A stretch of DNA of 64,000 nucleotides from Octopus sinensis. Lineage: Eukaryota. The position numbers were made by a program, and so were the translations under genes. The notes below the pieces were generated by a model that saw nothing but the letters and a program-made list of their open reading frames with translations, searched no databases and was not told where the DNA came from. Below are positions 1 through 64,000 of the stretch, in pieces (the first letter of the stretch is position 1; the number at the start of each line of letters is the position of its first letter). The stretch is taken from positions 496,001 through 560,000 of the forward strand of contig NW_021831989.1 in NCBI RefSeq assembly GCF_006345805.1, read 5' to 3'.

Positions 1-670
1 CAGTGAAGTTATATTTAACCAGGCACCGCTGTGGGACGACGGGCCGTCTCAAAGGAGGCCAAACGATGTTGATCGATGGATGCACGGAATGATTTAATAC
101 GCGATTGAAGGCGAATTTCGTCCCAAGTAAATTGCCTTTGCGGAAGGTCCGGAATTTCGATACCAAGCGAGTACCACTTCAGGACCGCGATGATAACTTA
201 GGAGGCAATTAATGTTCAAACTTAGTTGAGAGAACCGTGCCCATGAGTTTCAGGCACGAAGAAAGTGACGAAAAGTACGCAGGCAGTGCGATATTATTCG
301 GACACCAAAGTCCGAGGTCTCCGTGACGTATAGGGAGTGATGCTTGGCTCCAATCCTAAGAATTAAATTCAACATTGCATATAGATTCAATCTTCGAGCA
401 AAGAGTTTCCAAAATCAGTGAGGATGTTTTCATGCAGAAAGCATGGTGCGCTTTTGAGGAAGTAAAGCAATTTGGGCAGAGCATAAAAGTTTTTGGCGAG
501 AAACAAGCCGACGTGGATGTCCAAGGTTGTGAGGCGGTCCAACAAACAGATGAGCTTGGAATGTTTAATACGAAGATCAGACTCAATAGCGGTTGATAGA
601 ATAAGGGATCCGAGAATCTGGAGATCGTTGACATCAGTCGTGTGTACTTTACCAAGGCCAGTGCGAAGGG
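1..670 (-). mobile_element. CRE-clade (RLE-type) non-LTR retrotransposon, degenerate fragment running off the window start
   Basis: Minus-strand peptides HVGLFLAKNFYALPKLLYFLKSAPCF and WSQASLPIRHGDLGL are homologous to the CRE-like ORFs at 10902 and 14114 (HVGFFLLRNYFSTPKLLYTLRSSPCF). Confidence 0.8.
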
Positions 671-674
671 ACGA

Positions 675-1075
675 TAATAGTTGGCAATAACTGTTAATAT
701 CCAATTATATCTATCGTTAAAATTTTTATATCTTCTAACATCATATGATCCGCATCTTTTATTTGGACTTTTTGCCGTTAAATAATAATTCGAATCGGAT
801 ACCTAAGTATCATTTTTGATATTTTCCAGTGGCATTTTTGGTAAATAGCAAATGCCACAGTCTTCATCTCCATTTCATTTCCATACAGATAATCAATTTG
901 TGTTTTTGGTTATTCTCGTCCTTTGGATAAAGACTATGAATTGAAAGTTAAAAATACCGATCATTAATTATCATAAATTGATTTGCTTTTTTATAAGTTT
1001 GTATTTTTCGGTTTTAGATTTAGTTTGTACGGGTTTTTGAGTAGAACATTTACAAGATTTTGGTGTTCATTGTCA
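675..1075 (-). mobile_element. Ginger2/integrase-type DNA transposon fragment (same family as 61950-62650)
   Basis: The reverse complement matches 61950-62250 at DNA level (atggagat..ggcatt.gctatt.accaa.aatgccactgg; atacttaggtatccgatt; gatgttagaagatataaa.attttaacgat.gatataattggatattaaca). It contains a 24-nt GT-AG mini-intron near 934-957. Confidence 0.7.
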
Positions 1076-1102
1076 TTTTTCACGTAACATAAGGATTGAG
1101 AC

Positions 1103-1831
1103 CAGTGTTCCCTCTAAGCGAGTGGTAGCTACGCGCGCTGGGCACATTGCATTGTGCAGCGTTATAAAGTGACGTGTGCAAAAAATTTTTGGGGGGGAAA
1201 ATTTTACAATTAAAAAACCAATGGTTAAAAAAATAGGTCTAGTCAATTGGATATTCTCTTCTGTTTTTATTTTGTATCCAAAATTTGTATACTCGATCAA
1301 GATCACTGTATTCCCACTTGTTAAGAACTTGATTCGCATGATCATCTCCAAATGGTCAATCTCAAGTCTATTACGTAGTTTAGTTTTGATACAGTTCAGC
1401 AAACTAAATCCACGTTCAGCATCAGCACTCGACGCTTGAAATGTGCCACAAATATCCACAAATGTTGCAGTGGCTGAAAATTTTTTCTCCGCTAGTATAT
1501 AGTAAATTACATCTTCAAATGTTTTCAAAGCACCAGAGTGCAGTTTTTCTTTTAAAATAAATAAATTTTTGAATCTGGTGTTAAGGTTTCGACGTACTCT
1601 ATCAACCATTCCGGCTTAAAAGAAGGAGAATTTTTCTTAAGTCTCATATCAATATTATAGACACGTTTTCGTTTTGAAATGAAAATAAGAATATATAAAT
1701 TCATATAAAAAATTAAAAAAAATAGCAATTTTTAATATTATACTTTCTACTGCGCAGAAAAAAATTTCGCTGCGCAGCAAGGTGCAAACTGCTGCGCGGC
1801 CGCGCACGCGCGCAGCTTAGAGGGAACACTG
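1103..1831 (-). mobile_element. Non-autonomous, internally deleted hAT transposon
   Basis: TIRs CAGTGTTCCCTCTAAGC at 1103 and its reverse complement ending at 1831. Perfect 8-bp TSD ATTGAGAC (1095-1102, 1832-1839). Residual hAT C-terminal dimerisation motif ASSADAERGFSLLNCIKTKLRNRL. Confidence 0.92.
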
Positions 1832-3593
1832 ATTGAGACTATCCTGATACATCTTTGAGAAGATACCATCTTTTAATTAAAATGACACTAAACCCTCTTT
1901 AAATAAATTATTTTCGTTATTAATTGAATGTCGAACTATGTAGGTCACGCTGTCAACAATGAAGGTCGCTCTGGTCGCCAGCGTGGGGATACATATTCCA
2001 TGACGGTGATTTCGGAAGGCGAGAATAGGGCTCATAATATTTTATTGTGTTTGAATGCTTTATTCTGATATATGTTCAAACGGACGAGGTTTGAAGGATT
2101 CCCGAGAGATTAATACACTACAATATTTGTGTAAATATCAGCGAGAATTTAGTAGAGCATGATATGCGGAGACGGCATATTCGAATTTATAATATTTTGT
2201 TTAATAAATATTTGTTTGTGTATATGCAATATTTAAAATAATTTAAATAAACTAATTTAATTTGGAGGGAAAATAGTTGGTAAATTGACTAGTTGAGTGA
2301 AATGATTCGCCCCCGGAATGTGAATGAAATGGCAACAAATGATGAAAACAAGGTACTACAATATCTACCAGTTTCTAGGAAAACTGGAAGCCATCTCAAA
2401 AAGTATGTCTCCCGAACGAGTATATTCAGTGCCCTCTCTGTTGCCATGAATCCTTCGTAGATGTCCGAAGCAGAATGATCATTTGCAGATTTTGTAGTCA
2501 CCGATTTTGCCGAATCTGTTTGTGCGCGAATCACTACTACAAAAGTACAACAAAATGCCCTTTTTGATTGCATTTAAAACAATGTTTCTCCAGCTTAGTG
2601 ATTTGTTGACCTATCTGTTTATGTTTAAAATATATATTCCCAACATTCAGTTTTAATTTCCCACAAAGCAATGGTTAATTTTCCCGCACTTTTTTAAATA
2701 CATTAGCTTATGTTCAATTAGACAAATTAACAAAATTTTCATCAAATGTAAAAAATATGTTTGTAATGGACATTTTTGTGAAGAAGGTAATAATAGATCA
2801 ATGAGAATACGTTCCTTGATATTAGTTCTATACTGGGATCACTCCTCCCAGAGAGACCGTGGAATAACATGGTAATGTGTGAACAGAAAACTCGATGCTT
2901 TCTGTCCGATTTTTGAAACCAGCCTAGAATGAGGAGACAGTGGCAAAGAGAAAAATAACAGGCAGTTAAAGCAGTTAACTTGTGTTCTATATGGTCAGAA
3001 ATCTTCGTTTGGATAGTTAATTTTGTCAAGCTTAGTGACAAAGACAACCTCAAGATATTTTCTCAAAAAAAGATACTTTAAAAATAATTGATGTTATTTC
3101 ACTTTGATCCTTGTAATAAATTTTAAAAAGTTTGCCAATAATCTGCCGTCATTCCAATGCTGTCAAACGTATGTGAACTAAAATTTGAAAGTATTGGGAA
3201 GCGATGCTTTTAATGTAATATTTGGCAACGAATTACAAAACTAGTCATAAAAATGAATAATTGTAATTACTATGTAATCAGGTTTGGCTAATTGAAATGT
3301 GGATCGTGATTCGATTCCAACGTCAATGAATTCTGTTATGTTGTGAACTATTAAAGTTGGAATTATTGGGCTTAGCGTGTTTAATGTCATAAATTTGGAA
3401 CAAAATTACAAAACTATCAATAATAATAAAGATTGTAGAATTTATGTAATCAGGTTGTATTGGTATGGTTCGAATGATGAAGATGGACGCTCAGAATGGT
3501 TTTTGTGGTTAGTTGACCCGGTCTGTGATAACTACAGTCAAAATATTCAAAAAGAAATCGAAATTTGATTCAAGTGTTTGTTATGGTGTAGAA

Positions 3594-3967
3594 CAGTGGT
3601 TCTCAACATGGGGGATATCACCCAAATGGGGCGATGAATTTTTAATTTGGGCGTTCGATTTGGAATAAAAATTTATAATTTTAATATATTCTATCTAATT
3701 TTTAATTTATAAAGATTAGTATATTCTAGTAATTTTGATAAAATAATACCCGTGTTATATATTTTTTCTTTCTTATTAATCGAAAGAGGATTTAGTCAAA
3801 AATTAATTGAACTTTTGTTTCTTTTCTTGATTTTTTTTTAAAAAAACACTATAAAAAATTTTATAAAGATTATTAATTAATAAATTCGATAATACTATCG
3901 ATAAAATATCTGGTTAGGCGATAAAAGTTCAAAAAGGGCGACGAGTAAAAAAGGTTGAGAACCACTG
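3594..3967. mobile_element. hAT (Charlie-type) MITE
   Basis: TIRs CAGTGGTTCTCAAC ... GTTGAGAACCACTG, 8-bp TSD GTGTAGAA/TTGTAGAA (7/8 match), AT-rich non-coding interior. Confidence 0.88.
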
Positions 3968-4037
3968 TTGTAGAATACTGTGGGTAGCCCATATATAACT
4001 AATTAATAATTAAGTCAAATTATTGAACCAAAGAGAA

Positions 4038-5013
4038 TTATAGAATAGGTGCAATCACGTGCAATAAAGACGACTTTTTGCTGAAATAAGAGTCCACGTG
4101 TTCTACATCAACCAGTCTGTCAAATACTAAATTCAGGTCGCGGCCTTCTTTCGAACAGATTTTCAATTCGGACTAAATATAAAATTGATGTGACTTACCT
4201 GAGAACATAACAATTCCGTGCCATTACGGGAAAAGGGGGTTTCATTTGGGTCGTAGTGGATTTTTAAATGATAAAAGTCTTTTCCTTCTTTTTGACAAAT
4301 TGTAAACTCGTGGCTTAACTCATTTTGTGAATTGACGTCTTCTGACAAAACTTGAATTAGAGGTTTCGTATTTTTATCGGTCGTCGGCAAAAGGGAATTG
4401 TCAAATTTTTTTCTTCATCTATTTTAAGGCCGGGGATTTTTATTTCGCGTTTTTCGCGCATGTTTTCTGAGTTGCTGGATACAAAAAATGTTTCAAGCCA
4501 TTTTGGATCGCCTTGGTATTTTGGAAGTCTGTTGTAGCCTTTCGACAAGTCAATTTCTATTTTGTGAACTTCCTTCAAAAAGGTGATAGAAAGTGAAAAA
4601 AGTTCATTAAATAATGGCTCAGTGACGACTGTTTTGGCTGTCGTGTCGTTGATGGCCAGCAGAAATATTCTGTCTACACAAAAATAATAGTAAAATTAAA
4701 ATTTTATTTAAATATTGGTTACCTCCGCTTTTTGAATGAGGATCAGTAAACTCCTTTGCAGTCATTGGGAGAGGATCTGTTTGAGACTTGGCAGGCGGAA
4801 TTCTGGAATCAGTACAATGTTGATTATTATGTCGACTTTATTAATCGAATCCACGGCCGAAATGGTCGAAAAATAAACTAAGGGTTTGGTCATATTTTTA
4901 TATTCTTCCATTTGACTGTTAATTAATCTGCGATAGTTTTCGGGATCTTTTTTAGCTAAATCATCCAAATTTGACCAAATTTGGTCGAGTTGTTCAAGCG
5001 AAATTTTATCCAT
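4038..5013 (-). CDS. PIH1D2: PIH1 domain-containing protein 2-like (R2TP/R2SP co-chaperone); two introns and two apparent 1-nt frameshifts
   Basis: N-terminus QIWSNLDDLAKKDPENYRRLI matches PIH1D2; internal IIINI-CTDSRIPPAKSQTDPLP and KPLIQVL motifs; CS-like C-terminus YFSKKSSLLHVIAPIL*. Frameshifts near 4816 and 4390. Confidence 0.75.
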
Positions 5014-5124
5014 TAAGCACAACTTATCCTAGCAACATTTTGGCATACAATCAGCAACATTAAATCTTAAAATAATAAAAAATAAAAGTTAAATAATGGA
5101 AATGTTCAAAATATTTTAGCCAAT

Positions 5125-7708
5125 GACCGGAAGAACTTGATGAATTCTATTCCACCCTTACACATTTATACAACACACTCAGATCTTCGTACATGTGTTT
5201 CATTGGTGGAGATTGGAACGCCAGAGCTGGGAAACCCAGACCCGGGGAAACGTGCATAGGATCCCATGAAAGAAACCGCAGAAATGTGCCTGGAACCGCC
5301 TTGATTCAATTTTGTACCTGTCTAGACCTATTCTTATGCAACACGGCATTCCGTCATCCGGCCAGACACAAAACAACATGGACTGGAACTAGAAAGGATT
5401 CAAGTGGAAACTACATACAAATATTTAACCAAATAGACTATATTCTCTGCAAAGCTGCCCATAAACATCTACTTCTGGATTCGCGGTCATATGGGGGGCT
5501 GGAGGCAAACAGCGACCACAAGCTAGTAATAACACGCATCGGACTATACAAGTCATACAAACAACTGAAAAAACCTACGTATGACAAACGAGAAAGCTAT
5601 AATCTTGAACTATTCCACGATGAAAATTTCAGACAGAAGTATGCAAACAAACTACAAGTAGAACTCGACGATATTGACACAACAAAACCTGCAAATACGA
5701 TATGGGATGCAGTGACCAGTTCAATGAAGAGGACAGCATTAAATGTTGTTGGAATCAATCAAAAGCAACACAAATTTCACAATAACGAGATTTTCTCCCT
5801 CTCAGAAAACCAGAAAGCCTTGAGGCTAAGAATACAGAACTCCAGAAATTCGGAAGACATAAGAGATCTTCGAAAATTACGAAACGTGATATTACTAAAT
5901 ATCAAGAAAATACAAAAAACGCTAGTATACAAAGAAACAGAAAAAAAATTCCAAAACATAGCAAAGCAAAAGGACGGGACAAGAATGTTTATGGCTATGA
6001 GACTGTTAATGAAAAAGTAGAGACAAAATTCGATTACTGTCTGGGACACCACGGGTGCTACCATCATCGACAACAAAAGTAAAGGAGATGCTATATCTAG
6101 ATTCTACTACAAAATGCTTAACTGGGAGGATGAGTCAGGCTACAAACCCTACCCACATACTGCAGGGGCACTAAGCTGCTTAATAAACACCTGTGAAATA
6201 TTGGATGCAATCAAGAAACTGAAAATCGGCAGGTCTTGTGGACAAGATAATATCCCACCTGAACTAGTAAAATACGCACCAGTGAAGCTTGCTGAAATCA
6301 TTGCATACATTCTGAACAAAGCATTTGAGCAGAACAACCAGCTGGACCTCGGCAAAGGATGGTTAATTCCACTACAGAAACACGGAAAACAAAAAGAACC
6401 TTTACTCAACTTAAGACCTATTATTCTACTAACGACGCTTCGGAAAACACTATCACTGGTTGCACTGGAGAGGATAAGAATCAAGGTGGAAAATTATCTG
6501 TCTCTGGGCAAAGTGGATTCAGAACTGGAAGGTCCACTGCTGATGTTATCTGGACGCACAGACGGACCGCTGCTTTATGTCAAAAATATAAACGATGTAC
6601 TGAGATTCTCGGAATTGATATGTCCAGAGCATTCGACTCTGTTTATAGAACCAAACTTGTGGATATACTTTCGAGCTTTCTAAATCAAGACGATGTCAGA
6701 ATCATCATAAAGCTACTACAAGGCACCCAATTGGCAACTAAACTTGGCAAAACTGAGTCAAATTACTTCTACACTTCACGGGGCATACCATAGGGTGACT
6801 CGCTGTCCCCAGTTCTGTTTATCGTCTACCTAGAAGCAGCACTCAGAGACTTCAGGCCTCTTGCTGACAATAGCAAATACAATGAGATAATATATGCCGA
6901 CGATGTCGACTTCGTTTCTGAAGACGCTGAAACCCTCCAGTACATTATTGAAACATTAACACATATATTTTCCAAATAGTTTCTAACAGTCAATCATAAT
7001 AAAACGGAATATACAAAAATTGTTCGCGCTGAACGCACCCACGATGAAGCCTGGAGAAAACATAAAAAAGTCGGATCACTCCTGGGTGACTCTGAAGATA
7101 TCACTCATAGAAAGATATTATCGATCGCTGAGTATAACAAATTTCTGAACATTTGGAGGTTAAGGAAACTGAATACAAAGACAAAACTAAAGATATATAA
7201 CACGTTTATTGTTCCTGTCTTGACGTATAACGGATCGACATGGGGAATCATTAAAGCTGATATGAACAGTTTGAACCAATTTCATCGAAATCAACTGAGA
7301 AGAATTATGAACATACAATTCCCAAGAAAAATATCTAACTCGGCCTTATACAACAGATCTAACTCGAGACCGATCTCCATGGGCATCCTGGAATCCAGAT
7401 GGAGACTTTTTGACCACATACTGAGACTGGACAACCTCGCTCCGCCGAACATCGCCATGGAAAACTATTTTGTCCAATCCAAAGGAGCTTTCCGTGGAAG
7501 ACCTAGAGTCACTCTACCTACCGCGTTAAACGAAGACTTGACAGGAGTAAACAAAAGACTGAAAAGTGGGGACGATCTTGATTCATTACGGACTATAGCA
7601 AAGAACAGGGGGGGCTTGGAAACGGATGTGTGTGAGGATACTGGCTGTGGCACAAGGAAAACTTAATTAAACTTATGATTTTCCGTCAGTGCTATATAAT
7701 AATAATAA
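5125..7708 (+). mobile_element. RTE-clade LINE, near full length, disrupted ORF (APE + RT)
   Basis: APE motifs GGDWNA, IDYIL, SDHKLV; RT motifs LRPIILL, QSGFR, GIDMSRAFD, YADDVDF; C-terminal RWRLF.HILR and RGRP; (TAA)n tail near 7697-7708. Multiple stops and frameshifts. Confidence 0.92.
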
Positions 7709-7852
7709 ATTGACAGTCTTCTAAAAAATACTCTTTAATGTCCATTTCCAAATTTTTCTCAAAATTAAAAGAATTCACATCTCCGATCATTTGTGGCAAC
7801 GTCTCACTTTTCAGCAAAAAGCTCCAAATTATTGATGAATAAGAAATAAAAT

Positions 7853-8560
7853 TATTATTATTAAAAGCACTTCCACAGAACCGAAGAATGTAAATTAACT
7901 AAGGTCCCGTTTGCGTCACACGTTTCGAGATTCTATTCACCAAGCTTCTCCATCGGTTCTTCTAGGTCGTCTGCATATTTGTGTTTTTTCCAATTTTATC
8001 AAGATCCTTGTTTAGAACAACAGTGGGAGTGTCTTTCTTTAAACGATGTATTGTTTTTATTATCAAAGTAATTGTCCATTGTAATGTTTGCGGAATTGTT
8101 TATGTTCATTCTAAGTACATGCCCAATAGCCTCCATCTTGATTAGATAATTTCAATGCTTATTGAAACCGATTGTGTCATAGAGTACAATTTCTTGTTGG
8201 AAATCTTCTTTGGCCAATCTAGGCCGAGTAAATTGCGTAATAGCTTTAGATGAAATGTGTTCATTTTTTGAGTTCTAACTCTGTGACTTCCCATGTACCC
8301 GAGTTGTACACAAGTACAGGCTTTATAGACGAGTTGTATAACCTTATTCGTAGCTCTGTTTTGATTAGCTTTTGTTGACTCCATATTTTTTGCATTTTTT
8401 ATACATTACACTGGTTAGGACTCTTTTATGCACCATGTCCTCACTATCACCAAGTAGGGATCCCAGTTTTCTTTTTTTCTTACAGTTTTCATTTATATTC
8501 TTATGTGTTCGGTCGTTTCTTTATTAACATGCAAGAACCAATTCTTAAATTAGTCGGGAT
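7853..8560 (-). mobile_element. RTE LINE 3' fragment (same family as 42530-45170)
   Basis: TFHLKLLRNLLGLDWPKKISNKKLY; (TAA)n tail; close DNA similarity to 44630-45170. Confidence 0.85.
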
Positions 8561-8679
8561 TTTTTTCAAAAACAAGTTTAAGTTAAAATACTAATACTTA
8601 ATTTACTATTTTTCAAAATATTTGTTACATTAAAAAAATAAAATAGTTCGCGTTATTTATTTGTTTTGATTAATTTGTG

Positions 8680-9186
8680 ATGGATTCGGATATTTACGAA
8701 GTTGAAGAAATACTCGATAAGACCAAAAGTACTGACGGAACAACAATCTACTTGGTTAAGTGGAAAGGTTATGGCCAGTATGCATTGTATATAACTCTCA
8801 GCGATGAAAATACATGGGAGCCCGAGGAAAACATATCTACACTATCCATAGGGATTTACGAAAATCGCAATAATTCCAAAAGAACAAGTCTTCCGCGAAG
8901 ATCAATAGACAATACTGCCAATAATAGTCAAACTCATTTAATCAGTGCTGAATGTCAGACCTCATTTTCTCAATACGAAGGGAAGACATTTGGTAGGATT
9001 ATGGGGGTCGTGAAGTACTCAGACGATGTTTATTTTTTGATGAAATGGTACATTTCAATACTCAAAATAAGGAAAAACCTGAGGAAACCTGAGCTGGTGC
9101 ACTCGGATGTTGTCAAAAAGAATTGGCCATATCAGGCTATTGATTTCATGGTGGAAAGAGCATGTCTGATTGATGATTCTAATTAA
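8680..9186 (+). CDS. HP1/chromobox protein (chromodomain + chromoshadow domain), two in-frame 24-nt introns (8778-8801, 9048-9071)
   Basis: YEVEEILD..YLVKWKGYGH|DENTWEPEENI chromodomain; IMG..YFLMKW|KNLRKPELV..VKKNWPYQAIDF chromoshadow. Removing the two GT-AG 24-mers restores canonical motif spacing. Confidence 0.9.
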   Translation: MDSDIYEVEEILDKTKSTDGTTIYLVKWKGYGQYALYITLSDENTWEPEENISTLSIGIYENRNNSKRTSLPRRSIDNTANNSQTHLISAECQTSFSQYEGKTFGRIMGVVKYSDDVYFLMKWYISILKIRKNLRKPELVHSDVVKKNWPYQAIDFMVERACLIDDSN

Positions 9187-9759
9187 TTCTCTTTTTTTAC
9201 TTATTCTATGATGATGGGCTACAATCCATTTTCTAAGAATTTAGTTGTTTAATGGATGCGTCGCCAGAAAAAGTAGGAATGGTGATTAAACTAGAAAAAC
9301 TGTGCCTCATATGTTTTTATTCATTTCTTCGTAGTGGAGGATGAAACAGTTTTGTGAACAAATAATCACTAAAGATGTGAAAAGTGGTTTTTTCATTTTT
9401 AAATATTTATTTTTGACCAATTGAGAAGATGGGTCATTAGGATTTAAAGATACCAAACAAGCAAGGCAAGACATCTGAAAATACGATTGTTTCTATCTTA
9501 AGAACTAGAGGGACAGTTTGCCTTTGAGACGACTAGTGTTATTTTTTTGAGCACCAAGATAAATGACTTTGGTTCCAATGGGTCTTATATGCAATCCTTC
9601 GGGGTTATTGTAAATCAATTTTTTGCCGCCTATATATCTTAATTATTGGGTTTTCAAAGCTTTAACGTCAAAAGCACAAGCATAATTCTAAACATTAGCG
9701 TTCAATATAAGCAAAAAACGTTTTTTTAGAAAATTCTGTCTTGCAGTATATATAGGAAA

Positions 9760-12245
9760 AACATTTCCGTCAGCCGAGGAAGCTCTAAGACGTATCCAAT
9801 CTGTCCGTTCCATCCGCCATATCCCTGCGCGGATTCCTAAAGCAGCCAGGTTTCAAGCTGCTCTCTCCTTGTCTACAGCTATCAATCGCGCTCTGTCCTC
9901 TAATGACCAGTGTGACTGGTTGCACCTTTTCGGTTTTGCTTTATTTGGTATCGGGATCCCGCCCTCTAATAGCAACTCCAAAAAACTTTCCCCCGCCTCG
10001 ATAATAAAGCAACAACTTACCCTTTTCGATCATTGTACTTCGTTGTTCTCTTCCCAGTTCGACTCTCTCCGTTCAGACTCCTCCCGTTCTGACTCTCACA
10101 AAAGTGATGCCCCTTCTCCCGTAGACAGTGAAACTTCTCCTGACAACAACTACTTTTGCCGCAGGGTAACTAGTAAATTAATGGATGGTGATGTCCGTGG
10201 AGCGGTCAGACTTGTTGCCTCTTCCAACCGACTGTTATCTCCTTCTCCATCCGTTTTGTCTAATCTGAGGTCTAAACACCCTCCGCATCCCGTTAATTAC
10301 CGCACACCACCTGCTATTGATTCGATTGCATTTCCACAACTACTAGTTTCCGCGGAACAAGTTGTGAAGGCACTCAAAAGTTTCTCCCCAAGCAGCAGTG
10401 GGGGCATCGACGGTTTGAAACCAGGACACATTAAGGATCTGATTTCTCCCCTAACTGCTGAGGCTGGTCGCCAACTATTGACTTCTATTACGGATCTATG
10501 CAACCGCCTTATCGGGGGAGATTTACCCGACTTTGCACGGACGATTTTCTTTTCCGCTAATCTCACCGCCCTGGGGAAAAAGATAATGGTGTTAGACCGA
10601 TCGCCGTCAGCAATATTTTTCGCAGATTGGCCGAAAAGCTTGTCTGCCACGCAGTAGTCCCCGAGCTGGCCCAAAAATTTCTGCCCGCGCAATTGGGAGT
10701 TGGAATCAGCGGAGGTTGTGAGTCGGCCGCCCATTCTGTAAGGGAACTAATAGAGACTCCAGAAGAATTCATTATGGTTAAACTGGACATCTCCAACGCA
10801 TTTAATACAGTCAGAAGAGATTTCCTGTTGGAGTCCTGCTATGCTCTTGCCCCCTCGGCTTATCGTCTTGTCATCTATCTTACTCTCAACCAAGTCTCCT
10901 CTTGTTCGGTGATTCCGTTATTGTATCTTCGACCGGTGTACAACAGGGAGATCCTCTTGGTCCTCTGTTATTTGCAATCTGCGTCAACTCCATCGCCCAC
11001 TCTGTCCTTTCCCCTATAAACATCTGGTATCTTGATGATGCTACAATATGTGGACCACCATGCTCTGTCCTAGAGGACCTTCGCGTAATTATCCCTGCCC
11101 TCTCATCTATTGGTCTTGAGATAAACTCTGCCAAATCCGAAGTTATAAATCTCAATATCGCACACGGAATTTTTGTCGAAACTATGGCCGTTCTGGAAGA
11201 TATTTTAAAAGGCGTGCGGATCACCGATAAAAAAAACCTCCTCATCCTTGGCTCCCCAATTGGTCGCGAGGCTTTGTCTCAAACTCTTATTGACAAGGCA
11301 GCTGTTCTGTCATGCATTATTCAAAGACTCTCTCTCATCGACGCCCACGTCGGGTTCTTTCTTCTCCGTAATTACTTTTCAACTCCGAAGCTCCTATATA
11401 CTTTAAGAAGCTCTCCGTGTTTTCACGAACAAAATCTCCTTTCCGATATTGAAAATATTCTGAAGTCCGGAGCAGAGTCGCTATTCAACGTACGTTTCGA
11501 CCCTCTGGGTTGGATTCAATCCACCCTGCCTGTAAGCTGGCTGGATGCTTTCCCTGTCCCTTCCACCGGTAACCTATTAGACAAGGATTGTCTACAAATT
11601 GGATTATCATTGCGTCTCGGATTGGAAATCTGCGAAATACATAAATGTCGTTGTGGTGCTGTTATTGACCGTTTCGGTCTACATCCCCTTTCCTGTCGTC
11701 GCAGTGCAGGGCGCGCACCACGCCATGCAGCACTTAACGACGTTATTCAGAGGGGGCTCACGGCCGCTGGAATTTCATCAATCCTTGAACCCGTTGGGCT
11801 CGCGAGGGGAGACGGAAAAAGACCCGACGGTCTAGCGACTTTCCCGTTTGAGTTCGGCAAGTCTCTGATATGGGATGCGACGTGTTCAGACACTTTCTCG
11901 GAGCTTAATCTTCCTTCTTCAGCTGTCGAGGCTGGCTCAGTCTCTCGCAAAACCGAGAAGATGAAGATCGGAAAGTACAAGGAGCTCTCAGAACGATATC
12001 TGTTCACTCCTATCGCCGTCGAGACTTCCGGCATCATCGGCGAAAAGTCCCTTTCCTTTTTGAAAAAGCTTGGCCGCATGATTTCCCATAAACGGGGAGA
12101 CCCACGCAAGTCCAAGTGGCTTCTCGAAAGGATTTCCTTGGCTATAGTACGTGGAAACTGTGTTTCCATTTACGAGGCCGGGAATTTAGTTAGTTAATAA
12201 CTATTTTATTCTTTAACAATTTAGGGCTATTAATTAAAAAAAAAC
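9760..12245 (+). mobile_element. CRE-clade non-LTR retrotransposon (RT + zinc knuckle + restriction-like endonuclease), frameshifted and internally deleted
   Basis: RPIAV, KLDISNAFN, GVQQGDPLGP, WYLDDATI, CRCG..HPLSC, RHAALND, KRPDG, WDATC, PIAVETSG; A-rich tail near 12236. About 100 aa are missing between LPV and SWLDA relative to the 14114 copy. Confidence 0.9.
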
Positions 12246-12298
12246 ATTAAAAAAATAGTATATTTTTTTAAACAAAAAACTGATTTTTGAACATTCAA

Positions 12299-13954
12299 TG
12301 TCACCGTCCAGACCGGCCGGGGCGCCAGATCGGTCAATTATCTAAATACAAAACAAATATTTTTCCTACAAAACATTTCATTGCAAAAAAATATTGATAA
12401 TAAAAAAATAAAATCTTATTAATAAAAAAGTTGAAAAGATTAGCATTAATCAATGGTTTTAGTTGAATTAACTCGAGACACCCTCGAAAAAATTAGGGAG
12501 TATTTGGAATCAGGCCACCTTGATGATTCCTTGAGTTCGGAAGAAAAGGCACGAATACGGAGATATGCCAAAAAATTTAGTTTCAAGGAGAACAACACCA
12601 ACATTTCTAAAAATGGCTCAAAGTTGCGTTTTTTTTGTATCGAAGACACTGAACTTAAGTTAAAATTCATTAAAGTAGTGTATTTGTTTATTTAAATTAG
12701 GCTCAACACAATCTTAATCACTTTGGACGTGATAAATTGTACAGTTTATTGACACTTACCATTTATGGTGCCAGACGTACTGATGTGGCATCTGTGGTAT
12801 CTCAATGTGTTTATTGTCAGGTAAATTACCAATTTTATTAATTCTAGTCGAAACGATTGCTTGCGACTAAACCAGCAATAACGCCTATTATTGCTTCTTC
12901 CCCAAGATCTTATCATACATTGTAGATCTTATCGATTTTTTTTTTAAAGTTATATGTAATTAACAAATAGTTATTAACTAACTAAATTCCCGGCATCGTA
13001 AATGGAAACACAGTTTCCACGTACTATGGCCAAGGAAATCCTTTCGAAAAGCCACTTGGACTCGCGTGGGTCTCCCCGTTTATGGGAGATCATGCGGCCA
13101 AGCTTTTTTAGAAAAGAAAGAGACTTTTCGCCGATGACGCCGGAAGTCTCGACGGCGATGGGAGTGAACAGATACCGCTCAGAGAGCTCCTTGTACTTTC
13201 CAATCTTCATCTTCTCGGTTTTGCGAGAGACTGAGCCAGGCTTGTATCGATTTAAGACGCTATTCGACCTGAAATGAAAATTATTCCTGGGTAATTTAGT
13301 AATCTAAATAACAGATTCTTGTTTTATTGGATTCCTTTTCAAAATTTGCTATGGTAAAATGTGCTTTTACCAAATCAGCTAAGGAGATCCGCGGAATCCT
13401 AGATGATATGTTTTGTATTATGAAGAGGATGAAAAAGATCAAAGTATACATATTAGCAGAGTAAAAAAACTTTAACTGCAAGTATTCATGGGGTTCGTTC
13501 TGTGTTTTTTATCGTGTCATATTTACTTAATTGTGAAATAATTGTGCCATTGTTACAAATTCGACGCGGCCGAAGGCCGCATAGGGAAAAATATTCACAT
13601 TGAATCATCCGGTTGTAGGCCGGATTGTATTTTAGAGTTTTAATGATAAAAATAGAAATTTACAACATTTTTAAAAATTAAAAATGGATTTTTCTAATAA
13701 ACTTTATTGTTGAGAATTGTTTGGCTAACCTTGGTTAAAGCGTTTTTAAATAAAATGCAAAATCAATTCGGTAATTATCTGGAAATGACTGGATGTTGGT
13801 TTTTATGAATTCAGTAACTTCAATATTTTGGCAAAAATAATATTAAAATCAACAAAAGAATGAACAGAAAAAGAAAATAACTTTCGAAAGGTAGTTTTTA
13901 TTAAAAATTTTATACATAACCGATCTGGCGCCCCGACCTATCTGGATGGTGACA
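12299..13954 (+). mobile_element. Ginger2-type DNA transposon (Gypsy-like integrase) with TIRs, 5-bp TSD and mini-introns; non-autonomous
   Basis: 36-bp TIRs TGTCACCGTCCAGACCGGCCGGGGCGCCAGATCGGT / ACCGATCTGGCGCCCCGACCTATCTGGATGGTGACA; TSD TTCAA (12294-12298, 13955-13959). Spliced ORF from 12453 gives the HHCC finger (HNLNHFG...CVYC) and VDLID...YSW|ILVLLDSFSKF. Introns at 12675-12700, 12821-12847, 13291-13314. Confidence 0.85.
12940..13241 (-). mobile_element. 5'-truncated CRE-like insertion nested in the Ginger integrase
   Basis: Nearly identical to the 3' end of the 9760-12245 copy; poly-A tail (T run near 12936-12945); TSD TATCGATTT on both sides. Confidence 0.88.
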
Positions 13955-13994
13955 TTCAATTAATAGAAAATCTAATAAAAAAATAAGTTACTAT

Positions 13995-15380
13995 TTAATA
14001 GGCTACAATCCTCAACGCAGGAAGAATTCGGTTCCGCACTAAACAAGCTGCAACTTCGCCTGCCGGGGCTAACACCCACACCCATTGATGATGTTCTATT
14101 CCTCGGCGCGCCCATGGGCCAAATCCAACTTAAGAAGTCGCTATCAGAGAAAGCCAAATGGGTCACTGATTTCACAAATAAGCTCATGTTGCTTGATTCT
14201 CACTACGGATTTTTCGTGCTCAGAGCAAACCTCATGTTGCCAAGGCTTCTATATTTGCTGCGAACTTCAAACTGCTCAATACAATCCGACATGCTTCAAT
14301 CGCTCGATACTTCTCTGAAGTTGGCCGCTGAAAAAATCCTAAACATATCCTTTGATGACGCTGGTTGGACTTGCTGCAAATTACCTCTACGCCTTGGCGG
14401 AGTTGGACTCCGTTCACCTCTGGACATGGCTCTTCCTGCATTCCTCTCCTCACGTGCGAGCTCCCAAGCCCTCATCACCCAAATCCTACGTAACTCTCGC
14501 GGATTGGAAGAGGACCGGGTTTTCTCTGGAGCTTGCGAATTCTGGAAGGGATCTGGATTGGCCATTCCATCTAACATTTCACGCCAATGGGAATGGGATG
14601 ATATCTCCAGCAAAGCTAAAATGGAAGCAATCAGACCTACATTGGATCAGCATCGCCTCGCTTGTTTCGGTGCCGCTGCCAGACCTGAAAGTGGGGCGTG
14701 GCTTAATGCCCTCCCTTGCTCCCAATCTGGAACCCTTCTCGATAATGACTGTGTGAGGATTGGCGTAGCAATGCGCTTGGGACTTAATGTCTGTTCGGGG
14801 GGCCAATGCCGATGTGGGAGTAAAGTCGATACCAAAGGACTACATCCCCTGTCATGCAGAAGGAGTGCTGGCCGTGCTCCCAGACACTCCGCTATCAACG
14901 AGACTATTTCGGCTGCGTTACAAGCAGCTGGATTCCCGACAGAACTGGAACCCGTTGGGCTTGACCGTGGAGACGGTAAACGCCCAGATGGAGTCACCAT
15001 TTTCCCGTGGAGTAATGGGAAATGCCTCGCGTGGGACTCCACGTGCACAGACACCTTCTCAAAGACCAATATAGTTGACTCCGCGATCAGTCCAGGCTCA
15101 GCCGCTGAGAAGGCTGAGGTACATAAAGCTCAGAAATATTCCAACCTGTTGGACAACTTTATCTTCTCCCCAATATCTGTAGAAACCTCCGGGGCCATGA
15201 GCCAAAAATCGTTTGAACTCGTCGTTAAAATCGGGAATCTGATCTCGAGAAGACGGAGAGAGCCTCGGGAGAAGCAATGGTTGTTCCAAAGAATATCCAT
15301 TGCGATCCTGAGGGGCAACGTCTTCTCGATCATCAGCAGCTTAAGATTATGATAATCATTTTTACTCAATTTAAAATAAG
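13995..15380 (+). mobile_element. CRE-clade retrotransposon (second family), 5'-truncated, 412-aa open C-terminal ORF
   Basis: ORF 14114-15352: LPLRLGGVGL, SGAWLNALP, CRCG..HPLSC, KRPDG, WDSTC, PISVETSG, QRISIAILRGN. Confidence 0.9.
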
Positions 15381-15948
15381 GCACTTAACTCATTTGTCAA
15401 TTGAGAAAATCCGGAAATATTATTATTAACCCCCAAGCTTGCTTAGCATAGCAAACCCGGCACAAACAGTGTTGATCAGCACGGACAGTTCCGGAAATGC
15501 TAAGGAACCTTGTGGTTGAGATTATTCTTCAAAATTGAAGTTAACACAAGCAATACATTCTTAGTTTAGTTGATAATAAACTATTATTGACACTATCAAA
15601 GATAAAAGGCATGCGTTTTCTGAATATACATCATTATAAGGATTAACTCAATTCATTTCGAATTTTAATCTTGAAAAGGGCGTGTTCACGTGGAAATTAC
15701 TTCAAACACGTGGAAAATACTGCAATTCGGATAATACCAATCTGAGACTACAAATTTATATGTTTGGTACGATTGATAAAAATGTCATTTTATTGCATCA
15801 TATAATTTCGTGGTTGCAAAAATATCTTATTTTAAAATCATGATTAGTTGATAACACTTTTTATTGATTAGTTGATAACTTAACGAGAAGACAAAAAAGC
15901 ATAAGTAAAAAAGAAAAAGGAAATTGGCCAAAAATCAAGAAAAGTTAA

Positions 15949-17055
15949 CTAAAAATCGGCATCCATAGTGAAGACGTGAGATTCGGAATCCCCTGGCTTG
16001 CCCATGACTCCCATTCGCTGATATTCACCAACCCTTTTCTCAAAAAAGTTGGTTTTTCCATCGAGTGAAATGTTTTCCATAAAGTCGAAAGGGTTCGAAC
16101 TATTGTAATACTAAATGGAGGGTCAAAACTGATTAAACCACATCGTAGCCAAGCTCAATCAAGAGCCTGTCAGCCACAAACTCAACGTACTGACACATGA
16201 GATCGGCATTCATTCCGATGAGCTTCACTGGAAGAGAATCACAGACGAATTCTTTTTCAAGAGTGACCGCCTCAGTTATAATTTCAGCGACCCGGAATCT
16301 CGGCAATTTATTTGTCAAGTGAGAATAAAGCAGACAGGCGAAATCGGTGTGCAAGCCCTGAAAATGATGTAATAAGCTACTTCGTCCCGACTAATCAATT
16401 CGTTACTGTACGTCAACCCAGGCATGAGACCCCGCTTCTTCAACCAAAAAATGGATGCAAAGGACGCAGAAAAAAAAATCCCCTCGACTGCAGCAAAGGC
16501 AATCAGTCTCTGAGAAAAACTAAGTTCAGTACTCTCAATCCATTTTAAGGCCCAATCCGCCTTCTTTTTAACAAATTCCATGTTTTCTATTGCACAGAAC
16601 ATTTCTTCTCTACGAGGTAATTCTATCAAAACAACTTTTTCGTTAGATCAGTAATGTAAGTTTCGATCAAAGAGGAATACATTTCCGAGTGAATATTTTC
16701 CATCGCAATCTGGAATCCGTAAAAACACCGAGCCTCGGGGACCTGCACTTCCACCGCAAATCGTTCGACCTACTAATTTATGATTAAGCATGACCAGATT
16801 CTCATTAACAATTCCATCGGAGGCAGCAAAAAAGGCAAGAACATGGGAAATAAAGTATTGTTCGTTGTCTTTTAAATTCATCCAATCAGCAATATCCTTG
16901 GATAAGTCGACTTCTTCCACTGTCCAAAATGATGCAAGGGCCTTTTTGTACATTCTGAAGATGTCGGGATACTGTATGGGGAACAGTACAAAACGACGAG
17001 GATTGGCAGTTAACAGAGGTTCTTGCTCATCATTAGTAATATTTGATGGTTCCAT
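15949..17055 (-). CDS. RRM2: Ribonucleoside-diphosphate reductase small subunit (R2), four mini-introns of 25, 26, 23 and 28 nt
   Basis: [29 protein letters not shown]|[43 protein letters not shown]|[33 protein letters not shown]. Confidence 0.96.
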
Positions 17056-18063
17056 GCCACGAGATCAGATAGTATGATTTATTGTTAATTGGGGTTCTAA
17101 TCAGTAAAACACGATTTTATAATCGTTTTCTGATAAACAACAAAATTATTAATTCCAAATTCTCTTTAAAATCTACCATTATTTAATTTTCAACTGTAAT
17201 TGTGAGTTTTCTGGCCTGCTTTGCTATCAGTTGATAGCATTATTTTAGATCAATAAATGTTATGGTAATACAATTCAGATTGATGTGCCTTATTTTTTCA
17301 TACTTTAGTATTATGGTGTTATAAATCAATTTTTTACTTGTTTGATAGAATTAATTCTACATTTAGAAAGAAGACTTGCAAGATAAAAGACAAGGAATTT
17401 CTGGAACAAAGCGACCTATTGAATCATTTAACTACATGTCTAATAGAAATGACAGTTGAGCTGACCTAATTATCATACTTAATATGACATTGACTGAATT
17501 TTGAAACATCAGATCACGTATATCCCTCGTCTTGTTTCTTTGAGAGCCAATGAAAGCATGTAAACTGGGCGTCCCCCAAAAATTTGATGATGACACATAA
17601 ATTGATAACCGATAATTTTGAAATGTACAAACCGAAAGGTGGTGACGTGCCTCTCTTGCAAAATGTCTAAAACACATACAACACAACCGGATGAGCTATT
17701 TATGCTATCTTTTAACATTCGTGGGCTCTACCAACCCCGGAAACAGTAAGCTATTTGTAACGACATGAACAAATTATTGTAGGAAAAAAAGTCAAGTCCC
17801 CTTTTTTACTCTGAATCATATCTTTATGCAATTCTTAACTTTTCTCCAAGTTAACTGCCTTAGATGATAATAAAATCCTCTAATTTGTATTTGTCTCCCA
17901 AATACTGCAAGGACAGCTCGAAATACCGAATCTTCAAAATCTGCAATAATAGTTTCAGACAAAATTCCAAATTCAAATTATGAATTGCATTTTTAATAAT
18001 CTTGAAAATTTTTCTTGAATCTTTCTTGATTTAGAAGGTAGTAATCCACAAATAGCTGTAATT

Positions 18064-20719
18064 TAGGGTTTCTTAACCTGGGGTACATGTCCCTAGGGGG
18101 TACGCGGAACATTTTTCAATTTGTTATTATTAAGATAATTTTCATAATTTAATTTAATCGATTTTGATAGCATGCTTCATTTCTTTTTCGTTATGGTTAA
18201 TAAAACGCGTAAATGGGATGACTCATATGTGCAATATGGATTCACCAAATCTTTTGGAACAGACAATTTCGATAAGGCGCAGTGTATATTGTGCGATGCT
18301 TTACTTGGAAACAATTCATTAAAAACTGTCAATTTATTAAGACACAAGCGTTCGGCTCATTTGATAATACAGATAGTCTTGAAGTTTTTCAATTAAAACG
18401 CATTAAATATGATGATCACTGGACCCTTAATCATACGTATTGTCCCAGACCGCAAAACCATATATGAAGGTTTCATATGAGGTCTTTTAAACATGAATTA
18501 TTTGTAGATTGCTCAACTTATAGCCAGAAACAAAGTATCTCATTGTTTTGGAGAAAAACTAATAAAACCAGGCGCGTTACTAATGGCAAGATTACTGATT
18601 GGGAAAGATGCTGAAAAAGAATTTAAGAATATACCATTTAATACAATCTCTATGCGAATTCATGAGATGTCAAAAGATTTGCTAGAACAGCTAATTTTTC
18701 GTATTCACCACAGTCAATTTCCAATAAGCATCCAGTTGGATGAATCTACCGATATCAATTCAATGTGCCACTTAGTCGCATTTGTTCGATTTGTTGAAGA
18801 CGATTCTGTCGTGGACGAGTTTTTATTTTGTTTGGAAACGACAGGAAGAACACGAGGAATTGATATATTTCATCCCTTTTCGTCTTTCCTTGTTTCCAAT
18901 AATATTCCCTGGACTAAAGTTGGGCCGATATGCACTGATGGAGCACCTGCCATGCTCGGACATCGATCTGGTTGTATTGCACTGGTTAAGGATGTCGCAT
19001 CTCATATTATCGCAACCCATTGTGCAATACATAAGTATGCTCTTGCTGTAAAGACGATGCCTCAAGAATTGAAAATTGTTCTTGATTCGACCGTCATTTG
19101 ATTCGTGCGAGGGCGACTAATCATATGCTTTTTAAATTATTATGCGAAGAAATGGGAACAGAACATTCATTACTAATTTTCCACACTGAAGTTCGGTGGT
19201 TGTCAAGAGGAAGGGTGCTTAAACGGGTTGCCGAACTAATTTGTGCATTCACTACTTTTTACAAGAAATAAATAATATAAAACTCGCCAATATGTTCGCA
19301 GATTATGCCTTCAAACAAAAATTATTCTATCTTGCTGATATATTTGGAATAATAAACGAATTAAATTTATCCATACAAGGTACATCTTTCTTTTGTATCA
19401 TGAAGGTAATAATATCTCAAAGGATACGTGACAAGAGTGGAAGTGTGGTGCATATCAAAAGGACTGACACTCGCAAAAGTAAAGTGCACCGCCACTTGGA
19501 TTGCAAAACAGGGAGCTAAACGAAAACCGCCGAGAAACCTCCATGGGTTTACAGTAACGGAGAACCTGAAATACCTTGGGGTTGAAATTGGATCCAAGGG
19601 TTCTTACTTCAGATACATCGACTCGAGGAGAAGGAAATGCGCTTAAATTCTCAGGAGCATAATTCACTTCCACCTTGGTCCGGAAACGTTTTTATATGTT
19701 TATAAAACATGCGTCGAACCATTGCTTATCTACGGGTTCAGGGTTGGTACCCTACTGCTGAGAGGAATGGCATTATTACTAAGCTCGAAAAGACGAGACG
19801 ATATGCCATCAAATTGGCAAATGGACTCCAGCTGGACCAACTCATCCCTCAAGAGATGGAAGATGCGACGGAAACGGTTGGAAGTGTTCTTGAGAGAGCC
19901 TATTCCTCTCGAATTTCTAATCAAACATAAAAAAGAGGAAACAACGGAGAAGAGGCATAAGTTGTCTCATTAACTTTCTCTCTCTTTTTTCAGCTTTTCC
20001 GTCTTAATAAAAAATTCATTAATTCAATAATATCTCAAGAATAGAAGCTTTTGAAAAAGTATCTGCATTTAAGCAAAGTTGAATCTATGGAGGAAAAAAT
20101 TAACTAAAAATGTTATTTCCATTTTTCCGATGTTGGAGGAATTAATTGGAAATAATAAACCTGAAAAATGAATTATTTTACAAATCGACGAACACCTAAA
20201 AAATTTGCAAATTAAATTTGGAGAATATTTTAATAGCGATCAGATTGTTCCCGATTGGATTTTAGAACCATTTTTGTGTAAGATTGATGAGACTCAGGAA
20301 CTTCCTTTTCTACAAGAATTAATCGATTTAAGAAGCTCTGCGACTGCAAGGGTTACTTTTACAATTTTTGTGATTATTCAGATATGTTTCAATTCTTGCA
20401 CACTTATGGAATTTTTGAGTAAAATGATTCCAAAGTATTCGTTATTGACTATGGCTAGTATGCAATATTTAATTACTTATCCAACCACATACTTATGCGG
20501 AACTGCGATGTCTTGTTTATCATTTATTAAAAATAAATCTCGTAATCGATTGAAAGTTGGAGATGATATGTGAATCGCTCTTAGCAACATGGATTCGAAT
20601 CATTTATCTCACAAAAAAGATATGTAAAAATTTAAAAATCGATAGGGGGTAAGCGGGATCCATTTTTAACCCCAAGGGGTACAATTTATCAAAAATTTGA
20701 AAAAGGTTAAGAACCGCTG
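18064..20719 (+). mobile_element. hAT Buster/Charlie (ZBED5/SCAND3-like) transposon, decayed, with mini-introns in the transposase
   Basis: TIRs tAGGGTTTCTTAACCT / AGGTTAAGAACCGCTG; 8-bp TSD CTGTAATT. BED finger (YVQYGF..AQCILC), [41 protein letters not shown]. Introns at 18482-18507, 19380-19405, 20352-20381. Confidence 0.9.
19421..20025 (+). mobile_element. 5'-truncated LINE (L2/CR1/jockey-like) inserted into the hAT transposase
   Basis: ENLKYLGVEI motif; 13-bp TSD AATAATATCTCAA (19408-19420, 20026-20038); related to the 25440-26400 copy (KLEKTRRY.IKLA.GL). Confidence 0.8.
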
Positions 20720-20864
20720 CTGTAATTGGACTTTAATTGAGCTCAATTCTAATAAAATATATTTGCTTTAATATACATGGTACCATAGAGAAATTTCCAC
20801 CCATATACCATGTTTTGGAATTTGCCAATAAGCTAAATTAGTATTGGTGCTAAATATCAAAAAC

Positions 20865-22790
20865 GCTCAGGCTTTTCTTATGCAACACAGTTTTCGAACA
20901 ATATGCCCGGCACAAAACTACCTGGACGAGAAGGAGACGTGACGAAAATGAAAACTACGTGCCTATCTATAACCAAATTGACTATATTGTCTGCCGCCAA
21001 AAAGATATGGGACTCTTGCTCATATGGGGGGTCACTCGTCGACAGTGATCACAGGGTGGTCGTTAGTAGATTTAATCTGCACAAACTAAATGTGCTTGAC
21101 ACCGCAAACCGTCGCATGCCTCATACATCGAATAGATACTTGACGGAAAAACTGGTTTCCTCATCATCGACCCGACACTTCTATAAAGCATATACCTCTC
21201 ATCCTGGGGAAACAGGCGAGTCTTATAGCGGTTTTTTTTGAACAACGATTTAACGCAAACACTGAGTCAATTTTGCCTTTCTCTGGCTCACCACGACCCC
21301 TGAGAAATATAATCACTCTGCCGGAGATTACAAAGGCAGTCAGCAGGCTCAAAAACAACTGCGCTGCGGGGCCAGTGCGGAGTTTCTGAAATACGGACCT
21401 GAGTCTCTTTTACGAAACATTAAGAACATTCTCAACGATATGCTTGCCGCGAACGACTTGCTCCCGCTTGGTTCTGGGGTCCTAATTCCTATTTAAAAGC
21501 CGAACAAGCCCGTAAAAAACCTCTGCCCAGTCATTCTGCTGAACTCCCTGATTCTCCCATTTATTATGCCATATCGAACCAAGGATGGAGTTTTAGATTT
21601 TCTGTCTCCAATTCTCAGTGGTTCCATAGAAGGACGTTCAACCGCAGACGTCCTGTGAAGCCACTGATGGCGGTGCGCAAACCACTAAAGATATCAAAGC
21701 GTCATAACAATCCTGGACATCGATATGCCAAGAGCGTTTGAGTCCATCCGTCGAGACTTAATCACGAGGGTCCTGAAAAGTTTCTTAAAGGAAGATGACA
21801 TCAGAATGACAAGAGTGTTACTGACAATAACAGAACTCACTGTTCGCTTTGGAAAAACATCGTGCAGACCTTTCCTAACAACTGTGGGAACCCCTCAAGG
21901 CGAATCTCTCTAGCCTCTGTTGTTTGTGATCTACCTCGAGGCTGCCTTGCGAGAGTTGAGAAGCCTATATAAGGGGCCAATCACCGAAGTAATCTACGCT
22001 GATGACGTCGATTTTGTGTCGACCGACAAATCAGCGCACCTCAGACTAATGGAGATTGCACCGGGAAAACTCGGAAAATAATTCCTAATTATAAACACGG
22101 ACAAGACCGACTTTGTCAATGTATCACCTTCAGATACCCAGGTAATGGAAACATGGAGACTGTCGAAAAAGCTTGGTTCACTGCTTGGAGACCGGGAGGA
22201 CATAATGCGCAGAAAAACTCTTGCCGCTGCTGCTCTAAAGACCGTCATGAAGGAATGGCTAAGACATTGTCCTGTGCACCCCTCACTACGCTCCAAAAAC
22301 TACAATGCCTTTATAAAACCCGTCTTAATGTATAATTCATCTACATGGGGCATTTCCGATACCGAACTAAGGAATCTTGACTCCTTCCACAGAAAACAAC
22401 TTCGTGTCCTAAATGTCGTACACTGGCCTCAGAAATCAACAACTCATCCCTCTACAGACTCAGCAAATCGGTGCCAATCAGCCGTGACATCAGACGGCCG
22501 CTGGAGACTATTCGGGCACATCCTAAGAATGGACCCAACTGTACATGCCTACCAGGCCATGGAAGAATACTTCCTGTCAGGTGGACGACCCCAAACACAG
22601 CTGGTTGCTCTCCAACAAGACCTAATTTGCACAGGTAAAAACCCTAAACAACTGCGATGACCTAGACGAACTCTGGCCCAAAACCCCGGAGAGTGGAAAA
22701 TAATGGTTAAGAAGGTTGTATCGTGTGTGTGGCACGTGTGGAATATGACTTATTCTGTTTATGTTTTTACGGGAAGTGCTATGATAATAA
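20865..22790 (+). mobile_element. RTE LINE, degenerate
   Basis: ARHKTTW, DSDHRVV, GTPQGESL, YADDVDF, KKLGSLLGD, RWRLFGHILRM; many stops. Confidence 0.88.
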
Positions 22791-23107
22791 AAACCGAAAG
22801 CATTATATGAATCTGTGAATTCTTGCTCAAGGCTAGAACATTTTATTGCATTTTCTGATATACGAATGTAAGTCAACCTCCCAGGACAGACAATAAGAAA
22901 TAAGAATCTTTCAACGAATTTGTGTTTCCAGTCATTGAAACAGGACATACATACACCATGAAATGCATGTATGTGCAGCCTGAAAACAATTAAGAATTGA
23001 TGATATCAGAGGGTGGTGAACTGGCTGAACGTAGTCACCGTACTGTAGTGTTGAAGATTTTGTTATAAGGATTCTATTTAAGGGGAACTTTCCGTTTTTC
23101 AAAACTC

Positions 23108-24081
23108 CTGTTAGTAAGTTTTTCTTTGATGTTCCCCAAGTACCTGCGTTGTACATGAGGACAGGTCGGACAAATGCATCATATAATCGTAGGCGCATCT
23201 TAGTCGAAATTTGGTTTTTTCTCATCCAGATAGATTGAAGTTTTTTAAGTGCAATTGTTGATAATATTTTTCGTCTGGTAATATCTTCGGAATCGCCAAG
23301 AAGAGATCCGAGTTTTCGGACGTTTCGCCACTTCTCATCTATGCGAGTTGGCATACGTTCGGCGGTGGTTATTTCGGTTTTCTCTTCATTGACTTTGAGT
23401 GACCATTTATCGAAAATTGTTCTTGCTTTCTCCATAATAATTTCTACTAATTTCCCATCCTTCGCAATAAAATCAAGATCATCCGCTTATATGAGTTCCA
23501 CAACTTGGTTGTCCATACATCCAATTTCTACTCTTAGGTCTCTCAGAGCTGCCTCCAGATAGACGATAAATAATATAGGCGATAGTGTGTCCCCTTGTGG
23601 GGAACATCAAAGAAAAACATGGAGCAACTTGACTCTTTCCACAGGGGTCAACTGAGAAAACTCCTCGACTATTCGTGGCCGAAGAAAATATCAAATGATA
23701 AATTATACAGGTTAGCTATCTGTGGGCCTATAAGTCTAAATGTACTTGAAACCCGCTGGCGCCTGTTTGGACATATTTTACGAATGAAGAAAGAAACACC
23801 TTGCAATCTGGCCATGGAAGAATTTTTCGGCCATACTGAATACTCTAAATATAGAGGACGTCCAAGAAACTGTGTTCCGGGAATACTTACGAGGGAATAT
23901 GCTATGATCGGAGGTCGATTGATGGATGCAGACGATCTGGACGAAATCGAAAAGAGGGCAAGACGACGGAAGGAATGGAAGGGGCTAACGACAAGAATAG
24001 TTAAAAAACATGGCACAAGCGAAACCATTAACTTTGTTTACTGGCAACGCGAACATGCATTAACTAACTGTTAGTAAGTTT
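23108..24081. mobile_element. RTE LINE 3' fragment with 5' inversion (twin priming)
   Basis: 23122-23594 encodes the RT core on the minus strand and 23597-24067 continues it on the plus strand. About 21 bp (TGGGGAACATCAAAGAAAAAC) are duplicated at the breakpoint. (TAAC)n tail and 14-bp TSD CTGTTAGTAAGTTT. Confidence 0.88.
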
Positions 24082-24209
24082 GACAATAATGTAAGAAACA
24101 ATGTACATATCAGCATCAACTCCGCAGTGACTTAGAGACCTCTTTTCCGCCCTGAACCCCCTTACAGAACCAAGAAAAGTGGTAAACATTTGGAAATGAA
24201 AAAAAACAA

Positions 24210-25290
24210 CTATCCGGCCACATTGTAAACAACAATTCGATCGCTGACGGAGACAATATGAGTACTCGGAGTCCGGCAAGCCACATTCCAGACTGCCTCG
24301 CTATGATCACGGTACGTCCACAGACAATGCCTCGTAGTCAAATCCCAAATATTGACAGTTTTGTCTGCAGAGCTGCAATAATACTCACAAGGTCGACCAT
24401 GAAACGAATCGAAGAGAATCTTCCGAGAAGGAAACGCCCAAAACCCACGACTTGTGTCCGGATACGATCGAGGAAACCTCCGATGCCGCACAACTTGACA
24501 TTCAGCAAAAATAATACGATTCATATATACGGATTCGGTTATCACTGGAGGCAGTCAACACACATTTCCCATTAGGAGCAAAAGCAACGGCACGAATGGC
24601 CTTGGAATGAGCCTCCCGCCACACTTCACTGCCCGTCTCGATGTCGTAAATCATGACAAATCCATTTGAATACCCAACCGCTATGTGTCGGCCGTCAGGA
24701 CTCTGCGTCTGAGTCAAAACTTTACGTAGCAGGCGCAGAAAATGAACTCAGTGCGAGAAGGGGCAATCTGCTGGACGAGATCCCCGCTCATTACGTTGTA
24801 TATATTTAATTTCCCCAGCTGTCCGCCAGACAACAACAATTTGGAGTCGGGCGAAAATTGGATAGTTCGGGACTCCCCCGAAGCGGTGTCGATGGTCTTG
24901 TGGAGTCTCCCATCCTCCACAGACCATAGTTTGACCTGACAGTCGAGACTGCTGGATGCAATGTCTAGCACGTAGAAATCAGAAAGAGACATTGACAATC
25001 GCCGGACATGTCCACGGAAATGACTCCAAGTTTGTGTCCATCAAACCGCCGCAAAACCTCCAGTTGGTCTCCCTCCCTGAACATGAGGAATGTCAATCAC
25101 CATTTTGAACAGACGACAGTGGAATCAAGTGAGCCGGTGGTGATATACTCAGTCGACGACATTGAACATTTATTCCAACAACATGACCAAATAGACGCCG
25201 TGTGGACTAGGAGTGACGATTAAAACATACATCCTTCTCGGAATGTCCCAGCAGTTGTAAACTATTGTTAAATAACAACATCAGTACCAT
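24210..25290 (-). CDS. WDR61: WD repeat protein 61 (Ski8 / SKIC8), about 7 mini-introns
   Basis: HTASIWSCCW, TGSLD, GHKLGVISVD, IASSSLDCQVKLW, SPDGRHIA.G, AHSKAIRAVAF, GHKSWVLGVSFS, SADKTVNIWD, DHSEAVWNV, IVSVSD. Confidence 0.9.
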
Positions 25291-25439
25291 CAAAGAAGCG
25301 CTAGACAAGTACGTTATTTGTATTTATCAATTATAGTTTATAAATAACAACTAAATTACGCTATTTATATTTTCAATTATAAATAATGACAATTGATTTA
25401 TTTTACTAGTTAGAAAGACAGGAAAAACTAGCCATTATC

Positions 25440-26400
25440 GACGACGGGAAATTTTAAAAAAATGAGGTACCGGACTGTTTCTACTGAGCGGCATATTTCC
25501 CTGATAGACACTTTAAATATCTGAAATCCACTACAAAACAACAGCGTCTTCTCCAGGACAGACTGTATTTTGGGACGCAGGATTCGTAAGAGTTATTCAA
25601 TTTTTATTTGAGATTGAGACCGTAGGCCAACTTAATGGGGTAACGCCTCGTTTTCTCGAGTTTGTTGATTAGACAAACCCTCTCACCTGTGTCATACCAG
25701 TCCTCAAACCCGTAGATGAGAATTGGTTGTACACATTTCTTGTATATGTAAATGTAGGATTTTAATGCCTCTCTTCCTTTGGGTATCGATATGATTTCCA
25801 TAAGATCCTCTGGCATCTATTGTAACCCCAAGGTATTGGAGGTTCTGTGAAAGTTTTAAGTCCCCAACTCGGAAGACACAAGCAATTTTGCTCCTATGCC
25901 TCGACAGCTGCACACTGTGCTCTTGTCACGGGCCTCGTTAGACCCTTTCACGAGTCCATTCCATTATCCTTGCAAAATATGATTCGACAGATCACGAGAC
26001 ATCGGTCACGAGAATGTCGTCCGCGTATACAATGAGATTACTCGATCGACCCGTAGGTAACGGGATGTCAGGGAGAAAAAGATTGAATAACAGCGGGCTC
26101 AGTATAGAACCCTGAGGGACACATATTTTAAGATTCACACTGTCCGATAGTCGGTTTCCGCACCGTACATAAGATTTCCTTTCGTTGAGATAACTCTTTA
26201 GCCATTTGAATGTTTTTTCACCTGCACCAGTCTCCAAAACTTTTTCCAGGAGTCCAAGGTGCCAGACGCAGTCAAAAGCCTTAGATAAATCCAAGCACAC
26301 AGCGGTCTTGCAAGATTTATTGAGTATTGCCCAAGAAAGTTCCCTTTCTAGTTCTTTCAGGCAGTTTTCTACTTTCACGAAAACCCCATTATAAATAACA
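25440..26400 (-). mobile_element. LINE RT fragment (L2/CR1/jockey-like), decayed
   Basis: CLDLSKAFDCVWH, VPQGSILSPLLFNLF, YADD, QYLGVTID. Confidence 0.85.
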
Positions 26401-26439
26401 ACTAAATTTTTATTTTGAAAATTTATTAATGGAAATTGT

Positions 26440-26820
26440 TAAAAAAATCTAGCTATTAAGTACCGGTTCGCAGGATTGAGAGACAATTCCCGCATAAAAC
26501 AGCCAGCGAGATCCTCTAAATAAGGAATATAAATTCCCTGTGATCTCTGGGGCGATAGGTGCACAGACGGCCAAGTTTCTTAAGATGAGCAAGCGTCTTG
26601 GCCCCAAAACACAGAAGGTCTCGACGGCAATTCCCCAAAAGCAAAATCGATCGCGTAAATTCTCGTATTTCGTTAGTTTCGCGAATTCGGCCTTCTCGGG
26701 CGACGAACCGGGTCGACAAACCGTGGAATTCAAGGCTCCCTTGACGAAAGAGTCGGCACAGGCGACGTCCCAAACGAGCTGCTTCCCGGATTCAAAATCG
26801 AAAAGTGTACAGCCGTCTGA
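26440..26820 (-). mobile_element. CRE-like 3' fragment
   Basis: DGCTLFDFESGKQLVWDVACADSF, IAVETF; a tiny related 3' end lies near 49903-49940. Confidence 0.8.
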
Positions 26821-26938
26821 AAATTGTGTTTCCAAACAACTAAATTAAATAAAAAACAATGCTATCATGATTATACATTTCCACTCCACTGAATGTACAT
26901 TCGGGGAATAAATAAGGAAAAATGATATTAAAAAAGAC

Positions 26939-29679
26939 TCAAAACAAGATTCTAGTTTTTTGTTTGGAATTGTTCATCAACTCTCTTTGCGTGCCATATT
27001 GAAAGTAATGAGGAGCAATGTCATGAAGCCAGGAGGGCTCGACTACAGTAATATCTTTGATATAAAGCAGGCCGTTCGATTGGACGACTTGGTTATAAAT
27101 TATACTAACAGTGTAGAGTAGTAGAATACTAGCTGGAGGGCTCTTCTCGGTAAAGAACAGATGTGGGGTGGACATATAACTTGTTTCCCCCACTGATCGA
27201 CTCGTAGTAACCCCCACTGGTGTGCAGTTTGGCGGCCTGACTGAACAACCCCTCGGTGAGACTCTTCCTCACCACATCATTGTCTGCCTAACAATGACAC
27301 AATACCCGAAATGGAGTCACGAATGGACGATCTCCCAATTCCTATCTTCTTCAACAAAGCAAATAAATGGTCTCTAATCTCCAACGCCCTGTGCAAGCCA
27401 CGGTAGTTCAGAAAGTTGGATTGACACCACCCTCTGCTTTTTGAATTCTACCATGATGGCAACAGCACAACCTTAAGAAAACCCTCAAAGACATTCAAAT
27501 AGGTGATGTGGTCACCCTCCAACACGGCGAACCTTCGCTGGGCCTTGATTGCGGCCTTCTTCTGTTTGTGTGGGTTGTAATACAAATTCTGTATTTGCAT
27601 GAGAGCAGCGATGGTGACTATTTCGTCGACACAACCATACTCGACTAGAATTAGACAAGTGCAATACCCGATTTGATCAGCATCGTGGAATACACTGGCG
27701 GCAAAGGGAACTCAGCAATCCTGAACCCGAAAGGGATGGTCAGATCAGTGTGTTCGTCGATGGCTACAATGAGTGAGTGAAAGTACCTCCCAATGCATAA
27801 ATCAATTGGAGAGCACGGGAGACATTGACGGCGGGGGGAGCCTTGCCTTAATCCACAATTTATACAGAGAGAAAGTCAAAGCGGAGAATATTCCTAATTC
27901 CCATGGCCTTCAATTGCATGAGAGCGCCGGAGAGTTCCACACGCTGCATTTCCGGGACAGAATAATCAGGCAAATCCTCCTTGTACGACTTTTCTACCAG
28001 TCAGGACAGTCAAAATAAACCCGTATACAAACGAAACACTTTGCCCGGCCTGACTCTCCCAGCACGGCCAGCCCTCTGTCGGCAGAAGACTTGGAAATGG
28101 GCGTAGTGATGAGTGCCTCTACGAGTTAGCCCACCAACTCACCTATTGCCGTTTCGGGGTTATACGCACGAATTTTGGTATATCCACAGTCGACGACTAG
28201 AAGATGAGCCACAACAGTCAACCGTAAACAATCCAGTCGATGGTCAAAGATGCCTCCGCAATATTCGTGGCCAACACCACTTTTCGGGTGTTTCGAGGCA
28301 TAGTATCGAACACTCTCATCTATGTGTCCACCAAATCTCCCAACCTGATCTTTCGGAGGGAGTGTACTATAGAGAGGGTAGACACGCATTGCGACTCCAC
28401 GGGAGTTGGTCTGCCGTTCGTCGTCACTGCAATATTCGAACAAACACCAACACTATACGCCTCATTGCCGATTCAATCTCCTCCTAAATCACCCTCAATG
28501 TGGAAATAACAACCATTCCCGTGAGAAAGGCCAAGATATCTCCTCGGCCTTCATGTTCGTGTATTTTGAAAATGGTGTCGACGGTGGCATCCACGTAGTT
28601 GGGCAGAGGACTAGTCGAGTACATCACCACCACTACTTGAGGGAATAGTGCACTTTGACGGGGAAAACTCGTCCTTTTACTGACAGAATAGCACACGAGT
28701 CTTTTCTGAAAATATATTCCACAAACAAACGTCATGTCTCTCGATTCGTTCGTCTCAAAGAAACTTTTGAATTTCTAAAATATTGGAATGTAAGACCTCG
28801 GCCTCGAGAGTGGCAGAAGCAATGATAACTTTAAACCCGTCGTCCCTCTTCTTGAGTATCTGACACAATAAAAGCACGGAATCACCTTTTTGATGAGTCC
28901 CGCAAGTATATCCGTATTCAGACTGCGCTCGTGGACTTCATCAAGCATGACCACACTTAAATACACCTAAATGTGACACCTGTAGCGAGAGAGCAGAGGG
29001 TCGGACATTATTTCTCGTATGACAAGCCCATCGGTGGCAAACTAAAGTCACGGGTGGCAAAGACTTTAATTTTGGTGCGTGTCGAATCGGTAGAGTCGTC
29101 AAATCGAATAGAATATCCTACATCTTCTCCGATGTTGGATTTGGTCTCATCGGCCACCCTTTGAGCCAACTGTGCATAATACAGAGCACTAACTGTGATT
29201 GCGGCTATTCGTCGGGGTTGAGACACCAGAATTTGTTTTCCTGTCTGAGCATAACCAGCCTCGAGGAGATACTGCATAGCCTTATAACAAATAGTGCACT
29301 TGAGGGAGTTGAGTGCTCTTCCCACACCCCGTCTCGCCCTCGATAATCAAGACTGAGTAGTGTTCCATCATGTAGAGGAAGTTAGTCCGCCACTACAACT
29401 CAGGAGATATCAACCACCTGGAAAATAGGCAGACTCTCTCGCTGTTCACGAAAAGTCATATTTGGGACACTTCTGAAATAAATACGGGAGGAGGCGTTTT
29501 CTTCCCCGTTCTCGTCCAATAGATTTCTCTCTTCCATGTATGTTTTGTCGAGATCTGATTGGTTAACCAAGTAGAACTAGCCCGGCTTTATGAATCCCCC
29601 GGGAGCACTTGCAAATTTGCATTCCTCATTTCTCTTTCGTTTATGACTCTAATTCATCAAATTTATAATATACAGGCAT
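26939..29679 (-). CDS. DHX35: DEAH-box RNA helicase DHX35, many mini-introns (one GC-AG), one apparent 1-nt frameshift
   Basis: FIKP..EER N-terminus, [56 protein letters not shown], (Q)[39 protein letters not shown]. Confidence 0.9.
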
Positions 29680-29799
29680 GATAATAACACAAGAAACTAC
29701 AAATTATATTTAAACTATTTTTTAATTTAGTTTTAAAAAATATTATAGAAAGAAATGCGGATCGAGTCTCTATACTCAAACGGAAAATTTTGTTGCAAA

Positions 29800-30900
29800 A
29801 AAAGAAATTTGGTCTTTTGGAAGAAATCACGTATCATTTGATTGATCAAACCAAACAAACCGACTGCCAGTCAAAATTCCTACCGCCCAATCTCTTTTTT
29901 GTGCACGTTAGTTAAAATCCTTTCACAAATATCCAAACAATTACCAACTTCCCACACCCAACATGGTTTCAAATTACTGATCTCAACAACTACTTACTTA
30001 AAAACGTGTTGGCAATTCGTCCTGGACGGCTTTAATGAGAAGAGACCTTTACAACAAACATTACTAGCTTTCATCGACATCTCGATGACTTCTGATGTGG
30101 TCTCACCGACAATATTTTCATGACTGAAACTTTTTACCGGGTCGCATGAATTACCTCTCCCTTATGGACAATTGTTCTAAACAACGTTATCTTTCAACTA
30201 CCCAAACAACTTGACAATGTGAAGACGACATTATTATTTCCTTCAAATTACAAAAACTACAAAACAGCCTCCTTCAACATTCAGCAACTCCATTAAGAAT
30301 TGGTTCATCGACAATCGGCTCGAGGCTTCGTCTCCAAGTCCTCAGTCATTCTTTCCAGAGAGAAGACAATCAAACACACATCTAAAGTTATCTCTCTTTG
30401 ATTCTGACTTTCTGCTATTCAAACACCCCATTTTTCTTAAACTTACCTTCGACCAAACTATGTCCTTCAACAAACATGTTTAGAACATTTCGGACAAAGC
30501 AAACAGGCGTACAAAGATTCTAAAAACAATAAGTACTAACATTACTGGTTCCCAGAAACCACTCCTCAAATAAGTCTTCAAACAATACATCCGCCCTTTT
30601 CTAAGTTTCGCGAGTAAGAGCTGGACTTCTTTCTTATCTACAAGTTTCACTGTGGGACTTCAATCAATACAGAACAAGGCTATGCGCATTATATTCAAGC
30701 GTCTGAAATTAACACTCATCGACTACCTGCACTGTGAAACTTATCTTCTTCCAATAAAAAATCATCTAAATATGAAAGGAGCACACTTCCTATTTGTTTT
30801 GCGTAAATTATACCACCATTACACCGCTCTAAATGGGCTGAACGCCTGAAAAGCAATACTTCTGGGTTTTTGCTAAAATCGATGGCCTGAAACAATATTC
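29800..30900 (+). mobile_element. Jockey/I-like LINE remnant
   Basis: IKPNKP..NSYRPIS, QHGF, LQSIQNKAMR, LHCET; heavily decayed. Confidence 0.7.
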
Positions 30901-31038
30901 ACATTCAATCAAAAGAACAAAAAAGAACGGAAAATAATTGAGAGCCAACGAGTAAGATCAACTGGTGATAGTCTGTTGACACATATAGAGCTGTACCTAA
31001 TTTTCAAAGTGTCATAACTATCTTTGGAAATGATCCTA

Positions 31039-32172
31039 CACTAAGTGCAAAAAAAAACCGTTTTTTTAAATACGGCATATTTTGCAAAGATAACCGTGAT
31101 TTTTCTTTGTCGATATCGAAAGAGATCATTAAATTAACCCTAAATCAATTTTGTTATATTTTTTTTGTATTGTGTTATATGTCTAAATTAAAAATTTTAA
31201 TTACACGAGCGCAATAAAAAACCGTTTATTCTGGTGAGTGTGACATTTTTTACTTTTTTTAGAATTTTAACCCTCGATAAAATTACGAATTCTTGATGTA
31301 ATAACAAAAGGAAAGATTCTAAGCTTGAATGCGTTAAATTGGACCACTAAAAAAATATCTGACGAGCTTAATATCCCGCGATCAACTATCGCTGACTTCA
31401 TCCGAAAATTCATTAAATATGGTACGACTGAAAGAATGAAAGGTTCGGGGAGACCAAATATTGTTATCGGAAAAACAATACAGGCCTTCAAAAAAGCAAC
31501 CTTTCGCCTACTGTAAAATTTGGTGGGGGGAAAGTTGTGAAAGTTCCTATTACGGAATGGGCTCGCTTGCTTTTATACACGGGAATATGAATTCCGCACT
31601 TTATATCAACACACTATGTAACCATTTATGGGAATCTGCAAAAAAATGGAGCTTAGTGAATTTATGTTCCAACAAGACATGGCACCATGTCATACTTCCA
31701 AGATGACTATGCGATTTTTTCAAGAAAAGAAAGTAAACCTTTTACCATGGGCACCTCAATCACCGGATTTAAATCCGATCGAACATATATGTGCTCATAT
31801 GAAGAGGGAATTAAACACCTTTCATCCAAAGAATGTTTTGGAATTGAAAAAAAAATCGAAAATATTTGGAACGAAATACCGATTAGTTTTATAAAAAAAT
31901 TAATCGAAAGCATGCCGAATAGAGCACAAAAGCTTTTTAAGGCAAAAGGGGACCATATTGAATACTAACTTTAAATAATCAAAAATAAAACGGTTTTTTA
32001 TTGCGCTCGTGTAATTAAAATTTTTAATTTAGACATATAACACAATACAAAAAAATATAACAAAATTGATTTAGGGTTAATTTAATGATCCCTTTCGATA
32101 TCGACAAAGAAAAATCACGGTTATCTTTGCAAAATATGCCGTATTTTAAAACGGTTTTTTTTGCACCTAGTG
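31039..32172 (+). mobile_element. Tc1 (DD34E) transposon, internally deleted, about 190-bp TIRs
   Basis: TA TSD; TIRs CACTAAGTGCAAAAAAAAACCG.. / ..CGGTTTTTTTTGCACCTAGTG; GSGRP; FQQDMAPCH..WAPQSPDLNPIE with 34 residues between D and E. Confidence 0.92.
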
Positions 32173-33069
32173 TATAAGTGTCACAATGTGTCGCGGAAAA
32201 CTGATCTAAATAGTCACAAATTCTCTACACAAAAATGTTGCATTGCGTTTGCCGAACACGAGTTGCACTTTTCGGAAAGACTCGTTATCTCCTTTATATT
32301 TGGAATCCACAATTAATATTTGAGGAGGTTAGGCAAGTGACGTGATAAAGGTTGGATATGCTGATTTTAATGACGCACTTATTGGGCCTCGACACTTTTA
32401 AACTCACATTATTAAAAACATTAGACCAGGTAAAAAAACCTGAGATGTCAAGAGAAAAAAGGATTATATGACGACGTTCCTCAATTGAGGAATTCTCTTT
32501 CGACAGAGAGCAAATAATGCTCGACAATCTTTAACCACTAAGTCATAAGGGAAAAGTATTCTAAGACAGGACCAAAATCCGGATGTATATGTGTTAATAC
32601 AACCAGAATATGTTAGTAGCTAATTTATTCAGATTTAGGTAATAGAGATTGCATTTTCTCAAGTTCGTGATGAAAGGCATAAAATTCGTGTAGGGCAAAA
32701 TCTAAAGAATTAATGCATTGATGCCACCAATGTAGTGCTTCCTGTTGTCACCATCAGTGTCGACATTTAAGACCAACTACACGTTTGGTTTAATTATACG
32801 GATACTTGAACACGGAGTTGAGGGGCTGAATCCGAACACAGATTGCTACTCGTGGTTACTATAATTCCTATGATTGATCATACAATTCAATTTCCATTGA
32901 CAGTCAGTCAGTTTGCTAGGACAACTCATTCACAATAAAGACAATGTTTTAAAACTATAAAATTATTATTCTTTAAATAGTATTTATATAAGTTATAATG
33001 TCAGGGTGAACAAGTCTCCCCACTGATAATTTATCACCCAAATTTAACATTTTTCTGAAAAGTATTCTA

Positions 33070-33343
33070 TGGACGTTGGAATACGAACGTCGTGGGTTCG
33101 AATCCGAAGGAGGCAACTTTTCAGCTGGGGTCAAGTCTTGTCAACGTTCCCCACCCGAGAGGCGATGAGTCCTTCTGGTCCGACACAGTTGTAGAAAGGG
33201 GATCCCCTACCTTTCCCTGATCACATTCCCAATGAGAAATTTTCACTATGAAAAACCCTTCTACAAACAAATGAAGTGCGGTCAGCGACTATAGAAGGCT
33301 GACAAATATTAGCTGAGCGTACCAGATTTCCCCACCTTTCTTT
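33070..33343 (+). mobile_element. Putative tRNA-derived SINE with fold-back body
   Basis: Pol III B-box GGGTTCGAATCC near 33094-33105, GC-richer than its flanks, nested complementary segments, T-rich end. No complete cloverleaf. Confidence 0.55.
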
Positions 33344-33870
33344 GGATGCGGAAGTCTGTAATTAAGATTTGGAGTTAAATGTTGATTGGCACAAACAATT
33401 CCTTCCTAAATGTTGACCGGCTTCTTCATTCGATTAGTTAGTTGTGATTGTTGTTTGTGCTGGGCTTGCAACTATGATGTGCAGTTTGGGTTAATAAATA
33501 TTTTTCTCGAATGAACTGAAAAAAACTAAGACAGTCGATCAGTAAGAAAGACTCAGATTTGCCTTTGTAGGGAACAGAATGCCTTTGTTTTCTACATTGT
33601 AATTTGCACTACTTGGCGGAGGACATTTAACTAAAATTTGAAGGATTGGAAATTTTAATTTTGCATTGGTGAACAAAGAGAACAAGACAATTTAGCAGGC
33701 ATTTATTTGCTATGTTTTCTGGTATTCTATTGATCAGCCAAGTGAGTTTGAATTGAAGCTTTAATCACCTTCCGGATGCGAAAATATTAAACCGATAAAC
33801 TAATAGAATAATAATAAAATAAAAAAGAAATCAAATTCCTTTAATACAACTAGGCCGTAACGATTAATTA

Positions 33871-36800
33871 TTATTTATTGATGAATTTTCTGTTAATTAA
33901 GTGGATGAGCAGATTCACGTTGCACTGAGCCTGGTCTAGCGAGATGTGTCCAATCCCCTCTCTTTGTAATTCCAGAAGATTCTAATTGAGGGAAATTCAA
34001 CTTTCAATAAACCTGGAATGTGAACTTGGAGGTTTTCATCACCACTCCAAGAAAAGAGGCAAATGTTGAAAAAGTCCCAGGGTCATCTGTCTCTTCAATA
34101 GTAATTTGAAGTTTGTTAAAACTAAATCGTTTATTAGACAATACTCTTTGTCCTTAATTCCAGTAACAGATAAAAGAATTCCATTTTCGTGCATCTTTTT
34201 CCCGGAATATCGGATTTTTATCGGTTTGCGAGCTTTATTTTTTGACCTGAAATTAGTAATAATAATTACTTTGTGTTCATTGTCTGACTTAGTAACGAAA
34301 TTATATATTTATTATATGACTCTATCTGATCTTGGTGAAAATCATGTTTTTTAAGCAACTCCTGGTGTACTAGTTTAAGGCTTGCGATATCTTTCTTTCT
34401 CTCCAAATCTAATTTTCGCTTTTCCACAATTTCCTTTGAATGTTTTAAGGGTTTTCGATACTTTAGCAATTTGTATTAGGTATGATTGATAGCCGACTTC
34501 TCTTTCGATGTATCCATCCTCGATGAGAGTTTGGGTATTTTGTATGACGAATTGTTTTATTTCTTGAATCGTTAGGCTGAAATATTGTTATTGTAATATG
34601 TCTAAACCGATTCTTGTTTTCCTCAGGTAAAATTTTTTCAAAAACAGCCAGTTTTTTTTCAAATTGGTCGTAGAACAGTTGGTTCAATTTTTCCTTTAAA
34701 TAAAACGTAGACACTAAACTTCTGCTTCAGTGTTAGGTGTGGAGAAAAGTTCATCAAAGTCTTTACTCCTTTGACATTGGAGCAGCTGGCAAATCATTAA
34801 AGTACACCTGAATTTATTCACTCGAGAAATACTTTAAAAATAAGGCCTTTTTCGTCGACCCGCTTTCCATTACTGAAGAATTTCCAATACAGTTATTCAT
34901 CGTTATTATGAATTCTACCTGTTTTAGTTTTTCATTTGTATCAGTTTCATCATCTAAAATCAGCATTAGAAAAAAAAATTAACGGTCAATGCCAATTAGT
35001 TTTTCCGGAGTCAGCTCTCCTATTTCGTCTAATTTAGCCAAAAAAAATTCATTTTTAAATAAATGTTTGGATCTCAGTATTAACTATTAAGTAACGCAAT
35101 ATAAAAATAACATCGTGTATTTGTAACAAATGGTATGCAGATATATAAATCTGAGGTGGTGCGAGCAATTTCTCGTCCATGAATTCATCAAATTTAAAAT
35201 GCGTGTTCAAGTTTTCTACGTTGCAAACTTTTTCAATAAAGTCTCTAAAAATGAATAATATACACAAGTTCTTTAACATGGTGAGCAATAAATATAACTA
35301 ATACCTAAACGGATGTCGCCACTTGTCAAAAAAATCCTTGATTTGCGGAAATGAACAAATTGAACAAACATCTTCAGGTTTTCCATCTGTAGCCAATATT
35401 TGAATCAACCGAGCCACTTCCGCCAAATTGAAACGTTGGTCGTTGCTGATTATGGAATCAATTGAACCAATAAAAGCTCCAAATGATTCGGGCACAACAA
35501 TTGCCACGTTCAAGTAACGAAAGTAAACTAAATTGGAAATCGTCGCAAAAATAGATGCTTCGTCAAAACTTGTATGCTCCAGCAAACATTTTTTTAATAT
35601 AGAGCACATGTACCGAACTCCATAACTATTTTTATAGTGATTTCATTACGGGATTTTGTCGTATCCTTTTACAATTCCTTGCAATACGTCATCTGTCAGT
35701 CTTATTAGTTTGGAGAATGACGATTCCAGCATGCTACGTACATTCTCGTGTACACATGCTTCTTCTGCTGTCACATTGTAAGGAAGATTACTATTCTCAC
35801 AAAATATAGAACTATACCTGGAGACTCCTTCGTCGGCTTCTTTTTTGAAGATCCACTGTTTGTATATCACAATCGGGTCAGTTTTAATCTTCAAAATTTG
35901 ATTATCAAGGACTGGCGATAAGAGTGGAGCAATGTGTTCGCTGATGTCATATTCTTTGCTTTTGAGGTTTCTGAATGGGAAATTATCGGCAATATTCCTC
36001 ACCTACAAATATACACAATTAATTCCATGATGAAATTATCTGCAGATAAAAGTTCAAAAATTGAATCAGTTTTCAAATTTCTAAGAAAACATTGACAAAT
36101 TTTCAGAATACCTCACTTCATCTTCTAAAATGTTAGTAAATGCTTTAAGAATAAGGTATTCCTCCCGTTTATGAGTGGCGTGATTAAAGCAGTTCAAAAT
36201 ATTATTCCTTAATTTGTTGGAGTTTGGGGTATTTTTAAAGTTTTGAATCAATAACGATAGACACTCGGGATTAGTCTTAAATACTTTAGTCAAATAAAAA
36301 CTTGAAGTGTGTAAAATATGTCAGAATATTTATCGAGAAGATCTCTTGTTTCTTTCTTAATAACATGATTATCTGAGACGCCTTGATCTTTTATTTTTTT
36401 TAGTTTATGTAGTTTTTCATTTTTTTGATTTTCACTCTATAATAGGCTAATAAAAACTAACCAGCACTGAGATTTGATTGCGAATTAAGAGGCCCGCTTC
36501 TTGTCCGATTTCTTCAACTTTCTTTTGCAATTTCTGATTCAATTTGATTAATCTAAACGTTTCCATTCTCAAAATTTGAAGTTCTTGAAAAATTAATAAT
36601 AAACATTTTCCAACCCATTTCTTCCTTAAATTCACTTTCCTTGGTATTTAGTAAATGCATAAAATCTTGAAGAGCGGCAATAGATTGGAAATCCCCCGAC
36701 ACTACAAATTTTACCAATTAAAAAGTGAGAATTGATAAAATAATATTTATACATAAGGAGCGGTAGTTTTTTTGTGTACAACTTCCACGAACTATGGCTT

Positions 36801-39041
36801 GAATTTTAACTATTTGAGGCATCTTGAACATTATAAGGACAAATTAAAACATGATCATAATAATACTTCATGAATTTTTTATGTGGATAGTAAACCAAAA
36901 AACTCCGAATAGCACTCTGTAACTATATCGTATTTAGTATAAATCAGGATTTACCGTGACAGTTTGTTCAATTGGAATACTTAAAGACTGTTTATAACTT
37001 TCATAAGTTGATTTTACATTCCTCATGCGAATTAATTTCTATCAATTGTTTATTGCAATTAAACTTGAATAATCAATGCATGTTTTAAAACTGATGCCAA
37101 ATATACTTTTTCTTTCTGTAAAATAACTCGCTGAAAACATTGACGAATAACACTTTGTAGCAAGGTAATATATTGTAAATTATCGTGATAAAACAATTCA
37201 CGAGCTTGCTCATTATTCTTGTTATTTATAATTGTCTTAATGTAAATTTTTTATTGCAAACTTGAATGTCTAAACTTGATAGGAATGAAGTATTTTCAGT
37301 ATAATCTTCCGTTTGAAAATGAAACCATTTTTTATTGTTTAAATTATAGTATATTTTAAAGTTTCGTTCTTTTACAGATTCAACAGTGATCCAATCTCCA
37401 GAAGAATCACGTGGCTCTAAAAGATGATTTTCGAAATTTTACTAAGTAATTTTGCTTTTACAAGGTCTGCATAGTAGTCGGTTTCAGAATTTACGTTTTT
37501 AAAATTGCTTTTTAAAATATCTGAAGAGTCAAATTTATCTTGCATTTCCAAAGTCTCGTTTATTTCAATAACAGCATTAGACACTAAATATGTGATAAAT
37601 TGATACATTCAATCAATTCCGTGGCAGTTGAATTAGCTTTTGCGATAGCAGATTGGACATGAGTCATATTCATGATAACTCCATCATTTGCCTATAAACA
37701 CAATTAAGAATAATATTTACGTTGAAAACTGATTCTAAAGAGTTCATATAGAGTGAGATGTGATCAATGTTAACATTTTTAAATTTGGGTATTGGAGATT
37801 TTAAGATTTTTAACAGTCTTTCATTGTCACTATCTCTGACTGAATTGTTAATTTCTTCCATAATAGTAGAAACTAAATAAAGTAATATTTTAATTTTTGA
37901 ACGATTCAAGAAATCTATTTTTTCTTGTATTTCTTCCTTATTCAAGTATTGTGTATAAATGTCTTGATCTATATCGGTATTTTTATTCTGACAAAAATAT
38001 TAACCAGAAAAATTTTACATTTGATCTTTTCAATTCCAAATATAATGCCAAGTTATCTTTGTAGGTTAGAATGTTTGCCGCCACCACGGAATTCAAACAA
38101 CTTATAGGATTTTGTAAAAGTTCAAGCAAATGGTCTGGTTCAGAGTTGTTCAGTAAGGATTCGTTGATAGCGATAATGGCAGCGTGCACTAAAAGGAATA
38201 ACGTCAAACATATAACTGGCAGCATCATCTTCGCTAATCTATATTAAATTGAGTTCAATCAAAACCTCGTCGGCCAGGATTCCTGCAATTTTTGAAAAGT
38301 TGGGTAGTTCTATTTTATAAAATTCCAATTGTTTTTGTATTGCATTCAAATGTTCGTCTAAGAAAATTTGATTGATACAGCCAACGTGAAAATTCTGCAA
38401 TTCCATATATGCTAACGATCGGCTTGGATCTCCCCTTGCGGTGAAGGAAAATGCTGATGAGTAGTTATTCGTGTCCAACCTTAATGCGTGTATGCAGAAA
38501 ATCAGCTTAGGTATATTTTTCTTGTCATAAATGTCAGTTGTTTCTGGGTGAAATACCTAAAAAATGAACGAATTAAATCAGTTAATTAATTCATGAAATA
38601 ATTGAATATTTTATGAATAATAAATATGTAAAATGAATTAATTGTCAAGGATTGCACAAACCTCGGGAAGTTCAATCTTTTTAAGGAACTTGAAAAAATA
38701 ATTGATATTGTCTGTATGTCGAAAATGTAATCCGAGAGATTCCTAATGTTAATTTAATCCACTTTAACGCGGTAATGTTTCCTAGAGATGTCGAATATCT
38801 TATTGCGTGGAATCACTTTGGGTTCAAAATGGCATCCAAGCATTGATAAAATTACCCCATCTCGAAGAGCTTCTTCGAAGTCGATCACATCTGGCATATC
38901 TTCGTCGATGATATCATCAATCCATCTACGAAAGTTATACACAACCAATATATACATTCGAGCTTCTTCCAGATAACAAAGATATTTGTAAGCATTTTGT
39001 AGTTTTCGCTTTTCATCAATATCTTCAAATTCGCAATCCAT
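33871..39041 (-). CDS. IQGAP: IQGAP (CH domain, IQ region, RasGAP, RasGAP_C), many mini-introns
   Basis: AYKYLCYLEEA, FEEALRDGVIL, GLHFRHTDNI, PETTDIYDKKNIPKLIFCIHAL, KIQAIVRG, REEYLILK, NLVYFRYLNVAIVVPE, QRFNLAEVAR, NVNLLIHLINRKF. Confidence 0.92.
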
Positions 39042-39199
39042 ACGAGTTATGTATATTAAATAATCTATTCATTCTTTTGGGTAAATCATATTCAAATAAA
39101 AACTTATTAATCATTTTAAATTAATATAAATATTAATTTTACATCACCTAATGTTTCAACATTACAAAAAGTAATAATTTATAATTCTCGACAGCTAGA

Positions 39200-40430
39200 G
39201 ATTAATAAGAACCCCGTCGATTTTGAAGCAGCATATAAAAATTAAACAAACCTCCTTTAATACGGACAAATCTGAAGGATTGTGGATTAACACCAGACCT
39301 CCTTTAAATGTCAAGAGTTTAAAAAAGCCCATCTAGAAAAGTGCAGAGAATGGTCAATTGAGGATGTGTGGCAGTCTAATTCAAATATCACTAATTAATA
39401 GAAAAGACACAAAAAATCACTAAAAAGACAGAAAGAGGAGGGCATCTCACTGAATGCTAAATTCCGACATGCAGCCAGGAAGGATAAGGAGGAATACTGG
39501 AAAAAGTGTTGCATTCAAGAATAACTCAGGAAAGGGCAGTTCAGGAATGCTTTTACGCAAGTCAGAAAATCACATGTCCCCTTTACTGCTCGGAAGGGAA
39601 AAATTAACGACAGGGATTGGAAACTCCAAAAATATGATCCAAGACACTGATGTTATATGATCTGTAAATGAATTTACCTTGCAATAAGGCTCCTGCGTCG
39701 GAAAATATTTTAAGCAAGATTCTCAAGACCATTTTTTATATGGAATTACAATCCTATGCAAAGGAATTTGGAAAACTGGAATTTGGACTTCAGAATAGAA
39801 GAAACCAATATCTGTTTTGTTGCCCATAAAGGGTGACAGCACAGTATATTCAAATTAGCATGCAATTGCTCGGATACCTCATGTTAGCAAAATACTCCTG
39901 AATACAATAAAAAACGTTTATCTTCAATTTCAGAAAGATTTAGACGTGGTCGTTGTATGAGGACCATAGCTCCAATCTCCGGTGGATTATGAAAAAATTG
40001 CGTGAATTTCAGAAGTTTCTTTACATGCGTTTCATTGACTTTGATTGCGTTGGCTTTTTTTGATTGCGTGCTTCACGATAGACTATGGTCTGTGCTAAAA
40101 GAATTTTGAGTTCCTCGTCATCTCATATGGATAATTAAATCTCTTTATACAGATCAAAAGGGGGCTGTGCAAACTCCTTATGGAAACAAAGATTGTTTTA
40201 GTATTGGAGGGTTGTTAGACAAGGTTGTATTTTATATTTCCTTCTGTTTAATATTTACACTGAGAAAATAATAGAGAAGCTAAATTGTGAAAATAATATC
40301 TGAGTCAAAATTGGTGGCCTAAACATAAAAATCTTCTTTATGACGACGATACCACATTGCTTTTGGAAACAGAGAATGGCTTTAGGGAGTTAATATTAAA
40401 ATTAAAGGAGAAAATGCCACATTTGGTCTT
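39200..40430 (+). mobile_element. RTE/BovB-like LINE remnant
   Basis: KGD..IARIPHVSKIL, FDCV.HDRLW, VRQGCIL, YDDDT remnants; many disruptions. Confidence 0.65.
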
Positions 40431-40499
40431 TTTCTAAATGTGGAAAAATAAAAATAATGGCGTTTCATTATCTAGAAAAATCAAAAGAGTTATAAATTA

Positions 40500-41275
40500 T
40501 CTAATGTCCTCACGAGACGCTCGGTCAGTCTCGCAAATAACAAAGCCATTTCCGCAAATTACGGCAATCGACAGACATTCCAAGAGCCAGGATGACTCTG
40601 GAATCGTGTCTTATTTTTGATATTCGTCAACCGAGAGAGGAAAGGAAACGGAGTGTCTTGAGACCGAAGATCCCCGAAGATTCCAGAGCAATTGGGGTAG
40701 AAAGAAACGAATTCGAGAGGTAGGGATACGTGAGAATCTTGCGATCCTTGGCCAGCCTCGAATCGTGCCCAGGATCGACAGCGGACAGGGAGAGATATCC
40801 GCGAGAGAACGTGTCTGAACAGGTGAAGTCCCAAATAAAGGATTTCCCCTGCTCGTAAGGAAAGGTGGTCATTCCGTCTGGGTGTTTGCTGTCTTCTCTA
40901 TCCAGCCCAACTGGCTCGAAGATTGACGCGACACCCGTGGAAGCGAGGGCTCTCTGAATGATTGCGTGAGTTCACTGTGACAAGGGTCACGACCGGCACT
41001 CCGACAGCAAGCGAGAGGGTGCAAACCGTGTTCGTCAACAGTTCCCCTACATCGGAATTTGTACGTCTGACAGATCTTCAGCCCGACACGGAGGGAGATT
41101 GACGTTGTCAAACATAAGGATGCTTGGGGAAGCATATGAGAGATGCACGAGAAAATATGCAAAAGGAACCAGTTCTCGGCAGCGGTGATCCCGTCTGGTG
41201 GAATTGAAAGCGTTCGAAACGTGAGTTTAACCATGATAAACTCCTCGGTCGAATCCATTAACTTTTGTAGAAGGG
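40500..41275 (-). mobile_element. CRE-like fragment with several internal deletions
   Basis: EEFIMVKL, CRG..HGLHPLACCRSAGR, FIWDFTCSDTF, PIALESSG; related 3' piece at 61465-61740. Confidence 0.8.
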
Positions 41276-41277
41276 TA

Positions 41278-41790
41278 CGGACACATTCTTCAGCTTCAAG
41301 ACGACCGAAGTCCTCAATCTTTTGTCCGATGTGAAAAGGGACGTGGCGGACTTGGCCGCGTTTACCACGAGTCGGTTGACCGTTAGCCATAGGTTCAGCT
41401 GATCCAAGTTAGCTTGGATCCTTTCAGAGGCCTTCCGGGTGTCCCGATCCCGTGAGGCTAATACAATGTCGTCCGCATATGAAAGGACAATATCATTATT
41501 GTTGACGGAGGGTAGAAGATCTTCCAGGAAAAAGTTAAAAAGGGCCGGGGATAGAGGGGATCCTGGGGAACTCCGTTGGGCAAAAGACGAGATGTTAACT
41601 TCAGGCCTCCGAGGCACACCCTTCCCCGTCGTCCACTTAGGAAGTTGGTGATCCATAGTATGAGTTTCGGAGGAAATTTAGTTTGGAATATATTCCTTCA
41701 AAAGAGCTTCCTCGGGACAGAGTCGAAGGCTTTGTGAATGTCAACGGAGCAAAGTACGGTTTTTTGGTGCCTCGGTTTGCTTGTAAATCC
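41278..41790 (-). mobile_element. Jockey-like LINE RT fragment fused head-to-tail with the CRE fragment
   Basis: VDIHKAFDSV, GSPLSPALFNFF, SYADDIV, N..KS. Confidence 0.75.
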
Positions 41791-41947
41791 GAATTTATTT
41801 AATAATTATCAGATTTTTATACTATTTTTAATTAAAAAAATTTATTATTGGTAAAATATAAACTATTTTGAATTATATTTTATAGAACTGGTTTAAATTT
41901 ATTATAAAGAAAAAAATTGTTCTGATCAACTAATCGAAAGCAAGACG

Positions 41948-42332
41948 ATGGACGAATTAAAGAATATATCGGCAGTAGAGAAAAGACAAAAATTTAAATA
42001 TAAGCAAGCGTTTGATCCCATTCCATTATATTCTGAACTTGGAATTTCTAGTAAAAGTGCTCCTCAAGCAAAACATTGTTCTGAATGTCAGGATACGATT
42101 ATGAAATGTTCTGGTCTGTTTAAATGATTATACATTAAAAATTATAGAATTTTGTAAATTGAGCTTTCGAAATAAGATTAAACTGTTGAATAAAATGAAA
42201 CACGGATTCAAGTTTTCCGTGTGTACAAAAGCAATTCCCGCGAACTGTTCTTATGGCGATACAAACTATAACTCTATTTTATCGATTGAAAATAGAAAAT
42301 ATTTGGAAACATCAAGATTTTACATTAATTAA
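41948..42332 (+). CDS. Orphan two-exon Cys-containing protein of about 116 aa (intron 42114-42147)
   Basis: The ATG-to-TAA frame is joined by a 34-nt GT-AG intron: MDELKNISAVEKRQ..KHCSECQDTIMKCS|EFCKLS..CTKAIPANCSY..RFYIN*. No recognisable homology. Confidence 0.4.
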
Positions 42333-43108
42333 TATATCGCTTTTATTTGAAATAAACATTTCCCACTATCGTAGTTAAAATAACCAATAAGTGCCCTCTT
42401 AAAAATTGAGACAAATTTTTTAATGAAAGTCTTTAACGAAATGAATGAAAATTAAAACAATCGAATGCACAGTAATGTCCAATTCAGAAATCTGAAAAAT
42501 TTTGAAAAAATGTTTTGAAATAAATTAATCCTGGTCTCACAAAGGCATATGTGGCATGTGTTAACGATACAAGAGTGACTTTAAAATACTGGGGATGGAC
42601 ATGTCCAGTGCTTTTGAGACTGTTAACGGAAAAAAATTGCTAGGTGTGATTGAGAGTTTTTTTGATAAAGATAATACAAGGCTGATTAATTTTCTTTTGT
42701 TAATACTGAATTAACTGTATGGGTTGGGAACATAACATCGATGCCTTTCGCGACTACGGTTGGAACACCTCAAGGAGTTTCTTTATATTTGGTTTTATTC
42801 ATCGTATACGTGAAGGGCTCACTGAGAGCTCTCGGAACTAAATGTGGAGGACCAATGCCGATGAAAATTATATATGGAGATAACATAGACTTTGTGTCAG
42901 AAAAGTATTTGGAACTTGAAGTTGTTTTTGAAAAATTCCCAACGAATTTAAAAATTGGTCCCTGCATGTTAATGAAGAAAAGACCGAACACATAAGAATC
43001 ACAAGGGAATTAAAACATATTGATAAAAAATGGAGGAAAAAGGAAACTGGGATCTCTACTTGCTAATAGTGGATACATGTTGTATAAAAAGTCCTAGCCA
43101 GTGCAATA

Positions 43109-44625
43109 CAGTACCGCTCAAATGTTTCGGACCACCCTATTTTTCTCAATTTCCAAGTCAATCCTAAATTATTTTTATACGGTTCTTTAGAGAAACTTAT
43201 TAGATAAGCTTAAATACATTTATTCTATTCTAAAATTTTCTTTAAATATTTTTGTTTGGCGCCAATTGAATATAATTGATTTTTGACTCGATCATATGTT
43301 CCGGACCAGTTGCAATCATATGTTTCGAACCAGTTAAATCTCTTTAAATTTAAATAATTTTTGATTCAATTAAAAACAAAAGACTAATAAATAACAAATG
43401 CCGCGTTTTTCACTGGTTGATCGGGTCGCTATCATCACTTTTTTTAAAGATGGAGCTTCACAAAGAGAAATTGCCGAAAAATTAAAAATATCCAAAACTG
43501 CTGTTCAAAGAACAATTTCCAGATATTCATCCGTTGGACTATATTCCGACAGACCCAAATCTGGTCGACCGAGATTGTTATCCCCAAGATCTGAACGCAA
43601 ATTAGTGAGAATTTCGAAAGCAGACCCCACAAAAACGGCAAATCAAATTAAATTTGATATGAAATTAAATTCTATTGTAAGCACAAATACAATTAAAAGA
43701 TGCCTACAAAGAAATAATTTGAATGGGCGAAAGCAATGCCCAAAACCAAGTCTTTCCATATGCCATAAAAAGGCTAGAAAAAATTGGTGCATTGAGAAAT
43801 TAACTTGGAGCCAAAATGATTGGGGTAAAATTATTTTTAGTGATGAATGCAAAATAAATTTGCATTCAAACACAAAAAATTATGTTAGAAGGCCACCAAA
43901 CTCTAGATTTGACTCAAAATATTGTTTAAAAACACGAAAATTTTCTCCTAGCATTATGGTCTGGGGAGCTATTGCTGCAAATGGATGGAGAAACATTGTC
44001 TTATGCATTAAAAATGTTGATTCCGCAGAGTATCAGAGAATTATAAATGTTGGACTCGAAAATTTTTATGATGAGACCATGTATCTCCAGCAAGACGGCG
44101 CTCCTTCCCATCGGTCCATGTCGACAATGAATTTTTTTCAAAGGAAACAAATAAAAATCTTAGAAACTTGGCCGAGCCAGTCACCCGAACTGAATATTAT
44201 TGAAAATATGTGGTCGGTACTAAAACAAAAACTTTATGATCTGGAACCAAAAGATCTTCCAGAGCTCTGGAATTTGACCAAAAAAATTTGGTACGAGATT
44301 GATAATTCGTACATTGAAAAATTATACAATTCACTTCCAGAGCGAATAAATGCTGTTATAACGAACAACGGAGGAAATATTAATTATTAACTTTTTATAA
44401 GTTTAATAAATTTTCGGTTTTTTTTAAACTGGTCCGGAACATATGATCGAGTATAAAATCGATAATTTTAAAATTGCGCCAAACATGAATATCTGTCCAA
44501 GTTTTTAAAATAGAATAAATGTGTTTAAGCTTATCTAATAAGTTTCTCTAAAGAACCGTATAAAATAATTTAGGATTGACTTGGAAATGAGAAAATAGGG
44601 TGGTCCGAAACATTGAGCGGTACTG
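43109..44625 (+). mobile_element. Full-length Tc1-family transposon with IR/DR-type TIRs of about 200 bp
   Basis: TA TSD; TIR CAGTACCGCTCAA(A)TGTTTCGGACCACCC; internal repeats of TATGTT(C/T)CG(G/A)ACCAGTT. Confidence 0.95.
43398..44390 (+). CDS. Intact Tc1-like transposase, DD35E spacing, 330 aa
   Basis: Paired-like HTH, SGRPR, IIFSDE, MVWG, QQDGAPSH...WPSQSPELNIIE (35 residues between D and E). Confidence 0.93.
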   Translation: MPRFSLVDRVAIITFFKDGASQREIAEKLKISKTAVQRTISRYSSVGLYSDRPKSGRPRLLSPRSERKLVRISKADPTKTANQIKFDMKLNSIVSTNTIKRCLQRNNLNGRKQCPKPSLSICHKKARKNWCIEKLTWSQNDWGKIIFSDECKINLHSNTKNYVRRPPNSRFDSKYCLKTRKFSPSIMVWGAIAANGWRNIVLCIKNVDSAEYQRIINVGLENFYDETMYLQQDGAPSHRSMSTMNFFQRKQIKILETWPSQSPELNIIENMWSVLKQKLYDLEPKDLPELWNLTKKIWYEIDNSYIEKLYNSLPERINAVITNNGGNINY

Positions 44626-45302
44626 TATATAAGAAAATGCAAAAAATATGGAGTCGACCAAAGCTAATCAAAAAAAGCTACGAATAGCTCGCATATAAAA
44701 CCGATACTTATTTAAAACTCGTGTACATGGGAAGTCATAGAGTTGAAACTCAAGAAAATGGACACATTTCATTGAAAGCTATTACGAAATTTACTCGGCC
44801 TAGATTGGCCGAAAAAGATTTCCAACAAGAAATTGTACTCTATGAAAAAATTGTTTCCAATAAGCACTGAAATTATCAAATCAAGATGAAGGCTATTTGG
44901 GCATGTACTTAGAGTAGACATAAACACTCCCGCAAACATTAAAATGAACAATTACTTTGACAATGAAGACAATACATCGTTCAAAGGAAAACCTAGAGTC
45001 ACTCTCGCTGTTGTTTTAGAAAAAACTCACATATGCGGACAATCTAGAAGAACTACAAGCATACGCGAAAAACAGATACTGATAAATATAGAATCTTGAA
45101 GCGTGTGGCACAAACGGGACCTTAGTTAATTTATATTTTTTGGTTCTGTGAACGTGCTTTTAACAATAATACCCAAAGATATGCGTTCATCTAATTTAGA
45201 TATCCAAAAGAATGCTTATCCAGCAACATTTATGGAAAACCATAAAAGACAATAAACAGAACGAAGCAACAATTAAAAGACGAATAAACACAAAACTAAA
45301 AG

Positions 45303-46679
45303 TCACCAACCCGAAGCGACACGTCTCATACGCCTTGTTTTGCTTAGCTGTATAAAAACCTGGTCGAACGATCCAAATCGCGTAATTTTTTGTCAATCTC
45401 AGCATCACTCAAAATTTCGATGGTGGGTCCCCACTTCTCAGCTTCAGGTAGTGACCGATAAAGCTGATTGTCGACCGGCGGCAATGTCGAATCCCCACTA
45501 TGAAGTAAATACAATTTGATACTATAAGGCGAATTTACGATGATGCTCCAGTTGACCGCGAATGGAATATGAAATGACTGATTGGAACTCCCCTCCAATA
45601 CCTTTCGGAACAATAAGCAAGCAAACCCAAGTCCGCACAGAGAATGCGAGCAAAGGCCTCTGGATCATTATTAGGGTCCGATAAGTCCCACTCAAATTGA
45701 TCTACCAGAGAAATGTTGTTGAGTTGAATATTGAGCTGTGGATGATAGACCACCAAACCTTGATTGGAACTCTGTGTTCCATCGAACTGAAATGGGAGGT
45801 CTGGTGATCAGCCAGTTGCTGTTCAATGCACTTTACAATGGCCGGCACGAAAACCGAATTGATCAATCCGATTTCGTCACAAAGTATTTCTGCAAACATC
45901 TTTGGAGTTACAAGTTTCTCTAAAGTATTCCAATCACCAAATACCGTTTTTATTCCACAGAAAAACATCTCGAAGTTTTTGGCCTTCCAGTTCCAAGTCA
46001 ATTCTAATGGCCACCAAGTCCTCACTTTGGGCGGAATTTGCGAAAAAGGCGTCTGAATCCATATCGTCAATGCTAGGACAGTCACAGTGGGAGGCAACCA
46101 TAAAGCAAAGCTGCGACCTTTATTTCTGCCAACTGCCCTGTTGGGGTTGACAATCGTACACGTCGGCACTGGTGCCAAGTGCTGATTCGTCGACAAAGCC
46201 ACTCCTGCCGCGGACAAATGACCCGAATTTATGCCAGCCACGGTGGAACGCCGAGGTTTAAATGTGCACAGACTTAAACTGATATGTGAAATGAACTTTG
46301 AAGCCAATTCCTCGACGTGTTGTTCGTTTTGAGCAGAAAGGAGTTTGAGGGCCTCCTCGGTGCCACTCAGAACAGCCTCAATCTCACTGGCCCTGACCAG
46401 CGTTATGTTGGAGCAAGCAGTTGTGTTTATAATTTCTAGTTTGTCATATCGCGGGCATACGTCGAGAATAAACGTTTTGTTTTTCTTCTGGTGTCAAAAA
46501 CCGACGCCACAAAAATGGGTATTTTTTGTACAAGGCTCCTCTCTGTAGTTTTAGGAAATGGCCGACCTATTTTTGAAATAAGTAGATTTTTAAACTTCGG
46601 ATCCGATGCAGTACCATTCTCCATTTTCTTCCAGCTGGAATTGGACTGGTCGTGAGGGATGTCGCCTCTCTTGTGCCAT
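45303..46679 (-). CDS. SMARCB1: SWI/SNF subunit SNF5/INI1
   Basis: PVQFQLEENGEWYCIGSE|VG, RGALYKKYP.LWRR, IRIDLELEGQKLRDVFLWNKN, FAEILCD, LVDQFEWDLS, PEAFA..LCADLG.GGEF, KKLRDLDRSTR|RMRR. Confidence 0.95.
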
Positions 46680-46750
46680 CACAGCAGATTTGTCTGATTA
46701 ACTAATTTATTAATTAAAATCTATTCATTAACTATATATTTTAAATAGAA

Positions 46751-47310
46751 ATGGGTTAGCGTACAAAAATCACTCTACGAACGGCTGCCGAAGCAGTCCT
46801 GACTGGTGGGTCACCAAATTAATTCAATCACACCCGTCTCCGGTGTGCAGGCGTCTTCACAGAGGAGAATTTTCAAGAAGTCGATTACACAGTCGTCATA
46901 AGTAGAATGCTCATTTATTCCTCAAATGGAACACGAGAAACGGAAAAAATAAAGTAGCGTGATCGCCACACGCTTCAAAGGGGTCCTCATCTTTTCCCGA
47001 TTTTCCTCACATGAGCCTGCGGAAGTGCATATTGGACATGTAGCCCTGGTCCCCACAATTCCATTATATTTTCGTCTATATAAAAAATTTAATGTTCGTA
47101 GGAGCTGAGGACTTTACTCTAGTCCGTGAGTGTAAAAGCCCTTTTTGGTCGTCGCGACCTTCATTTTGTTGGTCCAGGAAATTGATTTGCACCATACCCT
47201 ACATAAGCAACAAGGCACTATGTATTGGTTGTATGAACACTCTAGTACGGGTTTTTTTCCAAACTTCCAAAGCCTGGAACCCCGTTTGGGAGGAAGACGA
47301 TATTAATTAA
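46751..47310 (+). CDS. Hypothetical multi-exon gene (3' exons resolvable, 5' exons ambiguous)
   Basis: GC-richer exon-like blocks joined by 24-30-nt GT-AG introns give ...VALVPTIPLYF|RAEDFTLVRECKSPF|WKLICTIPYISNKAL|LRVFFQTSKAWNPVWEEDDIN*. Family not recognised. Confidence 0.45.
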
Positions 47311-47315
47311 ACAAA

Positions 47316-47728
47316 TCAAGTTATGTATTTAATACCATAGTAAAAGACCAGAATTAGTACAATGAGACCGATGACAGTGTAACAAAACTGTCCACAGCTG
47401 TTTCGAGGAGTAATAAACACCGAGTTCTTAAGACGAGTACCCACGCTGTTAAGAATGGATCCTGTGGATTCCATCCCTCCACCCTGATGACAATAAGCAC
47501 ACTACGCTCACAAATTTGTTAATAAAATTATTTGATTCCCGAGTCTCCAAATCGAGTTCCAGTACTGACTGCAAACATATATGCAACTTATTATCAAATA
47601 CTGCTTTTAAATCGGAGATACTACGCCCAACGTCATTGATCAAGTTTTTGTTTTCAGTTGCAGCACTGAAATCTACACAAATCAAAAATATCGGAAACTA
47701 AATGTATAAATGCACCACCTCGTGACAT
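47316..47728 (-). CDS. BET1L: BET1-like Golgi Qc-SNARE (GS15), about 100 aa, three introns
   Basis: Spliced product MSR|DFSAATENKNLINDVGRSISDLKA|SVLELDLETRESNNFINKF|GGGMESTGSIL..RLK..CYTVIGLIVLILVFYY: SNARE heptads plus a C-terminal TM helix. Confidence 0.75.
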
Positions 47729-47925
47729 TATATACTATTTCAAATTATTAACTATTCAAACAAGTTAATTATAAAGAATAGTCCCAAGTCAGGTTCATTC
47801 CATCTAATCCCTCTACCGACCTTTCAAGAGTACAGGAAAGACGCCTCGGGGAAATCCGTGTAAAACTACCCAATAGTCAATAAAGTTAGTGTCTATTCCC
47901 CTGATTGTGAAAACAAAGCAATAAA

Positions 47926-49399
47926 TCATCCGGGAGAATTAAAATAGAACCGTTTTTTCATGGTAGTCATAAAAGTGGGAGTCTGAGAGACACCATCAGT
48001 GGTGACCTGGTCCCCAATAAGGTGATTGACTCGCGTGAATAAAGTCAGCAAATCATCTCGCCAGGAATATTTCATTAGCACATACACTATGCCGTTGACG
48101 AACCAACTGCCCCTTTCCACATCCCGCACAGATACATAACCTATATTTGTGTTAACAGTGATAGACCAGGAATGGACGCAATGGCTATAAACATGTCTGC
48201 CTTCGCACCCGTTTTGATTCTATCTGATGCAGACACCATGGAAGCCTTCCGCCCCGAAGCAGAGGTTAGTCTCGAATTGGAGAATAGGTCACCTTCCTTC
48301 AGTTCTATAACTCCCTCCAGTATTCTACAACCTCCTTGGCATCCCTGAATCACAAATATTTTGGGCTTGTTGGCGAGTGCTCCGCAATGTTCTTTATCAA
48401 AAATGTCGGTGATGAAGTCGATGGGGAGATCAGACCCATCAACCCCGCATATAGTCCCATTCTTCCCGTGTGACAGTGCAACCAGGAGCAGAGAATCAAT
48501 GCCTCCCAGCAAATCAACATCCTCGCTATATTTGGTGAGGAGTGATTCCATTTCCTATTCCATAATGAGAAAACATACTTGTGTGGTTAGGTTAGTGTGT
48601 TGATTAACGAGGAAGCCTAAGGAAGAGAAGAGTTCCTTGCAAAGTCGACTGTCCCGCTCCGACCCATCCCTGCGAGGGAGGGAATCAAAATCAATGTTTT
48701 CTATAATAAGACACAGCCCACAAGGATGCGAGTTGATGACATACACATCTTTCGACTAATCATGTCTCATTAAAAACACCCAAATAATGTCGTTAGATGA
48801 ATCAGCAGTGGTGATCTCGACAGTAGGACGACTTTCATTCAAAAAATCTTAAAAATGAAGGACAGTCTACTTTCAAATCCCAAACGGATGTTTTCATCCT
48901 CACTAATCAACCCATTTCCGCGAACAATCGACGAACGAGTGGAACCGGGGGTCATTTCTGAGTATGATTTAATCCGCCTTTCCACGTATACATTTTGAAT
49001 GAATTCAGTGGTAAAGGTATCCTCAGGAGGGAGGCTACTATCCTGCCACCCTTAAAACATAGGACATCTCAAAGTATGGCCGATATATGATTTATGACTA
49101 ACCAAGTGTCGTGGCAATGTTTTTTTGGTTGGTAGCAACGAGTGCTTGAATGAACACTTGGAAGGATTCTGGTCTTTTCTGAATCAAGTCAAGAAATGTG
49201 ATGGCAATTTCCCTTCTATTTTTACAGCTCTGCATTAGAATCGTGATTGATGTATTAATGCAACCAGGATTTCTTCAGTCATATTTCTTGAGAAAATATT
49301 TTGGGCGTCGAAATATGAAATGAAGAATCTATCCACATTTAGATCATTGCATAGAAGAACATAATTCTCTCTAATCAAATCCTTGTGGGCCTTATCCAT
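47926..49399 (-). CDS. CARD-containing initiator caspase (caspase-2/9-like)
   Basis: N-terminal CARD-like MDKAHKDLIRENYVLLCNDL..; p20 GLCLIIEN, RDGSERD, LSHG, KPKIFVIQGCQG; p10 ADMFIA, GYVSVRD..GSWF, QTP...KRFYF. Confidence 0.88.
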
Positions 49400-49997
49400 C
49401 ACCAACAACAAAGTATATTTTTATTTTATAAATTTGTAGATAAACACTAAAAATTGAAATAATAATTGTACATTTTGAGACAGATCCACAGTCATGATAT
49501 ATTCTATTTGAGTATTTTCATCAGTCTTTTCATTAAAAGGACCGAGTTGTCAAACTCTCAAAATTCGTGAGATACAATAAATAAAATGCCTGAATGAGTC
49601 ACAAAAAAAGCACTGTAGGAAGGACACCTCATGTTTATTGGTGATTTTTATTGTGTCTCCCGCATGGACATTCAATGTAATGGCTTACTTTTCTTGGAAG
49701 GAGTCAGCAATGGAATTTTGGCCTGGGAATGCTAATGAGAAGAAAATGTTGCTAACATGAAATTGCTCAATGAGTCGGGTTCACCAATTCCATTCTAACA
49801 GTTCGCGTAGAAATCACGGAGGAATCAACATTCTCAATGTGAAATATGAGTTGATAAAAACATTTGAATTTTTTTTTGAATAAGAGAAATCGTCAAAAAA
49901 ATCTAGCTATTATGTACTGGCTCGCAGGATTGAAAGACAAATGATAATGACATTTGAATTATCAATTAAAATGAAAATTAATTAATTTATGATAATG

Positions 49998-51769
<1,772 letters not shown>

Positions 51770-52213
51770 TATTCACCTGGAATATTAGAAAACTCAAATA
51801 TCAGTGTAAATATATATTTATAAGACAGCGGGTTACGAACTTTTTCCGTATAATATTTATAGGATTAGAATTAATCCAAATCATTTATTTTAGAGAGAAT
51901 AGTGTCATTAAAAGTTTTGAGTTTTTTATGTATATCTAATTTATATTTTTTATAAGATTCTTGATTTCCAATTGCTAAAACTAATTTATTGTGTTAATAA
52001 AATTAAATTCAGTCCTGAGGAATTGCATCGACTAACCCCAATGTCCGCTCTTTGAAAAACTAAATAATTTTGCACTAACGAGGTCTAAAAATATAGAAGG
52101 AACACATTATTCAAGTGGAAAATATTATATTATTGTCCAAAAAATAATGATCGGCACGGGATGACAACTTATCGCACATTGGGAGTATTGTCCCCAGTTT
52201 AATTAATATGGAA

Positions 52214-53766
52214 GGTCATATGTTTTAGACATTCTGAAAAAATCCCAGTGTTTGATTTTTCTAAAGAAAAATCTTATTAAAAAAATGCTTTTCATTAAGC
52301 ATTATCCATTTTTTTTAGTTATTTATTTTTTCCCAATCTCATCGTCACTGTATTTTCGACATCTTGATCTTTTTATAGATTTGTCGAAACTGGCCCAGTC
52401 ATATGTTTTAGACATTTACGATGCACATCCATAATCTGGAATTTTTAAAAGTTTAAAACGAGTTTTTATTAATTAAAACACAAGTTAGTATTTAGTTACA
52501 TCTCCTTTTTTCGATATTACATCATGTATTCTATTTGGGATCGACAAATACAAGTTTTGAATATAATCATCTCCATCTTGTTCCATTCATCTTTTGCCAT
52601 CTCCCATAGTTGCTTAACGTTCTGAGGGTTTCTATTTCTGATTTTGCTCTTTAAATAATGCCAGCAATTTTCTATTATGTTAAGATCTGGCGATTGTGCA
52701 GGCCAATTGTTTAAAATATTTCACCTTTTTCAAGCAAATAATTTTTTGTAGACCGTGAAGTATGACATGATGCACCATCTTGTTGGAAAATAAAGTTATC
52801 ATCATATATCTCAGAAAGCCCTTGTTCCAAGATTCGTTGATATTCTACGGAATCTACATTTCCTTCGCACAATATCAAGGCACTTTTTCCATCGTGTCTG
52901 ATACCGCCCCAAACCATGATTGAAGGTGCGAATTTCTGAGTTTTCGTTGTGTAGTTCGAATTGAATCTATTTCCAGGAGGTCTCCTTACGAATTCTCGTG
53001 CTTTCGAAATTAATTCGATGCGGCACTCGTCAGTAAAAATGACCTTATTCCAATCGAATGAAATGTTTCTAGTGCAGAATATTTTTCTCTTCTTGATATT
53101 ATTAGTTGAAAGTCTAGGTTTTTTGGCTGCTATTCTTACGAAAAGTTCATTTTTGCGTAAGATTCTTCGTACAGTTTCGACACTGACGGTTTCCGTAATA
53201 TTTAGGTTTTTCTGATTTCATTCGCTGTTTTTTTGGGAAAACGTCGAGACTCACGTACAAGATTCCTTTGAGCACGTGCCGAAAGAATACAATTTCTTCC
53301 AGATTTTGGTCTGTCGTAAAACCCATTTCCATCCAAATACCGTTGGTAAGTGTGATTTACGGCGCATCTGGATATTCCAAGTAAAATCGATATTTCCTGT
53401 ACGGTATGACCATTTTCTCGCATAAAAACAATTCTATGACGCTGTTCAACAGAAAGTCGTGGCATACTGCTTTCAAATTAATTTAAAACACGTTTCCGAT
53501 ACGAAAAATAGAAAAAAAGTATAAATTTTATTGAAATATAATGAATTTAAATAAAATGTCTAAAACATATGACTGGGCCAATTTCGACAAAATCCTTAAA
53601 CATATGAAGAAGTCGAAGATAAAAGCGAAGATAAGATATGAAAATGATAAATATATAAATAATATAGATAATACTTACTAAAAAACTTTTATTTTATTGG
53701 ATTTTCTTTAGAAAAATCAAAACACTGGGATTTTTTCAGAATGTCTAAAACATATGACCGGTACTG
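52214..53766 (-). mobile_element. Tc1-family transposon (DD35E-like), frameshifted, flanked by a 41/42-bp direct repeat
   Basis: TIR GGTCATATGTTTTAGACATTCTGAAAAAATCCCAGTG at both ends; the left copy lacks the terminal CAGTACC. Motifs KSGR, MVWG, QQDGASCH, WPAQSPDLNIIEN. Confidence 0.9.
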
Positions 53767-53913
53767 TCGCACATTGGAGTATTGTCCCCAGTTTAATTAA
53801 TATGGAAAGATAAGAGATGCTTAAAATAGATGGAATGTGAACAGACTGTTTTTAAGTATTTTGAAAAAAAATAATAATAACTAAGTTAGAAATATTCCTA
53901 AATAATGAATTCT

Positions 53914-55435
<1,522 letters not shown>

Positions 55436-55819
55436 TACTAACCACGACTATTATTATATTAATTTATTCAATCAGATTAATAAACTTATTTTTCAGATTA
55501 ATAAACACTAGCAAAGTTCTAGTCATATTTATTGGGTGATAATAATATAACCAAGACGGATAACTACAATTTTTATTTTGTGATTAAAAAATCAGTTAAT
55601 TTTAATCAAGTATTTTGTTTATTCGCATCGAACTCATATTTGCTTTGAATCTGAATAAATCAAGTATATTTTCCAAAGTCTTCTCCTCAATAGCATTTAT
55701 TTTATTATGTTTAATTTTTTTATTTTATTAAGACCAAAAACACCGTCATAACCATCATTAATTATTTCAGGTGATCCCAGTCTCTTTTAGAAACCTTCGC
55801 ATCTTTTCTCTGTGTTCTA

Positions 55820-56620
55820 CAGCCCATTGTCTAAGAGGTCGGGGATCCCGAACATGGACTTTTTTTCCTGAGGTCTCCACCGTTTTCTTTCACGATTTCT
55901 TTTAGTTCCTTTGGTTAAATTTTGTTCTCCGTGATATTCGCTAAGAGGTTTACATTCTCCATTTGAATATTGTCGATTTTTTGAGATTTGTATATGCTAG
56001 ATTTCTTCCCCATACTGTACATCCGTAACCAATTGTCGGTTTAATGTATTGGGTGTATAGAGACTTTAATCCGTAAGTTTCTTTGGCGTCTTCTAAGTTT
56101 CCTAGAAATGCTTTAAGAAAGTTTTATAATGTTCAGAAATTGTTGGCTGCAGTCCTCTTCATCACTACTTTTATCATCCCAGAAACTCTCCAAAATTGCA
56201 TTTTCCACAATATCCGAATCAATCAGACTTTCTCCGATGTTTTCTTCTTCCTGACAGTCATATTCCAAAGCTTTTTCAAAGCAATGTTGTATTGAAATGT
56301 CTGTAATCACGTCCCATGCCAATTTCGAACATGAAATAGCATCCAATATTATGATTCCCTTTATTGCTTCATTTATTTGTCCTGCAAGATTTTTATTATA
56401 GACAATCGTTTTCATAATCCAGTTATTGAAATTATTCTTAAATGCCTTTATTATCCTTTGGTAATATAGCTGAATTAACGAACTGTTATTTTTTGGGAAA
56501 AATATTACGTTTACGTTTGAAAGTTTGGCAGAAACAGCATGGCAAGCTGCATTGTCAATTAACAATGATATTTTTCTTCTTTTCTCCCTTATTTCCTCGT
56601 TAAATCGAGATAACCAACAT
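55820..56620 (-). mobile_element. pogo/Tigger-like transposase remnant
   Basis: LLIDNAACH, FFPKNNSSLIQ..QRIIKAFK, AWDVIT...IQHCF. Confidence 0.75.
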
Positions 56621-56639
56621 ATTTTTTATTCTATTACAA

Positions 56640-57830
56640 CTATCAATTGAGGATCGGTAGCCGTGCCTGAGGGGAATCACTCGTAATGAGGACTGAGTTG
56701 TTGTGTGGGCACTTAGTCTAATCCGTAGCATCAATGATGATATCACAGAAACAATTTACGCAGACGACGTAAACTTCATATCTGAAGACACGAGATTTTT
56801 AGGCATAATCATACATGAAACCAAATAAATTCTTAGCAAGTGGTGTTTAAATACTAATATCGACAAAACAGAATTTACATTCATTGGAAGGAAAACCACG
56901 TACATATAGAGGAAAGATGATTTTGAATGGGCTATTTTACCCATTGAAGCTTAAACAAATCTGTAGATTTTTTCTTCAAAGCCAAAAGACAAAAGGCTGG
57001 AAATGGCAAAGATAACATTCTGTTTTCATCCCGTAAAAATCAAGAATTTACAGCAAAAATAAACCACTGATTGGATGAAATTCTAGAACTTCACTGGGAA
57101 GAGCAAAAATACTCGCTCTAATTTAAGAGGAAATTAACAAAAATTGGCAACCCTCAGAGAGATTCTCTCTCCCTTACTATTTGTGATGTACCTCGAAGCT
57201 ACGACGACGTGTTTCACAGAAAACAGCTTAGACTGTTATTTGATGTGAACTGGCCTGCCAGAATTTTAAATTCGGGAATTTACAACAAATGCAGAAGTAG
57301 GTCTCTAAGCCAGGATATCACTGACGTCAGCCTGTTTGGCCATGTTCTGCGTATGGATCTCGATTCCCCAGCCATCGTTTAATTTCCTCTCGTTTAAAAT
57401 AAAAATATCGTCGTTATTAAGAATTTTTGATCTTCCTGAACTTTTCAGTCTTTCATTGGGACCATTTTTAATAAATTTTCTGATGAAGTCCGCCTACAAA
57501 TTATTCCACTATTTACTTAATTAAATCAATTATTTGATTTATGAGAAGGTATTCAGTACATACCTCTCTAGGGGACATAGCCCATTGTCTGTTCGTTCTA
57601 ATTCAACTGACGTGTGCACTAAATGATCGTGTGCTTTTCAAAACTCCATAGATAAATTAAACAAATACCCAATGCTAGGGATACTTTGGAACATTCGTTG
57701 AATACTAAATGTTTAATACATATACCGTTTCGAATAGGAGTATTAATTCTACAATCTTGTTTAAAACAAGACCAGGTTGCATTGTCTCTCGGGACCTTAC
57801 AGATTTTCAATATAAAAGTTTTTATTCTTT
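56640..57830. mobile_element. Mosaic of TE debris: RTE pieces (+), Tc1 N-terminus (-, 57370-57510), Merlin/ISXO2-like N-terminus (-, 57600-57830)
   Basis: YADDVNF and PQRDSLSPLLF (RTE); ADFIRKFIKNG..SGR (same family as the 31039 Tc1); WSCFKQDCR..PIRNG (Merlin-like). Confidence 0.55.
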
Positions 57831-60096
57831 GGAAATTATTATTTAGATTAAAGCATTACTGTTTGTTAAACTGTGATTGTCTATTGATCATTATAAGGAT
57901 ATACATAATCTGTTTGTGAATCTAAAACAAACAATTTCTTATTTGTATGCCCAGAAATGATTTTTAGAAATATTCTTTAATGTACATTGCCAGTGCAGAC
58001 AACAAATACATTCTCTCGACATGGATTGCATACAAGTCAACTGCAACTTTTCATATTGAATTAAAAACATTTAAATCTCATAATGAAAGAACAAATTCAG
58101 GAATATACGGAATGATAATGGAATTATTCAGAATTATCTGGATTGTCAGTTTTTTGCCCTTGGACACAATAATAAAGCTGTTATGATCATACTTTCTGGA
58201 TATTTTTTGTAGATTTTTAAAAATCACTAATAATTGATTTAAAGAATATTTTTAAGCAAACAATAAGTGGGTCAATAAAATCTGCCCCCAATTAGTCTGG
58301 ACGTGTTGTATCAAATGGTGGACTCGTTGGGGATATCGGCTGCGGCTATTTTCTTTTTGGGAATATTTGGATATGGATTGACCATTTCTTTCAAAAAACG
58401 AAAAGACTGACCACTCACCCACAAGTTCGATTGAGCTAAATGATATTTGGTCATTGATGTAGAGTTTCAATAAATAGTAAGGAGCAAATAGAAAAATAAT
58501 CTTAACCTATTGAATGTATTACTAAATAAGTGGAAATTCTAGTCGATTAAAGACCGTTATACTAGATAGTAATGTTGGAAAGCTTAATGATGGAATATAC
58601 TTTAAATAAGTTATGATAAATTTTTTGGCTAAAGAACCTTGAAATGTTTTTTTCGGAGCTGTGTATAGACAACTCGTCCATTTAAAATTTTTTTGCTTAT
58701 AAAGGACAGCTATATTGTAGTACATATAAACCCGGAGTTTAATAAGAACTTTTGTATTCAGTCAAAAGAAAACATTTCGTTTGATTTAGATTTAGGTCCA
58801 TTAGCTAGCATCTAAGCTTTGACTATTGCTTTTACTAAAATACTCCATCGACTCAAATAGGAGCAACAATCAGCATTGTAGCACTTAAAAAACTGTTCGA
58901 TAGTAGTGTGGGATACTTGATTAGAAAATGATTTGAAAACTAGAATTACAAACGCCTATGACCTTAAAAAAACACAGCAGTCTTTCAAATCTCAGTCTAG
59001 ACAGCCTGACACCATCAAATTTTCTTAAATAACAACCATTTATAGATTTCATTAAACTCTTTGAAATGAAATTGGTCTCCAGCAGTCGCAATCAAAAAGG
59101 TCACACATGAGGATAAAAACAATTATAAATCTGTAAACAAAAATATAATTCATATTAATTCAGTGATGGTAAATTAATTATGTGGAAACGTCACAAATCC
59201 AAATCCATAATGTCAGAATGTACGTAGTCCACTCTCAAACACAATATTTGCCTGATCTCTACTTGAGAAAGACGCCAAGAGATTTGTTCAGCGTTCCAGA
59301 TGGAGACTACCTCTTGCAACTAGGCAATTAAAGTCTTCCACCAACCGAATTTGTAGTAAGAACTGACAGTATTTGCAAGATACGTACAAAATTGTCACGA
59401 TAAGCCCAGGTCGACATTGCAATAATGTGATTAGACAAAATCCTAACCTCCTTTTCCAATAACACGGATTGAGTCTAAGAATATAACAAAAAGTTGTACA
59501 ATGTCAAAACAGGTCCTAAAATTGCTTTTTCGACCAAATTAGTCAGTTCCCTTACTGAAACGTCGAGGAAACGCTCATAGTTTGCTTCTGTAAGTTCTTT
59601 CTAAACAATTACTAAAAAACACAACCTTGAAAAGAGAAAAAAACTCGTTGACTTGTTCACAAATATTTGCACAATTCGCATCAATTTCATAATCATCAAT
59701 CACTTTCTGACATGTGCGGTCTGACATTAAAAAGTTGCCATATTTTGCATCACCTGTTCATTTTGGTCAAGAGGGAATAGAAAAAGTCTTTCCTCTGCCA
59801 GACCTGACCAAACAACAGCAGGCAATGATACACCTTGCACTGCCATTCCTTGAGGCAGAAATAAAATCTGGACTTGATTACTTCAATTAACATTTATCTC
59901 ATAATTCTGATTCTGCTAATAACAACAAACATCGTTGATGATAAAATCATTTTGGGACAGATGAAAAAATCGAGAGGCAGTTACCGCGTAGAATAGAGAC
60001 CGAGACGCGCTGGAAGAGCTATCTGCAAGAGCCAAATATTTAACTTTAGATAATTAATTCCTCGTTAAATTCTTCTATTTAAAATATTTTCCCGTA

Positions 60097-61309
60097 ATGT
60101 TTCCGATGCTAATTCTTTTGCTATCCTTAATTTCCCAGACTGAAAATGAGTGCCCATCTCCGTTTTTTAATCCATCTCAAAAGTCTAGAAATTAATTTGA
60201 ATAATAAAGTTTACAAAAATTGCCAACTTTTGAACATACCTCTCCTTGATAATGGTCCGACAGTTCAAATTTTGTTGATACTGTTTCTATTAATTGTTAG
60301 AGATGTTTCTTACAACAACATTCGTCTTCTCAATGATAATTCTTTTACTGAAATGCCATAGCTTATTAATTTGTAGCAATTTTTTGGTAGACTCTAGAAA
60401 TTTGGAACACAACTCGGTAAAATCAATCACACGTAGAACATTCGACAAAATCCAAAATTTAACATCATTGTAGTCCTTTTTTTAATCGAAGGAATTTGAA
60501 TAATAATTTATTAACCAGTTTTGAAATGGGGACATTTGACAGCCTAACAAGCCTCCAAATACTGTACAAAATTATTCATTTTAAAACTAAAAGTTCATTC
60601 AGCGCCAACCAAATCACTTCACTTGGAAAATTGTTTGATCAAAATGACAAACTTGCTAATATGTTTGCTAAATTTGTAAAATTAAGCAATTTTCTCGACA
60701 ACCCTATAAAAGTGGTAGACATGAGGATCTTTACTGTTGGAAATCAAAATTTTGCGTTTTTTTGTTTATAATTTTAGATCTATTTCATTTTCAAATCCAA
60801 ACGTGACATGTGCTTTTAATCTTGCGCTATATTCTATGTACATTTCATAAATCTAATAGCAAGTTTTATAAAACCTCAAGAAAACAACAACAAACCAATT
60901 ATATATACATTTACAGAACAAGATGCTGCAATAAAAAAGTTATAGACATTTTGTGACAGATAGCTCACGTTATATAAATAGATTTTGTCCAATTCAAAAT
61001 GTTACAGAAGAATGTAGGTATGCAAGAAATGGTATTTCTCAAATAAATTTATATTAAGAATGCCAACGACCCGATTTAGCACCACACCAGACTTCAACAG
61101 CTTCAATAATGTCAGAAGTAACGGCAACGACCTTAACAGTTAAACCAATCGATTTAGCACCACAGAATACTTCAACAGCTTCAACAATGTCAAAAGGAAC
61201 AGTAGCGACCTCACCAGTTGCAACCAATCGTCCATTTGAAAACAAAAAAGAACAAAATTCACTTATTTTGACGTATTCGCTTGGCATTTTAATACCACTT
61301 GTCATTTAA
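60097..61309 (+). pseudogene. Secreted/GPI-type LRR protein with Thr/Ser-rich stalk; in-frame TAG at 60359-60361
   Basis: Signal peptide MFPMLILLLSLIS; LRR exons of 72, 72, 72, 69 and 69 nt (LDVSYNNI, LNLEHNSV, LNLNNNLL, LSFSANQI, INFLDNPI); duplicated DLAP..TSTAS.MS stalk; hydrophobic C-terminal tail. Confidence 0.72.
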
Positions 61310-61464
61310 AAACTTGGCATTCAAAAACATGCCTCCTTCCCCTACTCTTTCTCATTTGTTATCTTTGGATTTAAAACCAGTGGTGTTATCTGTGTAGTAT
61401 TCTTTCTGAGCTCGCAGGTTCTTGATAAAACCATGACAAGTATATATATTTACTAAAAAATTAA

Positions 61465-61740
61465 ATCTTGCTCTGTCCGCTGTCGATCCTGGACTCGCTT
61501 CGAGGCTGGCCGAGGATCGAAAGATTCTCAAGTACCGCCACCTCTACAATTCGCTTCTTTTTACTCCAGTCTTCAGTAATCTTCGGGGCCACGACGCTCC
61601 GTTTCCTTCGCACGGTCGACGGATATCAAAGATAAGACAGGATTCCAGAGAGTTATCTTGGCTTTTGAAACATCTGTCGATATCCGTGATCCGTGGGAAT
61701 GGCTTTATTATGGCGATAAAAATTTGCTGATTTTTTTCTT
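61465..61740 (+). mobile_element. CRE-like 3' fragment
   Basis: Similar to the reverse complement of 40530-40790; a further CRE 3' scrap lies at about 59960-60035 (-). Confidence 0.7.
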
Positions 61741-61949
61741 GTTCGTAAAAGATCAAATCAGTTAGGTACCAGCTATCCATAGCCTTCGTGGCAATTACAA
61801 AACAGTCAAAAAAGTTTGATATTTCTAACAAAAAGGACATCTTTCCTTATATGTCCATTTACCTAGACTTCGTTTTTTGACCGGTAGCAGTATACAACCG
61901 GCAGCATTTTGCAAACCAGTAGCAACATACCATCCGGCCATTAATTAAG

Positions 61950-62650
61950 GACATGGAGATAAGAACACTGGCATTCGCTATTCACCAAGAATGCCACTGG
62001 GGAATACTAAAGCTTCACAAGAAGTGCTGTGAATTTTATTTTACTGTGAAACGCCCTATTATCAAACAAATTATAAAAGACTGCAAAATTTGTAAAGTAT
62101 TTTTGATTAAATATACTTAGGTATCCGATTCTAATTACTATGTACGGCAAGAAGTCCAAATGAAAGATTTCAGGCGGATCTTATTGATGTTAGAAGATAT
62201 AAAGATTTTAACGATGGATATAATTGGATATTAACAATTATTGACATCTACAGCAAATTCGTAGTCTGCAAATCCTCAAAAAATAAATCTGTTTTTGGTA
62301 AAACTTAACATTTACTTTAAGAAGTAGAAATAAATTAAAAAAAATTTTTCGTCAAATTGGATATTGTCAAATTTTACAAACGAACAACGGATTGGAATTC
62401 AAAAATCAACTGATGGATCAACTATGCGGAGAAAATAAACTCAAACATATTTATGGAAGACCAAATTATATCCAGTCACAAGTTTATAAATTTGAAATAA
62501 ATTAGGGTGTAATTGAGCGCTTTAACGAAACATTGACACGGGGTATGGCAAAACTGATGGATAAAGAAGGAACTAAAAATTGGAAACAATTTTTGGACAA
62601 AGTAACTTTTTCTTATAATACGACACACCACTCGGCGATCAATGAGAAAG
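61950..62650 (+). mobile_element. Ginger2/KRABA2-type integrase pseudogene with three 24-nt introns
   Basis: HQECHWG...CKIC HHCC finger; ERFQADLID, WILTIIDIYSKF, LQTNNGLEF, GRP..QSQ|GVIERFN, W...L..V.FSYN..HHS. Introns at 62097-62120, 62298-62321, 62482-62505. Confidence 0.82.
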
Positions 62651-63022
62651 GGTATTTTCGAAATTAACACTGTGATTCATGAAATACCAGGTTGTAATCT
62701 TATTTATAATTTAGATGAAAATAATGAGACATCGTTTGTCGAAGATAAACTTAATGGTAAATTTACGATGCATTTATTTTTAGAAACGAATAATAAAATT
62801 TTTTATTTCACTCCTCCAGGCATGAATTCATCTTATTTTAAAAGAATGAATAAAAAGGGGAGTACACAGGTCAAAATATGATTTCGAAATAGGAATGAGG
62901 TATAATTAAATAATAACAGTTTAAGATCGAAGCTTAAAAAATTGTGGGACGAATCCGTCATTGAAGCTACACAGATTTGAATCCACAAGAAAATGAATGT
63001 AAAAAATATAATGTCTAATAAC

Positions 63023-64000
63023 TAGGGCAACCGGAAAGTTGCTCTTAAAAATGTAAAAAATTGACCTTAAAAGTCAACTAAATTGCTTCAAAAAATAAAA
63101 AAAGTTGACATAATATGCATAAAAAGTTGCCCCAAGAAACAGAAATTTATTTATTAAAGCACAACATTAAATAATATTTAACATTTTCAGGTAAGAAATT
63201 TCTATCTTTGGTTAAAATTTTGTGAAGAATAGAAAACGATCTTTCTACTTCACACGATGTTGCCGGGCAATCCAATAATAATGCGTGGTGAAATGAAGTA
63301 ATTGGTAGCTTAGATAACTCCATTATTTTGAAAATGTCTTTTCTTGAAATTCGTAAGCTTATGTAGTCTCGAATTTTGCATTGGGAGCTGTATTGATTGC
63401 AATACAATCAATTAAAAAATATTCTTTTGGATTTTTTAACGTTCCAACAAGACAATTAATATACTTCTCTTTTCCAAAATCACTTTCGTCAATCATTAAA
63501 ACAATTTGTTCACTTGAAACTGTGTTAATAATTTGTGAAACCATCCTTTCACCTAGAAATGTAACAATGTCTCTGCATTTGGTTTCCGAAGGAACAGAAT
63601 GTCCATATTTATTAAAAAAACCAATAATTGATGTATTTCGTAACTTATGAAGTGGAATATTTGCTGATAAAAATGCATTTACAAGATCCACGGCAAAACA
63701 ATCAGCAGTAACCTCATTTTTACTATGAGTATCCAAAGTATTATTCGTATCTGGGATTCTCAGAATATGCTTTTTAGAATGTCTGTGCTTATCAATAAAC
63801 CATTGCTTATTAGCAGTTACGTAAGAATTACATAATTTGCAGAATAATTTTCCATCCAGTGAAGATGAAAACTCCTTAGGATATTTTTTAACAATAGAAG
63901 AAATTCGCTTAGTGTTGGAACTCCTGTTTTTAAGCATTGTAAAAAAGCAGTCAACAAAAAGCGAAGAAACGTTGTTGTTGCATAACCCCGGTCTCACATT
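63023..64000 (-). mobile_element. hAT-superfamily transposon (CGGBP1-like N-terminus), runs off the window end
   Basis: LFCKLC..HRHSKKH zinc finger, ANIPLHKL, LMIDES, PATSCEVERSFS..DR; terminus TAGGGCAACCGG at 63023. Confidence 0.8.

What the first reader, a model, noticed from the sequence alone, without database searches (positions are those of the whole stretch)
4038..61309. Window-wide 22-30-nt introns with almost no splice-site consensus: apparently length-defined splicing
Seen: dozens of introns inferred from conserved protein motifs cluster at 22-30 nt. Donor hexamers are nearly random after GT (GTCATG, GTTGTT, GTCGAC, GTCTCT, GTTCCC, GTGTGT, GTTTAA, GTGGAT). Many acceptors are AAG rather than YAG, and no consistent polypyrimidine tract or branch motif is visible. 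Established: ordinary U2 splicing relies on GTRAGT-U1/U6 pairing and much longer introns; introns this small are known from ciliates, nucleomorphs, microsporidia and dicyemids. Inference: this animal uses a reduced or modified spliceosome that recognises introns mainly by GT-AG spacing.
Basis: partly seen in the sequence, partly recalled or inferred. Interest (0 to 1): 0.75.

Follow-up and report, generated by a model that had tools for sequence, protein, structure and literature searches.

The report
Dicyemid mini-introns, complete spliceosome toolkit
This DNA likely comes from a dicyemid, a tiny kidney parasite of cephalopods already known for very short introns, assembled along with its host; its 22-31-base introns are likely removed by a largely ordinary splicing machine that uses several weak cues, including an adenosine 16-18 bases from the intron start, rather than spacing alone.

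Summary
The tiny inserts are real: protein homology alone, with no splice signals allowed, puts 23-30-nt insertions at 30 of 31 places. The window is not the nominal animal but a co-assembled dicyemid (RRM2 sister to Dicyema japonicum, 100/99; dicyemid 18S primers match). Such introns and their degenerate signals are published (2007-2026). Spacing alone cannot define introns: 87 of 841 GT-AG pairs of 22-31 nt are introns. The spliceosome is not visibly reduced: U2, U4, U5, U6, a U1-like family with canonical 5' end, U1-70K, U1C, LUC7, SF1, Slu7, RED and PRP2/16/22/43 lie on parasite contigs. Best model: two minimal distances (donor to branch about 16, branch to AG about 5) give the 22-nt floor. 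Splicing itself was not shown here (no RNA). The scan noted the +17 A before on other DNA of this assembly.

The parts
15949..17055 (-). RRM2 gene, 4 introns (16770-16794, 16610-16635, 16358-16380, 16111-16138; 25, 26, 23, 28 nt)
   Evidence: Pfam PF00268; profile-to-genome alignment without the Dicyema row; best hit and sister of D. japonicum RRM2
26939..29537 (-). DEAH-box helicase gene, 21 introns of 22-30 nt, one 1-nt frameshift near 28080 (likely an assembly error); subfamily not tested
   Evidence: Pfam HA2_C, OB_NTP_bind; homology alignment
53914..55435 (-). NDR/STK38 kinase gene, 7 homology-defined introns of 23-30 nt (one GC donor) plus one modelled 24-nt intron
24210..25290 (-). WD40 gene, 7 modelled introns of 23-26 nt (the first may be a model artefact)
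   Evidence: Pfam; gene model
34004..39041 (-). IQGAP-like gene (CH and RasGAP domains), at least 17 modelled introns of 23-31 nt; model incomplete
   Evidence: Pfam; AT-rich gene model
45303..46679 (-). SNF5/SMARCB1 gene, 9 modelled introns of 23-29 nt
47926..49399 (-). CARD-caspase gene, 4 modelled short introns of 23-26 nt
   Evidence: Peptidase_C14; CARD E 4e-4, below the curated cut-off, on one exon
49998..51769 (-). Src-family-like tyrosine kinase gene (SH3 to kinase), 7 modelled introns of 22-29 nt
   Evidence: identical exon in database protein P0241
8680..9186 (+). HP1-like gene with two stop-less in-frame 24-nt candidate introns (8778-8801, 9048-9071)
   Evidence: sequence; both Pfam matches span 8 more residues than the profile
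4038..5013 (-). gene of unassigned family, one modelled 26-nt intron (4173-4198); model needs two frameshifts
   Evidence: no convincing Pfam match
59191..59727 (-). part of a longer AT-rich gene (to about 61300), 4 modelled introns of 23-26 nt
   Evidence: rest not modelled
12453..12925 (+). 5' part of a repeated, probably transposon gene with two modelled introns (26, 27 nt)
   Evidence: repeat mask; model; family not established
43395..44390 (+). Tc1/mariner transposase used as marker of the parasite genome
   Evidence: Pfam DDE_3; 40 of 40 scored copies on unplaced contigs, none on C1-C30

Best explanation
The window is likely dicyemid DNA whose 22-31-nt inserts are likely ordinary U2-type introns, predicted to be recognised by adding up weak cues (exon-side MAG before GT, a U-rich body, an adenosine at +16 to +18, YAG) inside a size window likely set by two minimal distances. 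Shown: the inserts, their lengths, the cue frequencies, the presence of the snRNA and protein genes. Inferred: U1 (canonical 5' end) and U5 loop I grip mainly the last three exon bases plus GU; U2 (canonical GUAGUA) bulges an A at the earliest place the machine can reach, about 16-18 nt from the donor; the first usable AG at least about 5 nt further on ends the intron; 16+6 gives the 22-nt floor. Intron versus exon base composition, and probably removal of mis-spliced RNA by NMD, would suppress the many exon decoys.
For: Dicyemid origin; GC and repeat content like D. japonicum. Lengths: 78 of 79 kept homology introns are 22-34 nt; a self-trained model started from a flat length prior peaks at 23-26. 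Branch-like A: within 1 nt of the fitted centre in 67 of 76 homology introns (control position 32 of 76) and 524 of 609 modelled introns (control 335 of 609); slope against length 0.36, bootstrap 0.28-0.45, n=462; simulated boundary errors do not produce such a slope; annotation-free peak at 17 in the window and the rest of its contig. Donors match the U1 arm mostly on the exon side: 1.53 against 0.65 matches. Combined cues AUC 0.95; the true intron ranks first among overlapping candidates in 79 of 87. Inventory: U2 (80), U4, U5, U6, U1-like family (125), U1-70K, U1C, LUC7 on the window's own contig (105), SF1, Slu7 (100), RED, PRP2/16/22/43 (81, 83-86). PMC13644364 reports for D. japonicum that the weakly conserved A's move away from the AG as introns lengthen.
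Against: No RNA evidence here: neither splicing nor the branch nucleotide was observed. The context of the A is weak (T at -2 in 55% against 47%), so it may be a compositional mark rather than a paired branch site. In the homology set a purely donor-anchored A (slope 0) is not rejected (log-likelihood difference 1.1, n=76). The annotation-free peak was not significant on the first 80-kb tiles of C7755 and C8702. The 'first AG at 22 nt or more' rule holds in 73 of 79 but is hardly above chance (internal AG 6 of 247 against 30 of 788 positions). The signal-free gene model recovers only 21 of 32 homology introns exactly and invents introns in host DNA. The discriminating power of composition does not show that the spliceosome reads it. 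Only about 66 nt of the U1-like RNA were seen, with a changed stem-loop-1 loop; U2AF, SF3b, PRP8 and SR proteins were not tested.
Confidence: 0.68

Rival explanations
1. Donor-anchored ruler in a structurally modified spliceosome: once a donor is chosen, the machine places the branch at a fixed distance (about 17 nt) almost regardless of sequence, because U1/U6 and U2 are held together in a compact geometry unlike the human B complex.
For: Narrow A peak (sigma about 0.8 nt), weak motif around it, slope far nearer 0 than 1; hard 22-nt floor; human spliceosomes need about 50 nt between donor and branch (PMC6692369, passages), so some remodelling is unavoidable; slightly shortened U5 and U6 and a changed U1 loop.
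Against: Slope 0 is rejected in the modelled set (log-likelihood difference 17); longer introns exist (57 nt in U1C; D. japonicum 90th percentile 32 nt, maximum 2855); all core RNA elements seen are canonical. This differs from the best explanation in degree, not kind.
Confidence: 0.22
2. One reading: a reduced spliceosome recognises introns mainly by GT-AG spacing.
For: No intron-side donor consensus, no polypyrimidine tract, very narrow length range.
Against: About nine decoy pairs per intron in the same size window, length AUC 0.67; no peak in raw GT..YAG spacing; every spliceosome part that could be searched was found.
Confidence: 0.05
3. The inserts are not spliced, or are assembly or alignment artefacts.
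Against: 55 of 78 kept introns of up to 34 nt shift the frame and 16 of the other 23 hold a stop, inside essential genes; 27 of 31 signal-free insertions coincide with GT/GC..AG; cDNA-verified 26-nt introns in D. acuticephalum (PMC2222250, passages).
Confidence: 0.03

Closest known systems
Dicyemid ultra-short spliceosomal introns (D. acuticephalum PMC2222250; Dicyema sp. PMC6543705; D. japonicum PMC6736024, PMC13644364; Ogino 2010 not seen, cited through PMC6543705)
   Same: Size (published mean 26.2, median 27, median 24 with 10th-90th percentile 22-32; here mode 25, floor 22), donor reduced to GT, weak A's that recede from the AG as length grows, GC about 36%, repeat-rich genome.
   Different: Probably another species (RRM2 77.7% identical to D. 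japonicum). Here GTT is as common as GTA and YAG is clear (85%), whereas PMC13644364 describes 'GTa' and 'AG' only. The position of the A relative to the donor, the decoy count and the snRNA/protein inventory were not found for dicyemids in the texts read (that paper examined U2 and U2AF in myxozoans only); its length-wise logos are figures I could not see and may already show the +17 position.
Myxobolid myxozoan introns (PMC13644364, whole main text)
   Same: Median 22-27 nt, reduced signals, canonical U2 branch-binding region.
   Different: Independent lineage; the window is not myxozoan (RRM2 tree, 18S primers, a CARD-caspase, which myxozoans are reported to lack, PMC10192318 passages).
Stentor coeruleus 15-16-nt introns (PMC9505925, passages)
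   Same: All snRNAs canonical, positional branch A without strong context, U-rich intron.
   Different: In Stentor the A is at 10 or 11, i.e. fixed to the 3' end (slope 1); here slope about 0.36 and the donor-branch span is 16-18 nt.
Human short-intron splicing needing Smu1/RED (PMC6692369, passages)
   Same: Donor-to-branch distance is the limiting length; RED is present on a parasite contig.
   Different: Human limit about 50 nt; here about one third of that.

Membership tests
Dicyemida (source organism) | Conserved protein groups with Dicyema | tested here: met
   Best of 7991 hits is D. japonicum RRM2; sister at 100/99 in a 31-row tree, which held no myxozoan or orthonectid row
Dicyemida (source organism) | 18S rRNA carries the dicyemid primer sites F3/R2 | tested here: met
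   Short (1667 nt) SSU on C1618, a contig with the window's Tc1: F3 2 mismatches, R2 0; the two other SSU loci 9 and 7
Dicyemida (source organism) | Separate genome co-assembled with a host | tested here: met
   Tc1 copies only on unplaced contigs; second, compact copies of splicing genes beside long-intron copies on C1-C30
U2-type spliceosomal introns | GT/GC-AG ends at homology-defined junctions | tested here: met
   27 of 31 signal-free insertions, chance 6.6%
U2-type spliceosomal introns | Branch adenosine upstream of the AG | tested here: inconclusive
   Positional A enriched but weak context and no lariat data
U2-type spliceosomal introns | Intron-side GTRAGT consensus and polypyrimidine tract | tested here: not met
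   GTRAGT 2 of 79; at most 0.06 bit per position from -12 to -4. Typical of, but not required for, U2-type introns; also lacking in published dicyemid introns
U2-type spliceosomal introns | Removal from mRNA | not testable with these tools
   No run was listed
Canonical major spliceosome | U2, U4, U5, U6 with canonical functional motifs | tested here: met
   Rfam alignments on parasite contigs
Canonical major spliceosome | U1 snRNA with canonical 5' arm | tested here: inconclusive
   15 related copies on unplaced contigs (C8851, C12601, C12605 carry the window's Tc1) with the canonical 5' arm, a 9-bp stem with compensatory changes read by eye, and the U1A-loop motif; only about 66 nt seen, not scored against Rfam
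Canonical major spliceosome | U1-70K, U1C, LUC7, SF1, Slu7, RED, PRP2/16/22/43 | tested here: met
Canonical major spliceosome | U2AF, SF3b, PRP8, SR proteins | not tested
   The U2AF search gave no answer twice; the others were not searched
Myxobolidae / Myxozoa | No CARD-caspase; proteins group with myxozoans | tested here: not met
   Caspase with a weak CARD match against PMC10192318; RRM2 groups with Dicyema

The most novel reading that the evidence does not exclude
Dicyemids splice across a donor-to-branch span of only 16-18 nt with fully canonical snRNA arms, so their spliceosome must assemble in a geometry or order unlike the human one (for example U1 held almost wholly on the exon, branch site set by distance from the donor), making them an animal model of the minimal spliceosomal intron.
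Probability: 0.35. Interest if true: 0.62.

Novelty: new member of a known kind. Interest (0 to 1): 0.3.

Why it matters
The intron class is published, and PMC13644364 ends by asking how such introns are recognised. This window adds numbers that make the question testable: where the branch A probably lies, how little spacing alone explains, and that the machine keeps its usual parts although the donor-branch span is a third of the human minimum. It also shows that a dicyemid genome lies inside a host assembly and that its genes have entered public databases under the host's name, with wrong models (P0241).

Tried and rejected
RNA: no RNA holder listed, so no reads were laid. Rfam scan of the window: no match. 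Myxozoan origin was my first idea and was dropped. Raw GT..YAG spacing gives no peak. A strong YTNAY consensus, suggested by eye in GC-rich genes, did not hold in larger sets (about 10% at +17). U1 candidates rejected: C9998 (same sequence as host copies), C12481, C11323, C5655, C13316 (microsatellite-rich DNA sharing nothing with parasite tiles), C8713/C8699 (a dispersed repeat, no Rfam U1 match); patterns gave no confirmed parasite U1, and one search also missed the host's. The DEAH representative search returned mostly fragments; 32 of 150 (430 aa or longer) were used. 18 of 97 homology introns were dropped for weak flanks, among them calls of 13, 15, 42, 57 and 168 nt. The Src search returned one protein only, so Src introns are modelled, not homology-defined. 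Avoidance of stop-less 3n introns: too few cases. Literature searches for a dicyemid spliceosome or branch-distance study found none; subscription papers such as Ogino 2010 are not in the library, and supplementary logos (figures) of PMC13644364 could not be seen.
Full report
Origin. The window is G000:C8460:496001-560000 in a 2.72-Gb assembly with about 30 very large scaffolds, but it is gene-dense with tiny introns. Its Tc1 transposon occurs in 40 of 40 scored copies on unplaced contigs only. One such contig holds a 1667-nt SSU rRNA, while the chromosome copies span about 2600 nt. The dicyemid primers printed in PMC6778094 (supplement rows seen) match this short SSU with 2 and 0 mismatches and two other SSU loci with 9 and 7. 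The best of 7991 hits for an RRM2 exon is Dicyema japonicum; the spliced RRM2 is 77.7% identical to it and its sister at 100/99 in a 31-row tree that held no myxozoan or orthonectid row. So the window is likely from a dicyemid other than D. japonicum, co-assembled with a cephalopod host. A database protein labelled Octopus sinensis is identical to a window kinase exon and is a chimera with a Tc1 fragment.

Are the introns real? I wrote a profile-to-genome aligner with a flat length cost (minimum 10 nt, no maximum). It gives 32 introns of 22-30 nt in RRM2, NDR and a DEAH helicase. With no splice signals allowed, 30 of 31 insertions are still 23-30 nt, and 27 of 31 have a same-length GT/GC..AG within 5 nt, against 6.6% by chance. 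Seven more DEAH genes from parasite contigs raise the set to 97 introns, of which 79 pass a flank filter; 78 of 79 are 22-34 nt. A self-trained gene model with no splice-site or branch terms, started from a flat length prior on 964 kb, converges on a peak at 23-26 nt; it recovers 21 of 32 homology introns exactly, 29 of 32 once splice terms are added (partly trained on the same DNA), and it invents introns in host DNA, so it is noisy. The window tally is 84 introns of 22-31 nt. No RNA run was listed; splicing is inferred.

Signals. In the 79 kept introns: donors GTT 27, GTA 25, GTG 18, GTC 7, GCA 2; 58 distinct hexamers; GTRAG 3; +3..+6 carry at most 0.03 bit each. The exon side carries about 1 bit (-1 G 63%, -2 A 61%), acceptors are TAG 57, CAG 10, AAG 10, GAG 2, and introns are 43% T against 27% in exons. 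Matches to the U1 arm are 1.53 against 0.65 on the exon side and 1.21 against 0.88 on the intron side, compared with 907 exon GTs. An A peak lies at +16 in 22-nt introns, +17 in 23-25-nt and +18 in 26-28-nt introns. The fitted slope is 0.36 (bootstrap 0.28-0.45, n=462), rejecting both 0 and 1; in the homology set it is 0.46, rejecting 1 but not 0; simulated boundary errors leave slopes of 0 and 1 unchanged. An A within 1 nt of the centre is present in 67 of 76 homology introns against 32 of 76 at a control position, but its context is weak. Without annotation, GT is enriched exactly 17 positions from YTNAY followed by YAG: 50 against 24.6 in the window, 201 against 155 in 400 kb of the same contig, not significant on two 80-kb tiles of other contigs.

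Is spacing enough? No. In ten genes 841 GT..AG pairs of 22-31 nt exist, 87 are introns, 530 lie wholly in exons. With weights from 585 independent modelled introns, AUC is 0.67 for length, 0.79 exon -3..-1, 0.71 Y at -3, 0.69 branch A, 0.87 composition, 0.95 all; the true intron ranks first among overlapping candidates in 79 of 87. Length acts as a floor: 30 AGs ending at 12-21 are all skipped. The rule 'first AG at 22 or more' holds in 73 of 79 but is barely above chance.

Spliceosome. On parasite contigs: U2 with canonical branch-binding region, U4, U5 with canonical loop I, U6 with canonical ACAGAGA box, U1-70K, U1C, LUC7 on the window's contig (105), SF1, Slu7 (100), RED, and best matches to DHX16, PRP16, DHX8 and DHX15 (83-86). 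U1 snRNA was missed by Rfam ranking and five patterns, then appeared as 15 related copies with a canonical 5' arm and, read by eye, a stem with compensatory changes and a changed loop; only about 66 nt were seen. U2AF could not be searched; SF3b, PRP8 and SR proteins were not searched.

Mechanism. Most likely (0.68) a largely canonical U2 spliceosome sums weak cues within a window set by two minimal spans, about 16 nt donor to branch and about 5 nt branch to AG. The spans are inferred from sequence statistics; pairing assignments follow established knowledge; a role for NMD is recalled, not tested. A stricter donor-anchored ruler (0.22) is the main rival. Humans need about 50 nt between donor and branch (PMC6692369, passages), so how this machine copes is the open question.

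What is known. Dicyemid mini-introns: PMC2222250 (passages; 26.2 nt, genomic and cDNA), PMC6543705 and PMC6736024 (passages), PMC13644364 (whole main text, supplement row for D. japonicum and methods passages; logos are figures and were not seen), which reports reduced 5' and 3' motifs and A's that recede from the AG with length. PMC10192318, PMC9505925 and PMC12953835 were seen as passages. Searches found no dicyemid snRNA inventory or donor-to-branch measurement; Ogino 2010 is not held. My reading was fixed before I opened the scan's notes; at least four earlier unreviewed notes on other DNA of this assembly report the same +17 A and 22-nt floor, which is repetition, not independent evidence.

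Verdict. Observation partly confirmed, interpretation partly supported, phenomenon known; the decoy count and the inventory are modest additions. Interest 0.30.

Noticed in passing
P0241; window 50648-50944 and 53200-53460: A public protein named as an Octopus sinensis Fyn-like kinase is identical to this parasite's kinase exon and fused to a Tc1 N-terminus: a dicyemid gene mislabelled and mis-modelled because of the tiny introns.
   Followed up: partly
G000 C8697:462613-462678, C12462:450438-450503 and 13 more: Multi-copy U1-like RNA with canonical 5' arm but a changed U1-70K-binding loop; two or three sequence variants.
   Followed up: partly
L131 (G000:C8459, SF1 gene): A 44-nt intron contains an internal AG|GT that divides it into 24 + 20 nt; possibly two-step (recursive) removal, seen by eye only.
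   Followed up: no
L139 (G000:C12467, U1C gene): First intron is 57 nt, about twice the usual size.
   Followed up: no
window 47926-49399: CARD-caspase with active-site motif QGCQG: an initiator-type caspase kept in this very reduced animal.
   Followed up: partly
window 12348-13421: Repeated element whose 5' gene part carries host-sized introns (26, 27 nt); earlier scan notes describe Ginger-type transposons with such introns.
   Followed up: no
L005 5460-5600 (G000:C1618): A histone H3-like 5' fragment lies about 200 nt after the parasite's 18S end.
   Followed up: no
window 8680-9186: Both HP1 introns are in-frame, stop-less 24-mers; retention would add 8 residues inside the chromo and chromo-shadow domains.
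   Followed up: no
L115 (G000:C9002, PRP43): The 5' half of the helicase gene (about 1.2 kb) has no intron while paralogues have several there.
   Followed up: no
L142-L150: At least ten dispersed U5 copies with differing 5' stems and flanks; U2 copies also differ in their upstream DNA.
   Followed up: no

What the first reader, a model, noticed from the sequence alone, without database searches (positions are those of the whole stretch)
12299..13954. Ginger2-type integrase transposon with TIRs, 5-bp TSD and host-sized mini-introns
Seen: TGTCA...TGACA termini, 36-bp GC-rich TIRs, TTCAA TSD, and a Gypsy-like integrase (HHCC finger, VDLID) split by introns of 26, 27 and 24 nt, so it is essentially invisible in the ORF track. 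Established: Ginger elements are cut-and-paste transposons that use retroviral-type integrases and can contain introns. Inference: this is a lineage-resident family whose expression depends on the host's unusual mini-intron splicing, which would restrict horizontal transfer to other hosts.
Basis: partly seen in the sequence, partly recalled or inferred. Interest (0 to 1): 0.7.

Follow-up and report, generated by a model that had tools for sequence, protein, structure and literature searches.

The report
Ginger-like transposon remnant with mini-introns
This is a broken copy of a small jumping gene that has dozens of copies in what is likely a dicyemid (a tiny parasite of cephalopods) co-assembled with its host; its transposase gene carries predicted 24-27-base introns like the parasite's own, likely gained after the family arrived, since its nearest outside relatives, some from microsporidia, appear to be uninterrupted.

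Summary
The 36-bp TIRs (32/36 matched), TGTCA...TGACA ends, TTCAA duplication, H2C2 finger and 26/27/24-nt introns are confirmed. The family is a repeated DNA transposon (61 exact TIR ends in G000); 18 of 20 independent sites have an exact 5-bp TSD, only 5 of 18 TTNAA, but 18 of 18 lie in A-N5-T. No intact copy of this family was found. Fifteen diverged families share the intron positions (56 introns, median 26 nt; host genes in the window median 26) with dN/dS about 0.2; splicing was not seen in RNA. G000 holds two animals; this contig is likely dicyemid. The four-intron clade (100/95) nests among uninterrupted proteins including microsporidian ones, apart from LTR pol; one origin for G000's families is rejected. 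Structurally Ginger2/Tdd-like; formal membership is open. The splicing barrier to transfer is untested. This scan found the same kind of element before on other DNA of this genome.

The parts
12294..12298 (.). left copy of 5-bp target site duplication TTCAA, preceded by A
12299..12334 (+). left TIR, 36 bp, begins TGTCA
12453..12674 (+). transposase exon 1 (74 aa from ATG); N-terminal module before the zinc finger
12675..12700 (+). predicted intron 1, 26 nt, GT-AG, phase 0
   Evidence: same site (template aa 76-78) in 11 of 15 families
12701..12820 (+). exon 2, H2C2 zinc finger
   Evidence: PF17921 26.6 bits
12821..12847 (+). predicted intron 2, 27 nt, GT-AG, phase 0
   Evidence: same site and phase in 12 of 15 families
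12848..12938 (+). exon 3, first part: frameshift near 12911, then the first catalytic Asp (VDLID); 12930-12938 is the first copy of the 9-bp duplication made by the insert
   Evidence: L035 is in frame here
12939..13244 (-). 306-bp 5'-truncated 3' end of a non-LTR retrotransposon (CRE-like by its RT plus restriction-like endonuclease; clade name recalled), antisense, with poly(A) tail; 94% identical over 278 nt to 11929-12206; absent from L002 and L003
13245..13290 (+). exon 3, second part (13245-13253 second copy of the 9-bp duplication)
13291..13314 (+). predicted intron 3, 24 nt, GT-AG, phase 0
   Evidence: same site in 15 of 15 families
13315..13421 (+). exon 4 remnant, start of the RNase H-fold core, cut by a ~587-bp deletion that removes the second Asp, the Glu (D-35-E) and intron 4
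13422..13475 (+). last 17 codons and stop of the transposase, out of frame after the deletion
13919..13954 (-). right TIR, 36 bp, ends TGACA
13955..13959 (.). right copy of TSD TTCAA, followed by T

Best explanation
The element is a non-autonomous copy of a Ginger-like DNA transposon that was likely moved by cut-and-paste by a relative's transposase, in a small animal that is likely a dicyemid, and whose predicted mini-introns were likely gained in that host. Shown: TIR-bounded copies at many sites, each with its own 5-bp duplication inside A-N5-T; an H2C2 plus D-D(35)-E protein in longer copies; the deleted, frameshifted form at three different sites (window, L002, L003), so it spread after it had lost its catalytic core; the retrotransposon tail only in the window copy, so it came last. 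Inferred: the transposase binds the TGTCA ends, and joins them to target strands 5 bp apart, host repair making the duplication (by analogy to retroviral integrases and TDD-4); excision rather than copying (not seen); splicing by the host's ordinary spliceosome (from conserved position, restored frame and purifying selection, not from reads); gain of the four introns on the stem of one clade after an uninterrupted ancestor entered the host lineage. That the introns now confine the clade to hosts able to splice 22-35-nt introns is a prediction only.
For: 61 exact TIR ends, 0 for the reversed control. 18 of 20 independent flank pairs with exact 5-bp TSD, 0 of 20 with 4 or 6 bp; A before and T after in 18 of 18; 7 of 7 further sites read by eye; 7 of 7 sites with a 5-bp TSD in other families (of 14 TIR calls in 54 loci). 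DNG..35..E core in L034, L035, L050. 56 introns at shared positions in 15 families, 22-35 nt, median 26, 41 of 56 not a multiple of 3; dN/dS 0.16-0.22 in 4 of 14 pairs, synonymous sites saturated in the other 10. Host RNR2 and NDR genes: 12 introns, 23-30 nt, median 26, whose removal opens frames of 337 and 441 aa. Second RNR2 on a 165-Mb contig with introns of about 0.5-1.1 kb. NDR, RNR2 and a caspase score best to animal proteins. Introns under 30 nt are reported in animals only for myxobolids and dicyemids (PMC13644364); Dicyema mean 26.2 nt (PMC2222250); related proteins carry an octopus label from their source. Tree: four-intron clade 15 rows 100/95, inside a 22-row clade 99/94 with 7 uninterrupted outside proteins including Pseudoloma; LTR pol apart 100/99; AU p 3e-8 against one G000 clade.
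Against: No RNA evidence of splicing. My aligner allows only GT/GC...AG gaps, so the dinucleotides are by construction. No intact copy of this family: the three copies that keep the core at 97% or more are all broken, so the mobilising enzyme is not identified. The outside 'uninterrupted' proteins were not checked on DNA; some may be spliced transcripts or annotations, and most have no organism label. A distant relative at window 61947-62661 has, by eye, a GT-AG segment at the site equivalent to intron 2, which would mean parallel gain or an older intron. The host was not placed by a dicyemid sequence. The AU group was named after the tree was seen. The N-terminus of relatives looks YPYY-like and a degenerate GPY/F-type module aligns at the C-terminus, which blurs the Ginger2 label.
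Confidence: 0.8

Rival explanations
1. The four introns are old: the ancestor of the whole group had them, and microsporidian and other relatives lost them (or are represented by spliced mRNA), so nothing was gained in this host; the introns only shrank with the host's.
For: Outside proteins were seen only as proteins; shared introns among Ginger1 families are published (PMC2836005); a possible intron at the intron-2 site in a distant relative in the window.
Against: Other families in the same genome, which can splice, lack all four sites (L097 none; L100, L103, L108 one at another site; L094, L096, L113 none in the zinc finger or core); the uninterrupted state spans all outside rows of the 46-row group, so several independent complete losses would be needed.
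Confidence: 0.12
2. The short segments are not introns but small insertions in dead copies.
For: No spliced read; the window copy is a pseudogene.
Against: Same positions and phases in families only 55-74% identical in protein, variable lengths, saturated synonymous sites with dN/dS near 0.2; host genes show the same segments at the sites of conventional introns.
Confidence: 0.03
3. The transposase descends from a Polinton-like virus or virophage integrase, or forms its own lineage beside Ginger2/Tdd; it works like a Ginger but is not one.
For: Family profile scores 528 against an H2C2-less rve group, against 315 for KRBA2-type Ginger2 and 306 for Gypsy pol; atlas neighbours include viral clusters at 0.92-0.95; a metagenomic H2C2-less relative lies beside a weak capsid hit (E 6e-4, below cut-off). 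This is a question of membership and is compatible with the best explanation's mechanism.
Against: The rve group was picked from the family's own hits (biased); the element has H2C2, a 5-bp TSD and no polymerase or capsid gene; Ginger2 is itself reported to group near Polinton integrases (PMC2836005); the deep nodes are unresolved.
Confidence: 0.3
4. It is a remnant of an LTR retrotransposon pol gene.
For: Gypsy-type H2C2 and rve domains; best solved-structure matches are foamy-virus and Ty3 integrases.
Against: Own ATG, TIRs instead of LTRs, no RT or RNase H within full-length copies of about 2 kb, introns, and separation from 6 pol proteins at 100/99.
Confidence: 0.01

Closest known systems
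Ginger2/Tdd DNA transposons, above all TDD-4 and TDD-5 (Bao, Kapitonov, Jurka 2010, PMC2836005, parts 1-3 of 5 read; TSD 4 or 5 bp per PMC10045372, passages)
   Same: TGTNR ends, TIRs, 5-bp TSD, AT-rich palindromic target, single H2C2 + DDE transposase without OTU or Ulp1 domains.
   Different: Shorter (about 2 kb, 36-bp TIRs against 2.7-6.7 kb and 45-297 bp for the autonomous families in that table); target A-N5-T rather than RTATAY; four to five 22-35-nt introns; YPYY-like N-terminus in relatives; not shown to group with TDD-4.
KRBA2/SCAND3-type animal GINGER2 (PMC3575427, part 1 of 3 read)
   Same: Same domain order; 37% identity over the 81-aa core exon to a protein labelled KRBA2; in the quick tree such proteins fall on the non-LTR side.
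   Different: A separate lineage: profile score 315 against 528 for another group; different motif around the Glu.
Unnamed microsporidian integrase-like proteins (Pseudoloma neurophilia P0023, Dictyocoela muelleri P0016/P0018, Nematocida P0021)
   Same: Nearest named outside relatives; 42% identity over the core exon to P0023; same clade with support.
   Different: Uninterrupted as proteins; TIRs, TSDs and genomic structure not seen here.
Ginger1 (PMC2836005)
   Same: Intron-bearing integrase-type DNA transposons with introns shared between families; YPYY-like N-terminal module.
   Different: Ginger1 has 4-bp CCGG/CCGT targets, GPY/F and OTU or Ulp1 domains; none met here.
Dicyemid and myxobolid ultra-short introns (PMC13644364, parts 1-2 of 3 read; PMC2222250, passages)
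   Same: Length about 26 nt, signals reduced to GT(a)...AG, AT-rich.
   Different: Reported for host genes; my searches found no paper on such introns in a dicyemid transposon.

Membership tests
Ginger2/Tdd | TIRs with TGTNR termini | tested here: met
   TGTCA ends, 36-bp TIR (shorter than the published 45-297 bp)
Ginger2/Tdd | 4- or 5-bp TSD at AT-rich sites | tested here: met
   18 of 20 exact 5 bp, 93% A+T
Ginger2/Tdd | H2C2 zinc finger | tested here: met
   PF17921 above cut-off
Ginger2/Tdd | DDE core | tested here: met
   D...D(35)E in L034, L035, L050; only the first Asp survives in the window copy
Ginger2/Tdd | no YPYY motif | tested here: inconclusive
   relatives show Y..P..F..Y before the finger, the window copy lacks the Pro; the published alignment figure was not visible and the motif's context is recalled
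Ginger2/Tdd | no GPY/F motif | tested here: inconclusive
   no literal GPY/F and no SH3_Tf2-1 or p58_C Pfam hit for P0005, but the C-terminus aligns to the Gypsy GPY region
Ginger2/Tdd | groups with TDD-4 in an integrase tree | not testable with these tools
   no TDD-4 sequence among results; the tree with named KRBA2-type proteins was lost with the script machine; deep nodes open
Ginger1 | 4-bp CCGG/CCGT TSD | tested here: not met
Ginger1 | C-terminal OTU or Ulp1 domain | tested here: not met
   full-length sister copy ends after about 420 aa; no such Pfam hit in relatives scanned
Gypsy LTR retrotransposon | RT and RNase H in pol, LTRs | tested here: not met
Polinton/Maverick | 6-bp TSD, integrase without H2C2, large element | tested here: not met
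   5-bp TSD, H2C2 present, about 2 kb; criteria from PMC10045372 and PMC2836005
IS3EU/GingerRoot and IS481EU | no HHCC motif; 6-bp or 4/15/25-bp TSD | tested here: not met
   criteria from PMC10045372 passages
spliceosomal introns | removed from the mRNA | not testable with these tools
   no RNA run was listed; indirect evidence only

The most novel reading that the evidence does not exclude
An undescribed integrase-transposon lineage shared by microsporidia and a dicyemid entered the animal several times as intronless elements; one entrant gained four ~26-nt introns in a burst on a short stem branch, radiated into at least 15 families that kept them all, and is now locked into hosts that splice ultra-short introns, while its intronless sisters in the same genome stay free to move between phyla. 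This would be a natural, replicated test of intron gain and of splicing as a host-range barrier for transposons.
Probability: 0.3. Interest if true: 0.65.

Novelty: new variant of a known kind. Interest (0 to 1): 0.4.

Why it matters
Ginger elements with introns and dicyemid mini-introns are each known, and this copy is a dead derivative, so the locus alone is ordinary. The family is more useful: introns at fixed sites in one clade and absent from its sisters in the same genome give datable cases of intron gain at AG|G-like sites, and the nearest named relatives in microsporidia point to transfer between parasites (such exchange with animals is reported in PMC4202319, abstract and passages). 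The invariant A-N5-T target across distant families is a clean readout of integrase target geometry. Practically, these contigs and their transposases appear in protein databases under an octopus label, some with the mini-introns read through.

Tried and rejected
TTNAA target preference: rejected, 5 of 18. Autonomous copy of this family: none found; 3 copies at 97% or more and 2 at 89% hold the core (40 of 93 candidates scored), the three closest are truncated, deleted or interrupted, the two at 89% were seen only as partial matches; the longer TIR pairs owe their length to nested retrotransposons. The sister family copy L050/L058 is full length but has a frameshift. RNA support: no RNA holder listed; this is no evidence either way. 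Metagenome and viral scans gave only relatives at 24-42% (52 and 2 loci); 8 of the 52 were checked for inverted repeats and none showed family-like TIRs, so the outside relatives' structure stays unknown. 30 proteins were looked up for names; most have none. A tree including named KRBA2/SCAND3-like proteins could not be finished because the script machine was lost; profile comparisons were used instead. Literature searches gave no paper on Ginger elements in dicyemids or on a splicing barrier for them; PMC5751038 (passages) lists 'Ginger' in microsporidia but by the rve domain alone; PMC4158355 was seen as a listing only; PMC12863088 passages only.

Full report
Observation. The element runs from 12299 to 13954, begins TGTCA, ends TGACA, has 36-bp TIRs matching at 32 positions and is flanked by TTCAA on both sides. 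The TIR pattern is found twice in the window, 0.00 times in shuffles. Exon 2 passes the Pfam H2C2 model. A spliced aligner of my own, given two uninterrupted database proteins as templates, placed introns at 12675-12700 (26 nt) and 12821-12847 (27 nt) in the window and the 24-nt intron in copy L002, which is 13291-13314 in the window. The aligner permits only GT/GC...AG gaps, so the evidence lies in position, phase and restored frame, not in the dinucleotides.

The copy is dead three times over. A frameshift near 12911 and a deletion of about 587 bp at 13421/13422 (measured against L034) are shared with L002 and L003, which sit at other sites with other duplications; the deletion removes the second Asp, the Glu and a fourth, 25-nt intron seen in L034 and L035. 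A 306-bp antisense retrotransposon tail with a poly(A) end and a 9-bp duplication (12930-12938, 13245-13253) is present in the window copy only; it is 94% identical to the 3' end of the element at 9692-12197 next door. So the defective form spread first, which needs a transposase from another copy, and was hit afterwards.

The family. Most copies are different internal deletions of 1.1-1.4 kb. Among loci L001-L053, 27 TIR pairs reduced to 20 independent flank pairs (loci without both TIRs were not counted): 18 have an exact 5-bp duplication, none a 4- or 6-bp one; 5 of 18 are TTNAA; all 18 have A before and T after. Seven further sites read by eye agree, and so do the 7 sites with a 5-bp duplication in other families, out of 14 TIR calls in 54 loci; the other 7 calls had no 5-bp duplication and may be wrong pairings. 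The target is A-TWWWA-T, the 5-bp counterpart of the RTATAY reported for 4-bp Ginger2 (PMC2836005). Only three copies keep the core at 97% or more, and all are broken (lower bound, 40 of 93 candidates scored). A sister family copy (L050/L058, about 1.98 kb, other TIR, ATAAA duplication) is full length with one frameshift and the same four introns.

The introns. In 15 families chosen across the clade, 56 introns fall at five shared sites (template aa 76-78: 11 of 15; 116: 12; 158: 15; 239: 15; 356: 3), 22-35 nt, median 26, 41 not a multiple of three. Against L054, dN/dS is 0.16-0.22 in 4 of 14 pairs and synonymous sites are saturated in 10; exon flanks are mostly AG|G-, AG| or GG|-like. Two of the 15 are 5'-truncated, and some missing calls coincide with frameshifts. 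This is strong indirect evidence that the segments were spliced while the families were active. No RNA run was listed, which is no evidence.

The host. RNR2 and NDR genes in the window have 12 introns of 23-30 nt, median 26, one GC-AG; removing them opens 337- and 441-aa frames (intron coordinates read by eye, then checked). NDR scores 210 bits to STK38 against 161 to Cbk1, RNR2 130 to M2 against 104 to the yeast-type chain, and a caspase is present (species of the PDB chains recalled), so the host is an animal. G000 has a second RNR2 on a 165-Mb contig with five matching exons and introns of about 0.5-1.1 kb: the assembly holds two animals. Introns under 30 nt are reported in animals only for myxobolids and dicyemids (PMC13644364, parts 1-2 of 3), Dicyema averages 26.2 nt (PMC2222250, passages), and related proteins carry an octopus label. 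A dicyemid is therefore likely, by inference; no dicyemid sequence was compared.

Relatives and origin. The closest named outside proteins are microsporidian: Pseudoloma, Dictyocoela, Nematocida; most others are unlabelled. Of 231 sequences 21 were dropped for short coverage, 210 went into a quick tree, and I chose 65 for a careful one. The 15 four-intron rows are one clade (100/95) inside a 22-row clade (99/94) with 7 uninterrupted outside proteins. Other G000 families fall elsewhere, beside other outside proteins, and have none of the four sites. Six pol proteins bearing RNase H, five of them also RT, are apart at 100/99. Holding 20 G000 rows together is rejected (AU p 3.3e-8; L096 left out; group named after the tree was seen). 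Gain of the introns in this host and several separate entries is the simplest reading. Against it: the outside proteins were not seen as DNA, sampling is thin, direction of transfer is not resolved, and a distant relative at 61947-62661 may have an intron at the intron-2 site as well as two at other sites.

Membership. Ends, TSD, target, H2C2 and DDE fit Ginger2/Tdd; Ginger1, Gypsy, Polinton, GingerRoot and IS481EU each fail a tested feature (PMC2836005 parts 1-3 of 5; PMC10045372 passages). Two criteria are inconclusive: relatives have a YPYY-like stretch and a GPY-region homologue. The family profile scores 528 to an H2C2-less rve group, 315 to KRBA2-type Ginger2 and 306 to Gypsy pol; the first group came from the family's own hits, so this is biased, but it argues against the animal KRBA2 branch (PMC3575427 part 1 of 3). 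It works like a Ginger2/Tdd; membership is open.

Mechanism and verdict. Shown: repeated TIR-bounded insertion with 5-bp duplications in A-N5-T, spread of a core-less derivative, later retrotransposon hit. Inferred: integrase-type strand transfer with a 5-bp stagger, excision, splicing by the host machinery, intron gain in this host. Untested: the transfer barrier. My searches found no paper on such elements, but this scan has noted Ginger-like elements with mini-introns on other DNA of the same genome several times; my reading was written before I looked, and those notes are not independent support. New variant of a known kind; interest 0.4.

Noticed in passing
window 61947-62661 (+): A second, decayed integrase-type transposase of a distant family with predicted 24-nt introns at other sites, and possibly one at the site of intron 2.
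   Followed up: partly
window 9692-12197 and 13979-15352 (+): Two non-LTR retrotransposons with a restriction-like endonuclease end (CRE-like, name recalled) flank the element; the first is the near source of the inserted tail.
   Followed up: partly
window 15950-17055 (-) and G000:C4 near 57.51 Mb (L085-L087): Two RNR small-subunit genes in G000, one with 23-28-nt introns, one with 0.5-1.1-kb introns: the assembly holds a second animal on small contigs.
   Followed up: yes
P0001, P0007, P0049 and cluster members: Database proteins labelled octopus 'KRAB-A domain-containing protein 2-like' are these transposases; P0001 reads through two mini-introns, an annotation error.
   Followed up: partly
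window 54385-54359 (-): A 27-nt GC-AG intron in the NDR kinase gene.
   Followed up: partly
L007, about 90 bp after the stop codon: An 89-bp retrotransposon 3' end inserted in the element's 3' untranslated part.
   Followed up: no
L092:1320-2975; L115:1150-2931; L114, L116, L122: Family copies are often hit by other elements: a Tc1-like transposon a few bases from the window's insertion site, a related TGTCAC...GTGACA element carrying a retrotransposon, and LINEs.
   Followed up: partly
L134:1177-1683 (G000:C3): A decayed KRBA2/SCAND3-type Ginger2 on a chromosome-scale contig, a different lineage from the small-contig families.
   Followed up: partly
L139: A metagenomic integrase without H2C2 facing a 553-aa ORF with a weak capsid hit, likely a Polinton-like virus or virophage fragment.
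   Followed up: partly
window 8674-9186, 35298-39068, 45702-46493, 48141-48554: Host genes: HP1-like (chromo and shadow domains), IQGAP-like (CH, RasGAP), SNF5, caspase.
   Followed up: partly
window 43395-44390 and 52711-53217: ORFs that look like Tc1/mariner transposases (by eye, not scanned); the first is an uninterrupted 331-aa frame.
   Followed up: no
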